Origin: Bilabrum cf. latius
Taxonomy: Eukaryota
NCBI GenBank assembly: GCA_965178125.1
Contig: OZ237757.1
Location: forward strand, 62,001-126,000
Length of the DNA stretch: 64,000 nt
Direction: 5' to 3'
Part shown: in pieces, positions 1-64,000 of the stretch
How the letters are laid out: each line of letters begins with the position of its first letter
How positions within the stretch are numbered: position 1 is the stretch's first letter
Translations under genes and position numbers: made by a program
The notes under the pieces: generated by a model
Seen by the model: only the letters and a program-made list of their open reading frames with translations
Told to the model about the DNA's origin: nothing
Database searches by the model: none

Positions 1-87
1 ACATTATCGCTTCGTTTGCCATGTTGGCCTTCCGGCTCGTTACTGTGGCTGTGCCAGGTACTTCATCCCTTTGCCTGTGCACCGCAG

Positions 88-647
88 AGAAGGACGACAG
101 ACCGTTCGAATGCGAGGTCCACTATCTGGCATCGCCATTTGCGGTGTTTATGGCTATGACAGACCCCAGAGAGTAGGCTAGGGCCACGCGAGCTCCAGCT
201 AAGCTGGAACGTGGCGGCAAAGCCACGTGGCCTCCAGCCGCTGGCGACGAGTGGGAGATGGGTGGCGGTCAGATGTGTGGGGTTTACTAGACTGTAGAGC
301 TTATCTCTGATGATGACAAAGGAGAAGTTGCAGCAGGTCCTGTGAGCCGTGACGCAATTGATTCGTCTGGTGGAGTCAAATTTGAGCAAGCCTGGCGCAG
401 CAAGTTCTGGGCCGACGGAAAGTACGCCCGCTTGACCATTTCGTGCGCTGCGGTTCCTTCCAAACCGGGGGAGTGCGTGATGCGTGCTCGCTTCGAGCAC
501 GTGCCTGCGCGTGACAGGTACGACAACGACGCCTTCGCCCCGACGGTGGGCGCCTTCCAGCAGGGTTTCCTCAAGGGCATCCGGAATATAATCGGGTACG
601 GGGTCAGCAAGGAGAGGGTCATCGATGATGGCACGGGGGGCAAGTGA
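88..647 (+). CDS. Aha1/AHSA1-like (START/SRPBCC) C-terminal domain protein, 3' exon (5' part upstream)
   Basis: The frame is open from acceptor CCGCAG|88 to TGA 645-647 with in-frame TAG at 174 and 288. Translation FMAMTDPRE*ARATRAPA..EWEMGGGQMCGVY*TV..FEQAWRSKFWADGKYARLTI..HVPARDRY..KGIRNIIGYG resembles the Aha1 C-domain (QxWRxxxW, VP, FGYG). Confidence 0.6.
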
Positions 648-775
648 ACAGCGTGCTCGGAGCGGTTGCAGCGAGCGACTCTTGGTTGCGAAAATCCGCG
701 CGGAGCAAAGACAACATAAAAAGCACCGTGTCTAGCATGCACGCCACTCATTGGCATTACCACTCGTCACACTCA

Positions 776-3700
776 TCATCCCTGGTACCCATCACCCTCC
801 CCATGCCAAGCACTCTGCTCCCCTTCTTCCCCGCTGCCCTCGCGCCCCTGCCCATTCCCCGCGCCAAGCCCCTCCCCCACGTGCAGCACGCCGTGCTCGC
901 GGCCCCCACTGGCACGGGCCACGGCCAGCTCTGCCTTCTCCTCCTCCTCCACGCCTGCAGCCTCCTCATCGAGACGGTCCCTCGCCGCCGAACGGTCGTC
1001 AGAGAAGAAGAACATGTGCGGCCGCAGCGCTCGGTCCAGCAGGCTCCCGATGGTCGCGCTGGGCTCCGTGCGTCCCCTCGCCGGGAAGGGCCTCTCCATG
1101 AGCTCGGCCATGGGCGCCACGTGCCTGTACAGCTCCCTCCACCGCTTGAAGCTGCTCAGCCCGCGGGGAGGAGGGGGCATGCCCCTCTGCAGCGGCTTGG
1201 CCGGCATGTCTGCGGGCAGCTGCGTGTCAGTCGCGATGATGTTCCGGTTGTGAGGACCCAGGTGCGGCACTGCACCCCTCTCCCTGGGCGTCTTGGCGAG
1301 TGCCTGCAGGTAGGCAGCCGCGAAGTCCTTGTCGCTCACGAGATCCCTGAGCTCGCCCAGCCTCGACTTGGCCTCCTCGGGGATCAGGGCGTTGGTGGCT
1401 GCGAGTCGAGTGACGGCCCGCATGCCCAGCCCGGTGGACACGGCTGCAACCCCGGCGAAGTCTCTCAGCTGCTCGAGGACGATAGCGACAGACAGGAACC
1501 GCATCCACACGGCGGCACGGGCGGCGGGGGAGGGCGCGTGGACTATCTCGGCTGCCACCCAGAGGGCCTGGGCTGCGAACCGATCCACGCACCTGAGGCA
1601 CCCGTCATTCGTGTGCCGAAACCTGTCGCCGTCGAAGTCGGCCAGCAGCAGCTCGCGCACTGGAACTACTGCGTACGTTCTGTGGTCGAGCTGAGCCCAC
1701 GCGAGAGCGAGCTGCGCCACGGGCACCTGCAGCCACGAGTGGTACGCTTGCTGCTGCGAGGCACGGGGCGCTGATGCTACCTGGGCCTGGGGCTGGGGCT
1801 GGGGCTCCCGAAGGGCGGGCGAGGAGGACGAGGAAGCGGCAGCAGATGAGGAAGTGCCCGCCGAGGCCGGCACCGCTGCCCCCGGCCCCACGGCCACTGC
1901 CCTCCTCTGGTCCAGCACCCTCCGCGCTGCATGCCAGACCTCCCAGCTCCACCCAAGCGCACGCTGCAGCCTTCTCTTGAACACCCCTGCCGACCGCGAG
2001 GCTCCCAGCGCCCCGCCCACAGGCACCCTGGAGAGCGCATCGCCCGCTCGCCGCAGCACCCGACGACAGGACCGCAGCGCCTCGCCTGCCCCACTGCCGG
2101 ACAGCCGCAGCGCGTGCCTCCGCAGCCAGCAGAGACAGAAGCTCACGCACATCGCAGCCCCGCTCAGCACGGCAGGATGGGTCACCCCCACGGCGGCACG
2201 ATTCAAACGCTCCGGGGCTCCTTCTCGCTGCCCTCTGTCCTTGCCATCACCACCCCCCACCGCCGCCTGCACGGCCCGCCTGTCCCTGCCGTCCTGGTCC
2301 TCGCACTCGTGCAGCAGCTGCAGCAGCGCACTCGTCACATCTGCGGGCGCGAATATCCCGTCCGCCTCCAGGCACAGCATGAGTACATCTGCCGCTGCCA
2401 GCTCCACCCGCAGCCGCTTGGTGGTCCCGATCGCCCCCTGGGGCACCCTTCGCAAAGTGACCTCCTCGCCCATCGGTCCCATCTCGAGCTCCTCCTCCTC
2501 TTCTTCTTCTTCTTCCTCTTCGTCGCTCTCGTCGTCCTCGCCCCGCACACTGGGAGGCACGCCGGGCTCAGGCACCGAGGCACACGCGTGGTCCTTGTCA
2601 CTCCACCCCGCGGGGGGCCTTAGCAGCTCCTCCAGCCGAGCCACGGGGCAGCTGCCCAGCGGTGCACGGTCCCCCGCAGTCCCCTCCTCGCTGGCAGCTG
2701 CAGCCAGCCACCGGTCCTCTGCGGCGGACGGTGATGATGAGGACGCGCCCGACCTTGCGGAACCGCCCTTGGAAGTGCCGTCATGCGATGCACCCTCGTC
2801 GTCCGAGGACCCCTACCACCACGGCGGCAGCATCCACCACGCCCCTGTCCAGTCGGACTCGCGCGGCGCCGGCGGTCTCCCTGCGGAACCTCCCCACCGC
2901 AGCGCCTCGGGCCCGGGCCCCTTTCCTTGCCTCGCAGGAGGTCTCCATTCCTCGCTGGCCCCCTGGGGCGTGGTAGCCGCCAGGAATGCCACCGCCCTGA
3001 CCACCCCCGCGAGAGTGCCCCCCAGCAGCTGCACGCGGTCCTTGCCCCCCCTGAGCCCAAGCTCGCGGACCATGGCCGCCAGGGGCTCCTCCCTCCCCGC
3101 GGGCGAGGCCACCTCCGGGTCGTCCCCCGCCTCGATCATGGCACGCTCCCTGGCCGTGTCCGCCTGCTCGCATGTGCCCGTCCCCTCCATCAGCGGGGCC
3201 CGCACACCGTAGGACCCCGCCCAGGGGAGCAGCGAGCGGCGGCAATATAGCGGGGACAGCCCCCACGCGGGGCGGGGTGGACCCTCCTCCTGTCCACCTG
3301 TCGGGCTTGGCGGTGCTCCAGATGCGCGAGTCGTGCTCATCACGGGCTGGCCCGCGCCTGCATCGGACTGGGCGCGGCGATCCACCCCGCCTGCTTTGCT
3401 CTCGCTCTCGCCCGCACCTGCGGATGCACGGAGCTGTCCAGACGGTGCCTATGCAGCTGCATCTGCAGCAGCAGCATCGTTGGCCGCCAGCTGCATCAGC
3501 TCGGACCTAAGGGCCCGCGACAGCCAGGACTGCGGCGGGGCGCCCGAGACTGACCGGTGGGCCCGGGACCTGGATCGGCAGCGGGAGAGGGCGCCGGCTG
3601 CCTCCGCAAATGGCGCGCCCAGGCTCTCAATATGCTCCTATATGGCATCCAGCAGCATATCGGAGGCGCGTACCCTAACGTCCACGGCACGGGGAGGCGT

Positions 3701-3976
3701 CGCCTTGCGCTTGGCCACGGTGCCGTGGCTAGGCAGCGTGGGGGCCTGCACCTGCTGGGCGTGGTCAGATTCTGTCCGTGTCTGCGCCTGGCCAAATTGA
3801 GGCTACCACAGCTACATTCCAGTTTGCTCCCAGTTGGAAGATGCCACGGAGTAGGCGTCGCGGTGACCTCGTCCACCTCCAAAGCCACCGCCCGATGTCA
3901 GTCTCGAGGCGACCTTGCGCGACAGGCTGGAACCAGGCGCAATATCTTTGCCAAGTACCGCGACAGAGCCGTCCAT
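776..3976 (-). CDS. RasGEF (CDC25-type) domain protein, ~1066 aa
   Basis: Single frame from ATG 3976 (TGA just upstream) to TGA 776-778, with TAG at 3812, 3803, 3638, 3449 and 2813. The C-terminal part has RasGEF hallmarks (ALWVAAEIV..RAAVWMRFLSVA..LRDFAGVAAVSTGL..VTRL..GAVPHLG). Confidence 0.8.
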
Positions 3977-4705
3977 ACTGGATCAACGTGCGGAAAGTGT
4001 CAAAGCAGGCTTGCAATCTCAACAACGAACGAACGAACGAACGAATCTTTAAAAAAAAAAAGTTAGCAACAACGAGCAAGTTGCACCCGATTCCGAACGT
4101 TTCGACACTTGGCGAACAAGTCTGCGCTGCGTGGACCCGTAACGGCCAGCTGCAAGCTGAAACTAAGATCGCAATTATATATGCAGACGTGGAAGGTTGT
4201 CCTGCGGGCTGGTATGCTGCCCTCCATGCGCAGCTGCGCCAAAACTGTAACCACACGTTACCTAACCAAATGCAGAATTGATGACTCGGGCTGAACGAAT
4301 TAATGCACCCAACCAGCCCCCCAAAGCAATGGTAGCCGCTGATCCTGGACAAGTTCATCCCCCTAGTGTAAGGGTTTTCTTTGGGCATTTCACACAAGTC
4401 TGTGTGCGCCGTACTCTTACTTCTTGCTCCATATGCTTCGAGCAGCCTGATCGTCGCAAACTAAACTGTGTCAAAAGCACGGTTTGTTGGCCGTGATCAA
4501 CGACTGTCGCTCGAAATAACGCGTTGTTGATATATGTCGTATCGTGTTGGAAGCTTGCTGTGGACCTGGGCTCCATCTATGGTCTCGCAACTCGTCCACC
4601 CGACCAAGCAATGGCACCCCTGCCGCTGCCCGATGTCTCCACGCCTTCCTTTAGCTTACCGGGGCATGGCACATTGCATTTGCTTTGCTGATTTTTCGCT
4701 CGCAG

Positions 4706-6307
4706 ATCCCTTAGGATGATGGGGTGAAGGAGGCGCTGGACCAGATCCAGGCGATGCTCCGCGATCCCCAGGCCGGAGGCCTCGTTGACGATCCGCAAAC
4801 TGCAGAGCTCTTGCAGAAGGTAGGATTGACCGTAGCTGACTTGTATTAGGATTAGGAAGGAGCGCCTATGCCTGCCGCTGCCGCAGCAGCCTCATCCGGG
4901 GAGAGACCACCCCCGGCCGGCTCGTTCGCCCCGGACATGGGCGAGGGCACGGGCGGAGAGGCCGAGGGCGACTTCGACGAGTACGAGGATGACGAGGAAG
5001 GCGAGTACGACGACGGGTACGGCGAGCCGCCCGCGGTGCAGCTGCGGTCGGGCCCTCAGCCGGTGGAGCTGTGGCGGGCCAAGCACGAGTCCGCTGATCC
5101 CCCCCGCGCCCCCGCCCGCAAGATGAGAAAGGAGGAGTGGGACCGTCTGGTGGACCGCCTGAATGCCTCTAGCCGCCGCAAGAAGCAGTACCAGGGCATC
5201 ATGCAGGCCAAGCGCGAGAAGGAGGAGATGGAGGGGTACCGCTTCCGGCCCACCATCACGAGAAGGAGCAGGGCGCTTGCAGAGCACCTCAAGTCCCTCC
5301 CCGAGCGCATGCAGGCGCTCATGCACCGCCGCAAGGCCAAGATCGACAAGGTGAAGGAGGAGAAGGCCCAGAGGGAGCTGGCGGAGGCCACGTTCCGGCC
5401 CAACCTGAACAAGCCCACGCGATCTAGGGCCACGGAGATGCAGGAGAGGATGAGGAGGAAGGTCGGACACCTGCTGCGGTACGACCTGGACAAGCAGATG
5501 CGCGCCAAGCAGCGGCGGCAGATCCAGCAGGAGGTGGAGGACCGGGAGCTTACCTTCAGCCCGAGGATCAACCGGAGGAGCACTGTGCTGGTGCAGCGCA
5601 TGATGCAGCGCAAGGACGCGGTGGAGAGGAAGGTGGAGAGGCAGGAGCAGCTCACGGACGACGACTATGCCACGCTGGCGGGGGGGCGGACCAGGCGGGC
5701 GCAGGAGAGGGCGAACGCCAAGACGGCCGCGGTCTCTTTGGCCACCTTGGAGCGGGAGATGGATCTCGGCCGGGTGAAGCGGGTCAAGCTGGGGCCCAGG
5801 GGATTGACCATGCTGCCCGGGCACGAGCAGGAGACCTTCCACCCGAGGATCGACCCCCGGTCCCGGGCGGTGGCGCAGGGCAAGGGCAAGGGCAAGGGCA
5901 AGGGCCGCTCGGTGCACGACCGGCTGTACCTCAAGGCGACCGCCAGCATGCGGCAGAAGCGCGTGGCCAGCGGGCAGTACTTCCGGCAGTACATCAACAC
6001 GGACATGGACGTGTCTGGCGGCATCGACATGGGGGTGACCTTCCAGCGGGACGTGGCCAGGGCGCAGGAGGAGGACGAGGAGGAGGCGGCGGCCAGGGCG
6101 GCCAGGGCGGGGAGGCACAGGGCAGTCGCCGAGGCGCCGGAGAAGGGGTACGTGAACGAGGTCGTGTACGCGCAGGACTTTGATGCGATCGTGCGGCTGT
6201 CCATCCGGGCGGCGGAGCAGGCCGAGGCGGCGGCCGTGGCGGACCAGGAGCGCGAGGAGGAGGAGAGGGAGAGGGCGGGCGTCGAAGGGGTGGATGAAGG
6301 CAAGTGA
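4706..6307 (+). CDS. Uncharacterised coiled-coil protein with TF(R/S/H)PxI repeats (main exon; 5' exons unresolved)
   Basis: The frame is open from acceptor CGCAG|4706 through TAG 4712, 4847 and 4853 into ORF 4868-6307, ending TGA. Repeated motifs FRPTITRRS, TFRPNLN, TFSPRINRRS, TFHPRIDPRS, plus SVHDRLY; strong GC3 bias. Confidence 0.7.
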
Positions 6308-6473
6308 CGCGACGGGGATGGAGAGGGAGAGGAGGTAGCGGCGGCGCGTGGCATGCGATGTACTTGTTGCAACTTGACTCCCTCTCTGGCAAGACGATTC
6401 TGATGCATTAAGACAGATATATCAAACACGCCATTCTCGATGTATGCACCCCAATGCAGTGCACCCTTTGTGG

Positions 6474-8645
6474 TCAGACGTCCAGCTGCACCCCGGATGG
6501 ACAGGTCCCGTCCAGCTCCCACCCCTCCCGAGCCAGCGCCTCAAACCGCCTGTCGTCTCCCGACAGCCGCACCAGTGCAGGCCCGTACTCATCGCCATAC
6601 CCCTCTCTCCGCCCCTGCCCCGGGCACGCGCAGCAGTGCGGCAGCGGGGTACAGGAAGGGCTGCAGCACGGGAACCTGGAGGGGCTGCTGCCCTTGTCGA
6701 TCTGGGAGGGGGCAAACTGCAGGTCTTGCTGCAGCTGTGCCCTGAGTGTCTGCATGTGCTCCACCACGTCCACGAGGCCCGGCTAGGAGACGTTGAGCGG
6801 GTACTGCTCCCACTCATCTCGCCCCAGGTCGAAGAGAAGAGGTGGGTCGTGCGACGCAAGCCCAGCATAGCAGGAGGCGTCTCTCGGGATGGATGCCGCG
6901 CTGCCCGCCCAGCCCATGGTGTGGAAGTGCGCCTTGAAGAGCCTCCAGCGGACAGCCATCAGGAGGTTGCCTCGCCAGTACGGGAACACTTCACGCGGGG
7001 AGGCGGGTACGGGGGGAGGGGGGTAAGGGGTCACCTGGGGGCTGCGTGTCCCCACAGCGGGGTCACCCCCGGTGTACTCTCGCCGCAGCTGCAACCTCTG
7101 CGCGTCTGCCCTGGCCACCTCCTGCAGCAGCAGGGGGCTGAGGTCAACCCCGTCCAGCGGTCTGTCAGTGGGCGCCTTGGCCCCGGTCAGAGCCGCGAGG
7201 GTGGGCAGCAGGTCCAACGTGGATGCAAGGCCCTGCGTGTGCAGGCCCAGCCTGTCTCCGAACAGACCCGGAGCCCACCATATGCCGGGCACCCGCTGGC
7301 CCCCCTCGTAGGTAGTGCCCTTGCCGCACCGCAGGCCCCCGCTGGACCCTCCCAGCACGGTCCAGTGCAGCGAGGCGCCGTTGTCGCTGGTGATCTGCGG
7401 TGGAGAGAAGCAGGGTGGTGGAGGTAAAACCTTGGTCCGCTATGCAGAGGGCTACACGCTGCAATCGATACAGAGTAGAAGTACGGCCGAGTGCAAGCAG
7501 ACCACAGAGTTCTCGGATTGCACTCGAGTGCTCGATTGCTGCTGCCTCACGACCATGAGAGTCTCGTTGGCCACTCCCGCCGCGAGGATGGCCTGCTGCA
7601 GGAGACCAGCGGTCCTGTCCAGCTGAGCCAGCGAGTCGCCATAGAGCCCTCGCTCCGTGGTTCCGTTCAGCTCTCTACCGGCGAACTCTGCGCGGCGTGA
7701 CGAGCAAACCTCGCGGGATCAGGACTTGGACCAAACAGAGCGGGGTGCGGGCAGCGAGCAAGGGCATAGAGAGCACGCAGGCGATGCATTTCTCACGCGG
7801 GGCGTGTGTATGGTGGCTCGCGTAGTAGAAGAAGAACGGGTCCCCGCTCGAAGCGTGCCTGCGGATGAAATCGACCGCGAATGCATCTGTGCGAGCATCG
7901 ATGTTGGCCACGTCTAGGTCGCCCTGCTCCACGACCGTCCCGTTCTCGATGTAGGGGCACGGACCGAACTGTGTGTGCCCCGGGATGGCACTGCCTGGAG
8001 TCCTAAGATTTGACACGCACTCGTTCTGCGTCGACAAGATGCCCTGGTACTCGTCGAATCCCTGGGCCCACGGCCCGTACTGCTGTGTGCCCAAGTGCCA
8101 CTTGCCACACGCGCCGGTCTTGTATCCGGCGCTCTGAAGCATCTCAGCGATCGTGATTTCGTCCAGATCCATGCCACCCACGCTGAGGGGGCTCAGCACT
8201 GCGTCTTCGGCCTCGGAGCGGTTCGAGTACACCCCGGAGCGCTGTGGGAGCCGCCCCGTGAGCAATCCAGCGCGCTGCGGACATTCACGCAAAGGCACAA
8301 TCAATGCATCAGTGCTACAAACCAAGAGGATGTCACGAGATAACATGAGATAACATACTGCGATCGCATGCAGTCTTGACCCGACAAGTGCAACTCGATC
8401 CACTGCATCGTTTGCCTCACGGAAGGGGAGCAGACGGGGGCAGCTACGTACCAATGCTTGAATGTCAAAGATGATTGGGCTGCAATTGCATCTATATGTG
8501 GGGTGTACGAGGTTGAACTGCCCAAACAGCCAAAATCGTGATACCCGATGTCATCCCCGTTCAAGATCACCACGTTCCTTATTTTCTGGGGTTTCGCAGC
8601 CGATAGTACAGAAATAGCCAATAATCCAAGCGCTAAGACACCCAT
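6474..8645 (-). CDS. Arylsulfatase A-like sulfatase (secreted/lysosomal)
   Basis: Signal peptide and GDDIG. The formylglycine motif CSPS|RAGLLTGR is joined across intron 8420-8275. Also GKWHLG, HHTHAP|QFAG (intron 7796-7688), TSDNG (intron 7550-7395), CGKGTTYEGGQRVP, HDPPLLFDL. One TAG at 6783 leads into an ARSA-like Cys-rich tail (APSQIDKG..CCSPSCTPLPHCCAC); ends TGA 6474. Confidence 0.88.
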
Positions 8646-8800
8646 GTTGAAGTCCTGACGACTTCTATCTGCTGCCTTTAGTAGAGACCTCGCTCCGAGT
8701 TGCCGTGGCACGGGCTACAGTGACCTTCATACTAATACTTGGCTCCAAATTGAGCGTACCAATAGATTTGATGATGAAAAGGGTCGCCATGCATAGACTG

Positions 8801-9676
8801 TCAGAGCTCTTCGGTCCCTCCAGCGCCGTGGCTGGCAGCCTCACCGCCTAGCTCCGTCTTAGTCCTGCTGTCACTCCCCCTTCCCTTCGAGCGATGGGTC
8901 TGCTTCGACTTGGCCTTCCTTTTTTTCTTGTTCTTCCGCCGCCTATTCTTCTTTCCCTTGCTCGCCTTCCCCTTGCCCTTGCCAGTCCCGTCTCCCGAGC
9001 CCCCTCTGCCCCCCTCCCCTGCCTCCCCTGCCCGCAGCCGCTGCTTCCTGGCAGCCTCTTCGATCCCCGCACCCTGCATTTCCTGCCACCCCCGTTCGTA
9101 CGAGTGCCCGTCCCACTCGACCGAGAGCACCTCGTCCACCGACAGTAGGGCGTCGCGAGCTACGAATCCGTCCCAGCCCTTCGTCAGCGCAACCAGCAGG
9201 CGGCCATCCCCAGCCACGTAGGTCTAAGCTTCCACACCGCCAGAAAACATGGCTTCTCTTAGAGTCGTTGCCAGCTCGTGCAAAGCCTAGGGGTGCCACT
9301 TGGCCGGGTCGCTCGGATCTGCGCGTGAGCTTCCCGATTCTGGGCTAGCGATATCGGCAAACATCAGCGTGGGCCCAGTCAATGCCTTCTCATGCAACAT
9401 ATTTTCTTCTTTATCGACGCCGGTCGACAGTCTCATGCGGGCCTTGTCCGCTGCCAACGGGTCCACGTGTTGCATGCTGTCCTTTCGCCGCTTGTATTGG
9501 TCTCCAAGGAGCTTCCTTTCATCAACCAGAAGCTCCTCATCATCTCCTTCTTCCCACTGCTTATCAACTACATCGACCTTGTTATCGTTCCACTTCGACC
9601 ACTCCGATGGGCTTCTCCGCTTGGCAAGGGCAACTGCAAGCCATGAAGACGCAAACACCAGCGCTGCAGCAAGCAT
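8801..9676 (-). CDS. MESD: MESD-like ER chaperone, ~291 aa
   Basis: Signal peptide MLAAALVFASSWLAVALA; motifs QWEEGDDEE, GPTLMF, VEA*TYVAGDGRLLV..RDALLSVDEVLSVEWDGHSY; KDEL-like C-terminus TEEL then TGA. TAG at 9287 and 9224 join two ORF-track pieces in frame. Confidence 0.65.
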
Positions 9677-9785
9677 CCTGATTATGACCGCCCAAGCCAG
9701 CCTTGAATAATTATAAAAGGATTGATGCTCTGGTACACGGAAGCGGGTGTATTGTGTAAGAAAGCCTGCAAGCTGGGTTGCCTGC

Positions 9786-10352
9786 TCACGTCGAACCCGG
9801 ATCGCACTGCACGGTCGGGGCAGCAGCTTTGCCGGACTGACTGATCCAAGCGCCGAGCTTTGACATGGGGGACGCCGGGGGGAGGAATACGCGCGCGGAC
9901 TTGTCAAATGTCACCGTGCACGCCACGCTTGCCCCGCCCCCATCGAAATCGCTGGGCGGTACTCTGTAGGCCTAGGTCAGCGGGTCGCTGCTCGTCTGGA
10001 AGTGCTCGGGAGAACCCCCCGCCGTAGACAGCCGAAACATGACACTGCCCCCGTCTTCGCCCACCCCGCTCATGCCTGTGAGCACGAAGGGCCTGCGGAA
10101 GGGCGGCATCTCCTCCGAGCGGGTCACCATCGGGTCCCTCAGGTCCGGGAAGGCCTATCTCCGCTCCTCGCACCCGATCGCGGTGGTGGCCTCGCGCATC
10201 CCCCGGATTGTGGCGGCGAACTGCGAGTCTGAAGGTTCGCCCGGCTGGACGAAACTGGCTGGGTTGAAGTAGTTGAGGTCAGCCGGAACAATCCAGAACG
10301 ATGGTCGGGCACCGAATTTGCCACCACGTAGAATGCATGTGCGCCGCTTCTC
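9786..10352 (-). CDS. Hypothetical protein/exon (start unresolved)
   Basis: About 189 codons between two TGAs, containing only two TAGs; protein-like composition (FWIVPADLNYFNPASFVQPG..PPFRRPFVLTGMSG..). No recognisable domain and no confident start. Confidence 0.35.
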
Positions 10353-10437
10353 TCAGTGACCGACATGGATACTCAGAGAGACGAGCATCCAAACCAACAA
10401 CACGGGGAGGGAGGGAGTGAGGGAGGGGGGGGGGCAA

Positions 10438-13400
10438 TCACATCCCCCCCATGAACCCGGGCAGCACGCGAGTCCTCTTGGCGCCGCTCCGACCTCTGGC
10501 TGCCCCGGCCCCGGCCCCGGCCCCGGCCCCACCCAGGGCTGCACCGACCGATGGTGACCCGCGCTTGCTGCCCACCGCAGCCCCTCGACCCGACCATCCC
10601 CCCGCCATCCCTGTCGCCCCCCCTCCGACTCCGAGTCCCCTGCCAGACCACCCGCTCCCACTGCCCCCCGCAACTCCAGCTCCGAGTCCCACCGGCGGCT
10701 CCACCAGCCCCCTCCGCTCCAGATCGATCCACGCCAGGGCCAGCTTCATGCTGTCGTACGACCCCGCTGGGCCCTCCCTGTCCCCCGCCGACATGTGCGG
10801 CAGCATCGCATCCCGCAAGGGCCGCAGCCTCACCGCCCGCAGTCGAAGGGACCGGGGGGGAGCCGTCCCCACCTCGGCGCACGCCGCCCTTGCCTCCGCC
10901 TCGGCCCGTGGGAGCACCTCGCGCACCGCCGCGCGGGCGGCATGCAGGGTCTATGGGGCCACGCCGAGGGCTTGCGGTGACGAAGGGAGCGGCATCAGCG
11001 AGACCCCCGCACTCGTCACACCCGCCCCAGAGCCGGACCCGCCTGCGTGCAGACGAGGCACGCCAGCCGGCTCGGCAGCGGCCAGCGCCCCGCTCACGTA
11101 CTCTACCACGGTGCTGGCCTTGACGCCCTTCTCGGTCGCAACCTCGGGCCAGGGGCGCCCCCTCAGCACGCACTCGTCATACATTTCAGTCCGTCGAGCG
11201 CTCAGGGGGGGCACGGGGTCTGCGAAATTGCCCTGCAGCACGCCTCCAGCGGCAGGGGACGGGGCGGCTGCTGACCCTGTCCCCGCACCCGCTCCTACTC
11301 CTGCTCCTACTCCTGCTCCTACTCCTGCTCCTACTCCTGCTCCTGCACCTGCTACCTTCCCCATGGCCACCCCCGGCGCGCCCACTGCGAGCTTCATTTC
11401 CGCGCACTTGGCCCGTATGATCCCCAGCACCCCATGCCCGTACCTGGTGGCCCTGTGCCTGCTCATGCCGTGTGCCGCAAGCAGGCCCGCAAGATCCACC
11501 GGCCGCATGCGTGCCAAGTCCCTCAGTGTGCGGTCAGGGAACAACGAGTGCGCGGGAATGCCCTCCCCCAGCGCCACCTGTGCCCTGTATACCTGCAGTG
11601 CATGCAGGAGCAGCCCCTCGGGAACAGTCAGCGGTCGATCCGGTTCCCCAGCGGCGGGAGACACCCCAGCCCGGCTGGGGGCACTTCCACCCCCACCCGC
11701 ATCCAGCTCCAGACCCGCCGCCGCCGCCCCCTCCCGAATGGCCCGCAGGAAGGCGGCCCCGTACTGCTGCACCTTGACCTGCCCCATGCCGAACACACCG
11801 TGCAGCCCCGCATCCGTGGAGGGCCTGGATCTGGCCATGTCCCGGAGCGTGCGGTCCGAGCCCACGCAGAAGGCCGGCACAGCCGCACTCCGGGCGAGCT
11901 CCGCACGAACGGAGCGCAGGTGCTAGAACACCCTGTCTTCCCCCGGACTCAGCTCCGAGGCACCACTCGCCGCACTGCTGCTGCTGCTGCTGCTGCTAGA
12001 GGACGAGGCGCCGCCTGCACCTGCCATGACCCCTGCCAGGCCTCGGCCCGCGCTGGCCCCTGCAGCCATCATGGCCGAAGCCGCCCCTGCGCCTCCCAGT
12101 GCGGACGCAAGCCGGCCGCACCTCTGCAGCGAGTACAGCATGCCGGGGGCCATGCCCTTGGCAGGTAGCCGCACCGATAGTGCTGCAACTGCCCCCGGGG
12201 GCACCGCTGCCGCACCCACCTCGGTAGCTCTGGGCACGCCCCCCAGCTTGGCAAAGGCACTGGCCCCCTCCGCCGTTGGGACGTACTTGACGAAAGTGGC
12301 AGTCCTGCCCGAGCCCCCCGCCGCGAACGAAGTCACCTCACCATCCACGAGGCCCCTGCCCTCGAGAGCCTGAAGCATGCCGTCCCAGAACTCCTTGGAC
12401 AAGGCCTTGCCCAGCCCGAACCCGGGGGCTCCCTTGAGCCTGTCCTCGCCCCACGTCCGTTTCATCGCCGCGCTGGGGGAACCCCGCACCACAGAGATCA
12501 CGGCCGTCTTGCTGCCCCCACGCATCCACTGCAGCGCGGCCAGCAGCAGCCGAGCCTCCGGAGTCACGTCGATCGAGTGACCCTCCGACCCGCCTGCAGC
12601 TCCCCCCTTGCCCTTTCCGCTGGCAGCACCCGCCCCCGCCCCAGGGTCGTCCTCCCCGAAGTAGGCCAGCACCAGTCTCCTGAACTCCGCCTCGTCCCTC
12701 TCCCCCACTATGGCCACCCTCCGCATGGCCTTGAACAGCTCCCGCTTCCCTTCCGAGTCGAGGGCGAAGGAGAGGCTGGCAGCATCTGCATCGGACCAGA
12801 GCAGCAGACACCTGGAGGGCTCGCCGTCCCTCCCCGCCCTCCCCGTCTCCTGGTAGTAGCCCTCGATGCTCTTGGGCAGCCCGCAGTGCACCACCGTCCG
12901 GATGTCCTTCTTGTCGATCCCCATCCCGAACGCGATGGTTGCAACCACGGTGTCCACGCGGTCCAGAGTGAACTGCCGGTGCACTGCGCGGCGGCGCGCC
13001 ATGTCCAGGCCAGCGTGGTACGCCGCCACGCTGCGACCCGCCCCCGCGCACGCCGCCTGCAGCTGGACGGCGAGCTGGTCCGCCTGCGCCCGCCGGTGCA
13101 CGTACACGATCGCGGCGCCCTTCCGGTTCCGCAGCTCATGCGCGGCGCGAGCGGCCATGTCACCGGGGCCTGCAGTGCGCTGCACCTTGTACGCGAGGTT
13201 GGGTCGGTTGAAGGAGGAGACGATCACCTCTGGGCTATGCAGCCGCAGCTGCGCGCAGATGTCCGCCCTTACCCTCCGAGTGGCTGTGGCGGTGAGCGCC
13301 AGGCAGGGCACGCCGGGGAGGAAGGTGCGGGCTTCGTGAATGCGCAGAAAGGACTCCCGGAAGTCGTGGCCCCACTGGGACACGCAGTGGGACTCGTCCA

Positions 13401-14016
13401 CGGCCAGCAGGCAGACGCCCGCTCCCCTGTGCAAGCGGGCGAGCACGTCCCTGGCCCTCGAGGTCGCGAGCTGCTCGGGGGTGATGAACGCAACCATGTA
13501 CCGCCCTCGCTCCGCCGCTTCCCACACATCGCTCGAGGTGTCGCCCGTGAGGGCCGCCGCGGCGATTCCGTTCGCTTCCAGGTGCGTCACCTGGTCCTCG
13601 ATGAGAGCGAGCAGGGGTGAAACCACGACGGAGCATCCGGCCCGCACGTTCGCCACGCGAGTCTAGTTGAGAGCTGATCTATACAAAGGAATAAACTAGT
13701 AGGTGAGGCTCTTCCCGCTGCCTGTCGCGAGCAAGCCAAGGACATCCTTGCCGCTGAGCACTGCTCGCACTATCTCCGGCTGGAAGGGGCGGAAGGAGTC
13801 GAACCCGAAATGGTCCCGAAGCACTTTAGCGGCAATAGCAGGATTCCAAGGAATGTTGTGCCGCATTACTGCCGCTGAGTGCGAAGCCGAACTCGAGGAA
13901 GCCGATGCTAGGCGAAACACTTTGGCCACTGGTTGCTGCTGCTGCGGGCTGCTGACAGTCATTTCGCTCATATTAATGGCGTCACTAAGAGCTAAAAGTT
14001 CTTCATCGGTTGCCAT
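10438..14016 (-). CDS. RecQ/WRN-like DNA helicase (helicase core, RQC, 2 HRDC, C-terminal HTH), ~1192 aa
   Basis: FGFDSFRPFQ, TGSGKSLTY*, VVSPLLALIEDQV, AVDESHCVSQWGHDFR, LTATAT, YHAGL, ATIAFGMGIDK, YYQETGRAGRDG and two HRDC copies. Four ORF-track pieces are joined in one frame by TAG at 13696, 13663, 11923 and 10951; ends TGA 10438. Confidence 0.92.
11291..11352. repeat. 12-bp tandem repeat (GCTCCTACTCCT)n encoding a GVGA linker in RecQ
   Basis: About 4-5 adjacent copies visible directly. Confidence 0.8.
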
Positions 14017-14166
14017 GATTGCGCCAGCCCCTCTACAGGGGCTCAAAATGGGGCTGGACGGCGATTCTGGAGTTCGAGTTTTTGAAACGTTCCTTTTGCA
14101 ATTCGCAATGTTGACCTTGGGTGACAACACTATAGCAGCCCCGCAGATGTCTTTCACCGGAATATC

Positions 14167-16251
14167 ATGAAGTATATTATAGAGCTGGTCCTGCTGGCGG
14201 TTGGAGTTCTATTTGCAGGATTCGATGTGTTGTCGGAGGGCCGACCACTGCACTGGCTTGCACTTGGCATGATCGCCCTGTCTTGCTCGCTGTAAGAGAT
14301 ATGTATGCAGCCAACACTTGTGAATCTAATTTGTGTCATGAAGGCTTGCAACTGTGTCGGTTTCGCCCTGCGCAGAAGGACTGACAGCTAGCTCTTCGCT
14401 TGGATGCCAGGGGTTGCAAGCCTTCTCTTTCACAGCCATGAGCCGGGCAAAAACCTCCTGTGGCCGCACGCGGCTGCGTGGGTGCCTTCAATCGTAATGA
14501 GCGCGTCTACATCTATCTGGACTCGGCATCGGAACGGTGGCTGGCGCCTGTAGACTCAGCCTGTGCTGCACGTGTTTCTCAGCCTCGTCGCCTCCGGCCT
14601 GCTGTCTCTCGCACGGGCGAGCGACTCGATGGGGGTTCCGCGGCTAATCAGGCGGGTCGCAACGCCTGCTTTGCTTGTCGCAGTTAGCGTCCCGCTCCTC
14701 CGCAGCGTTTTGCTATTCGGGAGGGGCACTCATCAGACGGTCGAGCAGCCCCCTCTGCCACCAAGAGATGGCGTGACATCTGCGATGCTGGTTCGGATGG
14801 CCAAGAGGGCTCGGTAGGATGCCCATGCAAGCGCCACTTGGGACCCCGCGCACCTCCTGCTGCTATCCCAAGCGGCCGTGGGGGCCGCGGGCTGCTGGGA
14901 TGTCCTCTCCCAGAGGGTGCGGCTGGCGGCCGACTGGGCCGACTGGAGGGAGGGGGGCTCTGTCCCGGGCGGGCCCACGCCCTACCACCTCGCAGGGAAC
15001 AGCGAGGGGGCTGCGGGAGACGGGGACATGGGCGGGCACGCGGGCCAGGACGAGAGGATGGCGGGTGCGGGCGCGGCCCTGCTGCTCGCCGCGGGGCTGG
15101 CATGCGCGGCTGCTCTCGGGGCTCGATGGGCAGGGGCTGCCAGGCCGCTGGTCGGGTGCATCGCACTGACGAGCGGGCTGCTGGGCGCCGAGGTGCTTTC
15201 CTCCTGGTGGCTCGGGGAGGAGGCCCTGGCTTGGGCCACCAGGGCGCTGCTGTTCCCTCTCGCGCACCAAGGTGCAGCGCACGACAACACATCGCGCAGC
15301 GGTGGTGCAGGTCCGTTATACCCCAATGCAATGCACCCAGTGGACCCGGCTGCCCCGGCCTCCATGCTGCGGTGGCGCAGGCCGGTCCTGTTGGCGGCGT
15401 GGCTGCTGGCGGTGGGGCTGCTGGTGCTGGCGGGGCGGCAGGCCGTGCAGGGCGGCTGCATGGCTCGGATCGTGGCCAGGAAGATCTTCCACGGAGTAGC
15501 CAGCGCGTGCATCGCTGCGGGGTGGTGGTTCGACCGCCCCCTTGCCCAGCTGGCGCTGTCCTCTGCCCTGCTTGCCTGCGCCTTGGCGGAGGCGTGCAGG
15601 TGGACGGGGCTGCTTGGGAGGAGAGCCACAAGGGCGATAGACGCGGCACTGCTGCCCCTTGCAGATGCACGCGATGCGAGCGGGATCATCCTGAGCCACG
15701 TGTACCTGCTGGTGGGCTGCTCCTCCCCTGTGCTGCTGCTCGCTGCTCTGCAGGGGGCCGGGGTGCGCGGGCACGAGCCACAGCTGCAGCTGGAGGGACA
15801 AGCCATGGTGTGGGGCGTGCCTGCCTCGGAGCATAGTTGGGCTCTCGGTGGCTGGAGGGGGTCGCGGGCGTCATTCGTGGCCGCAGCGCAGGAGCTGCTG
15901 CCGATGGCGGGTGTGCTGGCGGTTGGGATAGGGGACGCGGCGGCAGCTGCGGTGGGAAGCACGGTAGGACGACTCAAGCTGCCGTTCGGAGGAGCACCCA
16001 AGACGGTGGAAGGGACGGTAGCATGCGCGGTGAGCGTTGCGCTGTCCTCAGCGGCCTGGCTGTGGCTATCTTGTGTGGGAGCGCCGGGATGGGGAGCGCT
16101 GGGGCTCTGCTCTTTGCTGGGCGTCTGGCTGGCACTGCTCGAGGCCTATTGCACTGGAGTAGACAACATTGGCCTGCCCATCGCGGCTGCGACGCTGTTG
16201 GCAGCAGTTGCTTCGTCGAGTGATCCTGCTGCATCCGGATCTGGATCTTGA
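14167..16251 (+). CDS. DOLK: Dolichol kinase
   Basis: ARKIFH, DARDASGIILSHVYLLVGCSSP, GVLAVGIGDAAAAAVG, KTVEGT, EAYCTGVDNIGLP. ATG 14167, frame-preserving intron 14292-14375 (GTAAGA..CGCAG), TAG at 14389, 14551 and 14815, TGA 16249. Confidence 0.88.
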
Positions 16252-16494
16252 GTAAGGTAACCCGTAAAGTCTTGGAAAGGCTTGGCCGTGGCCGAATTTT
16301 TTTGGGTAGAGGCCTCTAGTATGGAGAAAACTAATAAATGACATTGCTGTAACCATGAACGTAACGTAGATCCACGCGAAGTATGTCTCGACCGTCTTTA
16401 ACCCTGGAAAAACAGCACGGGGGGGGGGGTACACACCCAGGTAGCACAACGGCAAGGCTGCGCGGTCAGGACTTTTAGGCACGGGCGACATTGC

Positions 16495-18615
16495 TCACCA
16501 CAGCTCGAGCAGACTGACGAGATCGTCATACCCGAGGCGGGTGGCGATCTGAAGGGGGGACTCTGGGTTGGCCTGGCTCGCATCCCGGTGGTCTACCCCT
16601 GCCTGCAGCATGGCGCGCACGATTTCGATGCGATTCTTCTTGCACGCCAGCTGCAGGGGCGTCGTGTTGTCGTCTAGCGTACGGGCGGAGACGTCGGCCC
16701 CGAGGTCGAGCAGCGTCCCCACGCAGGCTGTCCGCCCGAGCTTCACGGCGAGGTGCAGGCACGTCTCGCCAGATGGCAGCGCCTCTGCAGTGCTCGACCC
16801 AGCCTCGACCAGCATGCGAGCCAGCTCGGAGTTGCCATACTCCGCCGCCAGCAGCATGGCTGTGTAGGAGCGCTGCCCCACACATGTTACGTCAGCGCCC
16901 GTGCTCAGCAGGCGCTGCACGATGCCAACATGCTGCTTCCACACCGCCTGCGTCAGCGCAGTCTCCCCGTTCGTGTTGGCCAGGTTCACTGCCTCCGGGG
17001 CAATGTCGAGCAACGTAGCAACGATGTCCTCGTGGCCGTGTCTAGAGGCCCAGAAGAGCGCCGTCTCGCCGTGCTTGTTCGGTACGGCCGCGTTGCCCAC
17101 GTGAAGCTCCAGCAATGCTTGCACGCACTCAGTCCGCCCATTTTTCGCAGCCAAGAGGATAGGTGTGTTACCCGACGGCAGCGTCTCCTCAGGATCTGCT
17201 CCCGCAGCCATCAGCATGCGAACCAGCTCGGAGTGGCCGTGCTCCGCCGCCAGCAGCAGCGCCGTGTACTCGTTCTCCCCGCGAGCCGTCAGCTGCGCGC
17301 CAGCGTCCAGCAGCCGCCGCGCGATGCCAACATGCTGCTTCCACACCGACTGGGTCAGCGCAGTCTCCCCGTTCGTGTTGGCCAGGTTCACTGCCTCCGG
17401 AGCAGCCTCGAGCAAGGCCGCTGCGATGTCCTCGTGGCCGTGTCTAGAGGCCCAGAAGAGCGCCGTCTCGCCGTGCTTGTTCGGCACTGCCACTTGCTCT
17501 TTTCCTCGCTGGATCAGCGCCTCCACGCATTGGTCGTGGCCGTGCTTGGCAGCCAAGAGGATAGGTGTGTTGCCCGACGGCAACACCTCAGCAGTGCTTG
17601 CACCTGCATTCAGCAGCAGCTGCATGATGTAAAAGTAGCCCTCCTTGGCCGCATGCAGCAGGGGCGTGCACGCGCTCGGGTCGGGGGTAGTCGCGTTGGC
17701 ACCGGCACCCAGCAGCCGCCGCACGATGCCAACGTGTTTTCCGGCCACCGCCTTGCTGAGAGGCAGGTCGCCGTCGTTGGTCGCCAGGTTGGCAGCATCG
17801 GGGCATGCCTCGAGCAGCGCGCCCACCATCTGCTCGTGGCCCCCCTTGCACGCCCAGAAGAGAGCGGTCTCGCCTTGCTTGTTCGGTATCCCACAGGTCT
17901 TAGGGGCTTCCTTCGCTAGAAGTTGCAAACACTCCACTCGACCACACTTGGCGGCCTGGATCACGGGTGTGTTACCCGACGGCAGTGTCTCCTCAGTGTC
18001 TGCTCCCGCAGCCATCAGCATGCTAGCCAGCTCGGTGTGACCGTACTCCGCCGCCAGCAGCAGCGCCGTGTACTCGTTCTCTCCGCGAGCCGTCAGCTGG
18101 GCGCCAGCGTCCAGCAGCCGCCGCACGATGCCCTCATGCTTCTTCCACACCGACTGGGTCAGCGCCGTCTCCCCGTTCGTGTTGGCCAGGTTCACTGCCT
18201 CCGGAGCAGCCTCGAGCAAGGCCGCTGCGATGTCCTCGTGGCCGTGTCTAGAGGCCCAGAAGAGAGCCGTCTCGCCGTGCTTGTTCGGTATCGCGGGACC
18301 GGCCCCGCTATCGCGGAGAGCCTGGACACACTCCGCGTGGCCAAATTTGGCAGCGAGCAGCAGAGGCGTGTTGCCTTGCTGGCTCGGAGAGTCGACGGCA
18401 TCAAACCGTTCTAATATATATCTCAAAAACTCAACTCTGCCTAGGACGGCAGCCACGTGGACAACCATAAGGTCCTATCCAATCTGCGATCCGTCTTCGC
18501 GAGCAACAACGCCATGAACAGCATCAAGGGAGCCTCCATCGCTATGCGCGGCAACAAATTTATTAAATGAGCCTTCGACAACCGCTGCCATCATCGCAAT
18601 ATCTGCCGCCGCCAT
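16495..18615 (-). CDS. Ankyrin-repeat protein, ~706 aa
   Basis: Many G(N/E)T(P/A)L..AA..GH repeats; N-terminus joined by TAG 18475; ends TGA 16495. Confidence 0.9.
16780..18380. repeat. 402-bp (4-ankyrin, 134-aa) intragenic super-repeat, ~4 copies
   Basis: Marker TCTAGAGGCCCAGAAGAG at 17041, 17443 and 18247 (spacing 402 and 804), with a diverged copy near 17845. Confidence 0.85.
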
Positions 18616-18820
18616 AATGCCTCGATTTTGTTGAGTGGGCACTCTCATTGGATATTCTCGGCTGTCGGGCGAGAAATACGCATTTTGAAACGTGACATTT
18701 ATCCGATGACCGACCGTCGTCACTGAAGGGCCCTCTTTGAAGCTGGGGCATTCACGGAGAGGAGGGTACTCTATCAGACTATCTCTAAGTATCTGAAATA
18801 TAAAGGTCTCGTTGTTCGTC

Positions 18821-21800
18821 TCAGAACATGGTCAGAATATCCCGCAGCAGCTCCTCGTCCTCCTTCTTCACGAACCGCCCCCTCACCCTGAGCCTCCGGT
18901 CCGCAAAGCTCTTCCTCACCCCGTACTTAATCTTGTGGTCCCACACGCGGCGAGAGCGCCTCTGCAAGAATATCTCCACGCGCTTGGCCCTGTCCTCAGG
19001 CGAGTAAAACCCCACGTACCCCGCGGGCCTCTCCCCTGGCGGCAGCTCCCTGGGCATGGGCACCGCCCGCTTGGCCTTTTTGCCCTTGCCCTTGCCTTCG
19101 CTCTCCTCGTCCTCCTCCTCTTCCTCCAGCGCATTCAGGTCGTCAACGAATGCTCCTACCGGTGGAAGCGGAGGACCCCTCGCTCGAGACCTGCCGCCGT
19201 TCGAGGACGAAGAAGAAGAAGAGCCACTCGACGAGCCCCCCTTGCCCCTGCCTTTGCCCTTGCCCTTTGCCTTGCCCTTGCTTCCTGCAGACGGTGACTG
19301 CCGCCGCCGCTTGGTGGGGGGCTAGCCGCTGTGCGATGCCTGTCCCCAAGTCGATGATGCCGATGCAGACGAGGACCGCTTGCCTCCCGCCCTGCCCTTG
19401 GACTTGGACCTGCCCTTCTGACCACTCTTGCCACCCACCCCCCCCGTGCCAGCGCCCGCGCCCCTGCCCCTAGAGGGGGAGGGGACGTCGGCAGCAGGAT
19501 CCTCATCGTCGTCACCATACCCATCATACCCATCGTACACGTCACCGCCGTCTTCGTCATCGTATATCACCCGCTGAGCAGCAGCAGCGGCTGCAGCTGC
19601 AGCCGCTGCTGCGTGCAGCGACCGGCCCCCCGGTCTCCTGCGCTTGCTGCCTGCAAGTGGAATGCCGCCTGGCGGTGGCTGTCTGCCTGCACCTCCCTTC
19701 CCCTTCCCCTTGCCGGACTTGCCCTTGCCCTTGCTCTTGTCTTTGCCCTTGCCCCCGGCTCCACCCGGTGCCAGTCGATCTGGCTGCGCCTTGGACCGCG
19801 AGGACCTCCTCCTGCCATCATCCAAATGACCCTGACCCTGACCCTGACCCTGACCCTGACCCTGACCGCCCACCCCGTGCAGCATGCCCCGCACACTCGC
19901 ACCGCCAGTGTCCTCGTCCCCGTCCACGCTCGTGGCGCGGCGCCTCCGCCTCGGCTGGAAGCCCCCGCCCACACCCTCGTCCTCGTCGTCCCCTGCCAGA
20001 GCGATGCTGCCGAGCCTGTCCCTGCCCCTGCCCCCCCTGGATCCGAGGCCCTCGAGACCCTCCTGGAAGGAGCCCACAGAGTCGTGCCTGCCCCTCGACG
20101 ACAGGCCAGCACCGCCCACCCGCCCGTGGCCCCTGCCGGCGTCCTCCAGCGCCCCGAGGCTCATGCCGGTCATGGCTCGCTCCCGACGGCCCCTCGAGGA
20201 GCCACCCCCGCGGCTCCCCGAATCGTCCCTCGAATGCGACCTAGACCTCGAGTCGTCACCGTCACCAACGGAGCTATCGTCGCCGGCCAGTTGCGTGGCT
20301 GCCGCTGCCTGGGCCGCAGCTGCGGCAGCCGCCTAAACGTCGGCCGAGATGGACTGCGCCCTCCCACGACCGTCCCACCGCTCCATCCCCAACGCACTCG
20401 TCAGCGCGCCGCTGCCCAGCCCGTGGCCCTGACCCAGTCCCAGCGAGGCCAGCCCGCCCCCCATCCCCATGCCCATCCCCATCCCCATCCCCATCGACCG
20501 GTCCAGGCCCGTCATCCCGGCTCCCACCATCCGGAAGTTCCCTGCGTCATCCATCTCCACGCGCATCGGACCCATCCCTGTCGCATCACCATCACCAACG
20601 CCAGCACCCGCGCCCCCGCTGCTGCCATCCTCCGAGGCCACGGGACTGCCCCCCGCGCTTGAGCTCCCAAGCCCCGCATGGCTCGCGTCAATCTCCATAC
20701 CGCTCCCAGTGCCAGCCCTAGGCCGCCCCCCCGCGCTCTGCTGCCCGGGCCCAAGGTCCTGCCACCCGGACCGCTGCATGAATCTGTGCATGCTGTCCTC
20801 GCCACTGCTCGCGCTCCCGCTGCGCCTCCGCCTCCTGCTTCGCCCGCCCTGCTGCGAGTGTCCCGCTACTTCGGGCCCCCCGCGAGATGACGCATCTCCG
20901 CCCGCTCCCCTGCCCCCACCGATACCAGAGCCGATCGAATGACCACCCACGGAACCATCATCGGGCCCGCCTCCATCAGAGAGCGCGTCCAGACCCACGA
21001 TCGCATCTCGTTCCAGCTGCTTGAGCACATCCGCTTTCACCTGGGATTCGGTCCGGCCCCGGCGGCCGCCTCTCTCCCCAGTGGCCGCAGACTAGGACCC
21101 TCCCAGCACCAGCGCCTCCATCTCGGCCCTGCCCCCGCGCCCGGGACCGTCCACGCTCTCTGCACCCGACATGACCGACGCCCCACCCGCCCCATGGACC
21201 CCCCCGTGCCCCCCGTCTCGGCCCCCCTCGTCAGCGCCGAGGGATGCACGCAGGGAGGGAGACAGGTGCGCCCCACCGCCACCTCCCCCCAACGCGTCCA
21301 CCAGCCCGCTCAGTGGTGGGGAGGGGTGCGGGCCTTCATGCCCCCCTCCCCTGTCCGCTCCATTACCCCTCGCCCCCGCCCCCGCCCCCGCCCCCTCTCG
21401 CCGAGCCAGCCCCAGCCCCGCCTCAAGCAGATCCGCCATGCTGCCCGACCTATCCCTGCCCTTGCCCTTGCCCTTGCCATTGCCCGCACCTGACACTCCC
21501 GCCGAGGACGATGACAAGGCGGCAGCCGCACCTTTTCCCGTCCGACCCCCGGGGAGGTCCCTCAGAGAACCCGATAGCGAACCTTCGCTCTGGCTCGGCT
21601 ACTGAGATCCCTTCCCGCTGCCTGAAGCAGCTCCCACGGACCCAGACCCAGACCGGGACCGCCTCCGTCCGCTGCGGCGAGTGCCCGGCGCGTGCCCGCT
21701 CCCATGCGACTTGCCCGCCTGCTGCATGGCCGGGACGTCCCCTTGCAGGCGGGCAGCCACGGTGGCAGCCGCGTACTGATACAGGGCCTCTGAATCGCTC

Positions 21801-23344
21801 CGGGGGCGGCCTGTCCGGCTCCCGTCCCCTCCTGCTCCATCTCCCTTGGCCTGCTGCTCGGTGCGAGCTGTGCCCCGACTCGAGTCGCCCGCTCGATTGC
21901 CCCGCCGCGAGGAGGAGGAAGACGAGGAGGACACCGGGGCGTGCGCGTGGCTGGACGCACCTGCACCACTCGTGGATGCACTGTGACCAGAGGAAGCTCC
22001 TGACACAACCGAGGCCCCTGCCGCGGAGAGAGCAGAGGGTGACGCTTGCGGGGCAGGACCCGTCCCTCCAGCAGAAGACCCTGCGCCTGCCGATGAGGAA
22101 TCCGTCTGCAGAGGTGGCCTGGACCGCGCCCCGCCCCTGCGGCCCCCGCCACCACCACCTCCTCCTCCGATGGACCGGCGGAGCCCCGCCCCCACGCCCA
22201 CGGGCCGCAGCAGACCCAGACCCGCGCTCAGGTCGCTCCCCGTGGACGATGCCCCCAGGCTGGGCCTGCCCTCCCCCTCGCCAGCCTCACTGCTCCCATC
22301 CCCGCCATCTGCGGCTGCGCGCCTCCCACCCTCATTCCCGCCGTCCTCGTCCTCGTCCTCGTCCTGCACCGCCAGCGCCGCAGCGCTCTCCCACGGGGCC
22401 CTGTCCTTGCCCCCCGAGTCCCCGGCCAGGTGCAGCAGCGCCACCGCCTCGTGGGGCCCCTGAGCCTGCGCGTGCACCCCCTTTCCGCCCTAGCTATGCG
22501 CCTACCCACCCACCCCTCGCTGGGCCCCTGCGCCCGATCCCTCCCTACCGCGGCCCCTCCCTCGCGGGGAGGAAGCTGCAGTCGAGGTCGGCGAGCCCAG
22601 CGGGGAGTGGGCCCTCTGCTCCGTGCCGGGGCCTGACCCTGGGCCCTGGTCGCTGCCCGCTGAGAGCATGCTGGGGCCGGCACCGCCATGCGATGCACCG
22701 GACTCTTGGCCCGCGCCGCCCACGCTGCCCGCAGCACTGAATAGCCTGGACCGACTGCTTGTTCCCTGGCTCCCCTCCCCCTGTCCCTGCCCTCCAGAGG
22801 TCCCCACGCTGTGCCCGCCCTCGGACCCAGACCGGCTGCGCCCCGCGGCCCGTCCGCTCCCGCTCCGGTGTGCCCTGCTCCCGCCCGCAGTGCCACCCTC
22901 GCTGTCCTTGTGCCCTGAACCCGGCAATGAGGGCCCCCTACTTGCGCTCCCGTGAGTATCGCTGGCCTCCTCCGGCGGCTGCATCGCGTGCGCGAGGTGC
23001 CCCGAGAGACCTCCCATGCCCATGCCCATCAGCAGGGGACCGCCTCCTCCCGAGCCCATGCCGCTCCCAGAGGAACCCGCAGCGGTCATGTCAGAGATAC
23101 CAAGCCCGCCGAGCGGATCAGACCCACCCATCCCCACGCCCATACTGCCCATGCCCATGCCCATTCCGCCCCCGACGAAGAGGCCCAGGCTGTCTGACCT
23201 GGACCTGCCGCTGGGGCCTACTCGCTCTGCATCTGCGGCCGCCTGGTCGTCTAAAGTGTCAAGACCTGCTGCAAGGAGCTCAACAGAGCCAGAACGCTCT
23301 CTGCCTGCGCGCCTTCGGCCAGAGGGCATGGCTCCAGGGCCCAT
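18821..23344 (-). CDS. CCT-domain protein with long low-complexity N-terminus, ~1500 aa (alternative ATG 23407)
   Basis: C-terminal CCT motif YSPEDRAKRVEIFLQRRSRRVWDHKIKYGVRKSFADRRLRVRGRFVKKEDE. Six ORF-track pieces share one frame, separated only by TAG (22502, 22490, 21599, 21092, 20333, 19322); ends TGA 18821. Confidence 0.82.
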
Positions 23345-23931
23345 CTCGGCATCTTGCGGTTGGCCTGCGAGCACGAAGGGCCAGGAAATGCAGGATGCAG
23401 CAAACATTCGACGCCTTCAGCAGCAAGATATATCTAGTTCGCAATAAATGCAAGCAGGTCCAGTTAGTACGCTCTCAATCAGATAGATTTGCCGGGGCAG
23501 TGGGAAGCCGAATGACCCATTCGAAGCACTGGGCGCTCGTCGCTCATCTCCGGCAGGGATTCTTCCGGCACGAGAGCCGAGCGCTGGTAATGTTAAGGCA
23601 CAAGCTATACGCCCGCGATGGGCTCTCAAGATCGAACACCGCAGCGAAAAAGAAACGTTCCTTCGTCGAGGAGCAGTGGAGTTGCAAGGTGCAGCTGCGT
23701 GTTCAGGGGCTCACCATCCTAATCCATGCCAATCCTATTGCAACCAACCAACTTATATCCTCAATAAGCTGAACTTAAACTCTTTGGTGGATTTACTAGA
23801 GTGCTACGAGCCGTGAATTGATTCTCCCACCAAACGGCCTGGGGGATGTGACGAGTGGGTGCGGACAGCTGTCTTTGTGCGTTGCCAGCCCTATATCTAA
23901 GGCTGCAGATTGACATTTGGTCCATTACCCT

Positions 23932-26155
23932 ATGCAAGAGGCAGAAGATAAGATCCAGCAGGTCGTGTCTGGCCTGTACACGCAGGGACCAGAGGCATAG
24001 GAATTTTTCCAGCAGTGTAGGCGAGATGCGGCTGCGGCGTCCAAGTCGGCAGAGATCCAGGATCGCAAGCGGTACAACGTAATGCACATGCTAGGGCTAT
24101 CGAAGTATGATGACGAAGAAGAAGAGCCGCAGGAAACACGAACCGACTTCAAGTAGCTTGGCTTGGAGGCGATATCCGAGCTTTTGGGCAGAAAGTGTAT
24201 CCGGCCTCGCTCGCGAGTGACCGTCATGGTTCTGGGATCTGTTTCTGCCGGAAAGTCTTCATTCATTAACTGGTATTGCGGGAGATAGCTTCTGGAGAGC
24301 GGGGAGGCCATCAAGACCCTCCGGCTCACCGTGGTGGCGGCCGGCGATCGGGAGGCTCTCCTCACGAGCCAGTCCACCCTGCGCAACTACGCACCCCACA
24401 TCTTGCACGCCATCGTGAGTGGATCCGTTACATGCACTTACGTGTGCGAACTATACTGGCGGGGCTCCTCGCCGGCAAGCAACTCGCACGGCTCCCCATG
24501 CCAACCCTCACCCTCGCCAGGCCCCCTGCCGTGCCATGCCACGTCACCCCAACCCCCACACACCCCTGCCGCGCCCATCCCCGCAGGAGGGCAGCTCCCG
24601 CCCGCGACCAGCGGCCCTCTTCCAGCCAGCTCCCGGTGCCGGGGGCCGCAGCACCATGCTGGAGCAGCTGGTGGGCGACGGCAACCTGCAGGTGCAGACC
24701 TTCCGGATCCTGGGGGGGCAGGAATCGAGGGCAGGTTCCGTTGACCTGGTGGACACTTTGGGTCTGGACAAGGGGCTCGAGTACCCCTTCGAGGTGGACG
24801 AGGCACTGATGAGCGTGGCCTCCGCCTGCGACCTGATCCTGGTCTTCAGGGACTCGGCGGACAGGTCGCCCAACACGAGGACTGCCGAGATCGTGCAGCG
24901 GCTGAACGAGCGGAAGATCTCCACTCTGCGGATGGCGTACGTCCTGTCGAGGGCAGACGGGGCGGCCAGTGACGGAGACCTCAGCGACATCCACGCGCAG
25001 GCCACGACCTCTCTATCCCCCGCGGTGAGGGACAAGCACGGCCTCAGGGTCATCCCCATCTGGCTGCCGGCAGCCGACAGAGCCCTCCTCGAGCGGGACG
25101 GGGCGCTCCCCGACCACATGGTCAGGTGGACAGAGGCGCAGCAGCAGGCGCCCTCCACCGCGGCGCAGGCCAGGGGCGGCGGTGGCGTGCAGGCGCGCAG
25201 GGGGGGGGCGCAGGCTTCCCCCCGGGGCGGAGGGTCCTCCCGGCAGCAGGCCCAGCAGGACCGGGAGGAGGACGAAGACCTCGCCCGCATCCGCAGCGAG
25301 TACGCGCAGACGGACCTGCCTGCGCCCCCTGCCTCGCTGCTCAAGGACCTGGACGTGCAGCCATCCCGCGTGTCCCCCTCCAACAACAGGCTTGGTGAGC
25401 TGCTGCAGCTGATCCGCGGGGCCGTGTCCCGCAAGGTGCAGGAGAACATGGAGGTGCTCATCAGGGATGCATCGCAGTGCGGCGAGCTGGCAGAGGCGCG
25501 GCTGAAGTCGCACGATAAGGCCAAGCAGAGGAGAGCGGAGCTGCAGGGGCAGGCGGGCACGTTCGGGCTGGTGATCGCGCTGCTGCTGCTTGCTGTTGTT
25601 GTGGAGCTTGTGGGGCGGCAGCAGGCTTCCCTGCTGGCTTGGATCGGGGGCGAGGGCGAGGGCGAGGACGGCGAGGGGGACTTGCTGGCGGGGATGGCGC
25701 GCGCCGCGGTGCAGGGAACAGGGGCTCTGACCGGTGCCGTGGGCAGTGCCATGGGTGTGATCGGGCTGACCTCGTTGCAGGGCACTGCGGGGCGGGTGCT
25801 GCTGCTGCTGGTGCTGGCGCTCGTGCTGGCGGGACTCATTTACCTCTGGAATTGGCGGGCTGGGCGCTGCGAGGTAATGTCAGATGAGGTGTGGATGGCG
25901 ACGCATGACGCCTGGAGGCAGTGCCAGCGCCTGGTGGTCAGGGGTAACGAGCTGACCAAGCAGTACACGAGGAACGTAGCGGGGCACGCGCAGTCGGATA
26001 GGATCGGGAAGGACGTGCCGTGGGCGGACGAGGAAGAGGAAGAGGAAGAGGAGAACGGCACCAGAAGGTAGGAAGAGGGGGGTGCAGCGGAGGGGCTGAG
26101 GCAGAGGGCTTTGGCAGGGGGCAAGGGACAGCAGGATGGCGGGGAGGACCAGTAA
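23932..26155 (+). CDS. P-loop GTPase (EHD/dynamin-related GxxSAGKSSFINWY family) with two C-terminal TM helices
   Basis: VMVLGSVSAGKSSFINWY, DLVDTLGL, YPFEVDEAL, DLILVF. ATG 23932, intron 24415-24586, TAG at 23998, 24154, 24286 and 26069; ends TAA 26153-26155. Confidence 0.75.
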
Positions 26156-26293
26156 TCCGTGGGCCTAGAACCTGATCCTCTGCTGGTAGGGAACCTGTGT
26201 GTTGGATAGGCCGGAACGACTGCCTTGGCTTGCTTGGATTCTGGTATTTGTCTGCATTAAAATAATCAGGAGTCCGCATCATGCAGTCGAATC

Positions 26294-27796
26294 TTAGGCG
26301 GTTCCATCGGCGACCGGACCTGCATCCGCGCACTGCGTCCCGGCCTCCTTGCAGGGCCAGGGACACATGACATGAGGCTGGGCCTCGGGGGCGCTCTGGT
26401 TCTGCACCCACGCCGAGATGGCCTGCTGCTCGGACACGCCCCGAATCATCCTCGAGTTCCAGTCGTCGCCCGCGGTCTCGCAGTGTGCGAGGCACGACGT
26501 GATGAAGCTGCTCCTGGCCGGGCCCTTCGGGTCCGGGTTTGTCACCTGCTTGAGCACTTGCAGGTAGGCTGCCCTGTACTGCTCCAGGATGCGCAGCTGG
26601 GTAGCGTTGCAGTTGGAGAGGTTCTCGTCGCAGCTGTTGTTCCACTGCGGCAGCGGCTGCCCCTGCCCCGGGGGCATCCTCCTCTGCAAGATGCCTTTCT
26701 GGGCCCATGAGTCGTACGCGCTGTTGAGAGCGAAGAAAGGAGTCTTGGTGTGGGGCAGGGAGTACTGTGCCATGAAGCACTCGAACTCTGGCTCTCCAGC
26801 GGCCCTCTTCGCCTCGAGGCAGGCCTGATTGACGCCCGCGCTCGCGTTCTGCTCGTTGTAGACGACCTCGTACAGCGCGCGGATGGCAGGCTCCCCGTTC
26901 AGGTTCGGCAGGTCTGGGAAGAAGCCGGCGTCGCTGATGGCCACGGTCTGCATCGATGAATTCGAACGGAAATTTCGGGAGCAACTGGGTTCGTTCGCAG
27001 GATTGAGAGAAGCATAGAGTGCACTCGATGCGACAGGGCGTTGCAGGGGGTCTCACGTGGGCTTGGTTGCCAGTCACCTCCGCCATGTATGCCGCAAATC
27101 GATCGGCGTGCTGAAACGTGGCGAGCCCTCCGGCCGAGCAGCCCGCCAGCACCGCCGTGCGTGCCTCGGACACCGTGACGCGGAAGGTGGGGTCCTCCCG
27201 GAGAGTGGCCAGGACTGCCTCCAGTACCTCGTGCCCGCGGAAATGCAGTTGCGTCCCGTTGTACGTGGTAACTGTGTTGTTGCTTCCGGAAACTGCGGCG
27301 GGTTGCATGGGCATGCATGAGCCGGATAGCGTGCTACGGCGAAGGTTTGCAAACGGTACTACTGATGAGAGGTACCGGGTACGACGCAACTCTCACAGCT
27401 TGCCCCGTCGCAATACTTCAAATATACCTTGTCGAAAGTACTAAGGTACGGATTAAGGGAAGGATCATTAGACATCAACCCGTCGTCGCCTTCTCCCGGA
27501 GTCCATTCCGGAGGATAGCTCGAAGAGGAGCCCAGACTCGTCTTCGAGCGACTGTAGCAGTTTCTGGTTCCTACGCACCATCCACCCCCCTCTAGGAACA
27601 TAATGAGTCCCTTTCCATTATTTCGCTACGTTTGTGATCCAGGAGACCAGTAAAACGCTCCTGGAGTGCCATCGATACACTTGGCTAGCGGATACTTTTG
27701 AGAGTCTAGCTTGTATAGGGTGAACTTGGCTTCCCCCAGCGATGCGTGTGTCAATCCAGCAGAAAGTGTAAGTGCGGCAAGCAGCGACGCCGGCAT
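26294..27796 (-). CDS. Pectin acetylesterase/Notum-family hydrolase, secreted
   Basis: Signal peptide; CIDGTPGAFY, FLEGGGWC, YCDGAS|FSG (intron 27396-27293), GCSAGG nucleophile motif, SDAGFF (intron 27056-26948), NSAYDSW, SCLAHC. TAG at 27626; ends TAA 26294-26296. Confidence 0.88.
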
Positions 27797-28152
27797 CGAT
27801 ATCGTAGGCTTCAGAAAATTTTGGTGCGACCACAATGTTCGCAGCCGGCGATCGATCGCGATCCATTCGGTCGGATTCCGGTTTGTCGTGATGCATCGTC
27901 GAACAGCACCGACTTAGCCAAGGTATACTACAAATTTAATAAGTTTAGCTTGTTCGTATCACGTGTCTGTGTTTGGAAGGTGCTGCTCGTTCAGGCGATC
28001 TAACTGTCTCTGTACGCTGCAGACATGCCCCCACCTATTTGGTGAGCGAGTTTTGCGTAGCTAGTGTTTGCGGCCTTCTTGAAGAATAGATTAGCATCCT
28101 CACCACAGGGTCCGGGGACTCTACGTTCCAGCAGGCGCTCGGGAATGGCCGC

Positions 28153-31100
28153 ATGGCAGCCGTCGAAAGGGGTGAGAGCATCTAGCGTATAAATTTCTTG
28201 CCGTGTTGCAGCACATGCACAATCTGCCGCTGAAGGACACGCCAACCACGTACACACATGCGGGCCACTGCCACTGCCACGTCCTCTGTCTCGTCATCGT
28301 GCCATTTCCGCTGCTAGCTCCCGATCGCAGGCCTCTTCCTCGTCATCTACAGCATGATGTCCCAGAACTCCGTCAAGAACTACCTGCTAGCCCTTGCATT
28401 CATCGTGGTGAGCAAGATGCCAGCTGCACACTGGCAATCGTTCAGCCTCTCGTGAGCCAGTGTTCTGTCCCAGGGCACGCGGGTCGTCACACCGCGCGTG
28501 ATACCAAGGGAAAATGCCAAGCTCTGTAACGGTGTAATGGCTAGCATATCTGCTTCTATCAAGCTATGCTACGGTGTCCTCCGTTGGGATGCCGCAATTT
28601 GTTCTCTCGCACTGGTGCCGATGCCAACAGCTCGCTCCACCCTACCTTACCTTGTGTCCTGCAGGAGCCGCTGCAGCTGCTGGCCACGAGCTTCGCTTCA
28701 CCATCATTCCAGTGGCCTCCTGGGACTGTGATGCACGTGCTGCAGCAGGCCAGTACGCTAGTCTCCACCGTGTTCCATAGCACGACCTACCGTGGGAGGA
28801 CCGTCGAGTTCTGGGTGGCGACCAGCATGATACTGCTCGTGCTGGCCACGCTGGCCTACGTCGCTTTGCGGCTCTCGTTCACCAACAGCTCCCCCAGCAG
28901 GACTCTGCAGTTCCTGCGCTTCTTCGTGCTAGGTTTGATCACAATTCTGTACATGCCGATCGTGGAGCTGCTCACCTTCTTTGGGATACCGAACGTGCTG
29001 GATGATGGCACCATGGTGCTGGCTGCCTTCCCCGGGCAAGGGGAGATTGATTACGGCATCTTCGTGGGCGCTTGGTTACTCATCGTGGTCTTCGGGCTAG
29101 TGTCGTTTACCACCGCAACCATTGCGGTGGACGTCGAAGGGGCCTTCGGCATGACCCACGGGAGGTCAGAGCTGGTTGCCCTGGTCTGCAAGCTGGCACT
29201 CCTGCTCATCCAGCAGCTGAGGCCGGTGTCTGGCAATCTCATCCTAATCGCGAAACCGTTCATCGCTGCCCTATTGCTGTACCAGCTCTTGTACTTCTTC
29301 CCCTACAACTCGCTGGCATCCAACTAGTTCAGGGCGGCTGCATTCACCGTGTTTTCTGGACCACTGTGATCGAGGTCATGCGGGTCGGCAGCGTGTCGCT
29401 CCCCGTGGCGGGGGACCTCTTCCTGCTGGGTCTAGGGCCCGCCGCATATGTGGGTGCATTTCTGGCCCGGCGCAGGCAGCAGCTAGTGGTGGCTCGTGTG
29501 CCTCCGTCCAGCCGCATGCTGCAGGTGATCACCACGGGTGACCAGCGGGCGGAGGATGACCTCGTCCGTCGGCTGGGCCTCGACGGGTCCGAGACCGACC
29601 TGGACATCTTGGTGAGGCATGTGATGAGCAGGAGCGACTCGAGCGCTGCTGGGCTGCAGAAAGGGGACGAGAGCGAGGCCGCTGGGTTCTCCATGCTGGG
29701 GCTGCTGGGACTTTCGGTGGACGGTTCTGACCCTGAGTATGCGGCCCGTGGCGAGGCGGAGGATGACGTCGAGGGGCTGCAGGGGGGCAGCGGCTGTCAA
29801 GACGCAGCCAAGTCCATGGCCCAGAGGTCAAGGCGGCGCTGGGTCTCATTCGAGAAAAGAGTGATGGTCATGCAGTGGCTGTATACCAAGGCCAGCGAGA
29901 AACTAGAGGGCTCTGGCCGGTTCTGGCTGTCCGTCCTCAACACGCACCATTTCTTTGGGCAGGCGCTGCCCATCCGCATGTCGGCTGCAGCGGCCATCAA
30001 GGTGTCTTCCATCGACTTGAGGTACGGCCTGTTCCGGTACCTGTTCGAGAGGAGGAGGCAGCAGCTGGCAGAGGGCATGGGCACTGTGAGGTACCTCGAC
30101 CTGTCCAAGTCGCTCCGCACGGCCCAGCGGTTCCACAAGCAGACCATCCGCGAGATGCGCAAGTTTCTCCAGATGATGGCGGCGGGCGGCACGCCCAGTC
30201 CGTCTCGGGTGCATGAGGCCGTCGGTGCCATCGGGGCAGCCGAGGAGCAGGCCAGCAGGACCTTCGAGGGCTTGCTGGAGAAGCACAGCTACAGCACCCA
30301 GGTGCTCAGGGCATACAGTCTGTTTTTGCTGCAGGTGCACGGGATGGAGGAGGAGTCCGAGGCGTACCTGGAGCTAGCCGATGCGGTGGAGGAGGAGGCG
30401 GCTGCGAGCAGGGCGGCTGCGATGTCCTCCCAGCTGAGGTCGGGAAAGGGCAAGCAGGCCTCCGAGTCGCACGAGTTTGGGGCGGCTAAGGACAAAGGCA
30501 TCAATGAGTAGCAGGGCGATACAGGGGGAAATGGGCATGGTCACAGCGGCGATGATGCTGCCGCCTCGCAGGCTGTTGGTGGAGGATCCATCGACTCTGA
30601 AGCGCCCGTATCTTTGAGCTCCACCTCTACACATGAAGGCGACCAGGAACACGAGCAGGGGCTGCAGACATGCAATCCGGCAGCACCAGACCAAGCACGG
30701 CGAGGCAGCGTGGCTCACAGGTAGGAACCGGGACCGGATGCAGCAGCACCCGCCAGTGGGCGTGGTAGGCCTCCGAGGATACAAGTGCAGAGTGGACAGC
30801 CCAGGTCAGCTCGGTCCCACGTCAAGCGTTAGGCGAGCGAGCGGGAGCAGCTGGCGATGGGTTTAGGCTAGTACACGCCATAGCCCGACGCAGGTGACAG
30901 CGGTCAGGGTGTCGTCACTCCACAGCGGGAGAACGAAAGCGAGGCAGGGGCAGACCGAACAACCAAGTCTCCTGTGAATTCAGCTGGGCAGGATTAGGAC
31001 CTCTACGCAGCAGCCGACTCATCTAGCGGAGTTGCAGCGACCGGCTAGGGACAGCGACAGCCAGTTATTCCTTCGCATGAATCCCATGAGGAGCAGGGCA

Positions 31101-34100
31101 GACGCGGGAAATAGAGCGAGTCGCAGAAACCATCCACTGATGGCAGCACCTCGCAATAGACTCACCATGATAATGCAGCAAGCGGGCATATTTGCGATGA
31201 TTCAGAAAATGGAGAACCAACTCGAGAATGCAGCGATGATAGAGCCAGCATTGGCTTGCAGGGAAGAGGCGGGGTGGATATGTCCAGCGCCACTGCCGAT
31301 CCAGAGGGAAGGATCGACAGGAGGATTTCATTCGCAGACCAGCAAGCAGCGAAAGCTAGCAAGCCTGCAGCTAAGCACGGGGAAGAGACCCCCGCCCAGT
31401 CCAGGCGGACCAAATGGAAGAAGCAGCTCAGTCGCGACCGGTCGGCCAGATAGGTGTGGCAGGCCAAGGCCGGGCTGGGCTCGAGCAAGAGGACCTACCA
31501 CGAGGTGACGGATGGGGCCAACTAGATGGGCATGCGAGACGTGCAGAGGAGACGCAGTGCCAAGGGCAGCGACAGCGAGGCGGACAGGCCCAGGGAGTTT
31601 CAGGGCATCCAGCGGCTGCAGTGGGTGTTGCTGGGACTTAGTCTGCTGGTGATCGCGACGCTGAGCATCCCTTTCACGGTCAGCGTGGTCGAGCTCGACA
31701 GCTTGCAGGGCAATCTCGAGAAGGCTGCTACCAGTGACCGACGAGAGACGGTTTTCTGGCTGTTGAGCTCGTACATGGCGCACATGGAGAGACTGGAGGA
31801 CTGCGGGAACAGCCCAGGGATTGAGGGCATTCCGCCCGAGATGCTGCTGGACCTGTCCGAGGCAGCGGGCGAGTTCAGCTACCTGCAGCACCGTCTGGTA
31901 TTCTGTGACGAGCCGAACGCCGACCTGCCTTCCTACCAGCGGTACGCGCAGAACCTTCCCACGGGCTGTTCCTCGGGCGAGCTGGCCATATCGCTGACCA
32001 GGGACACTCGAGTGACGATTGCCGAGCTCTCCGCGGAGGTGAACGAGTCCACTGGATCCATCAGTCTCTCTGAGTTCAAGCGGGACCTGCTGATCGATGA
32101 CTACACGCAGAAGGTCATCTACGACCTAAGGAGGCTGGCGGTCAACGTATCGGAGGCATATCCAGGCACGGGGTGGGGCACAATGGTCTCCCTTGAGTCT
32201 CACTGGCTCACGGCACTTTCGCTAGCGCTCCCACCGGGCCAGATCCCGGGGGCGCTGCAACAGTACAACAAGTCGTGTATCGCGCCCGCGCTAGCCTCCA
32301 CCGCGCATGGGGATGCCTACAACGGCTGGGCGCAGGTGATGTACAACGCGCACAGCATCGGAGACGCACTGGGCCGCTCAACGGACATATACGAGGAGGC
32401 TGTCCTGCGGAGCGACCGGACGTTCCTGATCGCGCTCATCACCACGAGCGTGCTTCTTACTGCAGTGTTCGCCGGCGTCCCCTGCTGCCTCGCGTGGGCC
32501 CTCAGGAGTGCTCATCTGGAGCAGGCCATGGGGTACTACCTCCTCGATGCTGTGCCCCCGGCGGCCTTTCGCGCGGTGCTGGACAAGCTGGACGGCTCTC
32601 AGGGGGATCAAGTGACGGAGGCCAAGGACCTGAGCCGGCAGGACTCCTTTGGCGACATCAAGGACCTGGCAGAGGGAAACATCGAGGGTGGGAGCGGTGC
32701 AACCAGCCCCGGCAGTGAGCGCGAGAGCACGTCGATTGACGGATCCGTGCTACGAGCCCAGATCCGGGAAGCGGACTCGTCACACCTGCAGAAGATGCTG
32801 GGGAAGAACGGGGCGCGTCCCGGCAGCGTGCTGCACGCCGCCATGGAGCGGCTCCAAGTATCGGACAGGAGGGCGGCCCGCCGGGCGGCTGGATTTGGGA
32901 CTGCGCGAGTCTCGGATGCCAGCGCCTGGTCGGCGGGACTCGAGGGCGGGCTGCTATAGCCTACTAGGGAACAACACGGGCTGCTCCAACCTACTAGGGA
33001 ACAACACGGGCCCGGGAGTGCCACGGTCCTGGAGCAGACCAGCACCAGCGGGGCCAGTGCACCCAGGGAGGCAGCGGCAGGGCGCGATGGGTAGATCCAC
33101 GGCGAGTCCAAGCTGATACCAACTACAGATGAGAGATCAAAGGGCAGAGCTGGGGTGATTTTGCCCAGTGCATCTGCGGCAACGGGAAATTCCAAAGAGG
33201 GCTCCGGGGTGATGTCGGTGCATTCCGGCAAGGTGCCGTCGCTGGCACGACCCCGCGACTAGAGAGAGGCACGGACGGAGAGAGCGACGACTGGTGCAGG
33301 GGCCACAGATGGGGACCCTCTGCTGCAATTGCTGGGCGAGGTGTAGGCAGTGCACGAGGGCGGGTGGCAGTTCCGGCAGGATCTGTGGCGCGTGGTCGGC
33401 GCCGGATTGGCCGTGTGGGTCGCCACAACGGTGATCGCCGTGCTGCTGCCAGTCATGTACGACTCTGCCTCGGAGATCATCCAGCAGTTCGACGTTATGG
33501 GCAGGTGGCTGGTCACCGTGGCTCGCTCCTAGTTCGAGTACATGGTATTCACCGCGCGATCCAACGACGTGGTGTCGTATGCGAACTTCCCCACCGAGCT
33601 GGGCGTGGCCGGCCTGGGCCTGCCGCCGTGGTACCGCTTCAACGAGAGCTGGAGCCAGGACGTGGTCGGGTCTCTGGCAGATAAGGCCGAGGAGCTGCAC
33701 CGATGCGTCGTGTTCGGCTGCGCGGAAGAGGGCGTGCTCGGGGTGTCGACCTCGCCCAAGCTGGAAGACTACTTCTTCGGGCCAGCTGGGATCGACGAGG
33801 GGTTCAAGGTGTACGTGCAGGACCTCCGGCTGAGGTCGGTGGAGGCGCCCATGTATACGTCCACCGCGTACATGGCCATGCGCAACCTGCCTCGGCTGTA
33901 TGCTAGCCTCTTCAACGACTGGGCGGGACAGTACGTGCTCACGCTGGCGGTGGGTATGGGCTGCGTGCTGGCAATCGTGGGGGCGTCCTTCCTCCACTAC
34001 TACTTTGTGTTCGTGCGCGCGTTCACCGCGCAGACTAGGAGGTATCGATTCATGCTGGGCTTGCTGCCCGATCGACTCGTGACGCAGCTGCCGCTGTTCA

Positions 34101-34201
34101 CGAGCTACATGGTGACGACGCAGTGGGTGGAGCCCTCGAGGGGCCTCGAGGCAGACGCAAGCATGATCTTGGGAGACGATGACGACCCGGGAAAGGCTTG
34201 A
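28153..34201 (+). CDS. TmcB/TmcC (tiny macrocysts)-like multi-pass membrane protein; contains a 1-nt frameshift near 29350
   Basis: Exons 28153-28171, 28331-28407 and 28665-34201. N-terminal TM bundle, TPR-like [33 protein letters not shown], further TM pairs ending LLDAVPP and MLGLLP. 17 in-frame TAGs counted; ends TGA 34199. Confidence 0.7.
32948..33007. repeat. 30-bp tandem duplication (GLL*PTREQH / [10 protein letters not shown])
   Basis: GGGCTGCTATAGCCTACTAGGGAACAACAC followed by GGGCTGCTCCAACCTACTAGGGAACAACAC. Confidence 0.95.
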
Positions 34202-34811
34202 CGTGCTGAGAAGGAAATTAACTGTGACATGCTTGTTGGCGAGGCCAACAAGTTCATGAGATTGAAGTCGCGCGTTGGGCGCAGGACCCGCTCGAGTTGC
34301 AGGACCAGATGCGACATAGCAGAAGCGCAGAAGAGAGCGCCGCTGACGGGGCGGCGGCTAGCGGTGGGCGAGGGGTGATGGTTCACCAAGCGAGCGAGGG
34401 ATTAGTGTAGAAGAGTATGATTGGTGGGGTGATCTGGTTGATCCGGATGCGGCGGATGGAAAGGGGGAGACACAGCCTGAGGCCTGGCTGGCAGAGGTGT
34501 TGGCGTGTGGGTGGCGAGTGACACTTGAAGGATCAAGGATCGGAAGTTGGGAGGTCACAATTATACTTGAGCGGCAACGAAGCCCCGCGCTATTCGGGCA
34601 CTGAGGGGCAGCGCTCGCCAGTTCTTGCTATAATAACCTCTTCCTCGAACAATGTGTAATTCCAATTGCCAAAGAAGCGCGCAGACCGAGCGTGGGGCAA
34701 GGCTGTCCACCTACCACAAGCGGAGTCGCTGCGGGCGAACCCTGCGGAGCCTCCGACCCAAGCATGTAGTGCAGCTGATCGCTGCGTGCTGGAGGCGCCG
34801 GAGTCCCGGGG

Positions 34812-37454
34812 TCACACTTCATTCGCGAGACCGGCCTTCGCACCTATATATGGGTTCATAGTCTGCGGGGCCGGTGCATGAGGCGGAGCCACCGTGCTCT
34901 GGGATGAGACCTCGGCCGGCTTGCTGTCGCCGCCATCATCGGCGTCTTTGGTCTTCTTGGCGAGCTTGTCCTCGGTGGGCTCGATGGACCCGCAGCTCAG
35001 GTTCCCGCCGCACACCATCACGTCAAAGGTCCGGATGCCCCCTGCCACACTGGCAAAGGCACCCATGATGAGGGTCATGAAACCACCAGCAGCGCCCAGA
35101 ATGTACTCCCAGGACCGCTTCACGATGGTGCCACTGGACCGTTGTCCCGACAGCACCACCTAAGCCATCGAGTAGTCTCCGTTGATGTCGTTCAGTGCGT
35201 TGATTGCCGCCACAGGCACAGGCACTGCGGCGTTGTTGCCTTCCAAGGTGATGAAGCCAGCGTCGGTGCCCGAAACTAGGGTGCGATTGACGGCCCTCAT
35301 GACCCTCCATAGGCACGACGTCCGGTTCTGCGTGCTGAGTGTCTCCTTGATGTCGTCATTGGTGAACGTGGACGAGCGATCGGTGGCGATAGACAGGTAC
35401 CCAGTGGACAGGCGGGCCCCCTGGGGGTTACTGTTGAGGCTGCCGCCTTCCTTGTACGAGGACGAGTGGTGCTGGAGCAGCACACGACCACGGGCGATGG
35501 GCACGCCGCCCACTGACCGCAGCAGCTCCTTCTTGCCTGATGGGTTGTCTCGCAGGGACAGGATCTCGGAGCGGATGGACATGCCAACCTCGGCGGTGGG
35601 ACGGCCGCGGTTGAAGTCTGTGTACGAGTACTCGGTGTTGAAGCTGCGGAGTAGGTGTGCACGATCAGAGGGGAATGAGGAGAACAGTGACCGTGCTCAG
35701 GGTAGAAGAAGTGAGAACTAAGCCTGTCAAGGCTGCTAGCGCACGCGCGACAATTCGCATGGTTGTACCAATATGCACTGACTCATGTCACCTCTCACCC
35801 TTCCTTCTTGGCTTCGCTCAGCGCAGACTAGGACTCTACGGGGGGCGCCTCTCCGTCGTCCCACTGGTTCCACGTGTTGGGGTTCAGATCCGTCTGCCAC
35901 TCGTCGTCACCGTAGCCGCCGGACCCGCCCTCGCCGCCGTAGTCCCCCCCGAAGAACTGGTCCAGCTCCTCGTCGGACAGACTCTCGAGACCGCCGTAGT
36001 AGTCGTCCTGGAAGCCGGCACCTGCGGGAGCATGTGCAAAATTGACGAAACAAGGCTTGAAGTATCTTACTGACTGCCGATGCACAAGAGATTCACAGCA
36101 TCACTCCAGCGAAAGGCACATGCTAGCCCGCTCACCAGGGTCGAAGCGGAAGAAATCGTCCTCGTAGGTGCCCCCCCCGAAGAAATCGTCCTGCGAGCAG
36201 GCATAGAGAGGGAGATGCAAGGAAGTAGATCGTCCAATGTGAGCATGCGCATCAGGCTGTGTAGACTTGGACCGGATGCAACCAGAAGGCTCACCACTGC
36301 ACCGCCAGGTCCACCGAAATCGTCGTAGCCAGTGTCATCACCGCCGCCGTAGCCGGTATCATCATCGCCGCCGGTGCCAGTGTCATCATCGCCGTCGGCG
36401 CCAGTGTCATCATCGCCGTCGGCGCCAGTGTCATCATCGCCGTCTGCGCCAGTGTCATCATCGCCGTCTGCGCCAGTGTCATCATCGCCGTCTGCGCCAG
36501 TATCATCATCGCCGCCGGTGCCAGTGTCATCATCGCCGTCGGCGCCAGTGTCATCAGTCAGCCGGCGCGCCTTGATCGCTGCACGGCGACGCATGGCCCG
36601 CACGATACCCGCACGGATCCGCACGCGCTCCGCCTCGTCCTGCTGTACGTCCACGGCGGCGACATGAGTGTCTTCGGTGACGGGGTACAGGTGGCCAGGG
36701 AAGGAAGCTGGCCGCACCCGGGCCCAGTCCAGCCTGCTCTGCGCACCGCTGATCGCGTTGACCTCGTGCACGGGGGTGTCACGGGACTGCATGCGGGCCA
36801 GGCGGCGCGTGGTGGTGGTGGTGGTCCTTTGCAGGGCAGCCACGTTGGCGGTCCTATTCCAGTATACGATGATGCCGTCGTTGGCGGCGGGACTGGCGCA
36901 GATGGGCAGGCGCAGCGCTCGTTTGTATGCGAGCGAGATGCACACGCCGGCATCCTTGCTGCGATGCCAGTGAACGAGAAATCAAACCAGAATACGGCGT
37001 TATGCATGCAGGGCGGCGCGGCATGCAGTGGTGAGGTGCATAGACAAAACAGGAGAGATGATATGCTTGCTCACGCGCGAGGGGGGGCGCAGTCGCGCGA
37101 TGGCCCGGTGGTGTATCTGTACTTGCGCTCCAGGAGGCAGCCTCCTGGTGCCTCGCAGATGATCTGAACGGTGCGAGGATCGCTGGTCACGAAAGTCTCG
37201 GCCGTATTCTCGAACGGATTAATTTCCAGCTCCGCGACCACAGACACAAGGTAAATGCCAATGATCGCAGGGATGCAGAGGGTCAGTAACACACCCTGCG
37301 ATACGGAGGGATACGAAATAGTACGTGTTGCGTCAGCTTTCACCCAAACTGTCGAAGTGGCAGCTCACTCGGTGCTATGGGCCTGAAAAATACGCAACGC
37401 GAGTCCAAAAGTAACGCATAGATGTGATGTAAAATTACGCAGTCTGATACCCAT
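34812..37454 (-). CDS. Multi-exon two-TM protein with large Asp/Gly-rich loop (start and some junctions approximate)
   Basis: TM1 GVLLTLCIPAIIGIYLVSVV (~37300-37235); Cys-containing loop; TM2 SWEYILGAAGGFMTLIMGAFASV. TAG at 35828 and 35160; several GTGAG..CAG introns; ends TGA 34812. Confidence 0.55.
36328..36556. repeat. 24-bp coding minisatellite encoding (DDDTGADG)n, ~9 copies
   Basis: GCCAGTGTCATCATCGCCGTCGGC and close variants in tandem. Confidence 0.92.
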
Positions 37455-38437
37455 GACGCGACAAATCCAAGCTAGTGGCACTCGGCCTCAAAAACAACCA
37501 AACGACAACTCGTCGGACAAAAAGAACTGCTGAAGCGGGGCTCGCGCATCGCGGCAAGACACCGAGCTGACAGCATCTGCAATTACAATCGAAGCCATAC
37601 AGTCAAAACCAAAAGAAAACAAGATGATTTGTCATCCCCGGGGCTCTTCCACCCCGAATGGAGGTGATACACTTCGTGACCTGCCCTCTTCCGTTAATCC
37701 ACCCAAAAAAGCGCTCAAGCGTCTCTCAGTCCAAAATAGGTATCTCACGGAGCAATGGTGTGACCCGGGATCTGGCTAAGATTGTACTGTAACGTTCAAA
37801 CATCCGATCCGGTCATATGCTGCGATACTCAAGGGGTTTGCCTGATGAGAAGAGTATTACAGGATGTGGGGGTCTTGCACAGGTCTTGCCACGCATTTTG
37901 TAAAAATCAACCACAACGCCTCGAAAGCAGAGCAAGCGAAATAATAAACATGCAACACATACAAACTTACAGCATAGGGGCTTGGACATGACTCGTATGG
38001 AGTGGCGGTTTTGATGTGAGTCAAGCAGGCTGCAGTTTCGTCCGCGAGGGGGCCTGGGGGTGGAAATCCGCCGCCGGGTACTGGCGACCACCCTTCCAAG
38101 TACAAAAGTGCATTATGCAGCAGCACTACATGGAAAATGAAGGTATTGATGCCATTACATTGCTACACGAGGAAGGAAATATTCAATTGATCACGGAGTA
38201 CGACCTGCATGTGCGAGCGGTCGGCGCGGTCCACACCAGTACACCCTACGAACCCTTGCGTGTCAGCCCTAGGTAGTGCAGAGCGAGTCAATCTCAGAGA
38301 CCTCATCGGTCTCACCAACTATTGTGCACTCTCTGTTGCTATCTTGAATCTATGGATTGCGAGGTACGCTGTTTCGCACCGACACGCTGCGGCAGGACTG
38401 TCAAGCAATACGCGGACTAGAGGTCTACTAGCTGCAA

Positions 38438-38587
38438 GGGTCCCGATTTGTTATAATACGATGGCATAATTAATCTCTGTCCAACCTGCCGGTTGGTATT
38501 TGCTGAGAAAGACGGCGATGGGGACGGGGTGAGCTGGCCCGCACCAGCCTCACCCAAGGGCTGCCCGCCTCGGCAGCCCCACACCAC
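38438..38587. repeat. Split direct repeat B2 (copy of 38915-39064)
   Basis: GGGTCCCGATTTGTTATAATACG...CAGCCCCACACCAC is present twice. Confidence 0.95.
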
Positions 38588-39127
38588 CACGTCCCGGTCG
38601 TCGTCAGGGAACGTGAGCTCCCTGCCGGCAGGTTTGATATCAATCACACATAAAACATGTCAAGCAGGGACCAGTTGGCCGGATCAGCAGGTAGCATCCT
38701 GCACCGCAGCCAGTCTGTCCTGCCGTAGACCCTCCATGAGCTCACGGGTGGGCGGGCTTTCAACAGAACTCCAGTGCCCAGATCTTTATATCTGTGGCGC
38801 TGCGCGTTGCGTCTCAGCCTCCACTCGAGCACTTGCCTCAAGGGAAGTGCCTCGGGAGCACAAACCAGGACCCGAACGACTCGGAATCAGTCGGGCCTGA
38901 TCCCAAGTCTTACCGGGTCCCGATTTGTTATAATACGATGGCATAATTAATCTCTGTCCAACCTGCCGGTTGGTATTTGCTGAGAAAGACGGCGATGGGG
39001 ACGGGGTGAGCTGGCCCGCACCAGCCTCACCCAAGGGCTGCCCGCCTCGGCAGCCCCACACCACATTGATGCTACTCGGACGGGAGGGGCGCCCGTCCGT
39101 TGTCCTCTCGCCATTCTGACTCATTCC

Positions 39128-40050
39128 TTAGAGCTCCGCTACTGCCTTCTTGAACGCCACAGCCAGCTTGGGCAAGTGGTCCTTGCTCATGCAGTACACG
39201 GCATTCTCCAACGACTTCCAGTCGGCGTGCTTGTACATAACACCCACGGCGGCAACTGTTGCCTGTTCGCCTAGAGTGCGTGCTGAAGGACTCCGTGATC
39301 TCGCTCGTGCCCGTGCAGTACGCCTCCATCATCCTCCTGATGGCTGTCGTCCAGCTTGCTTACCAACGCTTTGTTGTCTTGGCGTCCGAATTCACGAACC
39401 GATAGGTCTTGGAGTCAGCAGGGTCGTCGCCGCAGCCGGCTAGTCTACTGCAATGTCCCCCAGATCGTGGTTCGCTGATGCACCTCGTCCAGTCGCTTCA
39501 GTGCGGTCTGGCCCATTGGGATGAGCACTGCCTACAGCGTGTCCCTTACAGCTGTTGTCTTCCAGAGAGAGAACATGGCCATATATGTGCACTTGCCCTT
39601 GTACATCATACTCGCGTCATCCATGGTCCGGGACCGCAGCTCGTTGCCGCGACACGTGCCGCCGATGCCCACTAGTGGAGCCTCGAGGGCAAGGATCTCT
39701 TCGGGTTTGCCCGCCTTGGGCCCGCCGTCTGTGACCATTGCGGTGCTCCATCTAGATGATGGGAGCACGCTTCTTCCGGTTGCCCACGTCGTGCAGCCTC
39801 TTGTCCCTGCCTACCATCACCGTGTTGGTCGTTCCGGATGTGTCGGGGGATGGAGATGCAGCCCGTCACGTCGATATATCTCGACACGTGGAGAAGGTTG
39901 ACCTGAGCGTGGAGCCCTGGAGATTGCCGCGCTCCATGCGCAGCACCATATGGGCAGGGATCCGGTCAAGATTCTTGATCGCCTCCGCAATCGTGGTGCC
40001 GTTGGGGCCGAAGTCTATCAACAGTCTACCTACTGGACGACGCGAAGCCA
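39128..40050 (-). pseudogene. Degenerate tyrosine recombinase of the retroelement
   Basis: FSTHSRRTG (HxxR box), then after a frameshift ATVAAVG..KHADWKSLENAVY (H/W..Y box), ending TAA 39128-39130. Several frameshifts and stops upstream. Confidence 0.6.
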
Positions 40051-40274
40051 CTCGCGCCGGCTCGCCAGGCTGACATCAACCGCACTGCAGCGTATGGCAG
40101 GCGCACCCAAGCGCCATCGAGACCAAGCAAGCCCAACTCTGTGGCAGCCGACGCGAAGCAGCCCACCCCGGCTCGCCTGGCTGACTTTGACAGCAAGGCG
40201 GCCACTGGCAGGCGCGCACATGCGCCATCAAGCCCCAGCAAGAGCAAGTATACCCATAATGCACTCTGATCCCT

Positions 40275-41455
40275 CCAGCCTCAGAGTCTGCACCACGATG
40301 TGCTCTGCTCTCACCAGCCTCATAGTCTGCACCACGATGTGCTCGGCTCTCACCAGCCGCAGAGTCTGCACCACGATGTGCTCTGCTCTCACCAGCCGCC
40401 GGGCCTGCACCACGATGTGCTCTGCTCACAGCAGCCGCAGAGTCTGCACCACGATGTGCTCTGCTCACACCAGCCGCTGAGTCTGCACCACGATGTGCTC
40501 TGCTCTCACCAGCCGCCGGGCCTGCACCACGATGTGCTCTGCTCACCTTAGCCGCAGAGTCTCCTCGTCGTCATCACCATCAGATACCTCTGCCCGTTTC
40601 CCACCGGCGAGCCCTCGTTGAATAGAGCCTACGGCGTCAACCCTAGTCGCCTCGGCAGAGCTGCCCTATAAGAGGGCAAGACGCACATCCGGAGCGGGAG
40701 GAGAGGCAGCTGGCATCTACAGCGAGGCGCGCTGCTCACAGCAGCCGCCGAGCCTGCACTACGAAATGCTCTGCTCACACCAGCCGCTGAGTCTGCACCA
40801 CGATGTGCTCTGCTCACACCAGCCGCTGAGTCCGCACCACGATGTGCTCTGCTCACAGCAGCCGCAGAGTCTGCACCACGATGTGCTCTGCTCTCACCAG
40901 CCTCATAGTCTGCACCACGATGTGCTCTGCTCACACCAGCCGCTGAGTCTGCACTACGATGTGCTCTGCTCACAGCAGCCGCAGAGTCTGCACCACGATG
41001 TGCTCTGCTCTCACCAGCCTCATAGTCTGCACCACGATGTGCTCTGCTCTCACCAGCCGCCGGGCCTGCACCACGATATGCTCTGCTCACCTTAGCCGCA
41101 GAGTCTCCTCGTCGTCATCCCCATCAGATACCTCTGCCTGCTTCCCACCGGCGAGCCCTCGTTGAATAGAGCCTACGGCGTCAACCCTAGTCGCCTCGGC
41201 AGAGCTGCCCTAAAGAGGGCAAGACGCACATCCGGAGCGGGAGGAGAGGCAGCTGGCATCTACAGCGAGGCGCGCTGCTCACAGCAGCCGCCGAGCCTGC
41301 ACTACGATGTGCTCGGCTCTCACCAGCCGCAGAGTCTGCACCCCGATGTGCGCTTCTCTCACTAGCCGCCGGGCCTGCACCACGATGTGCTCGGCTCTCA
41401 CTAGCCGCTGAGTCTGCACCACGATGTGCTCGGCACTCACCAGCCGCAGAGTCTG
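40275..41455. repeat. 39-bp minisatellite arrays inside the retroelement
   Basis: Unit GCAGAGTCTGCACCACGATGTGCTCTGCTCTCACCAGCC in three blocks (~40275-40560, ~40740-41105, ~41280-41455), separated by a recurring ~180-bp spacer. Single units also occur at ~42305 and ~43365. Confidence 0.92.
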
Positions 41456-44170
41456 CTGCCCCCTCGTCGTCATCCCCATCAGATACCTCTGCCTGTTTCC
41501 CACCGGGGAGCCCTCGTCGAATAGAGCCTACGGCGTCAACCCCCGAGGCCTCGGCAGATCTGCCCTATAAGAGGGCAGACGCACATCCGGGGCTGAAGGA
41601 GAGGCAGCCAATAGGTCTCCCGAGAGTTGATCGGTTGTACGCAAAGCAGAGCTGGGCGGGGCTCGTAAGTGCCGCACAGCCACCCCAGCGTGGGACCCGC
41701 TCGACGGTAGGAGTGTGGGTCCAAGCCCATCTTTCCCCCTACTGTCGGCTATATCCCTTCTAGGAACGGAGCTGGAAGACGATGACGAAGAAGCATTACC
41801 TGAGGCCCCGCCCCGGCCAAGTACTTGTGTCGCGGCGATGCGGCTGGCCCCACGTCTGGCAGCCAGCGTCGCCTTGGCACGTTCAGCAGCGGAATCTGGC
41901 TCACGGGTGTAGGTCACGCTCTCCTGCTTGATCCAGCTACAACCTCAGCGCTCAACGGTATAACACTGCTGCTACGGAGGCCTCGAGCGCGGCGGCCACC
42001 AGCCCCGTCGTGAGTGTGGCCTCCTCTATCACTCCGGTTTGCGCGTCCTCCAGCTTTACTGCGTGTGCCCGACACGTCAGGCCCGCCGGGCGCCCGCACT
42101 CCGTGGGTACCCTAGACAGTCTATGGCAGGCGCACACTGGCGTTCTGAAGACCAATCAAGCCCAAGTCGATCTACTAGATGACGCAAAGCGACCCGCCAA
42201 GGGCTCGCCAGGCTGACATCCACAGCACGGCGGTCCGCAGCAGGCGCACGCTGGTGCCATCAAGACCACGTCCTCCCAAGTAAACCCAAGATGGCGCTGC
42301 ACTCACCAGCCGCAGAGTCTACACCACGATGTGCTCGGCTCTCACCAGCCGCAGAGTCTGCTGCCCCCTCGTCGTCATCCCCATCAGATACCTCTGCCTG
42401 TTTCCCACCGGCGAGCCCTCGTTGAATAGAGCCTACGGCGTCAACCCCCGAGGCCCCGGCAGATCTGCCCTATAAGAGGGCAGACGCACATCCGGGGCTG
42501 AAGGAGAGGCAGCCAATAGGTCTCCCGAGAGTTGATCGGTTGTACGCAAAGCAGAGCTGGGCGGGGCTCGTAAGGGCCGCACAGCCACCCCAGCGTGGGA
42601 CCCGCTCGACGGTAGGAGTGTGGGTCCAAGCCCATCTTTCCCCCTACTGTCGGCTATATCCCTTCTAGGAACGGAGCTGGAAGACGATGACGAAGAAGCA
42701 CTACCTGAGGCCCCGCCCCGGCCAAGTACTTGTGTCGCGGCGATACGGCTGGCCCCACCTCCGGCAGCCAGCGTCGCCTTGGCACGTTCAGCAGCGGAAT
42801 CTGGCTCACGGGTGTAGGTCATGCTCTCCTGCTTGATCCAGCTACAACCTCAGCGCCCGAGGGTACCCCACTGCTGCCGCTACCGGAGTAGTGGCGCCGG
42901 CGACGTCGGAGCACTCTCCCCGCCCACGTCGGCGTCCCTCCTGAACCGGGCGCTGCTGCCGCCGCTTTCGTTTTTGCGCTATGGAGGATTTCCCCGCTGC
43001 GGAAAGCTCGAGGACGGCGGCCACTACATCATTTGCGAGTATGGCCTCCTCCATCACCACGGTCTGCACGTCCTGCAGCTTGACTGCGCCTTGAGCCCGA
43101 CACGTCAGGCCCGCCGAGCACCTGCACTCCGTGGGTGCCCTTCCCACCGGCTCGCCAAGCTGCCCTCCACAGCAAGACAGTCTATGGCAGGCGCACACTG
43201 GCGTTCTGAAGACCAATCAAGCCCAAGTCGATCTACTAGATGACGCAAAGCGACCCGCCAAGGGCTCGCCAGGCTGACATCCACAGCACGGCGGTCCGCA
43301 GCAGGCGCACGCTGGTGCCATCAAGACCACGCCATCCCAAGTAAACCCAAGATGGCGCTGCACTCACCAGCCGCAGAGTCTACACCACGATGTGCTCGGC
43401 TCTCACCAGCCGCAGAGTCTGCTGCCCCCTCGTCGTCATCCCCATCAGATACCTCTGCCTGTTTCCCACCGGCGAGCCCTCGTTGAATAGAGCCTACGGC
43501 GTCAACCCCCGAGGCCCCGGCAGATCTGCCCTATAAGAGGGCAGACGCACATCCGGGGCTGAAGGAGAGGCAGCCAATAGGTCTCCCGAGAGTTGATCGG
43601 TTGTACGCAAAGCAGAGCTGGGCGGGGCCCGTAAGTGCCGCACAGCCACCCCAGCGTGGGACCCGCTCGACGGTAGGAGTGTGAGTCCAGGCCCATCTTT
43701 CCCCCTACTGTCGGCTATATCCCTTCTAGGAACGGAGCTGGAAGACGATGACGAAGAAGCACTACCTGAGGCCCCGCCCCGGCCAAGTACTTGTGTCGCG
43801 GCGATGCGGCTGGCCCCACGTCTGGCAGCCAGCGTCGCCTTGGCACGTTCAGCAGCGGAATCTGGCGCACGGGTGTAGGTCACGCTCTCCTGCTTGATCC
43901 AGCTACAACCTCAGCGCCCGAGGGTACCCCACTGCTGCCGCTACCGGAGTAGTGGCGCGGCGACGTCGGAGCACTCTCCTTGCGCCACTTCCTGCACCGG
44001 GCGCCGCTGCCTCCGCCTTCTCCTGCGCGATTGAGAAGTTCCACGATGCGGAGAGCTCGAGGCTGGCAGCCACCAGATACTTCACGAGCTGGGCCTCCTC
44101 CAGCACTACGGTTTGATGTCCTCCAGCTCTACGGCGTCCGTGCTCGACACGTCAGGCCCGCCGGGCGCCT
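41450..44170. repeat. Three tandem ~0.9-1.06 kb duplications within the retroelement ORF1 region
   Basis: Near-identical ORFs at 41528-41917, 42433-42822 and 43494-43883 (periods 905 and 1061 bp). Confidence 0.92.
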
Positions 44171-44857
44171 ACTCCGTGGGTGCCGTTCGCCTCGGCCACC
44201 CGGTGGCTGCCGCCGTATCCACTGCCCCAGTTATTGCCGCGTTCTGCAGGCTGATGAGGTGCCGCATCGCCGTCATCTGGAGGAGGTCGCACGCTAGCTG
44301 CGCACCTGTTGGCGTGCCGTCGAGCATGGTCCACCGGAACACCCGCACCATCAGTGGCGACTCGTCGCCTTCGGCGGACCGCCCTAGCTTAGGGAAAGAG
44401 TCGACCATGGCTGCTACCGCCTGTGGCCGTGGTTTCGAGCTCATTTCTGTGAAGAGAACTAGAGTGGGAGCCATGCTGACGAGAAAATGATCTCGCCGGC
44501 GTTGCTGTGCCTGGTCCGCGGTCTCGCATGACTTATACGCGCATTCCGGTTCCGCTAGTGCTTCCTTGCATCCACAAAAGGTAAGCTTGGCTGCGGCTGC
44601 GGCTCCCAGGCCGTCACGGATGCGGCACGAGCCGGGTCAAAATTTTGCGGTTAACTTCAGATACCCCGGGAACTCGCTACCGGCCGCACTTTGTACGCCC
44701 TCCAATAGTTCGTTAATAGTTCAAACCAACATTCGCACTAAGAGTGATACGCTAAGCAGGCGAGTACGCATGGCGTTGAGTTGCAGCGTGAGTGTTGGCA
44801 TTTCGGACCCGTCGGTGGCCAACAGTCGGTAAATTCCAGAGAATTCGTGGGCACCAC

Positions 44858-45016
44858 CTTTCAACAGAACTCCAGTGCCCAGATCTTTATATCTGTGGCG
44901 CTGCGCGTTGCGTCTCAGCCTCCACTCGAGCACTTGCCTCAAGGGAAGTGCCTCGGGAGCACAAACCAGGACCCGAACGACTCGGAATCAGTCGGGCCTG
45001 ATCCCAAGTCTTACCG
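44858..45016. repeat. Split direct repeat A1 (copy of 38757-38915)
   Basis: CTTTCAACAGAACTCCAGTGCCC...CCCAAGTCTTACCG is present twice. Confidence 0.95.
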
Positions 45017-45072
45017 CTGCCCGCCGTGTCCGCAAGTCCAAAACACCTTGGATGGAGCCACGATCGGGCCCC

Positions 45073-47370
45073 TCAGCCGTGATGGTACGGCGCAGGCAGC
45101 GGGTTGGGCGTGATCCACTTCTCGACCTCCTCCCGCAGCCGCTTGGAGAGCCTCGCCACGATGCCCTGCATGCCCTCGTGCTCGGCAAAGTTCTGGTATT
45201 CGCCACGCACATAGTCGTCGTACACCCACGCCAGCCCGTCGTCCCCCGTGTGGTTGAAGAGCTCCCGTCCCACGATTTGAGACCAGTCGGGCCGCAGCTG
45301 CTCTCCGTTCCACACGGCCCACTCCGTGTACCTCCACTCGCCCAGATCCTGCCCCTTGGTCCGAATGCTGTACCCCATGTAGTCCAGCGCATCGCGGTGC
45401 ACCCAGTGGCAGTCCGACATGGAGTCCCAGGAGACCGTGTGGTTGTTCTCGTCCCCGGGACCGCCCCTCGTGTCGTCGTAGTCGAGGCTGCTCGTGTTCT
45501 GCCAGCACCGGGGGAACTGCGTCAGCACCACGTCCTTCACCGTCGTACGGTTGGGGTCCTTGAGCACGGGCACGAGGGAGACGCCTCCGAGGTTCTCCGT
45601 GCCCTTGCCCTGGGGCGGCTGTCCCATGGCCAGCTCCACCAGGGTGGGATACAGGTCCACTGCCTCCGCCAGGGCCTGCGTGTGGGCCCCCTTGGAAGCC
45701 TCCATCCTGGGGTCGGCGATGATGAAGGGGATGCGGGTGCCGCGCTCGTCGGGGGTCATTTTGCAGGTCACGTCTGCGTAGGGCAGGAAGGAGAAGGAGT
45801 CGGAGTCAGAAAAGAGGTGGGGGTGAGAGGCGGCGAGGAGTGGGGATGAGGGGGAAACAATCAAAGACCGAAGGGATGCCAAGCAGCAGGGGAGAGGGTA
45901 TAAGCTAGATCCCACCCATTCACCTACTCCACCATTCTCCCCCACAAAAGTGCGCGAATTCACGTCGGTTACATACACCAGCCAGCGGCAATGCACGTCC
46001 TTGCGCGTTGCCTCTCTCTCACCTGCCTCTCCCAAGCTCCACCCGTGGTCTCCTATGAAGCTGTACACCACGTCGTCCTTCACCCCGAGCTCCTCCAGCT
46101 TGTCCAAGACCTCTCCGATCAAAGAGTCCACGTACGAGATGCAGCTGTAGTAGGCGCGGCGGTACGTCTTCCAGAGATCGTCCGACCACGGAGGCACGCC
46201 GTATCCCTTGCTGTCCCAGAGCCCGCCCACCGAGAACTCGGCGCACTCGTGCCAGTGCAGGTGCGGGATGTCGTCGGGCCACGCCTTGTACTTTGGCGCA
46301 GTGACATTCTCCTCGGGAATCAAAAAGTCCAGGGGGAAATCCCACGTGATGTGGGGCTTGTGGATGCCCACACCGGCAAAGAAGGGCTTGCCGGTTTCCT
46401 TGTATTCCTTGACGGCATCTGGGAGCATGCTGAGCACGCTGTCGACGGACCACATGTCCGTCAGCTTCCCGTCGGCCGTGAGATTGTGCATGCACCAGAA
46501 GCCCTGCTGCTCCTTTGGCACCCCGCAGCACTTCTCTTTGCACTGGTTGGGCGAGTTGGGACCCCCGTCCGTGTAGCCAGGGGTGCTCCAGCTGTACGGC
46601 AGGTCGAAATTGTAAGGCACGCCCTCGTGGAAGAGCTTGCCCCCGCCGAATGTGTTGTAGCCCGAGGCCTTGAAGATCTGAGGGAGACTAAGCCAGTCGT
46701 TACCTACGTCAAACTCTCTGAAATCATTTTCGAACGAATACGTTTTGGTTGCGTCGGGTCGCCTGCCTGACATGAACGAGTTGCGGCTCGGTGCGCAGTA
46801 GCTCTGAGTACAGAAGGAAAGAGCAAGGTCGAAGCTGGCAAACATTAGACAATCTCAGAACCTATCAGAAAGATGCCCGAGCTTGGTAGCTCTCACGAAT
46901 TGAACATACGCAGACCGGAACGTCACGCCCTCTGCCGCGATTCTCTCGAGGGCAGGCGTGTGACCCGCATCAAGGCCGTAGAGCGGTAGGCTTGGCCGCA
47001 TATCGTCCGATACGATAAACACAACTGGGCGGGCTCCTTTGGGGGCTTTCTGTGGAGCTGGGTTGTACACAACCGGATTCTCGCGGAGCTGGCCGTACGC
47101 AGCGCCAGACTTCGAGTTGGGCTTGACCCTGGCAAGATCAAAAAAGTTCTTGAGCTAGCACAAGCCCCCTGCAAATGACCAGGCAATGCATATATTCCCC
47201 GCTCGGTCGCACCGCTCGCAGCATTCGGCTGCCGACTGAGTGTTGACGCTAGCAAAGGAGGGGCCTTCAATCACCTGCCCTGCCGTGCTAGAACCCGCTC
47301 CACAATGGCCAGAGCCTAATACAGCGTGTACAAGGGAGCTCGCTACGATCAGCGCACCGATGGATTTCAT
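45073..47370 (-). CDS. Iduronate-2-sulfatase-like sulfatase with N-terminal PAN/Apple-like module
   Basis: Signal peptide; SAAECCERC..CIAWSF..C*LK (TAG 47155); VFIVSDDMRP; QF|SYCAPSRNSFMSGRRPD (intron 46896-46804); GKLFH, HKPH, GDHGWSLGE (intron 46022-45774), MGYSIRT, RYTEW; ends TGA 45073. Confidence 0.88.
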
Positions 47371-47520
47371 TGGATGCGAAAGAATGAATGACGCGCCAAC
47401 CGGATCGATATTGGTTCCGGAATTCTCTTTCTGGCCCCCCAGTCCATTGTTTACGAAAGAATTGCTTCAGTATCGGTCCTGGTAGAAGGTCAAAAGCATT
47501 ATTATCTAAACCGGAGCTCG

Positions 47521-49590
47521 ATGAAGTTATCCAAGCGACGACTGGCGCTGCTCTATTCAGTTGCAGCAGTTGCACTTGCGATCCATTCCCTCGCTGCGAG
47601 GCTTCCTCCTGGAAACAGCACAATCGTGGGCAACTTTGCACTAAATTCCCAGTGCCACTCGCCTGGCTCGCAGTACGCGACCTGCACCAGATACAAGACA
47701 GATGGACAAGATGTTCTGGAGGTGAACGTGACCGAGGTGCAGTCGAATCCGTACGATATTGGGGTTGATGCGTCCAACATCATGCAAGTGTCAGATCGAG
47801 ATATTGGAATCGTAGTTGTCGAAGTTCGTTCCTCTGTGGAGCAGCTGCCGGTCACGTTCAGCTTCCAGCGACAGGTCCCTCCGAACCAGTACTCGGGCGG
47901 CCTGGACGCCTACATCAACGTGAGCACGACCTGGCAGGAGTACTCGCTCCCCTTTAGGTTCAAATACACGAGCAGTCCGGGAGACGCGCGCCTGCAGATG
48001 ACCCTGGGCTACAGGGCCCCGGCCGTGATCCAGATCCGGGGAGGAGCAGTGTACCGCTGGCCGCAGTCCAGCGGGCTGACGGCCCAGGACCTCCCGGTGT
48101 GCTGCAACTTCTCGTACCCGGGGAGAGACCCGCAGGCACCGTGGCGGGAGGCCGCTCGGGAGCGCATCCAGCGGGTGAGGAGGGGGAGCGTTCGGGTCAC
48201 CGTGAAGAGGAAGGACACGGGGGAGCCGGTGCCCGGCGCACTCGTCACAGTCAACCAGCAGAGCCACGCCTTCCGGCACGGGACGTGCGTGGACGCCTCT
48301 GTGATATCCGGCGTGGAGCAGGACGTGCCGTACATGGAGGTGTTGGAGGGCAAGCGGGGGGCCAGTGCGAGGGGGGACAGGATGTTCAACGCGGCCGTGT
48401 TCGAGGGAGACATGAAGTGGCCTCCGTGGGAGAACAACAAGACGCAGCAGCAAGCTCTGGATGCGTACGCGTGGCTCAAGCAGAGGGGCTACTTTGTCCG
48501 CATGCACAACCTCGTGTGGCCTGGCTCGCAGCCGGGTCACCTGCCCCAGTACATCCTGGACGAGGTGTCCAACGGGACTGCCCCGAGGCGGGTCATGGCT
48601 CAGATCCAGAGGCACATTATGGACGAGGCTGGTCGGAGCCAGTTCCAGGGGGGTGGGGTGCAGGGCATTGACGACATCGACGTGGTGAACGAGCCTTACT
48701 CGAACCACCTGCTGCAGGACTTCTTCAACGACTCTAACCGCTGCATCGCCACCTGGCTGCACGTGGCCAAAGTGGCCAATCCGGGGGCCAGGCTCCGGAT
48801 CAACGACGCCCACTCGGGCACAGGGACCACGCAGTCGGACCACTTCCCCTTTGACGTGCAGCTGTACACGGAGCTGCTGGGCAAGTACCAGGCCCCGCTG
48901 GGCGGAGCTGGATTCGAGTCGCACCTGTCGTGGAACGGCGTGTCGATCCCTCAGCTGATCGACCGCATGACCCAGGCAGGGGCACTCGCCATGGAGTTCG
49001 ACTCGGGGAGGTTCGACGAGTTGGACGAGTACGAAGCGGAGGAGGACAGGTTCGTGGAGTTCACAGCGGAGGACAAGGAGGACTTCGTGAGCTGGTGGTG
49101 GAAGCGGTGGCGGCTGCCCGGCACGACCATCCCAGCGGAAGTGGCGGCCAGGCCCGAGGTGCAGCGCGGGATGGAACCCCTGTTCACGGTCAGGATCACG
49201 GAGCACGACATGCACAACCCCGACGGGGAGCTGGGCGCCGACGTGGTCCGCGACATGCTGACGGCGTGCTTCGCGTCTCCCGTGTGCGACGGTTTCCTGA
49301 CCTGGGGCTTCAGCGATGAGCGGTCCTGGGTGGGCAATGCGCCCTTCTTCCTGGCAAACTACACCGAGAAGCCCGCGGCCGCGGTGTACCGGCAGCTGCT
49401 GTTCGAGGAGTGGTTCACGGTGGATGAGAACGCGACAGCGGGGCAAGGGGGGGAGGCCTCGGTGGAGGTGTGGCAGGGCGTGCACGAGGTGCGGGCCGCA
49501 TCTCCGGATGGAGGGCTGAGCGGCAACGCCACTGTGGTGGTGCCGCAATTCTTCGGCGGGACTGTGACGGTTGATGTGATAGTGGATTGA
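47521..49590 (+). CDS. GH10 endo-1,4-beta-xylanase-like glycoside hydrolase with N-terminal CBM-like domain, secreted, 689 aa
   Basis: Signal peptide; EGDMKWPPW, RMHNLVW, DVVNEP (acid/base Glu), IND, GFESH, ITEHD (nucleophile Glu), FLTWGF. Intronless; ends TGA. Confidence 0.9.
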   Translation: MKLSKRRLALLYSVAAVALAIHSLAARLPPGNSTIVGNFALNSQCHSPGSQYATCTRYKTDGQDVLEVNVTEVQSNPYDIGVDASNIMQVSDRDIGIVVVEVRSSVEQLPVTFSFQRQVPPNQYSGGLDAYINVSTTWQEYSLPFRFKYTSSPGDARLQMTLGYRAPAVIQIRGGAVYRWPQSSGLTAQDLPVCCNFSYPGRDPQAPWREAARERIQRVRRGSVRVTVKRKDTGEPVPGALVTVNQQSHAFRHGTCVDASVISGVEQDVPYMEVLEGKRGASARGDRMFNAAVFEGDMKWPPWENNKTQQQALDAYAWLKQRGYFVRMHNLVWPGSQPGHLPQYILDEVSNGTAPRRVMAQIQRHIMDEAGRSQFQGGGVQGIDDIDVVNEPYSNHLLQDFFNDSNRCIATWLHVAKVANPGARLRINDAHSGTGTTQSDHFPFDVQLYTELLGKYQAPLGGAGFESHLSWNGVSIPQLIDRMTQAGALAMEFDSGRFDELDEYEAEEDRFVEFTAEDKEDFVSWWWKRWRLPGTTIPAEVAARPEVQRGMEPLFTVRITEHDMHNPDGELGADVVRDMLTACFASPVCDGFLTWGFSDERSWVGNAPFFLANYTEKPAAAVYRQLLFEEWFTVDENATAGQGGEASVEVWQGVHEVRAASPDGGLSGNATVVVPQFFGGTVTVDVIVD

Positions 49591-49682
49591 TCCTAGCTGG
49601 GCGTATACATGCATTGAAAATATACGTTGATGGCTTCCATATCCTGGATCTTGTGTCACCCGCTCGGCCCTTGTTGTCCCCC

Positions 49683-49809
49683 AAGCGCCGCCAGATGGGC
49701 CTCCAGCTCCCTCACCCGAGCCCCCCAAGCGCCGCCAGATGGGCCTCCAGCTCCCTCACCCGAGCCCCCCAAGCGCCGCCAGATGGGCCTCCAGCTCCCT
49801 AACCCGAGC
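49683..49809. repeat. 44-bp tandem repeat (~3 copies) at the 3' end of the ankyrin gene
   Basis: AAGCGCCGCCAGATGGGCCTCCAGCTCCCTCACCCGAGCCCCCC repeated. Confidence 0.9.
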
Positions 49810-51564
49810 CTGCAGCGCTTCTGCTTGCCCTGCCTGCACCCGCCTCGACTCGATCCACGCCATCCCACCCGTATCCAGCAAGGCCCCCCGCTCTTGCAGC
49901 ACCCTCACACACTCGATGTGCCCCCCCTCCAGAGCTGCCTGCAGCGGACTCACCAGCTGCCCACCCGACGACCGACCCTTGCGCTCCAGCCCGCCCGCCA
50001 GCTTACCCAGCCTCAGCCTCCTGGCCAGCTCCATGGGCCTGCCTTCGCTGGCTGCCTGGAACACCATCCCAGCGTCCCTCTGGGCGGCAGCCGCTTGCCT
50101 CCACAGTAACAGTCGTTGGGCCCCGAGGCTGAATCGCTTGATCAGGCGGATCGTTTCGTTGTAGAAGCACATTGACACCATCGGCTTGGTACCAGTGGCT
50201 ATCGGCATATTCGCTGGCGTCTTCCCACTGGAATTGACGGCGTCTTTCCCAGCTCCCGCGTGCAGCAGCAGCCTCGCACACTCGATCAGTCCTCGCTTCG
50301 CGGCGATGTGCAGTGGCGTCTCCTCGTTTGGGCCGCTGACGTTCACATCGGCTCCTGCGCTGATGAGCGCCGAAACGCAACGCAAGTGCCCGTTTGAGCA
50401 AGCCATGTGTAGTGCTGTGTTTCCGTTGTCTGCCACCAAAGTCACATCTGCCCCGGCCCGCAGCAGCACGCGCACGCAGTCCGAATGACCACCCTTGGAG
50501 GCGATGTGTAACGGGAGCACGCCGCCGAATTTCGATATTGCGGGGCTGGCCCCAGCGTTTATCAGCCTTTCAGCACACTCCGTGTGTCCGTTCTAGCACG
50601 CCAAGTACAGAGCCGTTGTTCCACTTCCCCCTTTGGTGTCCACGATTGCTTTGGCTTCCAGCAGCTCGCGCACGCAGGCACCGTGCCCGTTCAGACTCGC
50701 AACGTGCAGCGCTGTGAAAGCACCGGGCCGCAAAGCGTTTACATTGGCACCAGCAGCTAGCAGCACTCGAGTGCACTCCTCATGTCCGTTCTAGCAAGCG
50801 AGAAACAGAGCGGTCTCGCCTCGGTGGGCTTCCACATTGGCGTCTGCCCCTGCCTCGAGCAGTACACGCACGCAGGTAGCGCTGCCCTTGGAGCTGGCGG
50901 CGTGCAAGGGCACAAAACCACCTTGCTTCTCCACCTTCGGGCTGGCCTTGGCGTCCAACAGCAGCTGCGAGCACCCCACATGTCCGTTCTAGCACGCAAC
51001 GTACAGGGCGGTGGTGCCGTTCCTGTTCCTGGCATTCACGGCCGCATCGGCCTGAAGCAGCAAGCCCGCGCACTCGACGTGCCCATGCATACAGGCAAGG
51101 TGCAGTGGCGTGCTGTCGTCGTTGTCAGCGGCATTCGCGTTGGCGCTGCCTTTCCCCAGAAGAGCTGCGGCGCAGCCTGCATGGCCATTGGAGCAGGCCA
51201 AGTGCAGCGGCGTCCTCCCGCGCTGCGATACCTTCTTTGCCCCCGCGCCAGCCAATAGAAGCACGCCCACACATTCGGAATGGCCGCGCGAGCTTGCAGC
51301 ATGCAAGGGATACAGGAGATCTAAAGCTGGCAGGTCTACGTTGGCGCCCGCCTCGATCAGTCTGCGTAAGCACTCTGCGTGGCCCTGCTTGGCGAAACAG
51401 TACGCCGACGTTTCTGCTAGGCCATTCTAAGCATTGGGGTTAATACCGTGTCCTAGGAGAACCGAAACTAGGTCTGGATTGCCGCTGATCGCTGCGATAC
51501 CGAAACGGATCAATCGTAAGTTGATGATGACAAGACTTTTACAATCGCCACCGAAGGTCAACAT
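49756..51564 (-). CDS. Ankyrin-repeat protein, ~600 aa
   Basis: One frame from ATG 51564 with TAG at 51427 (PNA*NG), 50989, 50791 and 50593 (each AC*NGH); ends TGA 49756 (possibly 49656 if homopolymer errors are present). Confidence 0.88.
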
Positions 51565-51862
51565 GTTAGGTCTAAGTTGCACGCGTCACTGCCATGAATC
51601 TCTCACCGGCGACATGCAGCAACGAGTCGCTGCCGTCTACAATCTTTGCTAGAGCTGGATCCTAGTCTAGCAGGTGCTACGCCTGGCGTTTATCCCCGCT
51701 CTTGACGGCTGCAATGATGGGATCGGCTTTGTCCATAGTGAACAGGACGCTCAAATGAAGCGCAGAAGCACACTTTCGCAGTCGTGTGAATAGTTGTGAC
51801 GTCTTGTCGATCGTGCTTGGTGAGGCACGCACTGGATCGATCGGAGATCGATTGACCAGCGC

Positions 51863-54800
51863 TCAGTCTGGCCCGCTTTCCTCCAGCTCCTCCTCGCACT
51901 GATCCATCACATTGCCCCAGTCCACCGGCGCAGGATCGCTCGCCTCGCTCCCCGCCCCGCCAGACCCCCCTCCGATCGACCACGCCCTCCTGGCCGCACC
52001 ACTCCCACTCCCATTCGCACCCGTGTACCCCACACCTGCACCTGCACCTGCACCTGCACCTGCACCTGCACCTGCACCTGCACCTGCACCTGCACCTGCT
52101 CGCCCCCCCAGGGCCACAGCCCCAGCCCTTCCACTCGCCCTTCCACTCGCTCCCATCCACAGCCCCGTATCCTCCTCGTCCTCCCCCGAAGGAGGCTCCA
52201 TGGTCTCCCACGGCTTCACACTGCCAGGCCCCGTGCCCTTCCTCTTCTCCTTCGCCTTCTCATTCCCACTAATGCCACCACCACCACCACCACCACCACT
52301 GGCTCTCCATGGTGCTCCCCGCATGCCGCTGTTCCCCGCGCCCCCTCCCGCATCGCCGCCCAGCCCCAAGTCCCACGGCCTGCGCTTGTCTGCACCACTC
52401 CCGCCTTCGCCTCCTGCCTTCCCTCCTCCGCTTGCTCGCACTGGCTGCGGGTTTTCGGTCTGCCCCGCGGTGCTTCTTCTTGCGCCTGTCGGACGTGCCG
52501 TTCCAACTCCTCGAGGCGTTGGCTTCTCACGAGGGCTCCCACTCCCGGGCCCTCTGCTCTAGCCCCTTGCCGAGCTCTGGCTCTAGCCCTGGCCCTGGCT
52601 CTTGGCGTACTGTTGCTGCTGCTGCTGTCTCCATGCCCACCCCCTCTTGCTCCCAGGATCCCGCTGTCTCCAGGCCTCGACAGCCGCCAGCACGGCCTCG
52701 TTGAGCAGGTTCTCGTTCACCTGCAGCGTGTGCTTCCTCCTCTCGATCGCACCGGGCAGCCCCAGCTCCTCGGCAGCGTCGATGCAGTCCGAGCACACGC
52801 AGCTGCCAGGTAGGCCGCACGGCAGGGCGGCGTGGTGCGTGGCGTGCCCGCACTTGGCACAGAACTCGGTGGCGCAGTTGCAGCACTTGTGACGAGTGCG
52901 CCACTTCTTGATCCAGCCCCCTACCATCCCAAACGGCAGCCCGCAGATCTCGCAGTCTGCGATGGGCCCTCGCTGGGTGTGCACGCCCCGCATGCGGTCG
53001 TGTAGCAGGTACCCGGGCGCGCTCCTCGCTGCCTCTTGCACGGCTTTGTAGTCCTCGTTGGACGCCCGGCCCCGGTCCCTGGTGTGGCCGTGCCCTGGCT
53101 TGGCCTCGCCCCCGACCGCCCCCCTTTCATCTGCTCTTCTCGCCTCCTCCTCCTTGCCGCGTATGTCCGTGGTCACGTCCTCGTTGTTAAGGTACACGGG
53201 CTCCCCCGTCCCGTCCTGCATGAGCTGGTGCTTCCTCCTCTTCGCCTGCCCCCCCCTGGTCACAGTGGCGCTGATCAGGTCGCGCATCAGCTGGGGCCCC
53301 TTCCAAACTCGAGAGAGGTAGTAGGCCAGTCCGACTAGTGACAGTAATAGCGTACTCCAGACCTCCCGAGGGATCAGCCCGGGCAGCATTGTGATAAAGG
53401 CAAAGAGATCGCCCAGCAGGGTGCGCGGGCGGGGTGCGGGATGCGGGGCACCACCGCTGGACCCAGGGGGAGAGGAAGGGCCGTCGCTTGATCTGGTTCG
53501 TTCCTGCCTCTCGGTGTTCGCAGTGGATGGCGGGCCCTCGGCGGTTGAGGGCGAGGACCTCTCTGGCTAGGGCGAAGGCGAAGGCGAAGTCGAGCGGCGT
53601 GCCCTGTCTTTGCTGTGCCTCCCGTCCCCAATCGCAACGAGAGCCCCTCCGTGCAATGCACCTGCTGCGGGCTGCCTCCTGCGTCTGTGCCTACCCGCAG
53701 TGCCACTGCTTTCGCTGTCAAGTTTGGGAGCAGAGCTGGGGCCCCCGCTCTCCAGAGTCCCCCCAGCTTCGCCCCTTGTGCCTTGCGCTTCACCTCGCCC
53801 CGGCCTGGCCCTCTCTGCGCCTGCCCCGAGCAGCTTGTCGGCCGACTCGCACAGCATCGTGGGCAGCGATACGTGGCTCGAGTCGGACCAGGGACTGTGT
53901 CCCACCCTGGACCAGGCCATCACGCTGTACTCGTAGGCCACCTCCATCTCAACCTCGTCCCAGAACACGGGCTCCGGCCCGGCGTACACCTCCCGCCAGA
54001 CGTGCTCGTGAGGGTGCGGGTGCTCACTCGTCACGCTTGACACTGGCGCCGAGGATCCGTCCGGCATCACGCGCACCTGGGGCTTGCCAGCGCCCGCGGA
54101 CCCAGCGCTGCCACTGCCACGCCCAGCGAGAGGGCCGCGGTTGACGATCACAGGCCGTCTTCGGACCACGTAGCGGTGCACTCCCGGCTGGTCATGAGGT
54201 TCATGCATTTGCCACCCGAGTTGTACCCTCCTGCACTGGCTCGAGATCATGTAGGGGGACTCCGGCGCAGGGGGCAGGTCGGAGGTGCCCATGAGCAAGG
54301 CGCCGAGCGCGCTCCACACCCGCTTGCGCTCGTTGCTGTCTAGCCGCAACTGTGTGGCGTACTTGCTTACCCCCGTTCCGTTCAGGTCCATGCGCAGCTT
54401 TGGCAGGATGCTCACGGTCCAAGCGAGCTTCTGCACGCGGGCGGCGGCCTTAGGCAGCTCCACAGCGTGCCGGAACCAGAGCTGAAGCTCATCGCGGGTC
54501 ATGCGACGCGCCAGGCGCTACCAGTACGAATTGGCCTCATCACTAGAAATAGAGGACTCCTAGTAATCAGCACTACCGGGTGCTTCTGGGTTGCCACCGT
54601 TGTTGCTTTCAACACCAGCCTCGATGCGAGACCTCGAAGCCTTACCTAGGGCCGCGTTGGCATCCATCGCGTGAAACGTATGCTCAACTGCTTCACTCTG
54701 ATACTCCTCGGCAGTGGATTCCTAGACAAGGCTAGAAACTTCGTTCGCTTCCAGCACCCCGTCTCCATCGGTATCTATGCTGTTGAAGAGGTCTCCCCAA

Positions 54801-55003
54801 ACCTGATGTTCGCGAGCTGCCAGCCCCTCTGACTCGTCAATGTCTACTGAATCATAATGTACGTCCTCGGATATAGTGTGGACACATATCGAGACTAGGA
54901 TGGTGATGACGAGCCAACGTGGAGAAACTCCGGCGCGGACGGCTCGAGAGCCACCAAAGGCAGATGAGTGGCATATGGTTGCCTGCTGATGAATAGCTTG
55001 CAT
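51863..55003 (-). CDS. STIM-like EF-hand-SAM, FN3, TM and FYVE-like zinc-finger protein, ~1046 aa
   Basis: N-terminal hydrophobic segment; EF-hand FNSIDTDGDGVLEANEV; SAM TRDELQLWFRHAVELP..LPKL..RKRVWSALGALLMG; FN3 (W..YEYSVMAWSRVGHSPWS); TM VWSTLLLSLVGLAYYL; CEICGLPF..RHKCCNCATEFCAKC..CVCSDC. Joined by TAG at 54722, 54560, 54518, 53567, 52583 and 52559; ends TGA 51863. Confidence 0.78.
52034..52098. repeat. (CACCTG)n hexamer repeat encoding a Gly-Ala tract
   Basis: About 10 perfect copies. Confidence 0.92.
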
Positions 55004-55114
55004 GGGGGTTTGGTGGTTTCCAGGTGGTTTTACTCTCTCGGGCAAGGATAATCTGACAGGCAGACAATCTGCCGCCAGGAACCGGAATTCTTACCGGAAT
55101 TGCCGGGAACCCAA

Positions 55115-56546
55115 TCACGCCCGGCCTCCGGACTGCGCCTCAACCGCCCGGTCCTACCCCAGCTTCCCCGCTAGCCTCATCGCCTCCTCGCCCACATCCG
55201 TGCGCGCCACCCACTCCGCCGGCACACCACCGGCCTCCCCCCCCACACCGTACCTCGCTCCCAGCAGAGCCCCAGCCACGAGGGCACGGGAGGCGTTGCA
55301 CCCGCCCGAGGACACTGCAGCCCTGGCTCCCGCCAAGAATTCTCCGCCCTTCGCCTCCGCCTCGCAGGCTGCATGCACGGGGGTCTGGATCGAGTTGAGC
55401 AGGATGCACGTGGAGCCCAGCTGGTCCACCGCCTGCTGGTGCGAGGCGCCCTCGTCCAACAGAGCAAGCACCTGCCTGAGGGAGCGGGCCACGATGGCCT
55501 CGCCCTCGGCCGAACTAGAGGCGGCGGGGGGCGATTTCTTGGCCTTGCCAGCGGCCACGAGGGCCTCCTGCTTGGCCAAGCGATCGTGCAGTGCACCCAG
55601 ATCCACGCCCGACTTTCTCGCGGCGCCCTCGGCGTCCAGGATGGCTGCATCCACGGCCTCCCTGATGCTGGCCCCGTCCCTGACGATCCTCTCCAGGGCG
55701 CGCGCCTGCAGCAGCCCAGCCCCCACAGCAAGGTCGTCGTTCTGCACAACCCTGACGGCCTCCTCCACGCGGGCGAGCAGCTGCTCCTGGCCCCAGAACC
55801 GAGCAACCACGGAGGCGACCTTGCCCGCGCCATCGATTTGCTTGTCGTCCTTGGAACCCAACGGACCCTTCTTGCCCTCCGCCTTGTTGGTCAAAAAGTC
55901 GCTGACGGAGTGGTGCATCCACGGTCCCTGGATGGGCCAATTCTTGCTGGGCTCGTACCGGAGCGTCTTGCCGGAGGGGGTGCCGTCGACATGGTACTCG
56001 CCAGTGGCGGCCATTCCCTTGAAGTACTCGCTACCCGGTCCAAAGTGCGCAAACATCTCGTCCTCGAGAGCTGGTACGTCCAATGAGCCGTGCGTCGCGA
56101 GCGAGCGCAGCAGGACGACGGCCTGCTCGCCGTAGCCGCTCTGCCTTCCGGTAGGAAGGATGTAGAACGGATTCAAGCCCTCTTTTCTAAATTCTGGCTT
56201 GTCTTCGATGCCCTTCAGCGCAGCTGCAAGCTTCTCCTTGTTGTAGATCCAGTGGATCGGCTGCGCGGGAAAAGAGGTCGAACTCAGCGCAAGAAGTTGA
56301 TGGCTTTACGCTGGAGAGACAATGTCAGTGTGAGCCTCAATAATGCAAATGCAAAGCTATACTCACCATTGCGGCCGCATCAGCTGTGATACCGCCTACT
56401 ACGGCGCCAAGAGCGCGCTCTTCTGGAGATAGAACTCTCGCCTCTGCGTGACTGGTCGTGCCGAATCCCATGGTTGCACGGCCAATGACAGCTACCGTAG
56501 AGGCAGCAAATACTCTAGAGCGGGTTGATGCAATGAACCTGTACAT
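55115..56546 (-). CDS. ADP-ribosylglycohydrolase / crystallin J1 (SelJ)-like protein
   Basis: RALGAVVGGITADAAAM|PIHWIY (intron 56366-56261), PEF..NPFY..GRQSGYGEQ, WPIQGPWMH, GGCNASRA..GALLGA. TAG at 55154 then TGA 55115. The Arg/Ser-rich N-terminus resembles a mitochondrial presequence. Confidence 0.82.
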
Positions 56547-56735
56547 AGCTGTGCTTATTTTGGTGTTCGTTTCGTAGTGCAAGTGCCACGTCTGGTGGGA
56601 GCCCGTCACCGCGTCACACCCCTCAGGCTCATCACGCTGGCCGATGCTAGCGGGTCGTCACGGGCCCCGAGAGCAATATCATCGCCCAGCAACAGCCAAG
56701 GGTAAAATGCAAGTAGGCTAGTGATAAAGTTCTGT

Positions 56736-58310
56736 TCATTCATCGATAGAGGCGGCGACGTCCAGCCCTGCCCATGACGCCAGCAGCCGGGCCGCCTGCG
56801 CCGCCGCATACACGCACCCGTCGATGTTGCTCGCGCGCAGGCCATCCCCAGCCACGATTAAGGGCCCTGCGCCCTCGCTGGCCGACAGGTGCCCCACCTC
56901 CACGGCCCCGGGCCCTCCCTTGCCCCCCCAGTCCGGCTCCGTGGCCTGGCTATACTTCCATTTCTGCACCTTGCAGTAGGCAGGGGAGGGCAGGCCGGGG
57001 AGCAGCTTCCTGAGCTCGGCCAGCACCTGCTCCTGCACCTCCGCTTTGCTCCGATCCATGGACTCGGAGCCGTATCCCACGCTGGTGTGCACCACCACAC
57101 CCACACCCCCCTCTGCACCAGCGGCCTCCTTAAGTCCCCCCTCCCTCCCCCAGGCACGCTTGGCACCGTCCACCGCCACGAACCGCACCAGGCTGCTCTC
57201 GTCACGGCCCACATACCGGCCCACGATGTCGCTCTCTCCCTCGCTATCGCCCCCTCCCGATGCCTTTTCACCCTCCCCACCACCACCACCACCACCACTG
57301 CTGCTGCCTTTTGATCCCCCCCTCACAGCCCGCATCACTGCCTCCGCGTCCTCTTCCTTGAAGAACAGGCCCAGCGCCCACCGACTCGAGAAGCGCACCG
57401 ACCGGAGCGCCTTCCCGACGGACTCCTCCGATCCGGCCACGGCGTCCATCGCGGCGCCGCGCAATCGGAGCACCTGCGGAACAGGCATGGTCAGTACGAC
57501 AGCGTCGTAGCTTGATGGCTTTGCCCCCGCCCCGGGGACCCCACCCGCACCGCCCTCACTCGTCATACCCCCTCCTTCGCTCCAGGGCCAGCTGCCCCGC
57601 ATCTTCTCTACTTTTTCCTTCTCTTCCTCTTCGCGCCCGGGCAGCATCGGCACAGCGTCGCCGTCCTCGGCCCACACGCGCCAGCCCCCCGAATCTTCGG
57701 CGGGGTCCCGGTCCACGGCCCGGATGGTCTTGCTGAACTCGGGCGCGGCGCCCGCGAGCCACTGCCGGCAGATGCTCGCCATGCCCCTGGGCGCCACGAA
57801 GTGCCGCTGGCCCTCCTTGTCGGGCCGCTGTCCGTTAAACATGTGGCCTGATGGGTGCAAGCAATCGGCCCACAGGAGCTCGGCGGCAAGGCGATCCCTG
57901 GCGGCAATGGCATTCGTGGAGGTGAGCAGCCCGTCACCGCCCGACGGCATGCCGGGCAGCGGCGTGGTCTCTCGGTCGAAATCACCGGAGCGAAGCAGAT
58001 CTTGCACATCCGGTGGTGATTCCTAAGGTTTGAAGTTGTTTGCAGTGTAGTACTGGGCGCCTAGATCGCAAAGTACCTCTTCCAGTCCCTCGGATCGCCC
58101 ACGGCTGGTGCTGGCGCGACCGCCAGGGGCTCTTGCTTTGTCCCACACAGTGACATCAAGCTTGCTGCGGAGCTCAGGAGTAATGCTCAACAACCGCTGA
58201 AGCGCCGCACCGGTGAGGCCAGACCCTGCAATCAGTACCTTAAGACGCTTTGAGCCTGCTGTTGCTACTGACGCTCCAGCTTTGGAAACTGCCGCTGCAA
58301 CTGACGCCAT
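56736..58310 (-). CDS. Renalase-like FAD-dependent oxidoreductase, ~524 aa
   Basis: VLIAGSGLTG, WDKARAPGGRASTSR, DLGAQYYT, DAVVLTMPVPQ, KWKYSQ, AGDG..SNIDGC. The two ORF-track pieces are joined by TAG 58023; ends TGA 56736. Confidence 0.85.
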
Positions 58311-58477
58311 ACCGAAACAGAAGGGAATGAAGAATAGTACTGCAACAAACACGACTGCTTTATGTGCTATGCAAGGCAAGCCTGTGCGGTAAAAATTGCG
58401 TGACGTGTCGTTCTGAAAGCCACTGATCACCCCGTCGTCACACGAAGCGAGACACGTCTGGGCATCAGGCGTCCCAC

Positions 58478-61400
58478 TTAGAGGATCACCGACTGTACTG
58501 CGTGGACTAACCCATCATCCTTTGCCTCGGCACCATCCGCACCGCCACCAAGTGCCCGCCACGAGTGCTGCACCACCAGCTCGGCCCCGTCGCCCTCTGT
58601 GTCACCGCCGCCTGCAGCCCCCACTGGCAGCCCGATCAGGGCCCTCTCCAGCCCCTAGCCCTTCGCGCTGAGTACGTCCACTGCACCATCTGCGGTGAAA
58701 GCAGATTTGCTCGCGGCAGAGAGTCCCATGGTCGCCCCTATCATGACCCGCCCCGGCAGCACGCATCCCCTAGGAGGGGGAGCAGTTGCAGCAAAGGCCG
58801 CACGGGGCGCCCCCGCAGCGCGCACCACCGGAGTGGGCGTGTGCATGACGGCTCCGGCAAGAGGCGTATAACCATGAGCATGTCCAGGGGCGGCCTCCTT
58901 GGACCTGCCCTCCCTTCCCTCCTCGCCCTCTTTGCTCTCCGAGGTACCAGCACCCGCAGGCTCGGCTGCACTGTCGTGCGGTGCACCCGTAGAACCACGC
59001 TCATCTCGCACTTTGAGGCCCGCCCTCGACCGGACCCTACTTGTCACACCCCTCGCGGCCATCCCCACGACCGCGCCTGCCATGCCACCGGAAAGACCCA
59101 GCACTGCCAGCAACTCGCCAGGCCACGACACGCAGGCAGCACCGGCCTCGGCCAGCTGCCACGCCACCAGCGCCCTCCCAACCGCATGCCTCACCTGCTC
59201 CGATCTAGAGAGCCCCCTTTGGGCAGCCAGCATGCGCACCGCTGCAGGTGGCAGCAGGGCGGGGTGGAAAGAGGGCAGTACAACGAGGGGGGGCGCCGAC
59301 GCACTGGAGGAACTACTAGGCAGGCCCAGTGAGTGCATCGAATTGCAGTGTTCGGTTGACCCCCGCAGGTCCATCATCACCTACCGACCACACCACAACC
59401 TCCTGATGCAGCGCCCCTCGCCCTGGCCCTCGCCCGCACCAGCCCCTGCTCCAATGCCCTCCACCGTGGCAATCCACTTCCAGCTGGACACCGGACTGCG
59501 CTCAGCTCCGACCGCTCCCACAGCAGATCCTGCACTCATCACACTCGAGTCTCCCGCCATGCACGGCACCCCGATCCCCAGGGCCAGCACCTCCCGCAGC
59601 AGACCCAGGCGAAGACTCCTGCTCGTCGTCCACTGCGCACCGCCTGCCTTCGACTCCGTGCCACCGGCTGCCTCGGGCCCATCTTCAACGCGTTTTCCTT
59701 TACTTGGCTGTATGAGTGCCTCTATGGGTACCACCGCGGCAGGCAGCCTCCCTTCGTGCAGCACCGAGTACCCCAGTGCCCTGCTTGCCTGTGCCCTCGA
59801 CTCGAGCCATGTGCCCGCTTGCTTGAGCAGCGCATCGATGTCTGGGCTCGCACTGACCCCTGGGTCTGGTGCTGCTGCTGCTACTGCTGCTGCTTCCGAA
59901 GCATCAACAACGACAGGACCTGCAGACTCATTCCTGTCGTGTTCACTACCTTGCTGTAGCCTCCAGCAAGTGTCTCCCACGACTGCGATGGGGCCCTGCA
60001 AGCCGTCAAGCAAGCCTTGTGCCATCGAGGACGTATACTGCGGGGGCGTGGCTCCATCCGCCCTACCAGCTGCATCCAACATATCACCAGCGTGATCGCT
60101 CCAGCTCGGTTTCCAATCGGCTAAACCTCCACCACCGGAGCCTACCTTGAACCGGACACGATGCCCCTCGCCTAACCCTGACGGCTCACCGTATGAACCA
60201 AGCCAGCCTACTGACGGCACCACGCTCGCTACACCTTCCAGTTCCAGATAAAGGCTCCTGCCAGGGGCCAAAAGTCCCTATTGCCCCCCTTTCCCACAAT
60301 CTTGAGGTGCTTCTCTGCTCCTTGGCCCAGAGGCGGGCATTTTGATCACAACGGGCCCACCCCGAGGCCCAGAATGCGGACGAGCTTCGGCCTCAGCAAT
60401 GCAATCGTGCAATCCGTCATCGCAGAATGCCAGTAGCCGGGCACGCATGACCCCTGGTGCGCCGCTCCCAGCGCCAGAACCGCCCTGGGTCGGGCCTCTC
60501 CGCACCGGAAGGCCCCACAGGTGCACCTCCAGCCCTGATTCTGCAGACACGGACACGATGCGTGGATGTGCCAGCAGCGCGAAGACAGGGCCAGGCTTGC
60601 TGTCGCTGCCTTTGCACTGATCGGGGTGCGCAATCATTGGATCTGTCAGGTCTCGGTGGTCGATGGCTTCCATCCGCTGGTGCACCTGCTTGTCCTCTCG
60701 GTGGTCGATGGCTTCCATCCGCTGGTGCACCTGCTTGTCCTCCCTGTTGGAACCCTTGCCTGAGTCCACCGGCCCCGTCCGAGGGTCGATCAGCACGCGC
60801 AAACGACCCTATCTCTTCCCTTCAGGCCTGGATTGAGATCTATGTCCCATGTCCGGCTCGCTCTATTCAGTACCATCGCATGTCAGCTGGAGCAACACCT
60901 CCCCCGAGCCCGTGATGGTGGACTGTGCACGCCCTACATCCAGTGCACCCTCTTGTGGTGCATTCCCCCGTTTCCTGACCATGGTGACCCCGTCGATTGC
61001 ACTGCATTGCCGCGCCCACACCTCCAGATAGATATCCATCGGAGGTCCCAGCGCTGTTCCCTCGACCTCTGACTGCTCCTGCTTCGACACGGGTACGCAC
61101 ACGACACAGGCCGGCAAAGCGGACAGACCGGTGGACGCCCGCGCTGCTGCAACAGCGTCGGTCGCATCGCTGGCGCTAGTCCCTTCCCTCTCTGTGGGTT
61201 TGGACACCTGGCCAAAGCCGTCCTCATCCTAATCCTTATCATTGTCCTTGTCCTCAACCGCACCACCGTCGCTGCCATGCTCCCCGTCGTGGTGAAACTC
61301 TTTGCTCTCGCCTGTTCCGGCTCCTTTCCCTGCTTCTACTGCTCCTTTCCAATGCACCGCACCCTCCCGTGTCGGCCCATTCACGACGTCCTCAGCTGTG

Positions 61401-63382
61401 AGCCCCGGGTCCGGCACGGACAGCATCGAGCGGATGCGGGCACGAAGCGCAGGCGCTGTCTCTGCCGGAGGTAGCACGGCCCCGGCGTCTGCAGGCAGGG
61501 TAGGGGCAACGGCTCGATCCAGGGGCAGCCTGCCAGAGAGCAAGGGATGCTGCGGCCTCCAGGCCGATGGCAATAATGAACTGCTGTCCGTGGCTGCACT
61601 GGGCTGTCTCAGAGAGAGGACTGGCTCAATACCCAGTTGATCTGCCTCCGCCCCGTGCTCACCCCCCATCGTCCGTAGACGTTCCTCGCCCTAACCGACC
61701 AAGTCTCTGTCCAATTGCTTCAGCAAATCGGACACGACTTCTTCCACCTGCCCGGCCAGCGTCACGTGGCAGGCCAGCACAAAGGCGGGAGGCACGGGAT
61801 CTGCCCGCATGCACTGCACTGCACCGGCGGTACCTTCCACGTCCGTACACTCATAGGCCCCGCTTCCGGACTGCGCGAAGAGTCCACCAGTGGGCACAGG
61901 CACGCCTTGCCCGTGGCCTGCTGCATCTGCTGCAGCCGCAACCGCCGAGCTAGCCCCGGGTTCACCGTCTCTATCACCATCCTTCTGAGTTTGTCCGCCC
62001 CCCCCTCCATGACCCGCCGCCTGCATGGCAGCGGGGGCCCAGGGCGGCAGCTCGGCGTGTGCTGCGGCCCACTGCAGGGACATGCGCGCCCTGGCTGATT
62101 TCTCCACCTGGTTGCGGAACATGTCCGCGCGGCGCCTCAGGTCGGCATCGTGCGCTTGTGCCTGACTCTCAATTTCCCGCGCGTCAACCGATGCAGTCCC
62201 CCCGGCCTGTGCTTCCCTACTGCTGCCGTGCCCACCACTCCTCCCCTGTTGACCCCCCTCGGCGCTGAGCCACTGCCCCGCATCCACCTTTTCGTCGTGC
62301 CGTACTGCCTCAAGCAGGGTGAATAGAATACCGTTGTCTTGATCCGTGCCTGACTCCTGCTCCCTTGCAGACATCACACGGTCCCAGCATGGCCCGCACG
62401 GCTGCCAGTCCATCCCAGCACCAGCACCAGCACCAGCACCAGCAAGTGAACCAGCACCAGCACCAGCACCAGCACCAGCACCAGCACCAGCACCAGCACC
62501 AGCACCAGCACCAGCACCAGCACCAGCACCAGCATCAGCACCAGCACCAGCACCAGCACCAGTACCAGCACCAGCACCAGCACCAGCACCAGCCTTCCCA
62601 AGACTTTCCGCTCCCTCAGGCTCAGGCCTGTCGCTGCCTACAGATCCACTGTCATACAGCAGTTGATCATCTCCCCACGCACCCTCTAGCACCACCCCGC
62701 GGGCCCCTCTCTCCCGCCAGCCCGCGCTGCCACTCGCTGGTCCATGGTGATGACCCACGCTCGCCCGAAGGAGGGCCCGTCTGGCGGCGCGGAAAGGAGC
62801 TGTGCCCGCCCAGACGCTTCGATTTGCAAGGCGTTCCGAATCCCTACTGTGAACGGTACCAATAGCAACACGGAGGGCGATGCCGAGCACGGCAAACTCT
62901 GGCACCGGGAGAGCGAGCATCCGGTCCAGCAGGGCGAGGCGATTCTCGGGACAGTCCAGGCAGCTTTGCCGCATCATGTGCCGACGATGCATGACGGAAG
63001 AACCTGCCAGGACCCATGCCACCATCTTGGGTCCACCGAGTGCCTCAAGGCCTGTCTTGTTGCGCAGTTGCGACACACAAAGCGATGACTTTGCAGCGAG
63101 AGCATCTGCCAATGTATGCATGGTGCTCATGCCTTGAAACAAGAGCTATGTTGCGTGGGTAGAGCTGGCTTGCGCAGGGCAAACTACTGTTGCACACACG
63201 TCCTGCCAGCAAAGGCTAAGCTCCTTCCACCAATCTAAAATGTGACAGACGGTCTCCCTGGAGCAAAACGAGGGCGTATCATGACCAACACAGAATGGAT
63301 AGAAACATACGTCATTCATTGCCCAGGGAGCGTTTCGTACGCTCCACACAAAGGGAAAATATGGCCATCTCAACGAATCCAT
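58478..63382 (-). CDS. Large hypothetical protein, ~1630 aa
   Basis: Seven ORF-track pieces share one frame, separated only by TAG (63146, 61691, 61229, 60863, 60809, 60278, 59381, 58655). The first non-TAG stop is TAA 58478-58480. No domain recognised. Confidence 0.68.
60651..60740. repeat. 45-bp in-frame tandem duplication (EDKQVHQRMEAIDHR x2)
   Basis: Two adjacent identical copies. Confidence 0.92.
62415..62593. repeat. (CCAGCA)n hexamer repeat encoding a long Gly-Ala tract
   Basis: About 29 near-perfect copies. Confidence 0.93.
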
Positions 63383-63453
63383 GCAATTGCAGCGCACTGC
63401 CGCACACCAAGAACATTTGGTCCAACGTCATATTTGGTTGTTTCTGCCTCACG

Positions 63454-64000
63454 ATGCGAGCCAAACTAAGTATTCTTGCATCAGCTTGCTTTATTGCCCA
63501 AGTATGGTCCATGGGAAGCAGTTTTGCTTCGCCATCGTTCGACATGCCTGACCTGCCGGAGTGGTACGACGCACGGATCCAGTCGCGCCGAATCAGCGCC
63601 AAGCAGGCCGCTGATGATGGCAAGGCATTTGCAATTGTGATTGATGCTGGCAGTACTGGAAGTAGGTTGCATGTGTACACGTGGAAGCCAGATTCCTCCG
63701 AGCATCTGCCTGCCAACCTGTCTACCCCCGTCGAAGAAACTCAAGACACCTACAGCGTAAAGCCGGGCATCGGCTCCGATGGCGGTCTAGACGCGCTGCA
63801 GACACTCCTGGATTACGCGCAGCAGAACACGACCCTGAAGGATATGAAGGACCTCTGGCCAGACATTCCGATTTTCCTCAAGGCCACTGCTGGCATGCGC
63901 ATCCTCCCTCGGGCCGAGAGGGAGAGCATCATGACCCAGGTGAGGGACAAGCTGAAGGCCACTGGATTCGAGTGGGTCTGCAGCTCCCAGGCCCGCGTGA
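63454..64000 (+). CDS. GDA1/CD39 NTPDase (apyrase), 5' part, runs off the window
   Basis: Signal-like MRAKLSILASACFIAQVWS; ACR1 IVIDAGSTGSRLHVYTW; KPGI; ACR2 IFLKATAGMR. Confidence 0.88.
   Translation, partial: MRAKLSILASACFIAQVWSMGSSFASPSFDMPDLPEWYDARIQSRRISAKQAADDGKAFAIVIDAGSTGSRLHVYTWKPDSSEHLPANLSTPVEETQDTYSVKPGIGSDGGLDALQTLLDYAQQNTTLKDMKDLWPDIPIFLKATAGMRILPRAERESIMTQVRDKLKATGFEWVCSSQARV

Follow-up and report, generated by a model that had tools for sequence, protein, structure and literature searches.

Evidence for a nuclear genetic code with UAG as a minor glutamine codon and UGA as the main stop in a GC-rich protist

The 64,000-nucleotide stretch of DNA analysed here (the window) very probably comes from a nuclear genome in which UAG serves as a third codon for glutamine, a minor one with about 11% of Gln codons, with termination at UGA, the dominant stop, and at UAA. 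That TAG is a sense codon and that TAA and TGA are still stops is supported by frame statistics, by homology across the TAGs and by a spliced transcript contig. The original prediction had considered the code as possibly undescribed, but it is identical to NCBI table 15, reported for Iotanema and three ciliates. So, the code itself was already known, and it is the lineage carrying it that is probably new.

In-frame TAG codons and frame statistics

Gene models were built by hand from 27 exon or ORF segments, corresponding to 22 genes and 15,116 codons. They contain 70 in-frame TAGs, spread over 19 of the 22 genes from position 174 to position 63146, which gives exact figures for the initial estimate of about 70 in some 20 unrelated genes. 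The tally omits at least one in-frame TAG (4712-4714), upstream of a modelled start and likely a splice acceptor. The TAG-bearing genes are the following (window coordinates):

3..647, plus strand: partial gene at the edge of the window; 2 TAGs; ends at TGA
776..3976, minus strand: RasGEF protein; 5 TAGs, upstream of the domain; ends at TGA
4754..6307, plus strand: charged protein, no Pfam match; 2 TAGs; ends at TGA
6474..8650, minus strand: arylsulfatase A-like, several exons; TAG 6783, within Sulfatase_C; ends at TGA
8801..9676, minus strand: MESD-like chaperone, weak match (PDB 3ofg, E=1.5); TAGs 9287, 9224; ends at TGA
9786..10352, minus strand: final exon, gene with no Pfam match; 2 TAGs; ends at TGA
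10438..14016, minus strand: RecQ helicase (DEAD, Helicase_C, 2 HRDC; Pfam, PDB); TAGs 13696, 13663, 11923, 10951; ends at TGA
14629..16251, plus strand: membrane protein; 1 TAG; ends at TGA
16495..18615, minus strand: ankyrin-repeat protein (Pfam); 1 TAG; ends at TGA
18821..23344, minus strand: CCT-domain protein (Pfam); 6 TAGs; TGA at homologue ends
23932..26155, plus strand: Dynamin_N-family GTPase, two exons; TAGs 23998, 24154, 24286, 26069; ends at TAA
26294..27790, minus strand: pectinacetylesterase/Notum-like, several exons; TAG 27626, within the PAE domain; ends at TAA
28722..34201, plus strand: TmcB-like membrane protein (Pfam TPR_TmcB), two modelled segments; 17 TAGs; ends at TGA
34812..35989, minus strand: multi-copy gene, GT..AG intron 35644-35798 spliced in runs X5 and X6; 2 TAGs; ends at TGA
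49756..51498, minus strand: ankyrin-repeat protein (Pfam, PDB); 4 TAGs, three in LxxAC*NGH repeats; ends at TGA
51863..55003, minus strand: EF-hand-like protein, below the Pfam cut-off; 6 TAGs; ends at TGA
55115..56257, minus strand: ADP-ribosylglycohydrolase (ARH); one TAG, 55154, 13 codons before the end
56736..58310, minus strand: renalase-like oxidoreductase (PDB 3qj4, aa 24-504 across the TAG); TAG at codon 96 of 524; ends at TGA
58478..63382, minus strand: ORF of 1,634 codons, no Pfam match; 8 TAGs; ends at TAA

Homology alignments run through TAGs in the RecQ DEAD and HRDC domains, in Sulfatase_C, PAE and Dynamin_N, and in the ankyrin and renalase proteins. The GTPase gene has a 172-nt GT..AG intron (24415-24586), and the family alignment spans both its exons. 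The MESD-like protein had no Pfam match, a word search found no homologue of it, and its single-sequence structure model was unusable (pLDDT 45.7). The membrane protein at 14629..16251 had presumptively been labelled dolichol kinase, a label that neither Pfam nor PDB confirmed. Ten ORFs of the 36-45 kb region gave no convincing Pfam match.

The 648 glutamine-type codons of the 22 gene models were 494 CAG, 84 CAA and 70 TAG (10.8%), in a genome of 63% GC and a GC3 of about 77%. GC3 correlated negatively with the share of TAG (rho -0.56) and with that of CAA (rho -0.67; n=24). With expectations derived from off-frame rates, TAG was not purged from the modelled frames (70 observed versus 78.5 expected), while TAA and TGA were absent from them (0 versus 28 and 0 versus 231, respectively). 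Six frames of 1,046-1,634 codons were devoid of TAA and TGA, with a chance of 5e-13 to 1e-8 each (off-frame rates, single-frame, uncorrected). It is this frame length that constitutes the non-circular evidence, since the frames were extended to the first TAA or TGA and the tally of 21 modelled ends (18 TGA, 3 TAA) is thus partly circular; it agrees with the earlier claim that the read-through proteins end at TGA or TAA, in part by construction. A blind test of coding continuation across stops proved powerless, with 9/42 for TAG, 7/38 for TGA and 10/46 for the CAA control.

The UAR=Gln code of NCBI table 6 (ciliates, hexamitids, oxymonads, ulvophytes, aphelids), which has UAG=Gln in common with table 15, was ruled out. 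The longest frame measured 733 aa with the standard code, remained at 733 aa when TAA was freed, and reached 1,717 aa when TAG was freed. Besides lacking TAA in coding frames, where 28 were expected, the window differs from table 6 in having three modelled genes that end at TAA.

DNA and transcript evidence

Contigs from the short DNA reads of runs X1 and X2 showed 0 differences from the window over 19877-29021 and 30232-34997, and pieces of X1 contigs spanned all 31 TAGs checked in the stretch compared; both runs come from a single sample, from which the assembly itself may have been made, and hence are not independent of it. Runs X5 and X6, from a second study, showed the same letters as the window. 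They were taken as RNA from their spliced joints and uneven cover; no run is recorded as RNA, and X5 is marked as probably DNA. One contig of X6 joins position 24414 to position 24587 over the GT..AG intron of the GTPase gene and conserves three TAGs unchanged, with 0 differences. The retention of TAG in mature mRNA, which had been set out as a check, is thus borne out by this one contig, in consensus letters. An X5 contig of 4,766 nt covers 16 TAGs of the TmcB-like gene, but it was left out of the mRNA evidence because it runs through an intergenic stretch.

As the spliced contig keeps its three TAGs, assembly error, hidden introns and editing are all disfavoured. Under a standard code, the TAGs could be lost after transcription by U-to-C editing or as the ends of small in-frame introns. 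TAG is a valid acceptor, and the one at 4712-4714 looks like a true case; partial editing would also be compatible with contigs, which drop minor variants. However, besides the intact TAGs of the spliced contig, the alignments are colinear and free of insertions at both RecQ 13696 and GTPase 24286, and the pyrimidine content upstream of TAG (0.436) is like that upstream of CAG (0.434) and unlike that of two real acceptors (0.72 and 0.67). A-to-I editing would yield Trp instead of Gln. Removal of the TAGs from the transcripts seems, on this evidence, highly improbable.

Still less probable, and largely refuted, is that the genes are pseudogenes, that C-to-T hypermutation of the RIP kind created the TAGs, or that they are errors of the assembly. 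It is true that CAG to TAG is a C-to-T change, and that X1 and X2 lend little independence if they are the source sample. Nevertheless, the 84 CAA and 89 CGA codons gave no TAA or TGA, no frameshift occurred in any frame above 1,000 codons, the letters recur in X5 and X6 of the second study, and the RIP indices (TpA/ApT 0.53, (CpA+TpG)/(ApC+GpT) 1.43) carried no RIP signature by the usual thresholds.

The residue encoded by UAG and the place of termination

[quoted passage not shown] RecQ TAG 13696 lies in a column with Q in 120/120 homologues and also in both PDB RecQ alignments shown. GTPase TAG 24286 corresponds to Q in the metagenome orthologue P0241, inside a block with 81/86 identical residues. 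In the TmcB-like gene, a 30-nt (10-codon) tandem duplication pairs TAG 32957 with CAA, two bases different. MESD-like TAG 9224 is opposite Q in PDB 3ofg, in the weak match of E=1.5, where TAG 9287 is opposite R. These comparisons, at few sites, support the decoding of UAG as glutamine. So, the initial statement that the residue is Gln where it can be judged holds for the two decisive and two supporting sites, and elsewhere the sites were uninformative.

Decoding as Glu or Lys, which are one base away (GAG, AAG), or mixed decoding by near-cognate tRNAs, would fit a few other sites: RecQ TAG 11923, in HRDC, is in a column with E in 78 and D in 19 of 120 homologues, GTPase TAG 24154 corresponds to K in P0241, and the renalase TAG is opposite K. 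Gln neighbours were also infrequent around TAG (4/140, versus 11/168 for CAA and 77/987 for CAG), but the CAA control gave no Gln signal either. Against these points stand the invariant RecQ column, the Q of the near-identical P0241 block and the tandem copy that sets TAG against CAA. In addition, a context classifier whose top choice was E at GAA and K at AAA placed E sixth and K beyond the top six for TAG; for Q it was powerless, as Q ranked only 12th even at CAA. Altogether, Glu, Lys or mixed decoding appears very unlikely. The other sites gave T opposite the arylsulfatase TAG, a gap opposite that of Notum, and an insert relative to homologues at RecQ 13663. The ankyrin TAG columns were variable in flank-matched alignments (Q 8/33, 8/56, and not within the top five of 62); in a context-matched motif Q reached 5/9, yet it was not dominant in pairwise alignments.

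With UAG read as Gln within genes, it might also act, depending on context, as a stop near the poly(A) tail. The gene ends were set by the first TAA or TGA, so that any TAG ends would go unseen; the end of the PDB homologue of ARH fits either TAG 55154, the one TAG site that may itself be a stop, or the TGA; and TAG was scarce within 100 codons of the stop (4/64, versus 72/465 for CAG). CAA was likewise scarce near ends (8/78), however, and the codons past the last TAG of ARH, the GTPase and gene g22 remained G/C-ending and coding-like. Moreover, the CCT gene, the one end compared with many homologues, closes at a TGA that coincides with the C-termini of metagenome homologues L001-L019, a comparison that covers TGA ends. 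Such a double role of UAG is considered unlikely, though less so than the other alternatives.

Known UAG codes, placement and significance

According to two papers (PMC5304391, PMC11687900), UAG alone is reassigned to Gln in Iotanema spirale, Hartmannula sinica, Trochilia petrani and Protocruzia tuzeti; the original prediction had correctly listed Iotanema and phyllopharyngean ciliates and had omitted Protocruzia. Panek et al. (2017, PMC5304391) describe Iotanema, an anaerobic fornicate, as having the same UAG=Gln with UAA and UGA as stops. UAG is a minor codon in both, with about 8% of Gln codons in Iotanema and 10.8% in the window, but the primary stop is UAA in Iotanema and TGA here (18 of 21 modelled ends), in a GC-rich genome (63%). 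In the three ciliates, according to McGowan et al. (2024, PMC11687900), internal UAG occurs in 78-84% of genes (19/22 here), UAG makes up 18.5-31.8% of Gln codons (10.8% here), and UAA about 90% of stops, whereas TGA is dominant here. The nuclear genome of Cafeteria roenbergensis, with about 70% GC and few introns (1.67-1.89 per gene), resembles the window in style only, and what is available of that paper mentions a non-standard code for the mitochondrion only, UGA=Trp (PMC6972860).

The named GTPase-family matches listed included no Cafeteria protein. The 63% GC content and the introns of 155 and 172 nt seem unlike those of typical ciliates. In a GTPase tree of 60 sequences (matches of 380-580 aa from 150 listed, plus P0241), the window protein and P0241, 80% identical to it and taken as the orthologue of a close relative, formed a long unplaced branch with a support of 0.19. 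No locus for P0241 was found in viral contigs, nor for P0391 in metagenome contigs. A metagenome search with the CCT protein gave 22 loci of 46-70% identity, on contigs that carry no taxonomy and 0 of them syntenic with the window; Rfam detected no 18S in the window, and exact look-up of six standard-code window ORFs in the collection searched gave 0/6. The literature searched held no report of UAG=Gln in a stramenopile or bicosoecid; subscription papers and supplements (PhyloFisher PMC8345874, PMC11687900) could list more. It is slightly more likely than not that UAG-only Gln arose independently here, neither in a ciliate nor in a fornicate but in a GC-rich heterotrophic stramenopile-like protist with UGA as main stop.

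Mechanistically, UAG would be read by a tRNA-Gln with anticodon CUA, which could not pair with UAA and might most simply have derived from tRNA-Gln(CUG) by a one-base mutation, while recognition of UAG by eRF1 would have been lost or weakened. In a GC-rich genome with UGA as the main stop, UAG may have been easily freed, after which CAG to TAG changes could have accumulated near-neutrally. The tRNA-Gln(CUA) is predicted rather than seen both here, where ARAGORN found no tRNA and Rfam no match in the 64,000-nt window, and in Iotanema, for which Panek et al. predicted this mechanism (PMC5304391).

Annotation with the standard code would cut short about 19 of the 22 genes, so that such a genome looks fragmented or is overlooked in metagenome surveys. 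UAA and UAG nearly always change meaning jointly, and how eRF1 and tRNAs distinguish both codons is best tested in the rare instances where the two are decoupled. As the reported UAG=Gln cases have UAA as main stop, the dominance of UGA in this GC-rich genome provides a counterpart against which codon-capture and ambiguous-intermediate models can be weighed. Two studies have yielded DNA and apparent RNA runs of the organism, which, together with a near metagenome relative, make tRNA-Gln(CUA), eRF1 and the timing of the change directly examinable; given the close relative represented by P0241, the change would be datable and its tRNA and eRF1 basis comparable. If the placement is true, the literature searched would hold no earlier report of a stop-to-sense reassignment in the nuclear code of a stramenopile.

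Coding frames and stop codons in the window

The window is eukaryotic nuclear DNA with a GC content of 63%, tightly packed genes and few introns. Gene modelling was manual and drew on ORF lists, codon scoring and Pfam matches; it gave 27 segments in 22 genes, including:

8801..9676 (-), MESD-like gene
10438..14016 (-), RecQ gene
18821..23344 (-), CCT gene
23932..26155 (+), GTPase gene
28722..34201 (+), TmcB-like gene
49756..51498 (-), ankyrin gene
55115..56257 (-), ADP-ribosylglycohydrolase (ARH) gene
56736..58310 (-), renalase-like gene

The 15,116 modelled codons contained 70 TAG, 84 CAA and 494 CAG. The many in-frame TAGs that the original prediction had placed across unrelated genes were thus found, with at least one TAG in 19 of the 22 genes; no TAG was present in GH10 or in those parts of the second sulfatase that were modelled. 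Compared to off-frame expectation, TAG occurred at about the expected rate (70 versus 78.5), while TAA (0 versus 28) and TGA (0 versus 231) were absent from the interior of the frames, an absence built into the models. Frame lengths are independent of that construction: six frames of 1,046–1,634 codons ran without TAA or TGA (chance p from 5e-13 to 1e-8, single-frame, uncorrected), and the longest frame increased from 733 to 1,717 codons with TAG freed and stayed at 733 with TAA freed. TAG is demonstrably tolerated in coding frames, and TAA and TGA act as stops. The predicted ending of read-through frames at TGA or TAA agrees with the 21 modelled ends (18 TGA, 3 TAA), to which frames were extended by construction. 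The label of dolichol kinase given to one gene found no Pfam or PDB support.

The TGA of the CCT gene coincides with the ends of metagenome homologues, one of which (L005) terminates at the same point with TAG, indicating that TAG is used as a standard stop elsewhere. The ARH TAG lies 13 codons before the gene end and is followed by coding-like codons; UAG might also serve as terminator at such a site.

Concerning other contents of the window, two sulfatases, a PAE/Notum-like hydrolase and GH10 lie within 6474-8650, 26294-27790 and 45073-49590, a set that would be compatible with a phagotroph lifestyle. Region 36000-45000 has few genes, tandem arrays of 24, 39 and 111 nt and several near-identical recurring blocks, with no convincing Pfam match among 10 ORFs searched. 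At 49678-49810 an array of three 44-nt units (98% matches) overlaps the ankyrin gene stop at 49756. Doubled contig depth in DNA run X1 over 29150-34997 (22.6–25.4 versus 11.6 upstream) suggests a duplicated or collapsed segment. The multi-copy gene 34812-35989, with no convincing Pfam family, has further copies about 87–90% identical in DNA runs, and summed contig depth over 34716-36000 was about 1,000 in X5, a run of a second study; its copies could reveal TAG/CAG exchange.

Sequence error, introns and editing

Contigs from X1 and X2, DNA runs of one sample that is maybe the source of the assembly, showed no differences from the window over 19877-29021 and 30232-34997 (region compared, 18700-36000). 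Two GT..AG introns were delimited: 24415-24586 (172 nt), absent from a contig of X6, and 35644-35798 (minus strand, 155 nt), absent from X5 and X6 contigs. In the 1,183-nt X6 contig, from the separate study, pieces 23911-24414 and 24587-25265 abut exactly; lacking the intron, it is taken as a spliced transcript, although no run is recorded as RNA. TAGs 23998, 24154 and 24286 are unchanged in it, so that TAG is kept in spliced RNA, as the prediction required of mature mRNA, in this single consensus contig. After splicing, the GTPase reading frame spans 683 codons, contains four TAGs and closes with TAA, and both its exons align with the family.

The pyrimidine fraction upstream of TAGs was 0.436, not enriched, versus 0.72 and 0.67 at real acceptors. 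The in-frame TAG at 4712-4714 (+), preceded by a pyrimidine-rich stretch, resembles a genuine 3′ splice acceptor; manual counts upstream of real starts may therefore include intronic TAGs. A signature of RIP-like mutation was absent at the thresholds applied.

The amino acid at UAG

TAGs lie within aligned domains, with homology resuming beyond them, in RecQ, renalase, arylsulfatase, PAE/Notum, ankyrin and the Dynamin_N GTPase; the renalase-like alignment spans aa 24-504, with TAG at codon 96. The prediction of Gln wherever the residue can be judged held at four sites; the others speak against it or are uninformative. Two sites are decisive for Gln. The column of RecQ TAG 13696 is Q in 120/120 homologues, retrieved with TAG=Q in the query and aligned with TAG as X. 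TAG 24286 of the GTPase is opposite Q in the metagenome-derived orthologue P0241, retrieved with TAG=X and identical at 81/86 positions. Two more sites lend support. The TmcB-like gene carries a 30-nt tandem duplication with TAG in one copy and CAA, two bases apart, in the other, codons synonymous only if TAG is Gln; and MESD-like TAG 9224 is opposite Q in 3ofg (weak match, E=1.5). On the other hand, the RecQ HRDC site had E in 78 and D in 19 of 120 homologues, TAG 24154, bordering a conserved block, is opposite K in P0241, and renalase K, arylsulfatase A T and a Notum gap face other TAGs; ankyrin columns are variable. Gln neighbours were rarer beside TAG than beside CAA or CAG, and context and continuation tests on TAG were powerless to discriminate. 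TAG share declines as GC3 rises, as does CAA share, which fits a minor synonymous codon. Altogether, the nuclear code change is real, and we consider Gln very likely to be the meaning of UAG.

Mechanism, organism and known cases

A tRNA-Gln(CUA) derived from tRNA-Gln(CUG) would read UAG and not UAA, and eRF1 would ignore UAG; the 64-kb window, which gave no tRNA or Rfam matches, holds neither gene. PMC5304391 argues likewise for Iotanema.

In the GTPase tree the window gene is on a long branch with P0241 as sole companion. In the P0241/P0391 relative, the predicted ORF ends three residues past the point matching the window intron donor, which suggests that the position of this intron is conserved. 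Logan, ENA and JGI contain contigs of P0241/P0391 that reach 10.8 kb. Named protein matches are scattered across eukaryotes, with no Cafeteria among them. The organism may be a stramenopile or bicosoecid, judging from the CCT motif style, which we take to be of that kind, and from Cafeteria-like GC and introns. The likeness in GC content and intron density refers to PMC6972860. That stramenopile placement and independent origin of the code both hold seems somewhat probable to us.

Passages of the openly available literature searched (including PMC8345874, PMC11412368, PMC13768787, PMC13192750, PMC10120064 and PMC6492006) held no stramenopile with UAG=Gln. As predicted, the code had been reported in few lineages: according to PMC11687900 and PMC5304391, it is NCBI table 15, known from Iotanema spirale and the ciliates Hartmannula sinica, Trochilia petrani and Protocruzia tuzeti. 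The main stop there is UAA in Iotanema and the two phyllopharyngeans (Hartmannula, Trochilia), whereas it is TGA in the window organism. The code is thus a known one, and the lineage that carries it is probably new.

Follow-up and report, generated by a model that had tools for sequence, protein, structure and literature searches.

A dynamin-like GTPase gene on the plus strand and a pectin acetylesterase gene on the minus strand converge within the window, by which we mean the whole 64-kb stretch of DNA analysed (63% GC). The GTPase gene opens with an exon at 23932-24414 (plus strand, from the ATG to the donor) that encodes the P-loop GSVSAGKS, matches Pfam Dynamin_N (E 3.2e-8) and contains TAG codons at 23998, 24154 and 24286. 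An intron of 172 nt (24415-24586, plus strand; GTGAGT...CCGCAG) separates it from exon 2 (24587-26152, plus strand), which runs for 522 codons with one in-frame TAG (26069-26071) and a coding segment score of 188. The GT..AG joint from 24414 to 24587 is seen once in each of X5, X6 and X7, three presumed RNA runs whose contigs carry the spliced form, and in no contig of the DNA run X1, which shows no differing letters over the stretch compared. Contigs with this joint include the exon-1 TAG codons, all three of them in X6 and X7 and two in X5.

The proposed stop of the GTPase gene is the TAA at 26153-26155 (plus strand). Across it the coding score falls from 0.46 to -0.14 and GC3 from 0.72 to 0.47. 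An X6 contig covering 25691-26210 bridges the codon without a joint, so this TAA is not spliced out. Between the two convergent stops lies a spacer of 138 nt (26156-26293), with an in-frame TAG at 26207 and an in-frame TAA at 26258-26260. The spacer reads as non-coding, with a mean score of -0.21 and GC3 of 0.46; among 12,735 coding windows of 46 codons, 0.4% score this low.

On the other side of the spacer, the acetylesterase gene has its proposed stop TAA at 26294-26296 (minus strand), with the next in-frame TGA 5 codons on. Its last exon (26297-26956, minus strand) spans 220 codons, contains no TAG and matches Pfam PAE (E 2.5e-32, positions 180-353 of a 355-position profile). With a cutoff of E 0.001, 1,037 homologues match it. 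Their C-termini lie 6 to 11 residues short of the TAA at 26294, a distance at which a stop at TAA and a 4-residue extension are indistinguishable.

The third gene proposed to end in TAA is a long ORF (58481-63427, minus strand) with 8 TAG codons, of which 7 fall within its scored part, 58511-62737. Its TAA lies at 58478-58480 (minus strand), and the next in-frame TGA follows 17 codons on. The local sequence is CTC TAA GTG GGA, so the codon does not sit in a GTAAGT donor. The next gene on the minus strand encodes a renalase-like protein from an ATG at 58310, and no coding segment lies between the two.

TAG as a glutamine codon

In 23 high-scoring coding segments (13,770 codons), 59 TAG codons stand in frame, with no internal TAA and no internal TGA. 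Supported exons hold at least six further TAG codons (three in exon 1 of the GTPase gene, two in the RecQ N-terminus and one in the renalase-like N-terminus), and probable small exons hold about five more. The earlier note's estimate of about 70 exonic TAG codons was thus a fair one. ORFs of 1,000 to 1,700 codons, the longest having 1,716, carry 5 to 16 TAG codons each, without TAA or TGA.

A RecQ helicase gene fixes the meaning of TAG. The TAG at 13696-13698 (minus strand) falls in helicase motif I, where GKSLTY-TAG-F aligns with the Q of 'GKSLCYQ' in Escherichia coli RecQ. All 120 homologues compared have Q in this column, and TAG thus means glutamine. The same meaning follows from a direct repeat, in which the first copy reads LL-TAG-PTREQHG (TAG at 32957-32959, plus strand) and the second copy has the glutamine codon CAA at the matching place. 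The other two alignable TAG codons, one in the RecQ gene and one in the renalase-like gene, sit in insertions and are uninformative on meaning. Ankyrin positions of the form 'AC-TAG-NGH' fit Q in an alignment to PDB, without being decisive. The RasGEF region that aligns to PDB contains no TAG and is uninformative on this point, and the ADP-ribosylglycohydrolase had no PDB match. A serine meaning, as in Scotinosphaera, is ruled out, since the sole TAG at an invariant column aligns with glutamine.

The use of TAG is uneven among genes. Sulfatase 2, the GH10 gene and ankyrin gene 1 together have no TAG in 1,763 codons, where 7.6 would be expected. Consequently, codon choice is not purely mutational.

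TAA inside genes and at their ends

We called 19 gene ends in the window: 16 are TGA, three are TAA and none needs TAG. The coding score is negative after all 19, and GC3 drops after 18 of them, remaining unchanged after one TGA end. The three TAA ends (26153, 26294 and 58478) are those proposed in the earlier note, which had also pointed out TGAs soon after the latter two. In the window, UGA is a terminator and never a sense codon.

We propose that the host nuclear code reads UAG as glutamine and retains UAA and UGA as terminators, the pattern of NCBI table 15. We put the probability of this table-15-like reading at roughly 0.8. It rests on one 64-kb window, in which most genes carry in-frame TAG codons that read as glutamine, TGA stands at 16 gene ends and TAA at three. 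Within the window, the earlier note's preference for such a split code over table 6 is supported: TAG reads as glutamine, and TAA is never internal and is confined to places of falling coding potential and GC3. All coordinates that the note gave agree with the sequence.

Under a first alternative, TAG and TAA both encode glutamine (UAR-to-Gln, NCBI table 6), TGA is the sole stop, and TAA is rare through a third-position bias to G or C. UAR-to-Gln is described as the commonest nuclear variant (PMC5304391, PMC2984419). Some features of the window also speak for such a code: TGA closes 16 of the 19 genes, a TGA follows two of the three TAA ends at 5 and 17 codons, and with GC3 at about 0.78, A-ending codons make up about 10%. 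We nevertheless consider this alternative unlikely, on account of where TAA occurs.

To avoid circularity, TAA was counted with TGA as the sole frame-breaker. The resulting 23 segments (13,801 codons) contain 59 TAG and only two TAA, both at extreme 3′ ends (26153 and 58480), 15 and 6 codons from the ends of their segments. The earlier note had cautioned that TAA, even as a sense codon, would be rare in any case under high GC3. The bias can be put in numbers as a CAA:CAG ratio of 70:463 (A-ending codons being about 13% of glutamine codons). It does not account for the absence of TAA, because 8.9 (pooled) to 12.1 (summed per gene) internal TAA codons would still be expected if TAA:TAG followed CAA:CAG, and none is observed. 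The probability of finding none ranges from 2.5e-4 (binomial) to 5.8e-6 (Poisson). This expectation of 9 to 12 assumes that TAA, if sense, would stand to TAG as CAA does to CAG, and a poorly decoded TAA could be rarer. The other two frames of the same codons hold 12 and 26 TAA, so the lack of in-frame TAA is not a mere absence of the triplet from these sequences.

A test of flanking sequence gave the same picture. When 20 coding-like codons were required on both sides, 0 of 324 TAA passed, as against 33 of 784 TAG and 10 of 1,426 TGA. None of the ten TGA lies inside the reading frame of a gene: one is the stop of a TmcB-like gene, four belong to a different frame of a gene, two fall in a 39-nt array and three are not in any coding segment called on their strand. 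With flanks of 50 codons, TAA is preceded and not followed by coding sequence in 15 cases and the reverse in one, compared with 42 and 33 for TAG. These counts bear out the claim that no exonic TAA lies in frame inside a host gene of the window. The only apparent case, at 14293-14295, had been attributed to an intron donor, and rightly so: it belongs to an intron of 84 nt (14292-14375, plus strand; donor GTAAGA). Contigs of X5, X6 and X7 resume their match at 14376, those of X6 and X7 carrying 141-150 more letters upstream.

The distances from the TAA ends to the next in-frame TGA (5, 17 and 185 codons) fall within the spread of 1 to 246 codons seen after TGA ends, so TGA is not unusually close after TAA. 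With TGA only 5 and 17 codons on, two of the TAA ends are not discriminating on their own, and the GTPase gene provides the sole discriminating one. The first in-frame TGA past TAA 26153 is at 26708-26710 (plus strand), 185 codons downstream and inside the acetylesterase exon of the opposite strand. The earlier note had put the overlap of such a read-through with the convergent coding sequence at more than 400 nt, and it amounts to 417 nt (exon 26294-26956, including the TAA). The GTPase would thereby gain 185 antisense-type codons that score below every coding window tested. Indeed, the 184-codon read-through has a mean score of -0.17, lower than any of the 9,709 coding windows of that length (185 codons) examined, and its GC1 of 0.80 is an antisense pattern. 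We therefore propose that TAA 26153 ends the GTPase gene. Among 8,000 scored candidates, exon 2 had no homologue at E <=1e-5 with which to compare C-termini. Read depth in the bin 26307-26973 is 0 in X5, 0.64 in X6, 3.36 in X7 and 11.6 in the DNA run X1; stretches lacking reads carry no weight as evidence here, and the contigs do not locate the mRNA end.

A second alternative is a position-dependent code, in which TAA, and perhaps TAG, is sense internally and a stop near the 3′ end of the mRNA, or in which TAA is essentially unused and poorly read by both tRNA and release factor. All three TAA are indeed at the 3′ ends of genes, and position-dependent codes are described for Condylostoma, karyorelicts and Blastocrithidia (PMC11687900, PMC4967479). 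However, a TAA of dual meaning should appear inside genes too, and none does; a TAG of dual meaning should end some genes, yet none of the 19 ends needs it. Further, TGA is never internal, and no TAG occurs in the interval from where coding potential ceases to the TGA or TAA stop, a sample of 19 genes that is too small to speak against rare use. We regard a code of this kind as improbable. It is very improbable that the pattern is an artefact, with TAG-bearing ORFs as pseudogenes or misassemblies, or TAA ends as splice donors with downstream exons: one apparent in-frame TAA (14293) is truly intronic, but ORFs of up to 1,716 codons lack TAA and TGA and yet contain as many as 16 TAG, spliced contigs include TAG-bearing exons, the X6 contig has no joint at 26153, no coding segment follows 58480 before the next ATG at 58310, and the DNA run agrees with the sequence.

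Mechanism, affinity and comparison with known codes

The table-15-like reading suggests how the two codons might have been separated. Following an argument made for other UAG-only lineages (PMC5304391), we infer that a tRNA-Gln with the anticodon CUA, probably derived from tRNA-Gln(CUG), would read UAG and not UAA. eRF1 would have lost or weakened its recognition of UAG and would still recognise UAA and UGA, and a UAA-reading tRNA(UUA) would be lacking. TAG codons would then arise from CAG by C-to-T changes, accumulating mainly in fast-evolving, low-complexity parts of proteins. A tRNA scan found no tRNA genes in the window, and Rfam had no matches there.

The proteins of the window have few close relatives. 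Among 5.8 billion sequences, the best identities were at most 47% for RecQ and at most 36% for the renalase-like protein, and the GTPase had no match. We tentatively suggest, as a possibility that we would not favour over others, that this is a barely sampled eukaryotic lineage in which UAG = Gln with UAA as a stop evolved independently, adding a GC-rich and TGA-preferring case to the decoupled codes. Wall-degrading enzymes and an opisthokont-like renalase brought to mind an algal parasite similar to Amoeboaphelidium. This affinity is unsupported, because none of the named matches is from Amoeboaphelidium, whose proteins are in NCBI (PMC10608142), and identities do not exceed 47%. A green-algal affinity is not supported either: the TGTAA motif is present in 1 of 19 3′ flanks, and the best named matches of the renalase-like protein are from animals. 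Metagenome scans with ankyrin gene 1 and the last exon of the acetylesterase gene returned no confirmed locus of the organism or its relatives.

To our knowledge, UAG and UAA nearly always shift meaning jointly, and a split in their meaning is known in few lineages only. A literature search, supplements aside, found no paper on a GC-rich alga or protist with UAG as glutamine and UAA as a stop. Decoupled cases demonstrate that the translation apparatus can distinguish the two codons. In doing so, they constrain models of stop codon capture to a tRNA with a CUA anticodon and an eRF1 that loses UAG only, and another case, from a GC-rich genome, would show whether evolution has arrived at these eRF1 and tRNA solutions repeatedly. 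Should the organism fall within a group now classed as UAR-to-Gln from few genes, for example the GC-rich ulvophytes, in which TAA was rarely seen, the published assignment of UAA there would need revision. There are also practical consequences for annotation. Under table 1, most long genes of this genome would be truncated at TAG; under table 6, genes that end in TAA would be extended into adjacent ones, as the GTPase and acetylesterase genes illustrate.

Among known systems, Iotanema spirale (Fornicata) is reported to read UAG as glutamine with UAA as its main stop (Panek et al. 2017, PMC5304391). It resembles the window in keeping UAA and UGA as terminators and in the decoupling of UAG from UAA. 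However, this anaerobic flagellate, known from its transcriptome, is unrelated, and UAA is its dominant stop, whereas the window is dominated by TGA (16 of 19 ends). Its eRF1 has a T32G change in the GTS motif, according to the same source (PMC5304391). The ciliates Hartmannula sinica, Trochilia petrani and Protocruzia tuzeti, in which UAG is given as glutamine and UAA as the preferred stop (McGowan et al. 2024, PMC11687900), have an identical codon table, with TAG as Q and both TAA and TGA as stops (NCBI table 15). In a related ciliate lineage with UAG-to-Leu, suppressor tRNA genes for UAG are reported (PMC11687900), the kind of mechanism that we suggest for the window. The table-15 ciliates differ in having AT-rich macronuclear genomes, whereas the window is GC-rich (63%), with long genes and few introns. 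Its gene set, which includes RasGEF, CCT-motif, sulfatase and acetylesterase genes, has nothing that points to a ciliate.

Other lineages share part of this pattern. In Scotinosphaera (Ulvophyceae), only UAG has changed meaning and genes end at UAA, as here, but the amino acid is serine (Li et al. 2021, PMC8271138) rather than the glutamine indicated by RecQ (120/120). UAG is likewise decoupled from UAA, with UAA as a stop, in the rhizarian exLh and in phyllopharyngean ciliate MAGs, where UAG is reported as leucine and not glutamine (PMC5304391, PMC11687900). UAR-to-Gln codes (table 6) are described for Dasycladales, Cladophorales and Trentepohliales (Cocquyt et al. 2010, PMC2984419) and for Amoeboaphelidium protococcarum (PMC5304391, PMC6299283); hexamitids, oxymonads and many ciliates are further users. 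These codes share with the window the reading of TAG as glutamine, and TAG is the commoner of the two codons where both are used. They differ in that TAA is glutamine too and TGA is the only stop, whereas in the window no TAA is internal, and at least one gene without a nearby TGA ends at TAA.

Genes of the window and the meaning of TAG

Eukaryotic genes are densely packed in the window, whose GC content ranges from 57 to 72%. They encode a RasGEF protein, a RecQ helicase with two HRDC domains, a CCT-motif protein, a TmcB-like membrane protein, two ankyrin-repeat proteins, two sulfatases, a GH10 glycosidase, a pectin acetylesterase, an ADP-ribosylglycohydrolase, a renalase-like oxidase and a dynamin-like GTPase. 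Introns are few and of the GT..AG type, and neither tRNA genes nor Rfam matches were found within the 64 kb. The RecQ gene (10441-13800, minus strand) is of bacterial type, and its best matches reach at most 47% identity; the top one is a brown-alga record (40%), and the other named ones are bacterial, at about 40%. Among named sequences, the renalase-like gene best matches animal renalases (27 to 36% identity). Neither an Amoeboaphelidium-like parasite nor a core green alga, the two source lineages considered, was supported.

TAG is a sense codon in the window, and its meaning is glutamine. With only TAA and TGA as stops, ORFs of 1,068, 1,349, 1,531, 1,716, 1,075 and 1,649 codons are found, each with 5 to 16 TAG. 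Maximal-scoring segments, extracted under the same stops with a codon-usage score trained on long ORFs, comprise 23 coding segments of 13,770 codons, containing 59 in-frame TAG. The most telling of these codons lies in RecQ motif I (13696-13698, minus strand), where 'GKSLTY-TAG-F' aligns the TAG with the Q of 'GKSLCYQ' in E. coli RecQ, a column that is Q in all 120 retrieved homologues. Further, a direct repeat in the TmcB-like gene reads LL-TAG-PTREQHG in its first copy and LL-CAA-PTREQHG in its second. Two other alignable TAG sit in insertions and are uninformative on meaning. Because the RecQ column is Q and the repeat pairs TAG with CAA, a serine meaning of the Scotinosphaera type is excluded.

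The distribution of TAG is uneven. It clusters in low-complexity, fast-evolving protein regions, and it is absent from the 1,763 codons of three genes, for which the window-wide rate predicts 7.6: sulfatase 2 (45118-46716, minus), the GH10 gene (47710-49587, plus) and ankyrin gene 1 (16501-18312, minus).

TAA inside genes

The earlier note had observed that TAG occurs in frame and TAA at gene ends but not internally, and counts of segments, flanks and gene ends confirm this. Since ORFs closed by TAA cannot contain TAA, the segment search was repeated with TGA as the sole frame-breaker. The resulting 23 segments (13,801 codons) hold 59 TAG and two TAA, at 26153 and 58480, which lie 15 and 6 codons short of the segment ends. 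An ORF-independent test took every TAA, TAG and TGA on both strands and required 20 codons on each side to be coding-like and free of TAA and TGA. It was passed by 0 of 324 TAA, 33 of 784 TAG and 10 of 1,426 TGA. Of these ten TGA, one is a true stop, four lie inside genes but out of frame, two belong to a 39-nt tandem array, and three fall where no coding segment was called on their strand. An apparent in-frame TAA at 14293 is intronic, as had been claimed: it lies in the GTAAGA donor of an 84-nt intron, and contigs resuming at 14376 confirm the acceptor side.

If both codons meant glutamine, as in NCBI table 6, TAA might still be scarce, and the earlier note had cautioned that high GC3 would make it so. 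GC3 does make TAA rare, but not this rare. At the CAA:CAG ratio of the coding segments (70:463), a TAA synonymous with TAG would be expected 8.9 times with the genes pooled and 12.1 times with the expectations summed gene by gene, and none was found (probability 2.5e-4, binomial, to 5.8e-6, Poisson), yet the remaining two frames of the same sequences contain 12 and 26 TAA.

The 39-nt arrays, at 40264-41106 (21.7 copies) and 41277-41456 (4.6 copies; 75-83% matches in the arrays), have a coding-like codon composition on the minus strand, yet carry in-frame TGA whose spacing is a multiple of 39 nt; their plus strand has open frames with TAG. Two minus-strand ORFs, 41914-42849 and 43029-43910, sit in the lower-GC, repeat-rich 37-45 kb, where there is no recognisable gene; their near-identical translations, about 1.06 kb apart, indicate a tandem segmental duplication. 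About 40 residues (...ARLIPSRSGPGLCSRGTSLEASARVEAETQRAAPQI) recur in the translations of 38786-38900 and about 44850-45070; one copy lies just past the sulfatase 2 stop, and the sequence looks like a dispersed repeat. A 24-nt tandem repeat at 36321-36556 (9.8 copies, 91% matches) is translated as DDDTGADG-type repeats within ORF 36289-36960 on the minus strand.

Where the genes end

Nineteen gene 3′ ends could be called, 16 of them TGA and three TAA, the latter being those already proposed (26153, plus; 26296 and 58480, minus). The coding score is negative beyond all 19, and GC3 drops beyond 18, staying at 0.68 past the TGA at 34814. At none of the 19 does a TAG occur after coding potential has ceased and before the stop. 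Over 50-codon flanks, coding potential upstream only outnumbers downstream only by 15 to 1 at TAA, 64 to 34 at TGA and 42 to 33 at TAG. From the three TAA ends it is 185, 5 and 17 codons to the next in-frame TGA, so that the short distances noted earlier for the last two are real. All three fall within the 1 to 246 codons that separate TGA ends from their next TGA, and TGA is therefore not unusually close behind TAA.

Within 200 nt past the called stops, TGCAT occurs in 11 of the 19 flanks and may be a 3′-end signal; ATGCAT occurs in 6 (0.9 expected). The green-algal signal TGTAA, AATAAA and ATTAAA were each seen in one.

The GTPase gene (23932-24414 and 24587-26152, plus strand; stop TAA 26153-26155) contains four in-frame TAG (23998, 24154, 24286, 26069). 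Its first exon matches Dynamin_N (E 3.2e-8); a homologue search with its second exon gave no match at E up to 1e-5 among 8,000 scored candidates. The 172-nt intron is spliced in contigs of X5, X6 and X7, runs from two studies guessed to be RNA, which join 24414 to 24587; this joint was not seen in the DNA run X1. An X6 contig spans 25691-26210 without a joint, and TAA 26153 is therefore kept in transcript-derived sequence rather than spliced out as a GTAAT donor. Past it, the frame meets TAG 26207 and TAA 26258 before the first TGA (26708-26710). This 184-codon read-through would cross a 138-nt AT-richer spacer and then the acetylesterase exon (26297-26956, minus) in antisense, overlapping that CDS by 417 nt, in agreement with the predicted excess over 400. 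Its mean score is -0.17, and each of the 9,709 windows of 185 codons taken from real coding segments scores higher. With GC1 at 0.80 against GC3 at 0.55, its composition mirrors that of a coding frame in reverse.

The acetylesterase TAA lies 6 to 11 residues past the C-termini of its nearest homologues, which fits a TAA stop but is not proof. Between 58480 and the renalase-like ATG (58310) on the same strand lie 170 nt that look non-coding. Public assemblies contain acetylesterase fragments 97% and 70% identical to the window's. The latter (protein P0166), 74 residues on a 2,165-nt JGI metagenome contig, stops one residue ahead of a glutamine position in the window's protein, as would be seen if a relative with a TAG, or TAA, in frame there had been annotated under the standard code.

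A probable split meaning and its known counterparts

The lack of internal TAA, the three TAA among 19 ends and the non-coding read-through of the GTPase support the split, table-15-like meaning that had been proposed. Within the window, UAG is decoded as glutamine and UAA is not. We place the probability that UAG means glutamine with UAA kept as a stop at about 80%. By analogy with the cases discussed by Panek et al. (2017, PMC5304391), a tRNA-Gln(CUA) would read UAG and be unable to pair with UAA, and eRF1 may no longer recognise UAG but still act on UAA and UGA.

We found no description in the literature of a GC-rich alga or protist with this code, which may already be published under the organism's name. 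The codon table of the window is that of NCBI table 15, for which the sources document Iotanema spirale, Protocruzia tuzeti, Hartmannula sinica and Trochilia petrani (PMC5304391; PMC11687900). Changes of UAG alone are also described, to leucine in a rhizarian and some ciliates, and to serine in Scotinosphaera (PMC5304391; PMC11687900; PMC8271138). The window would add a further case to this known type of UAG-only code.
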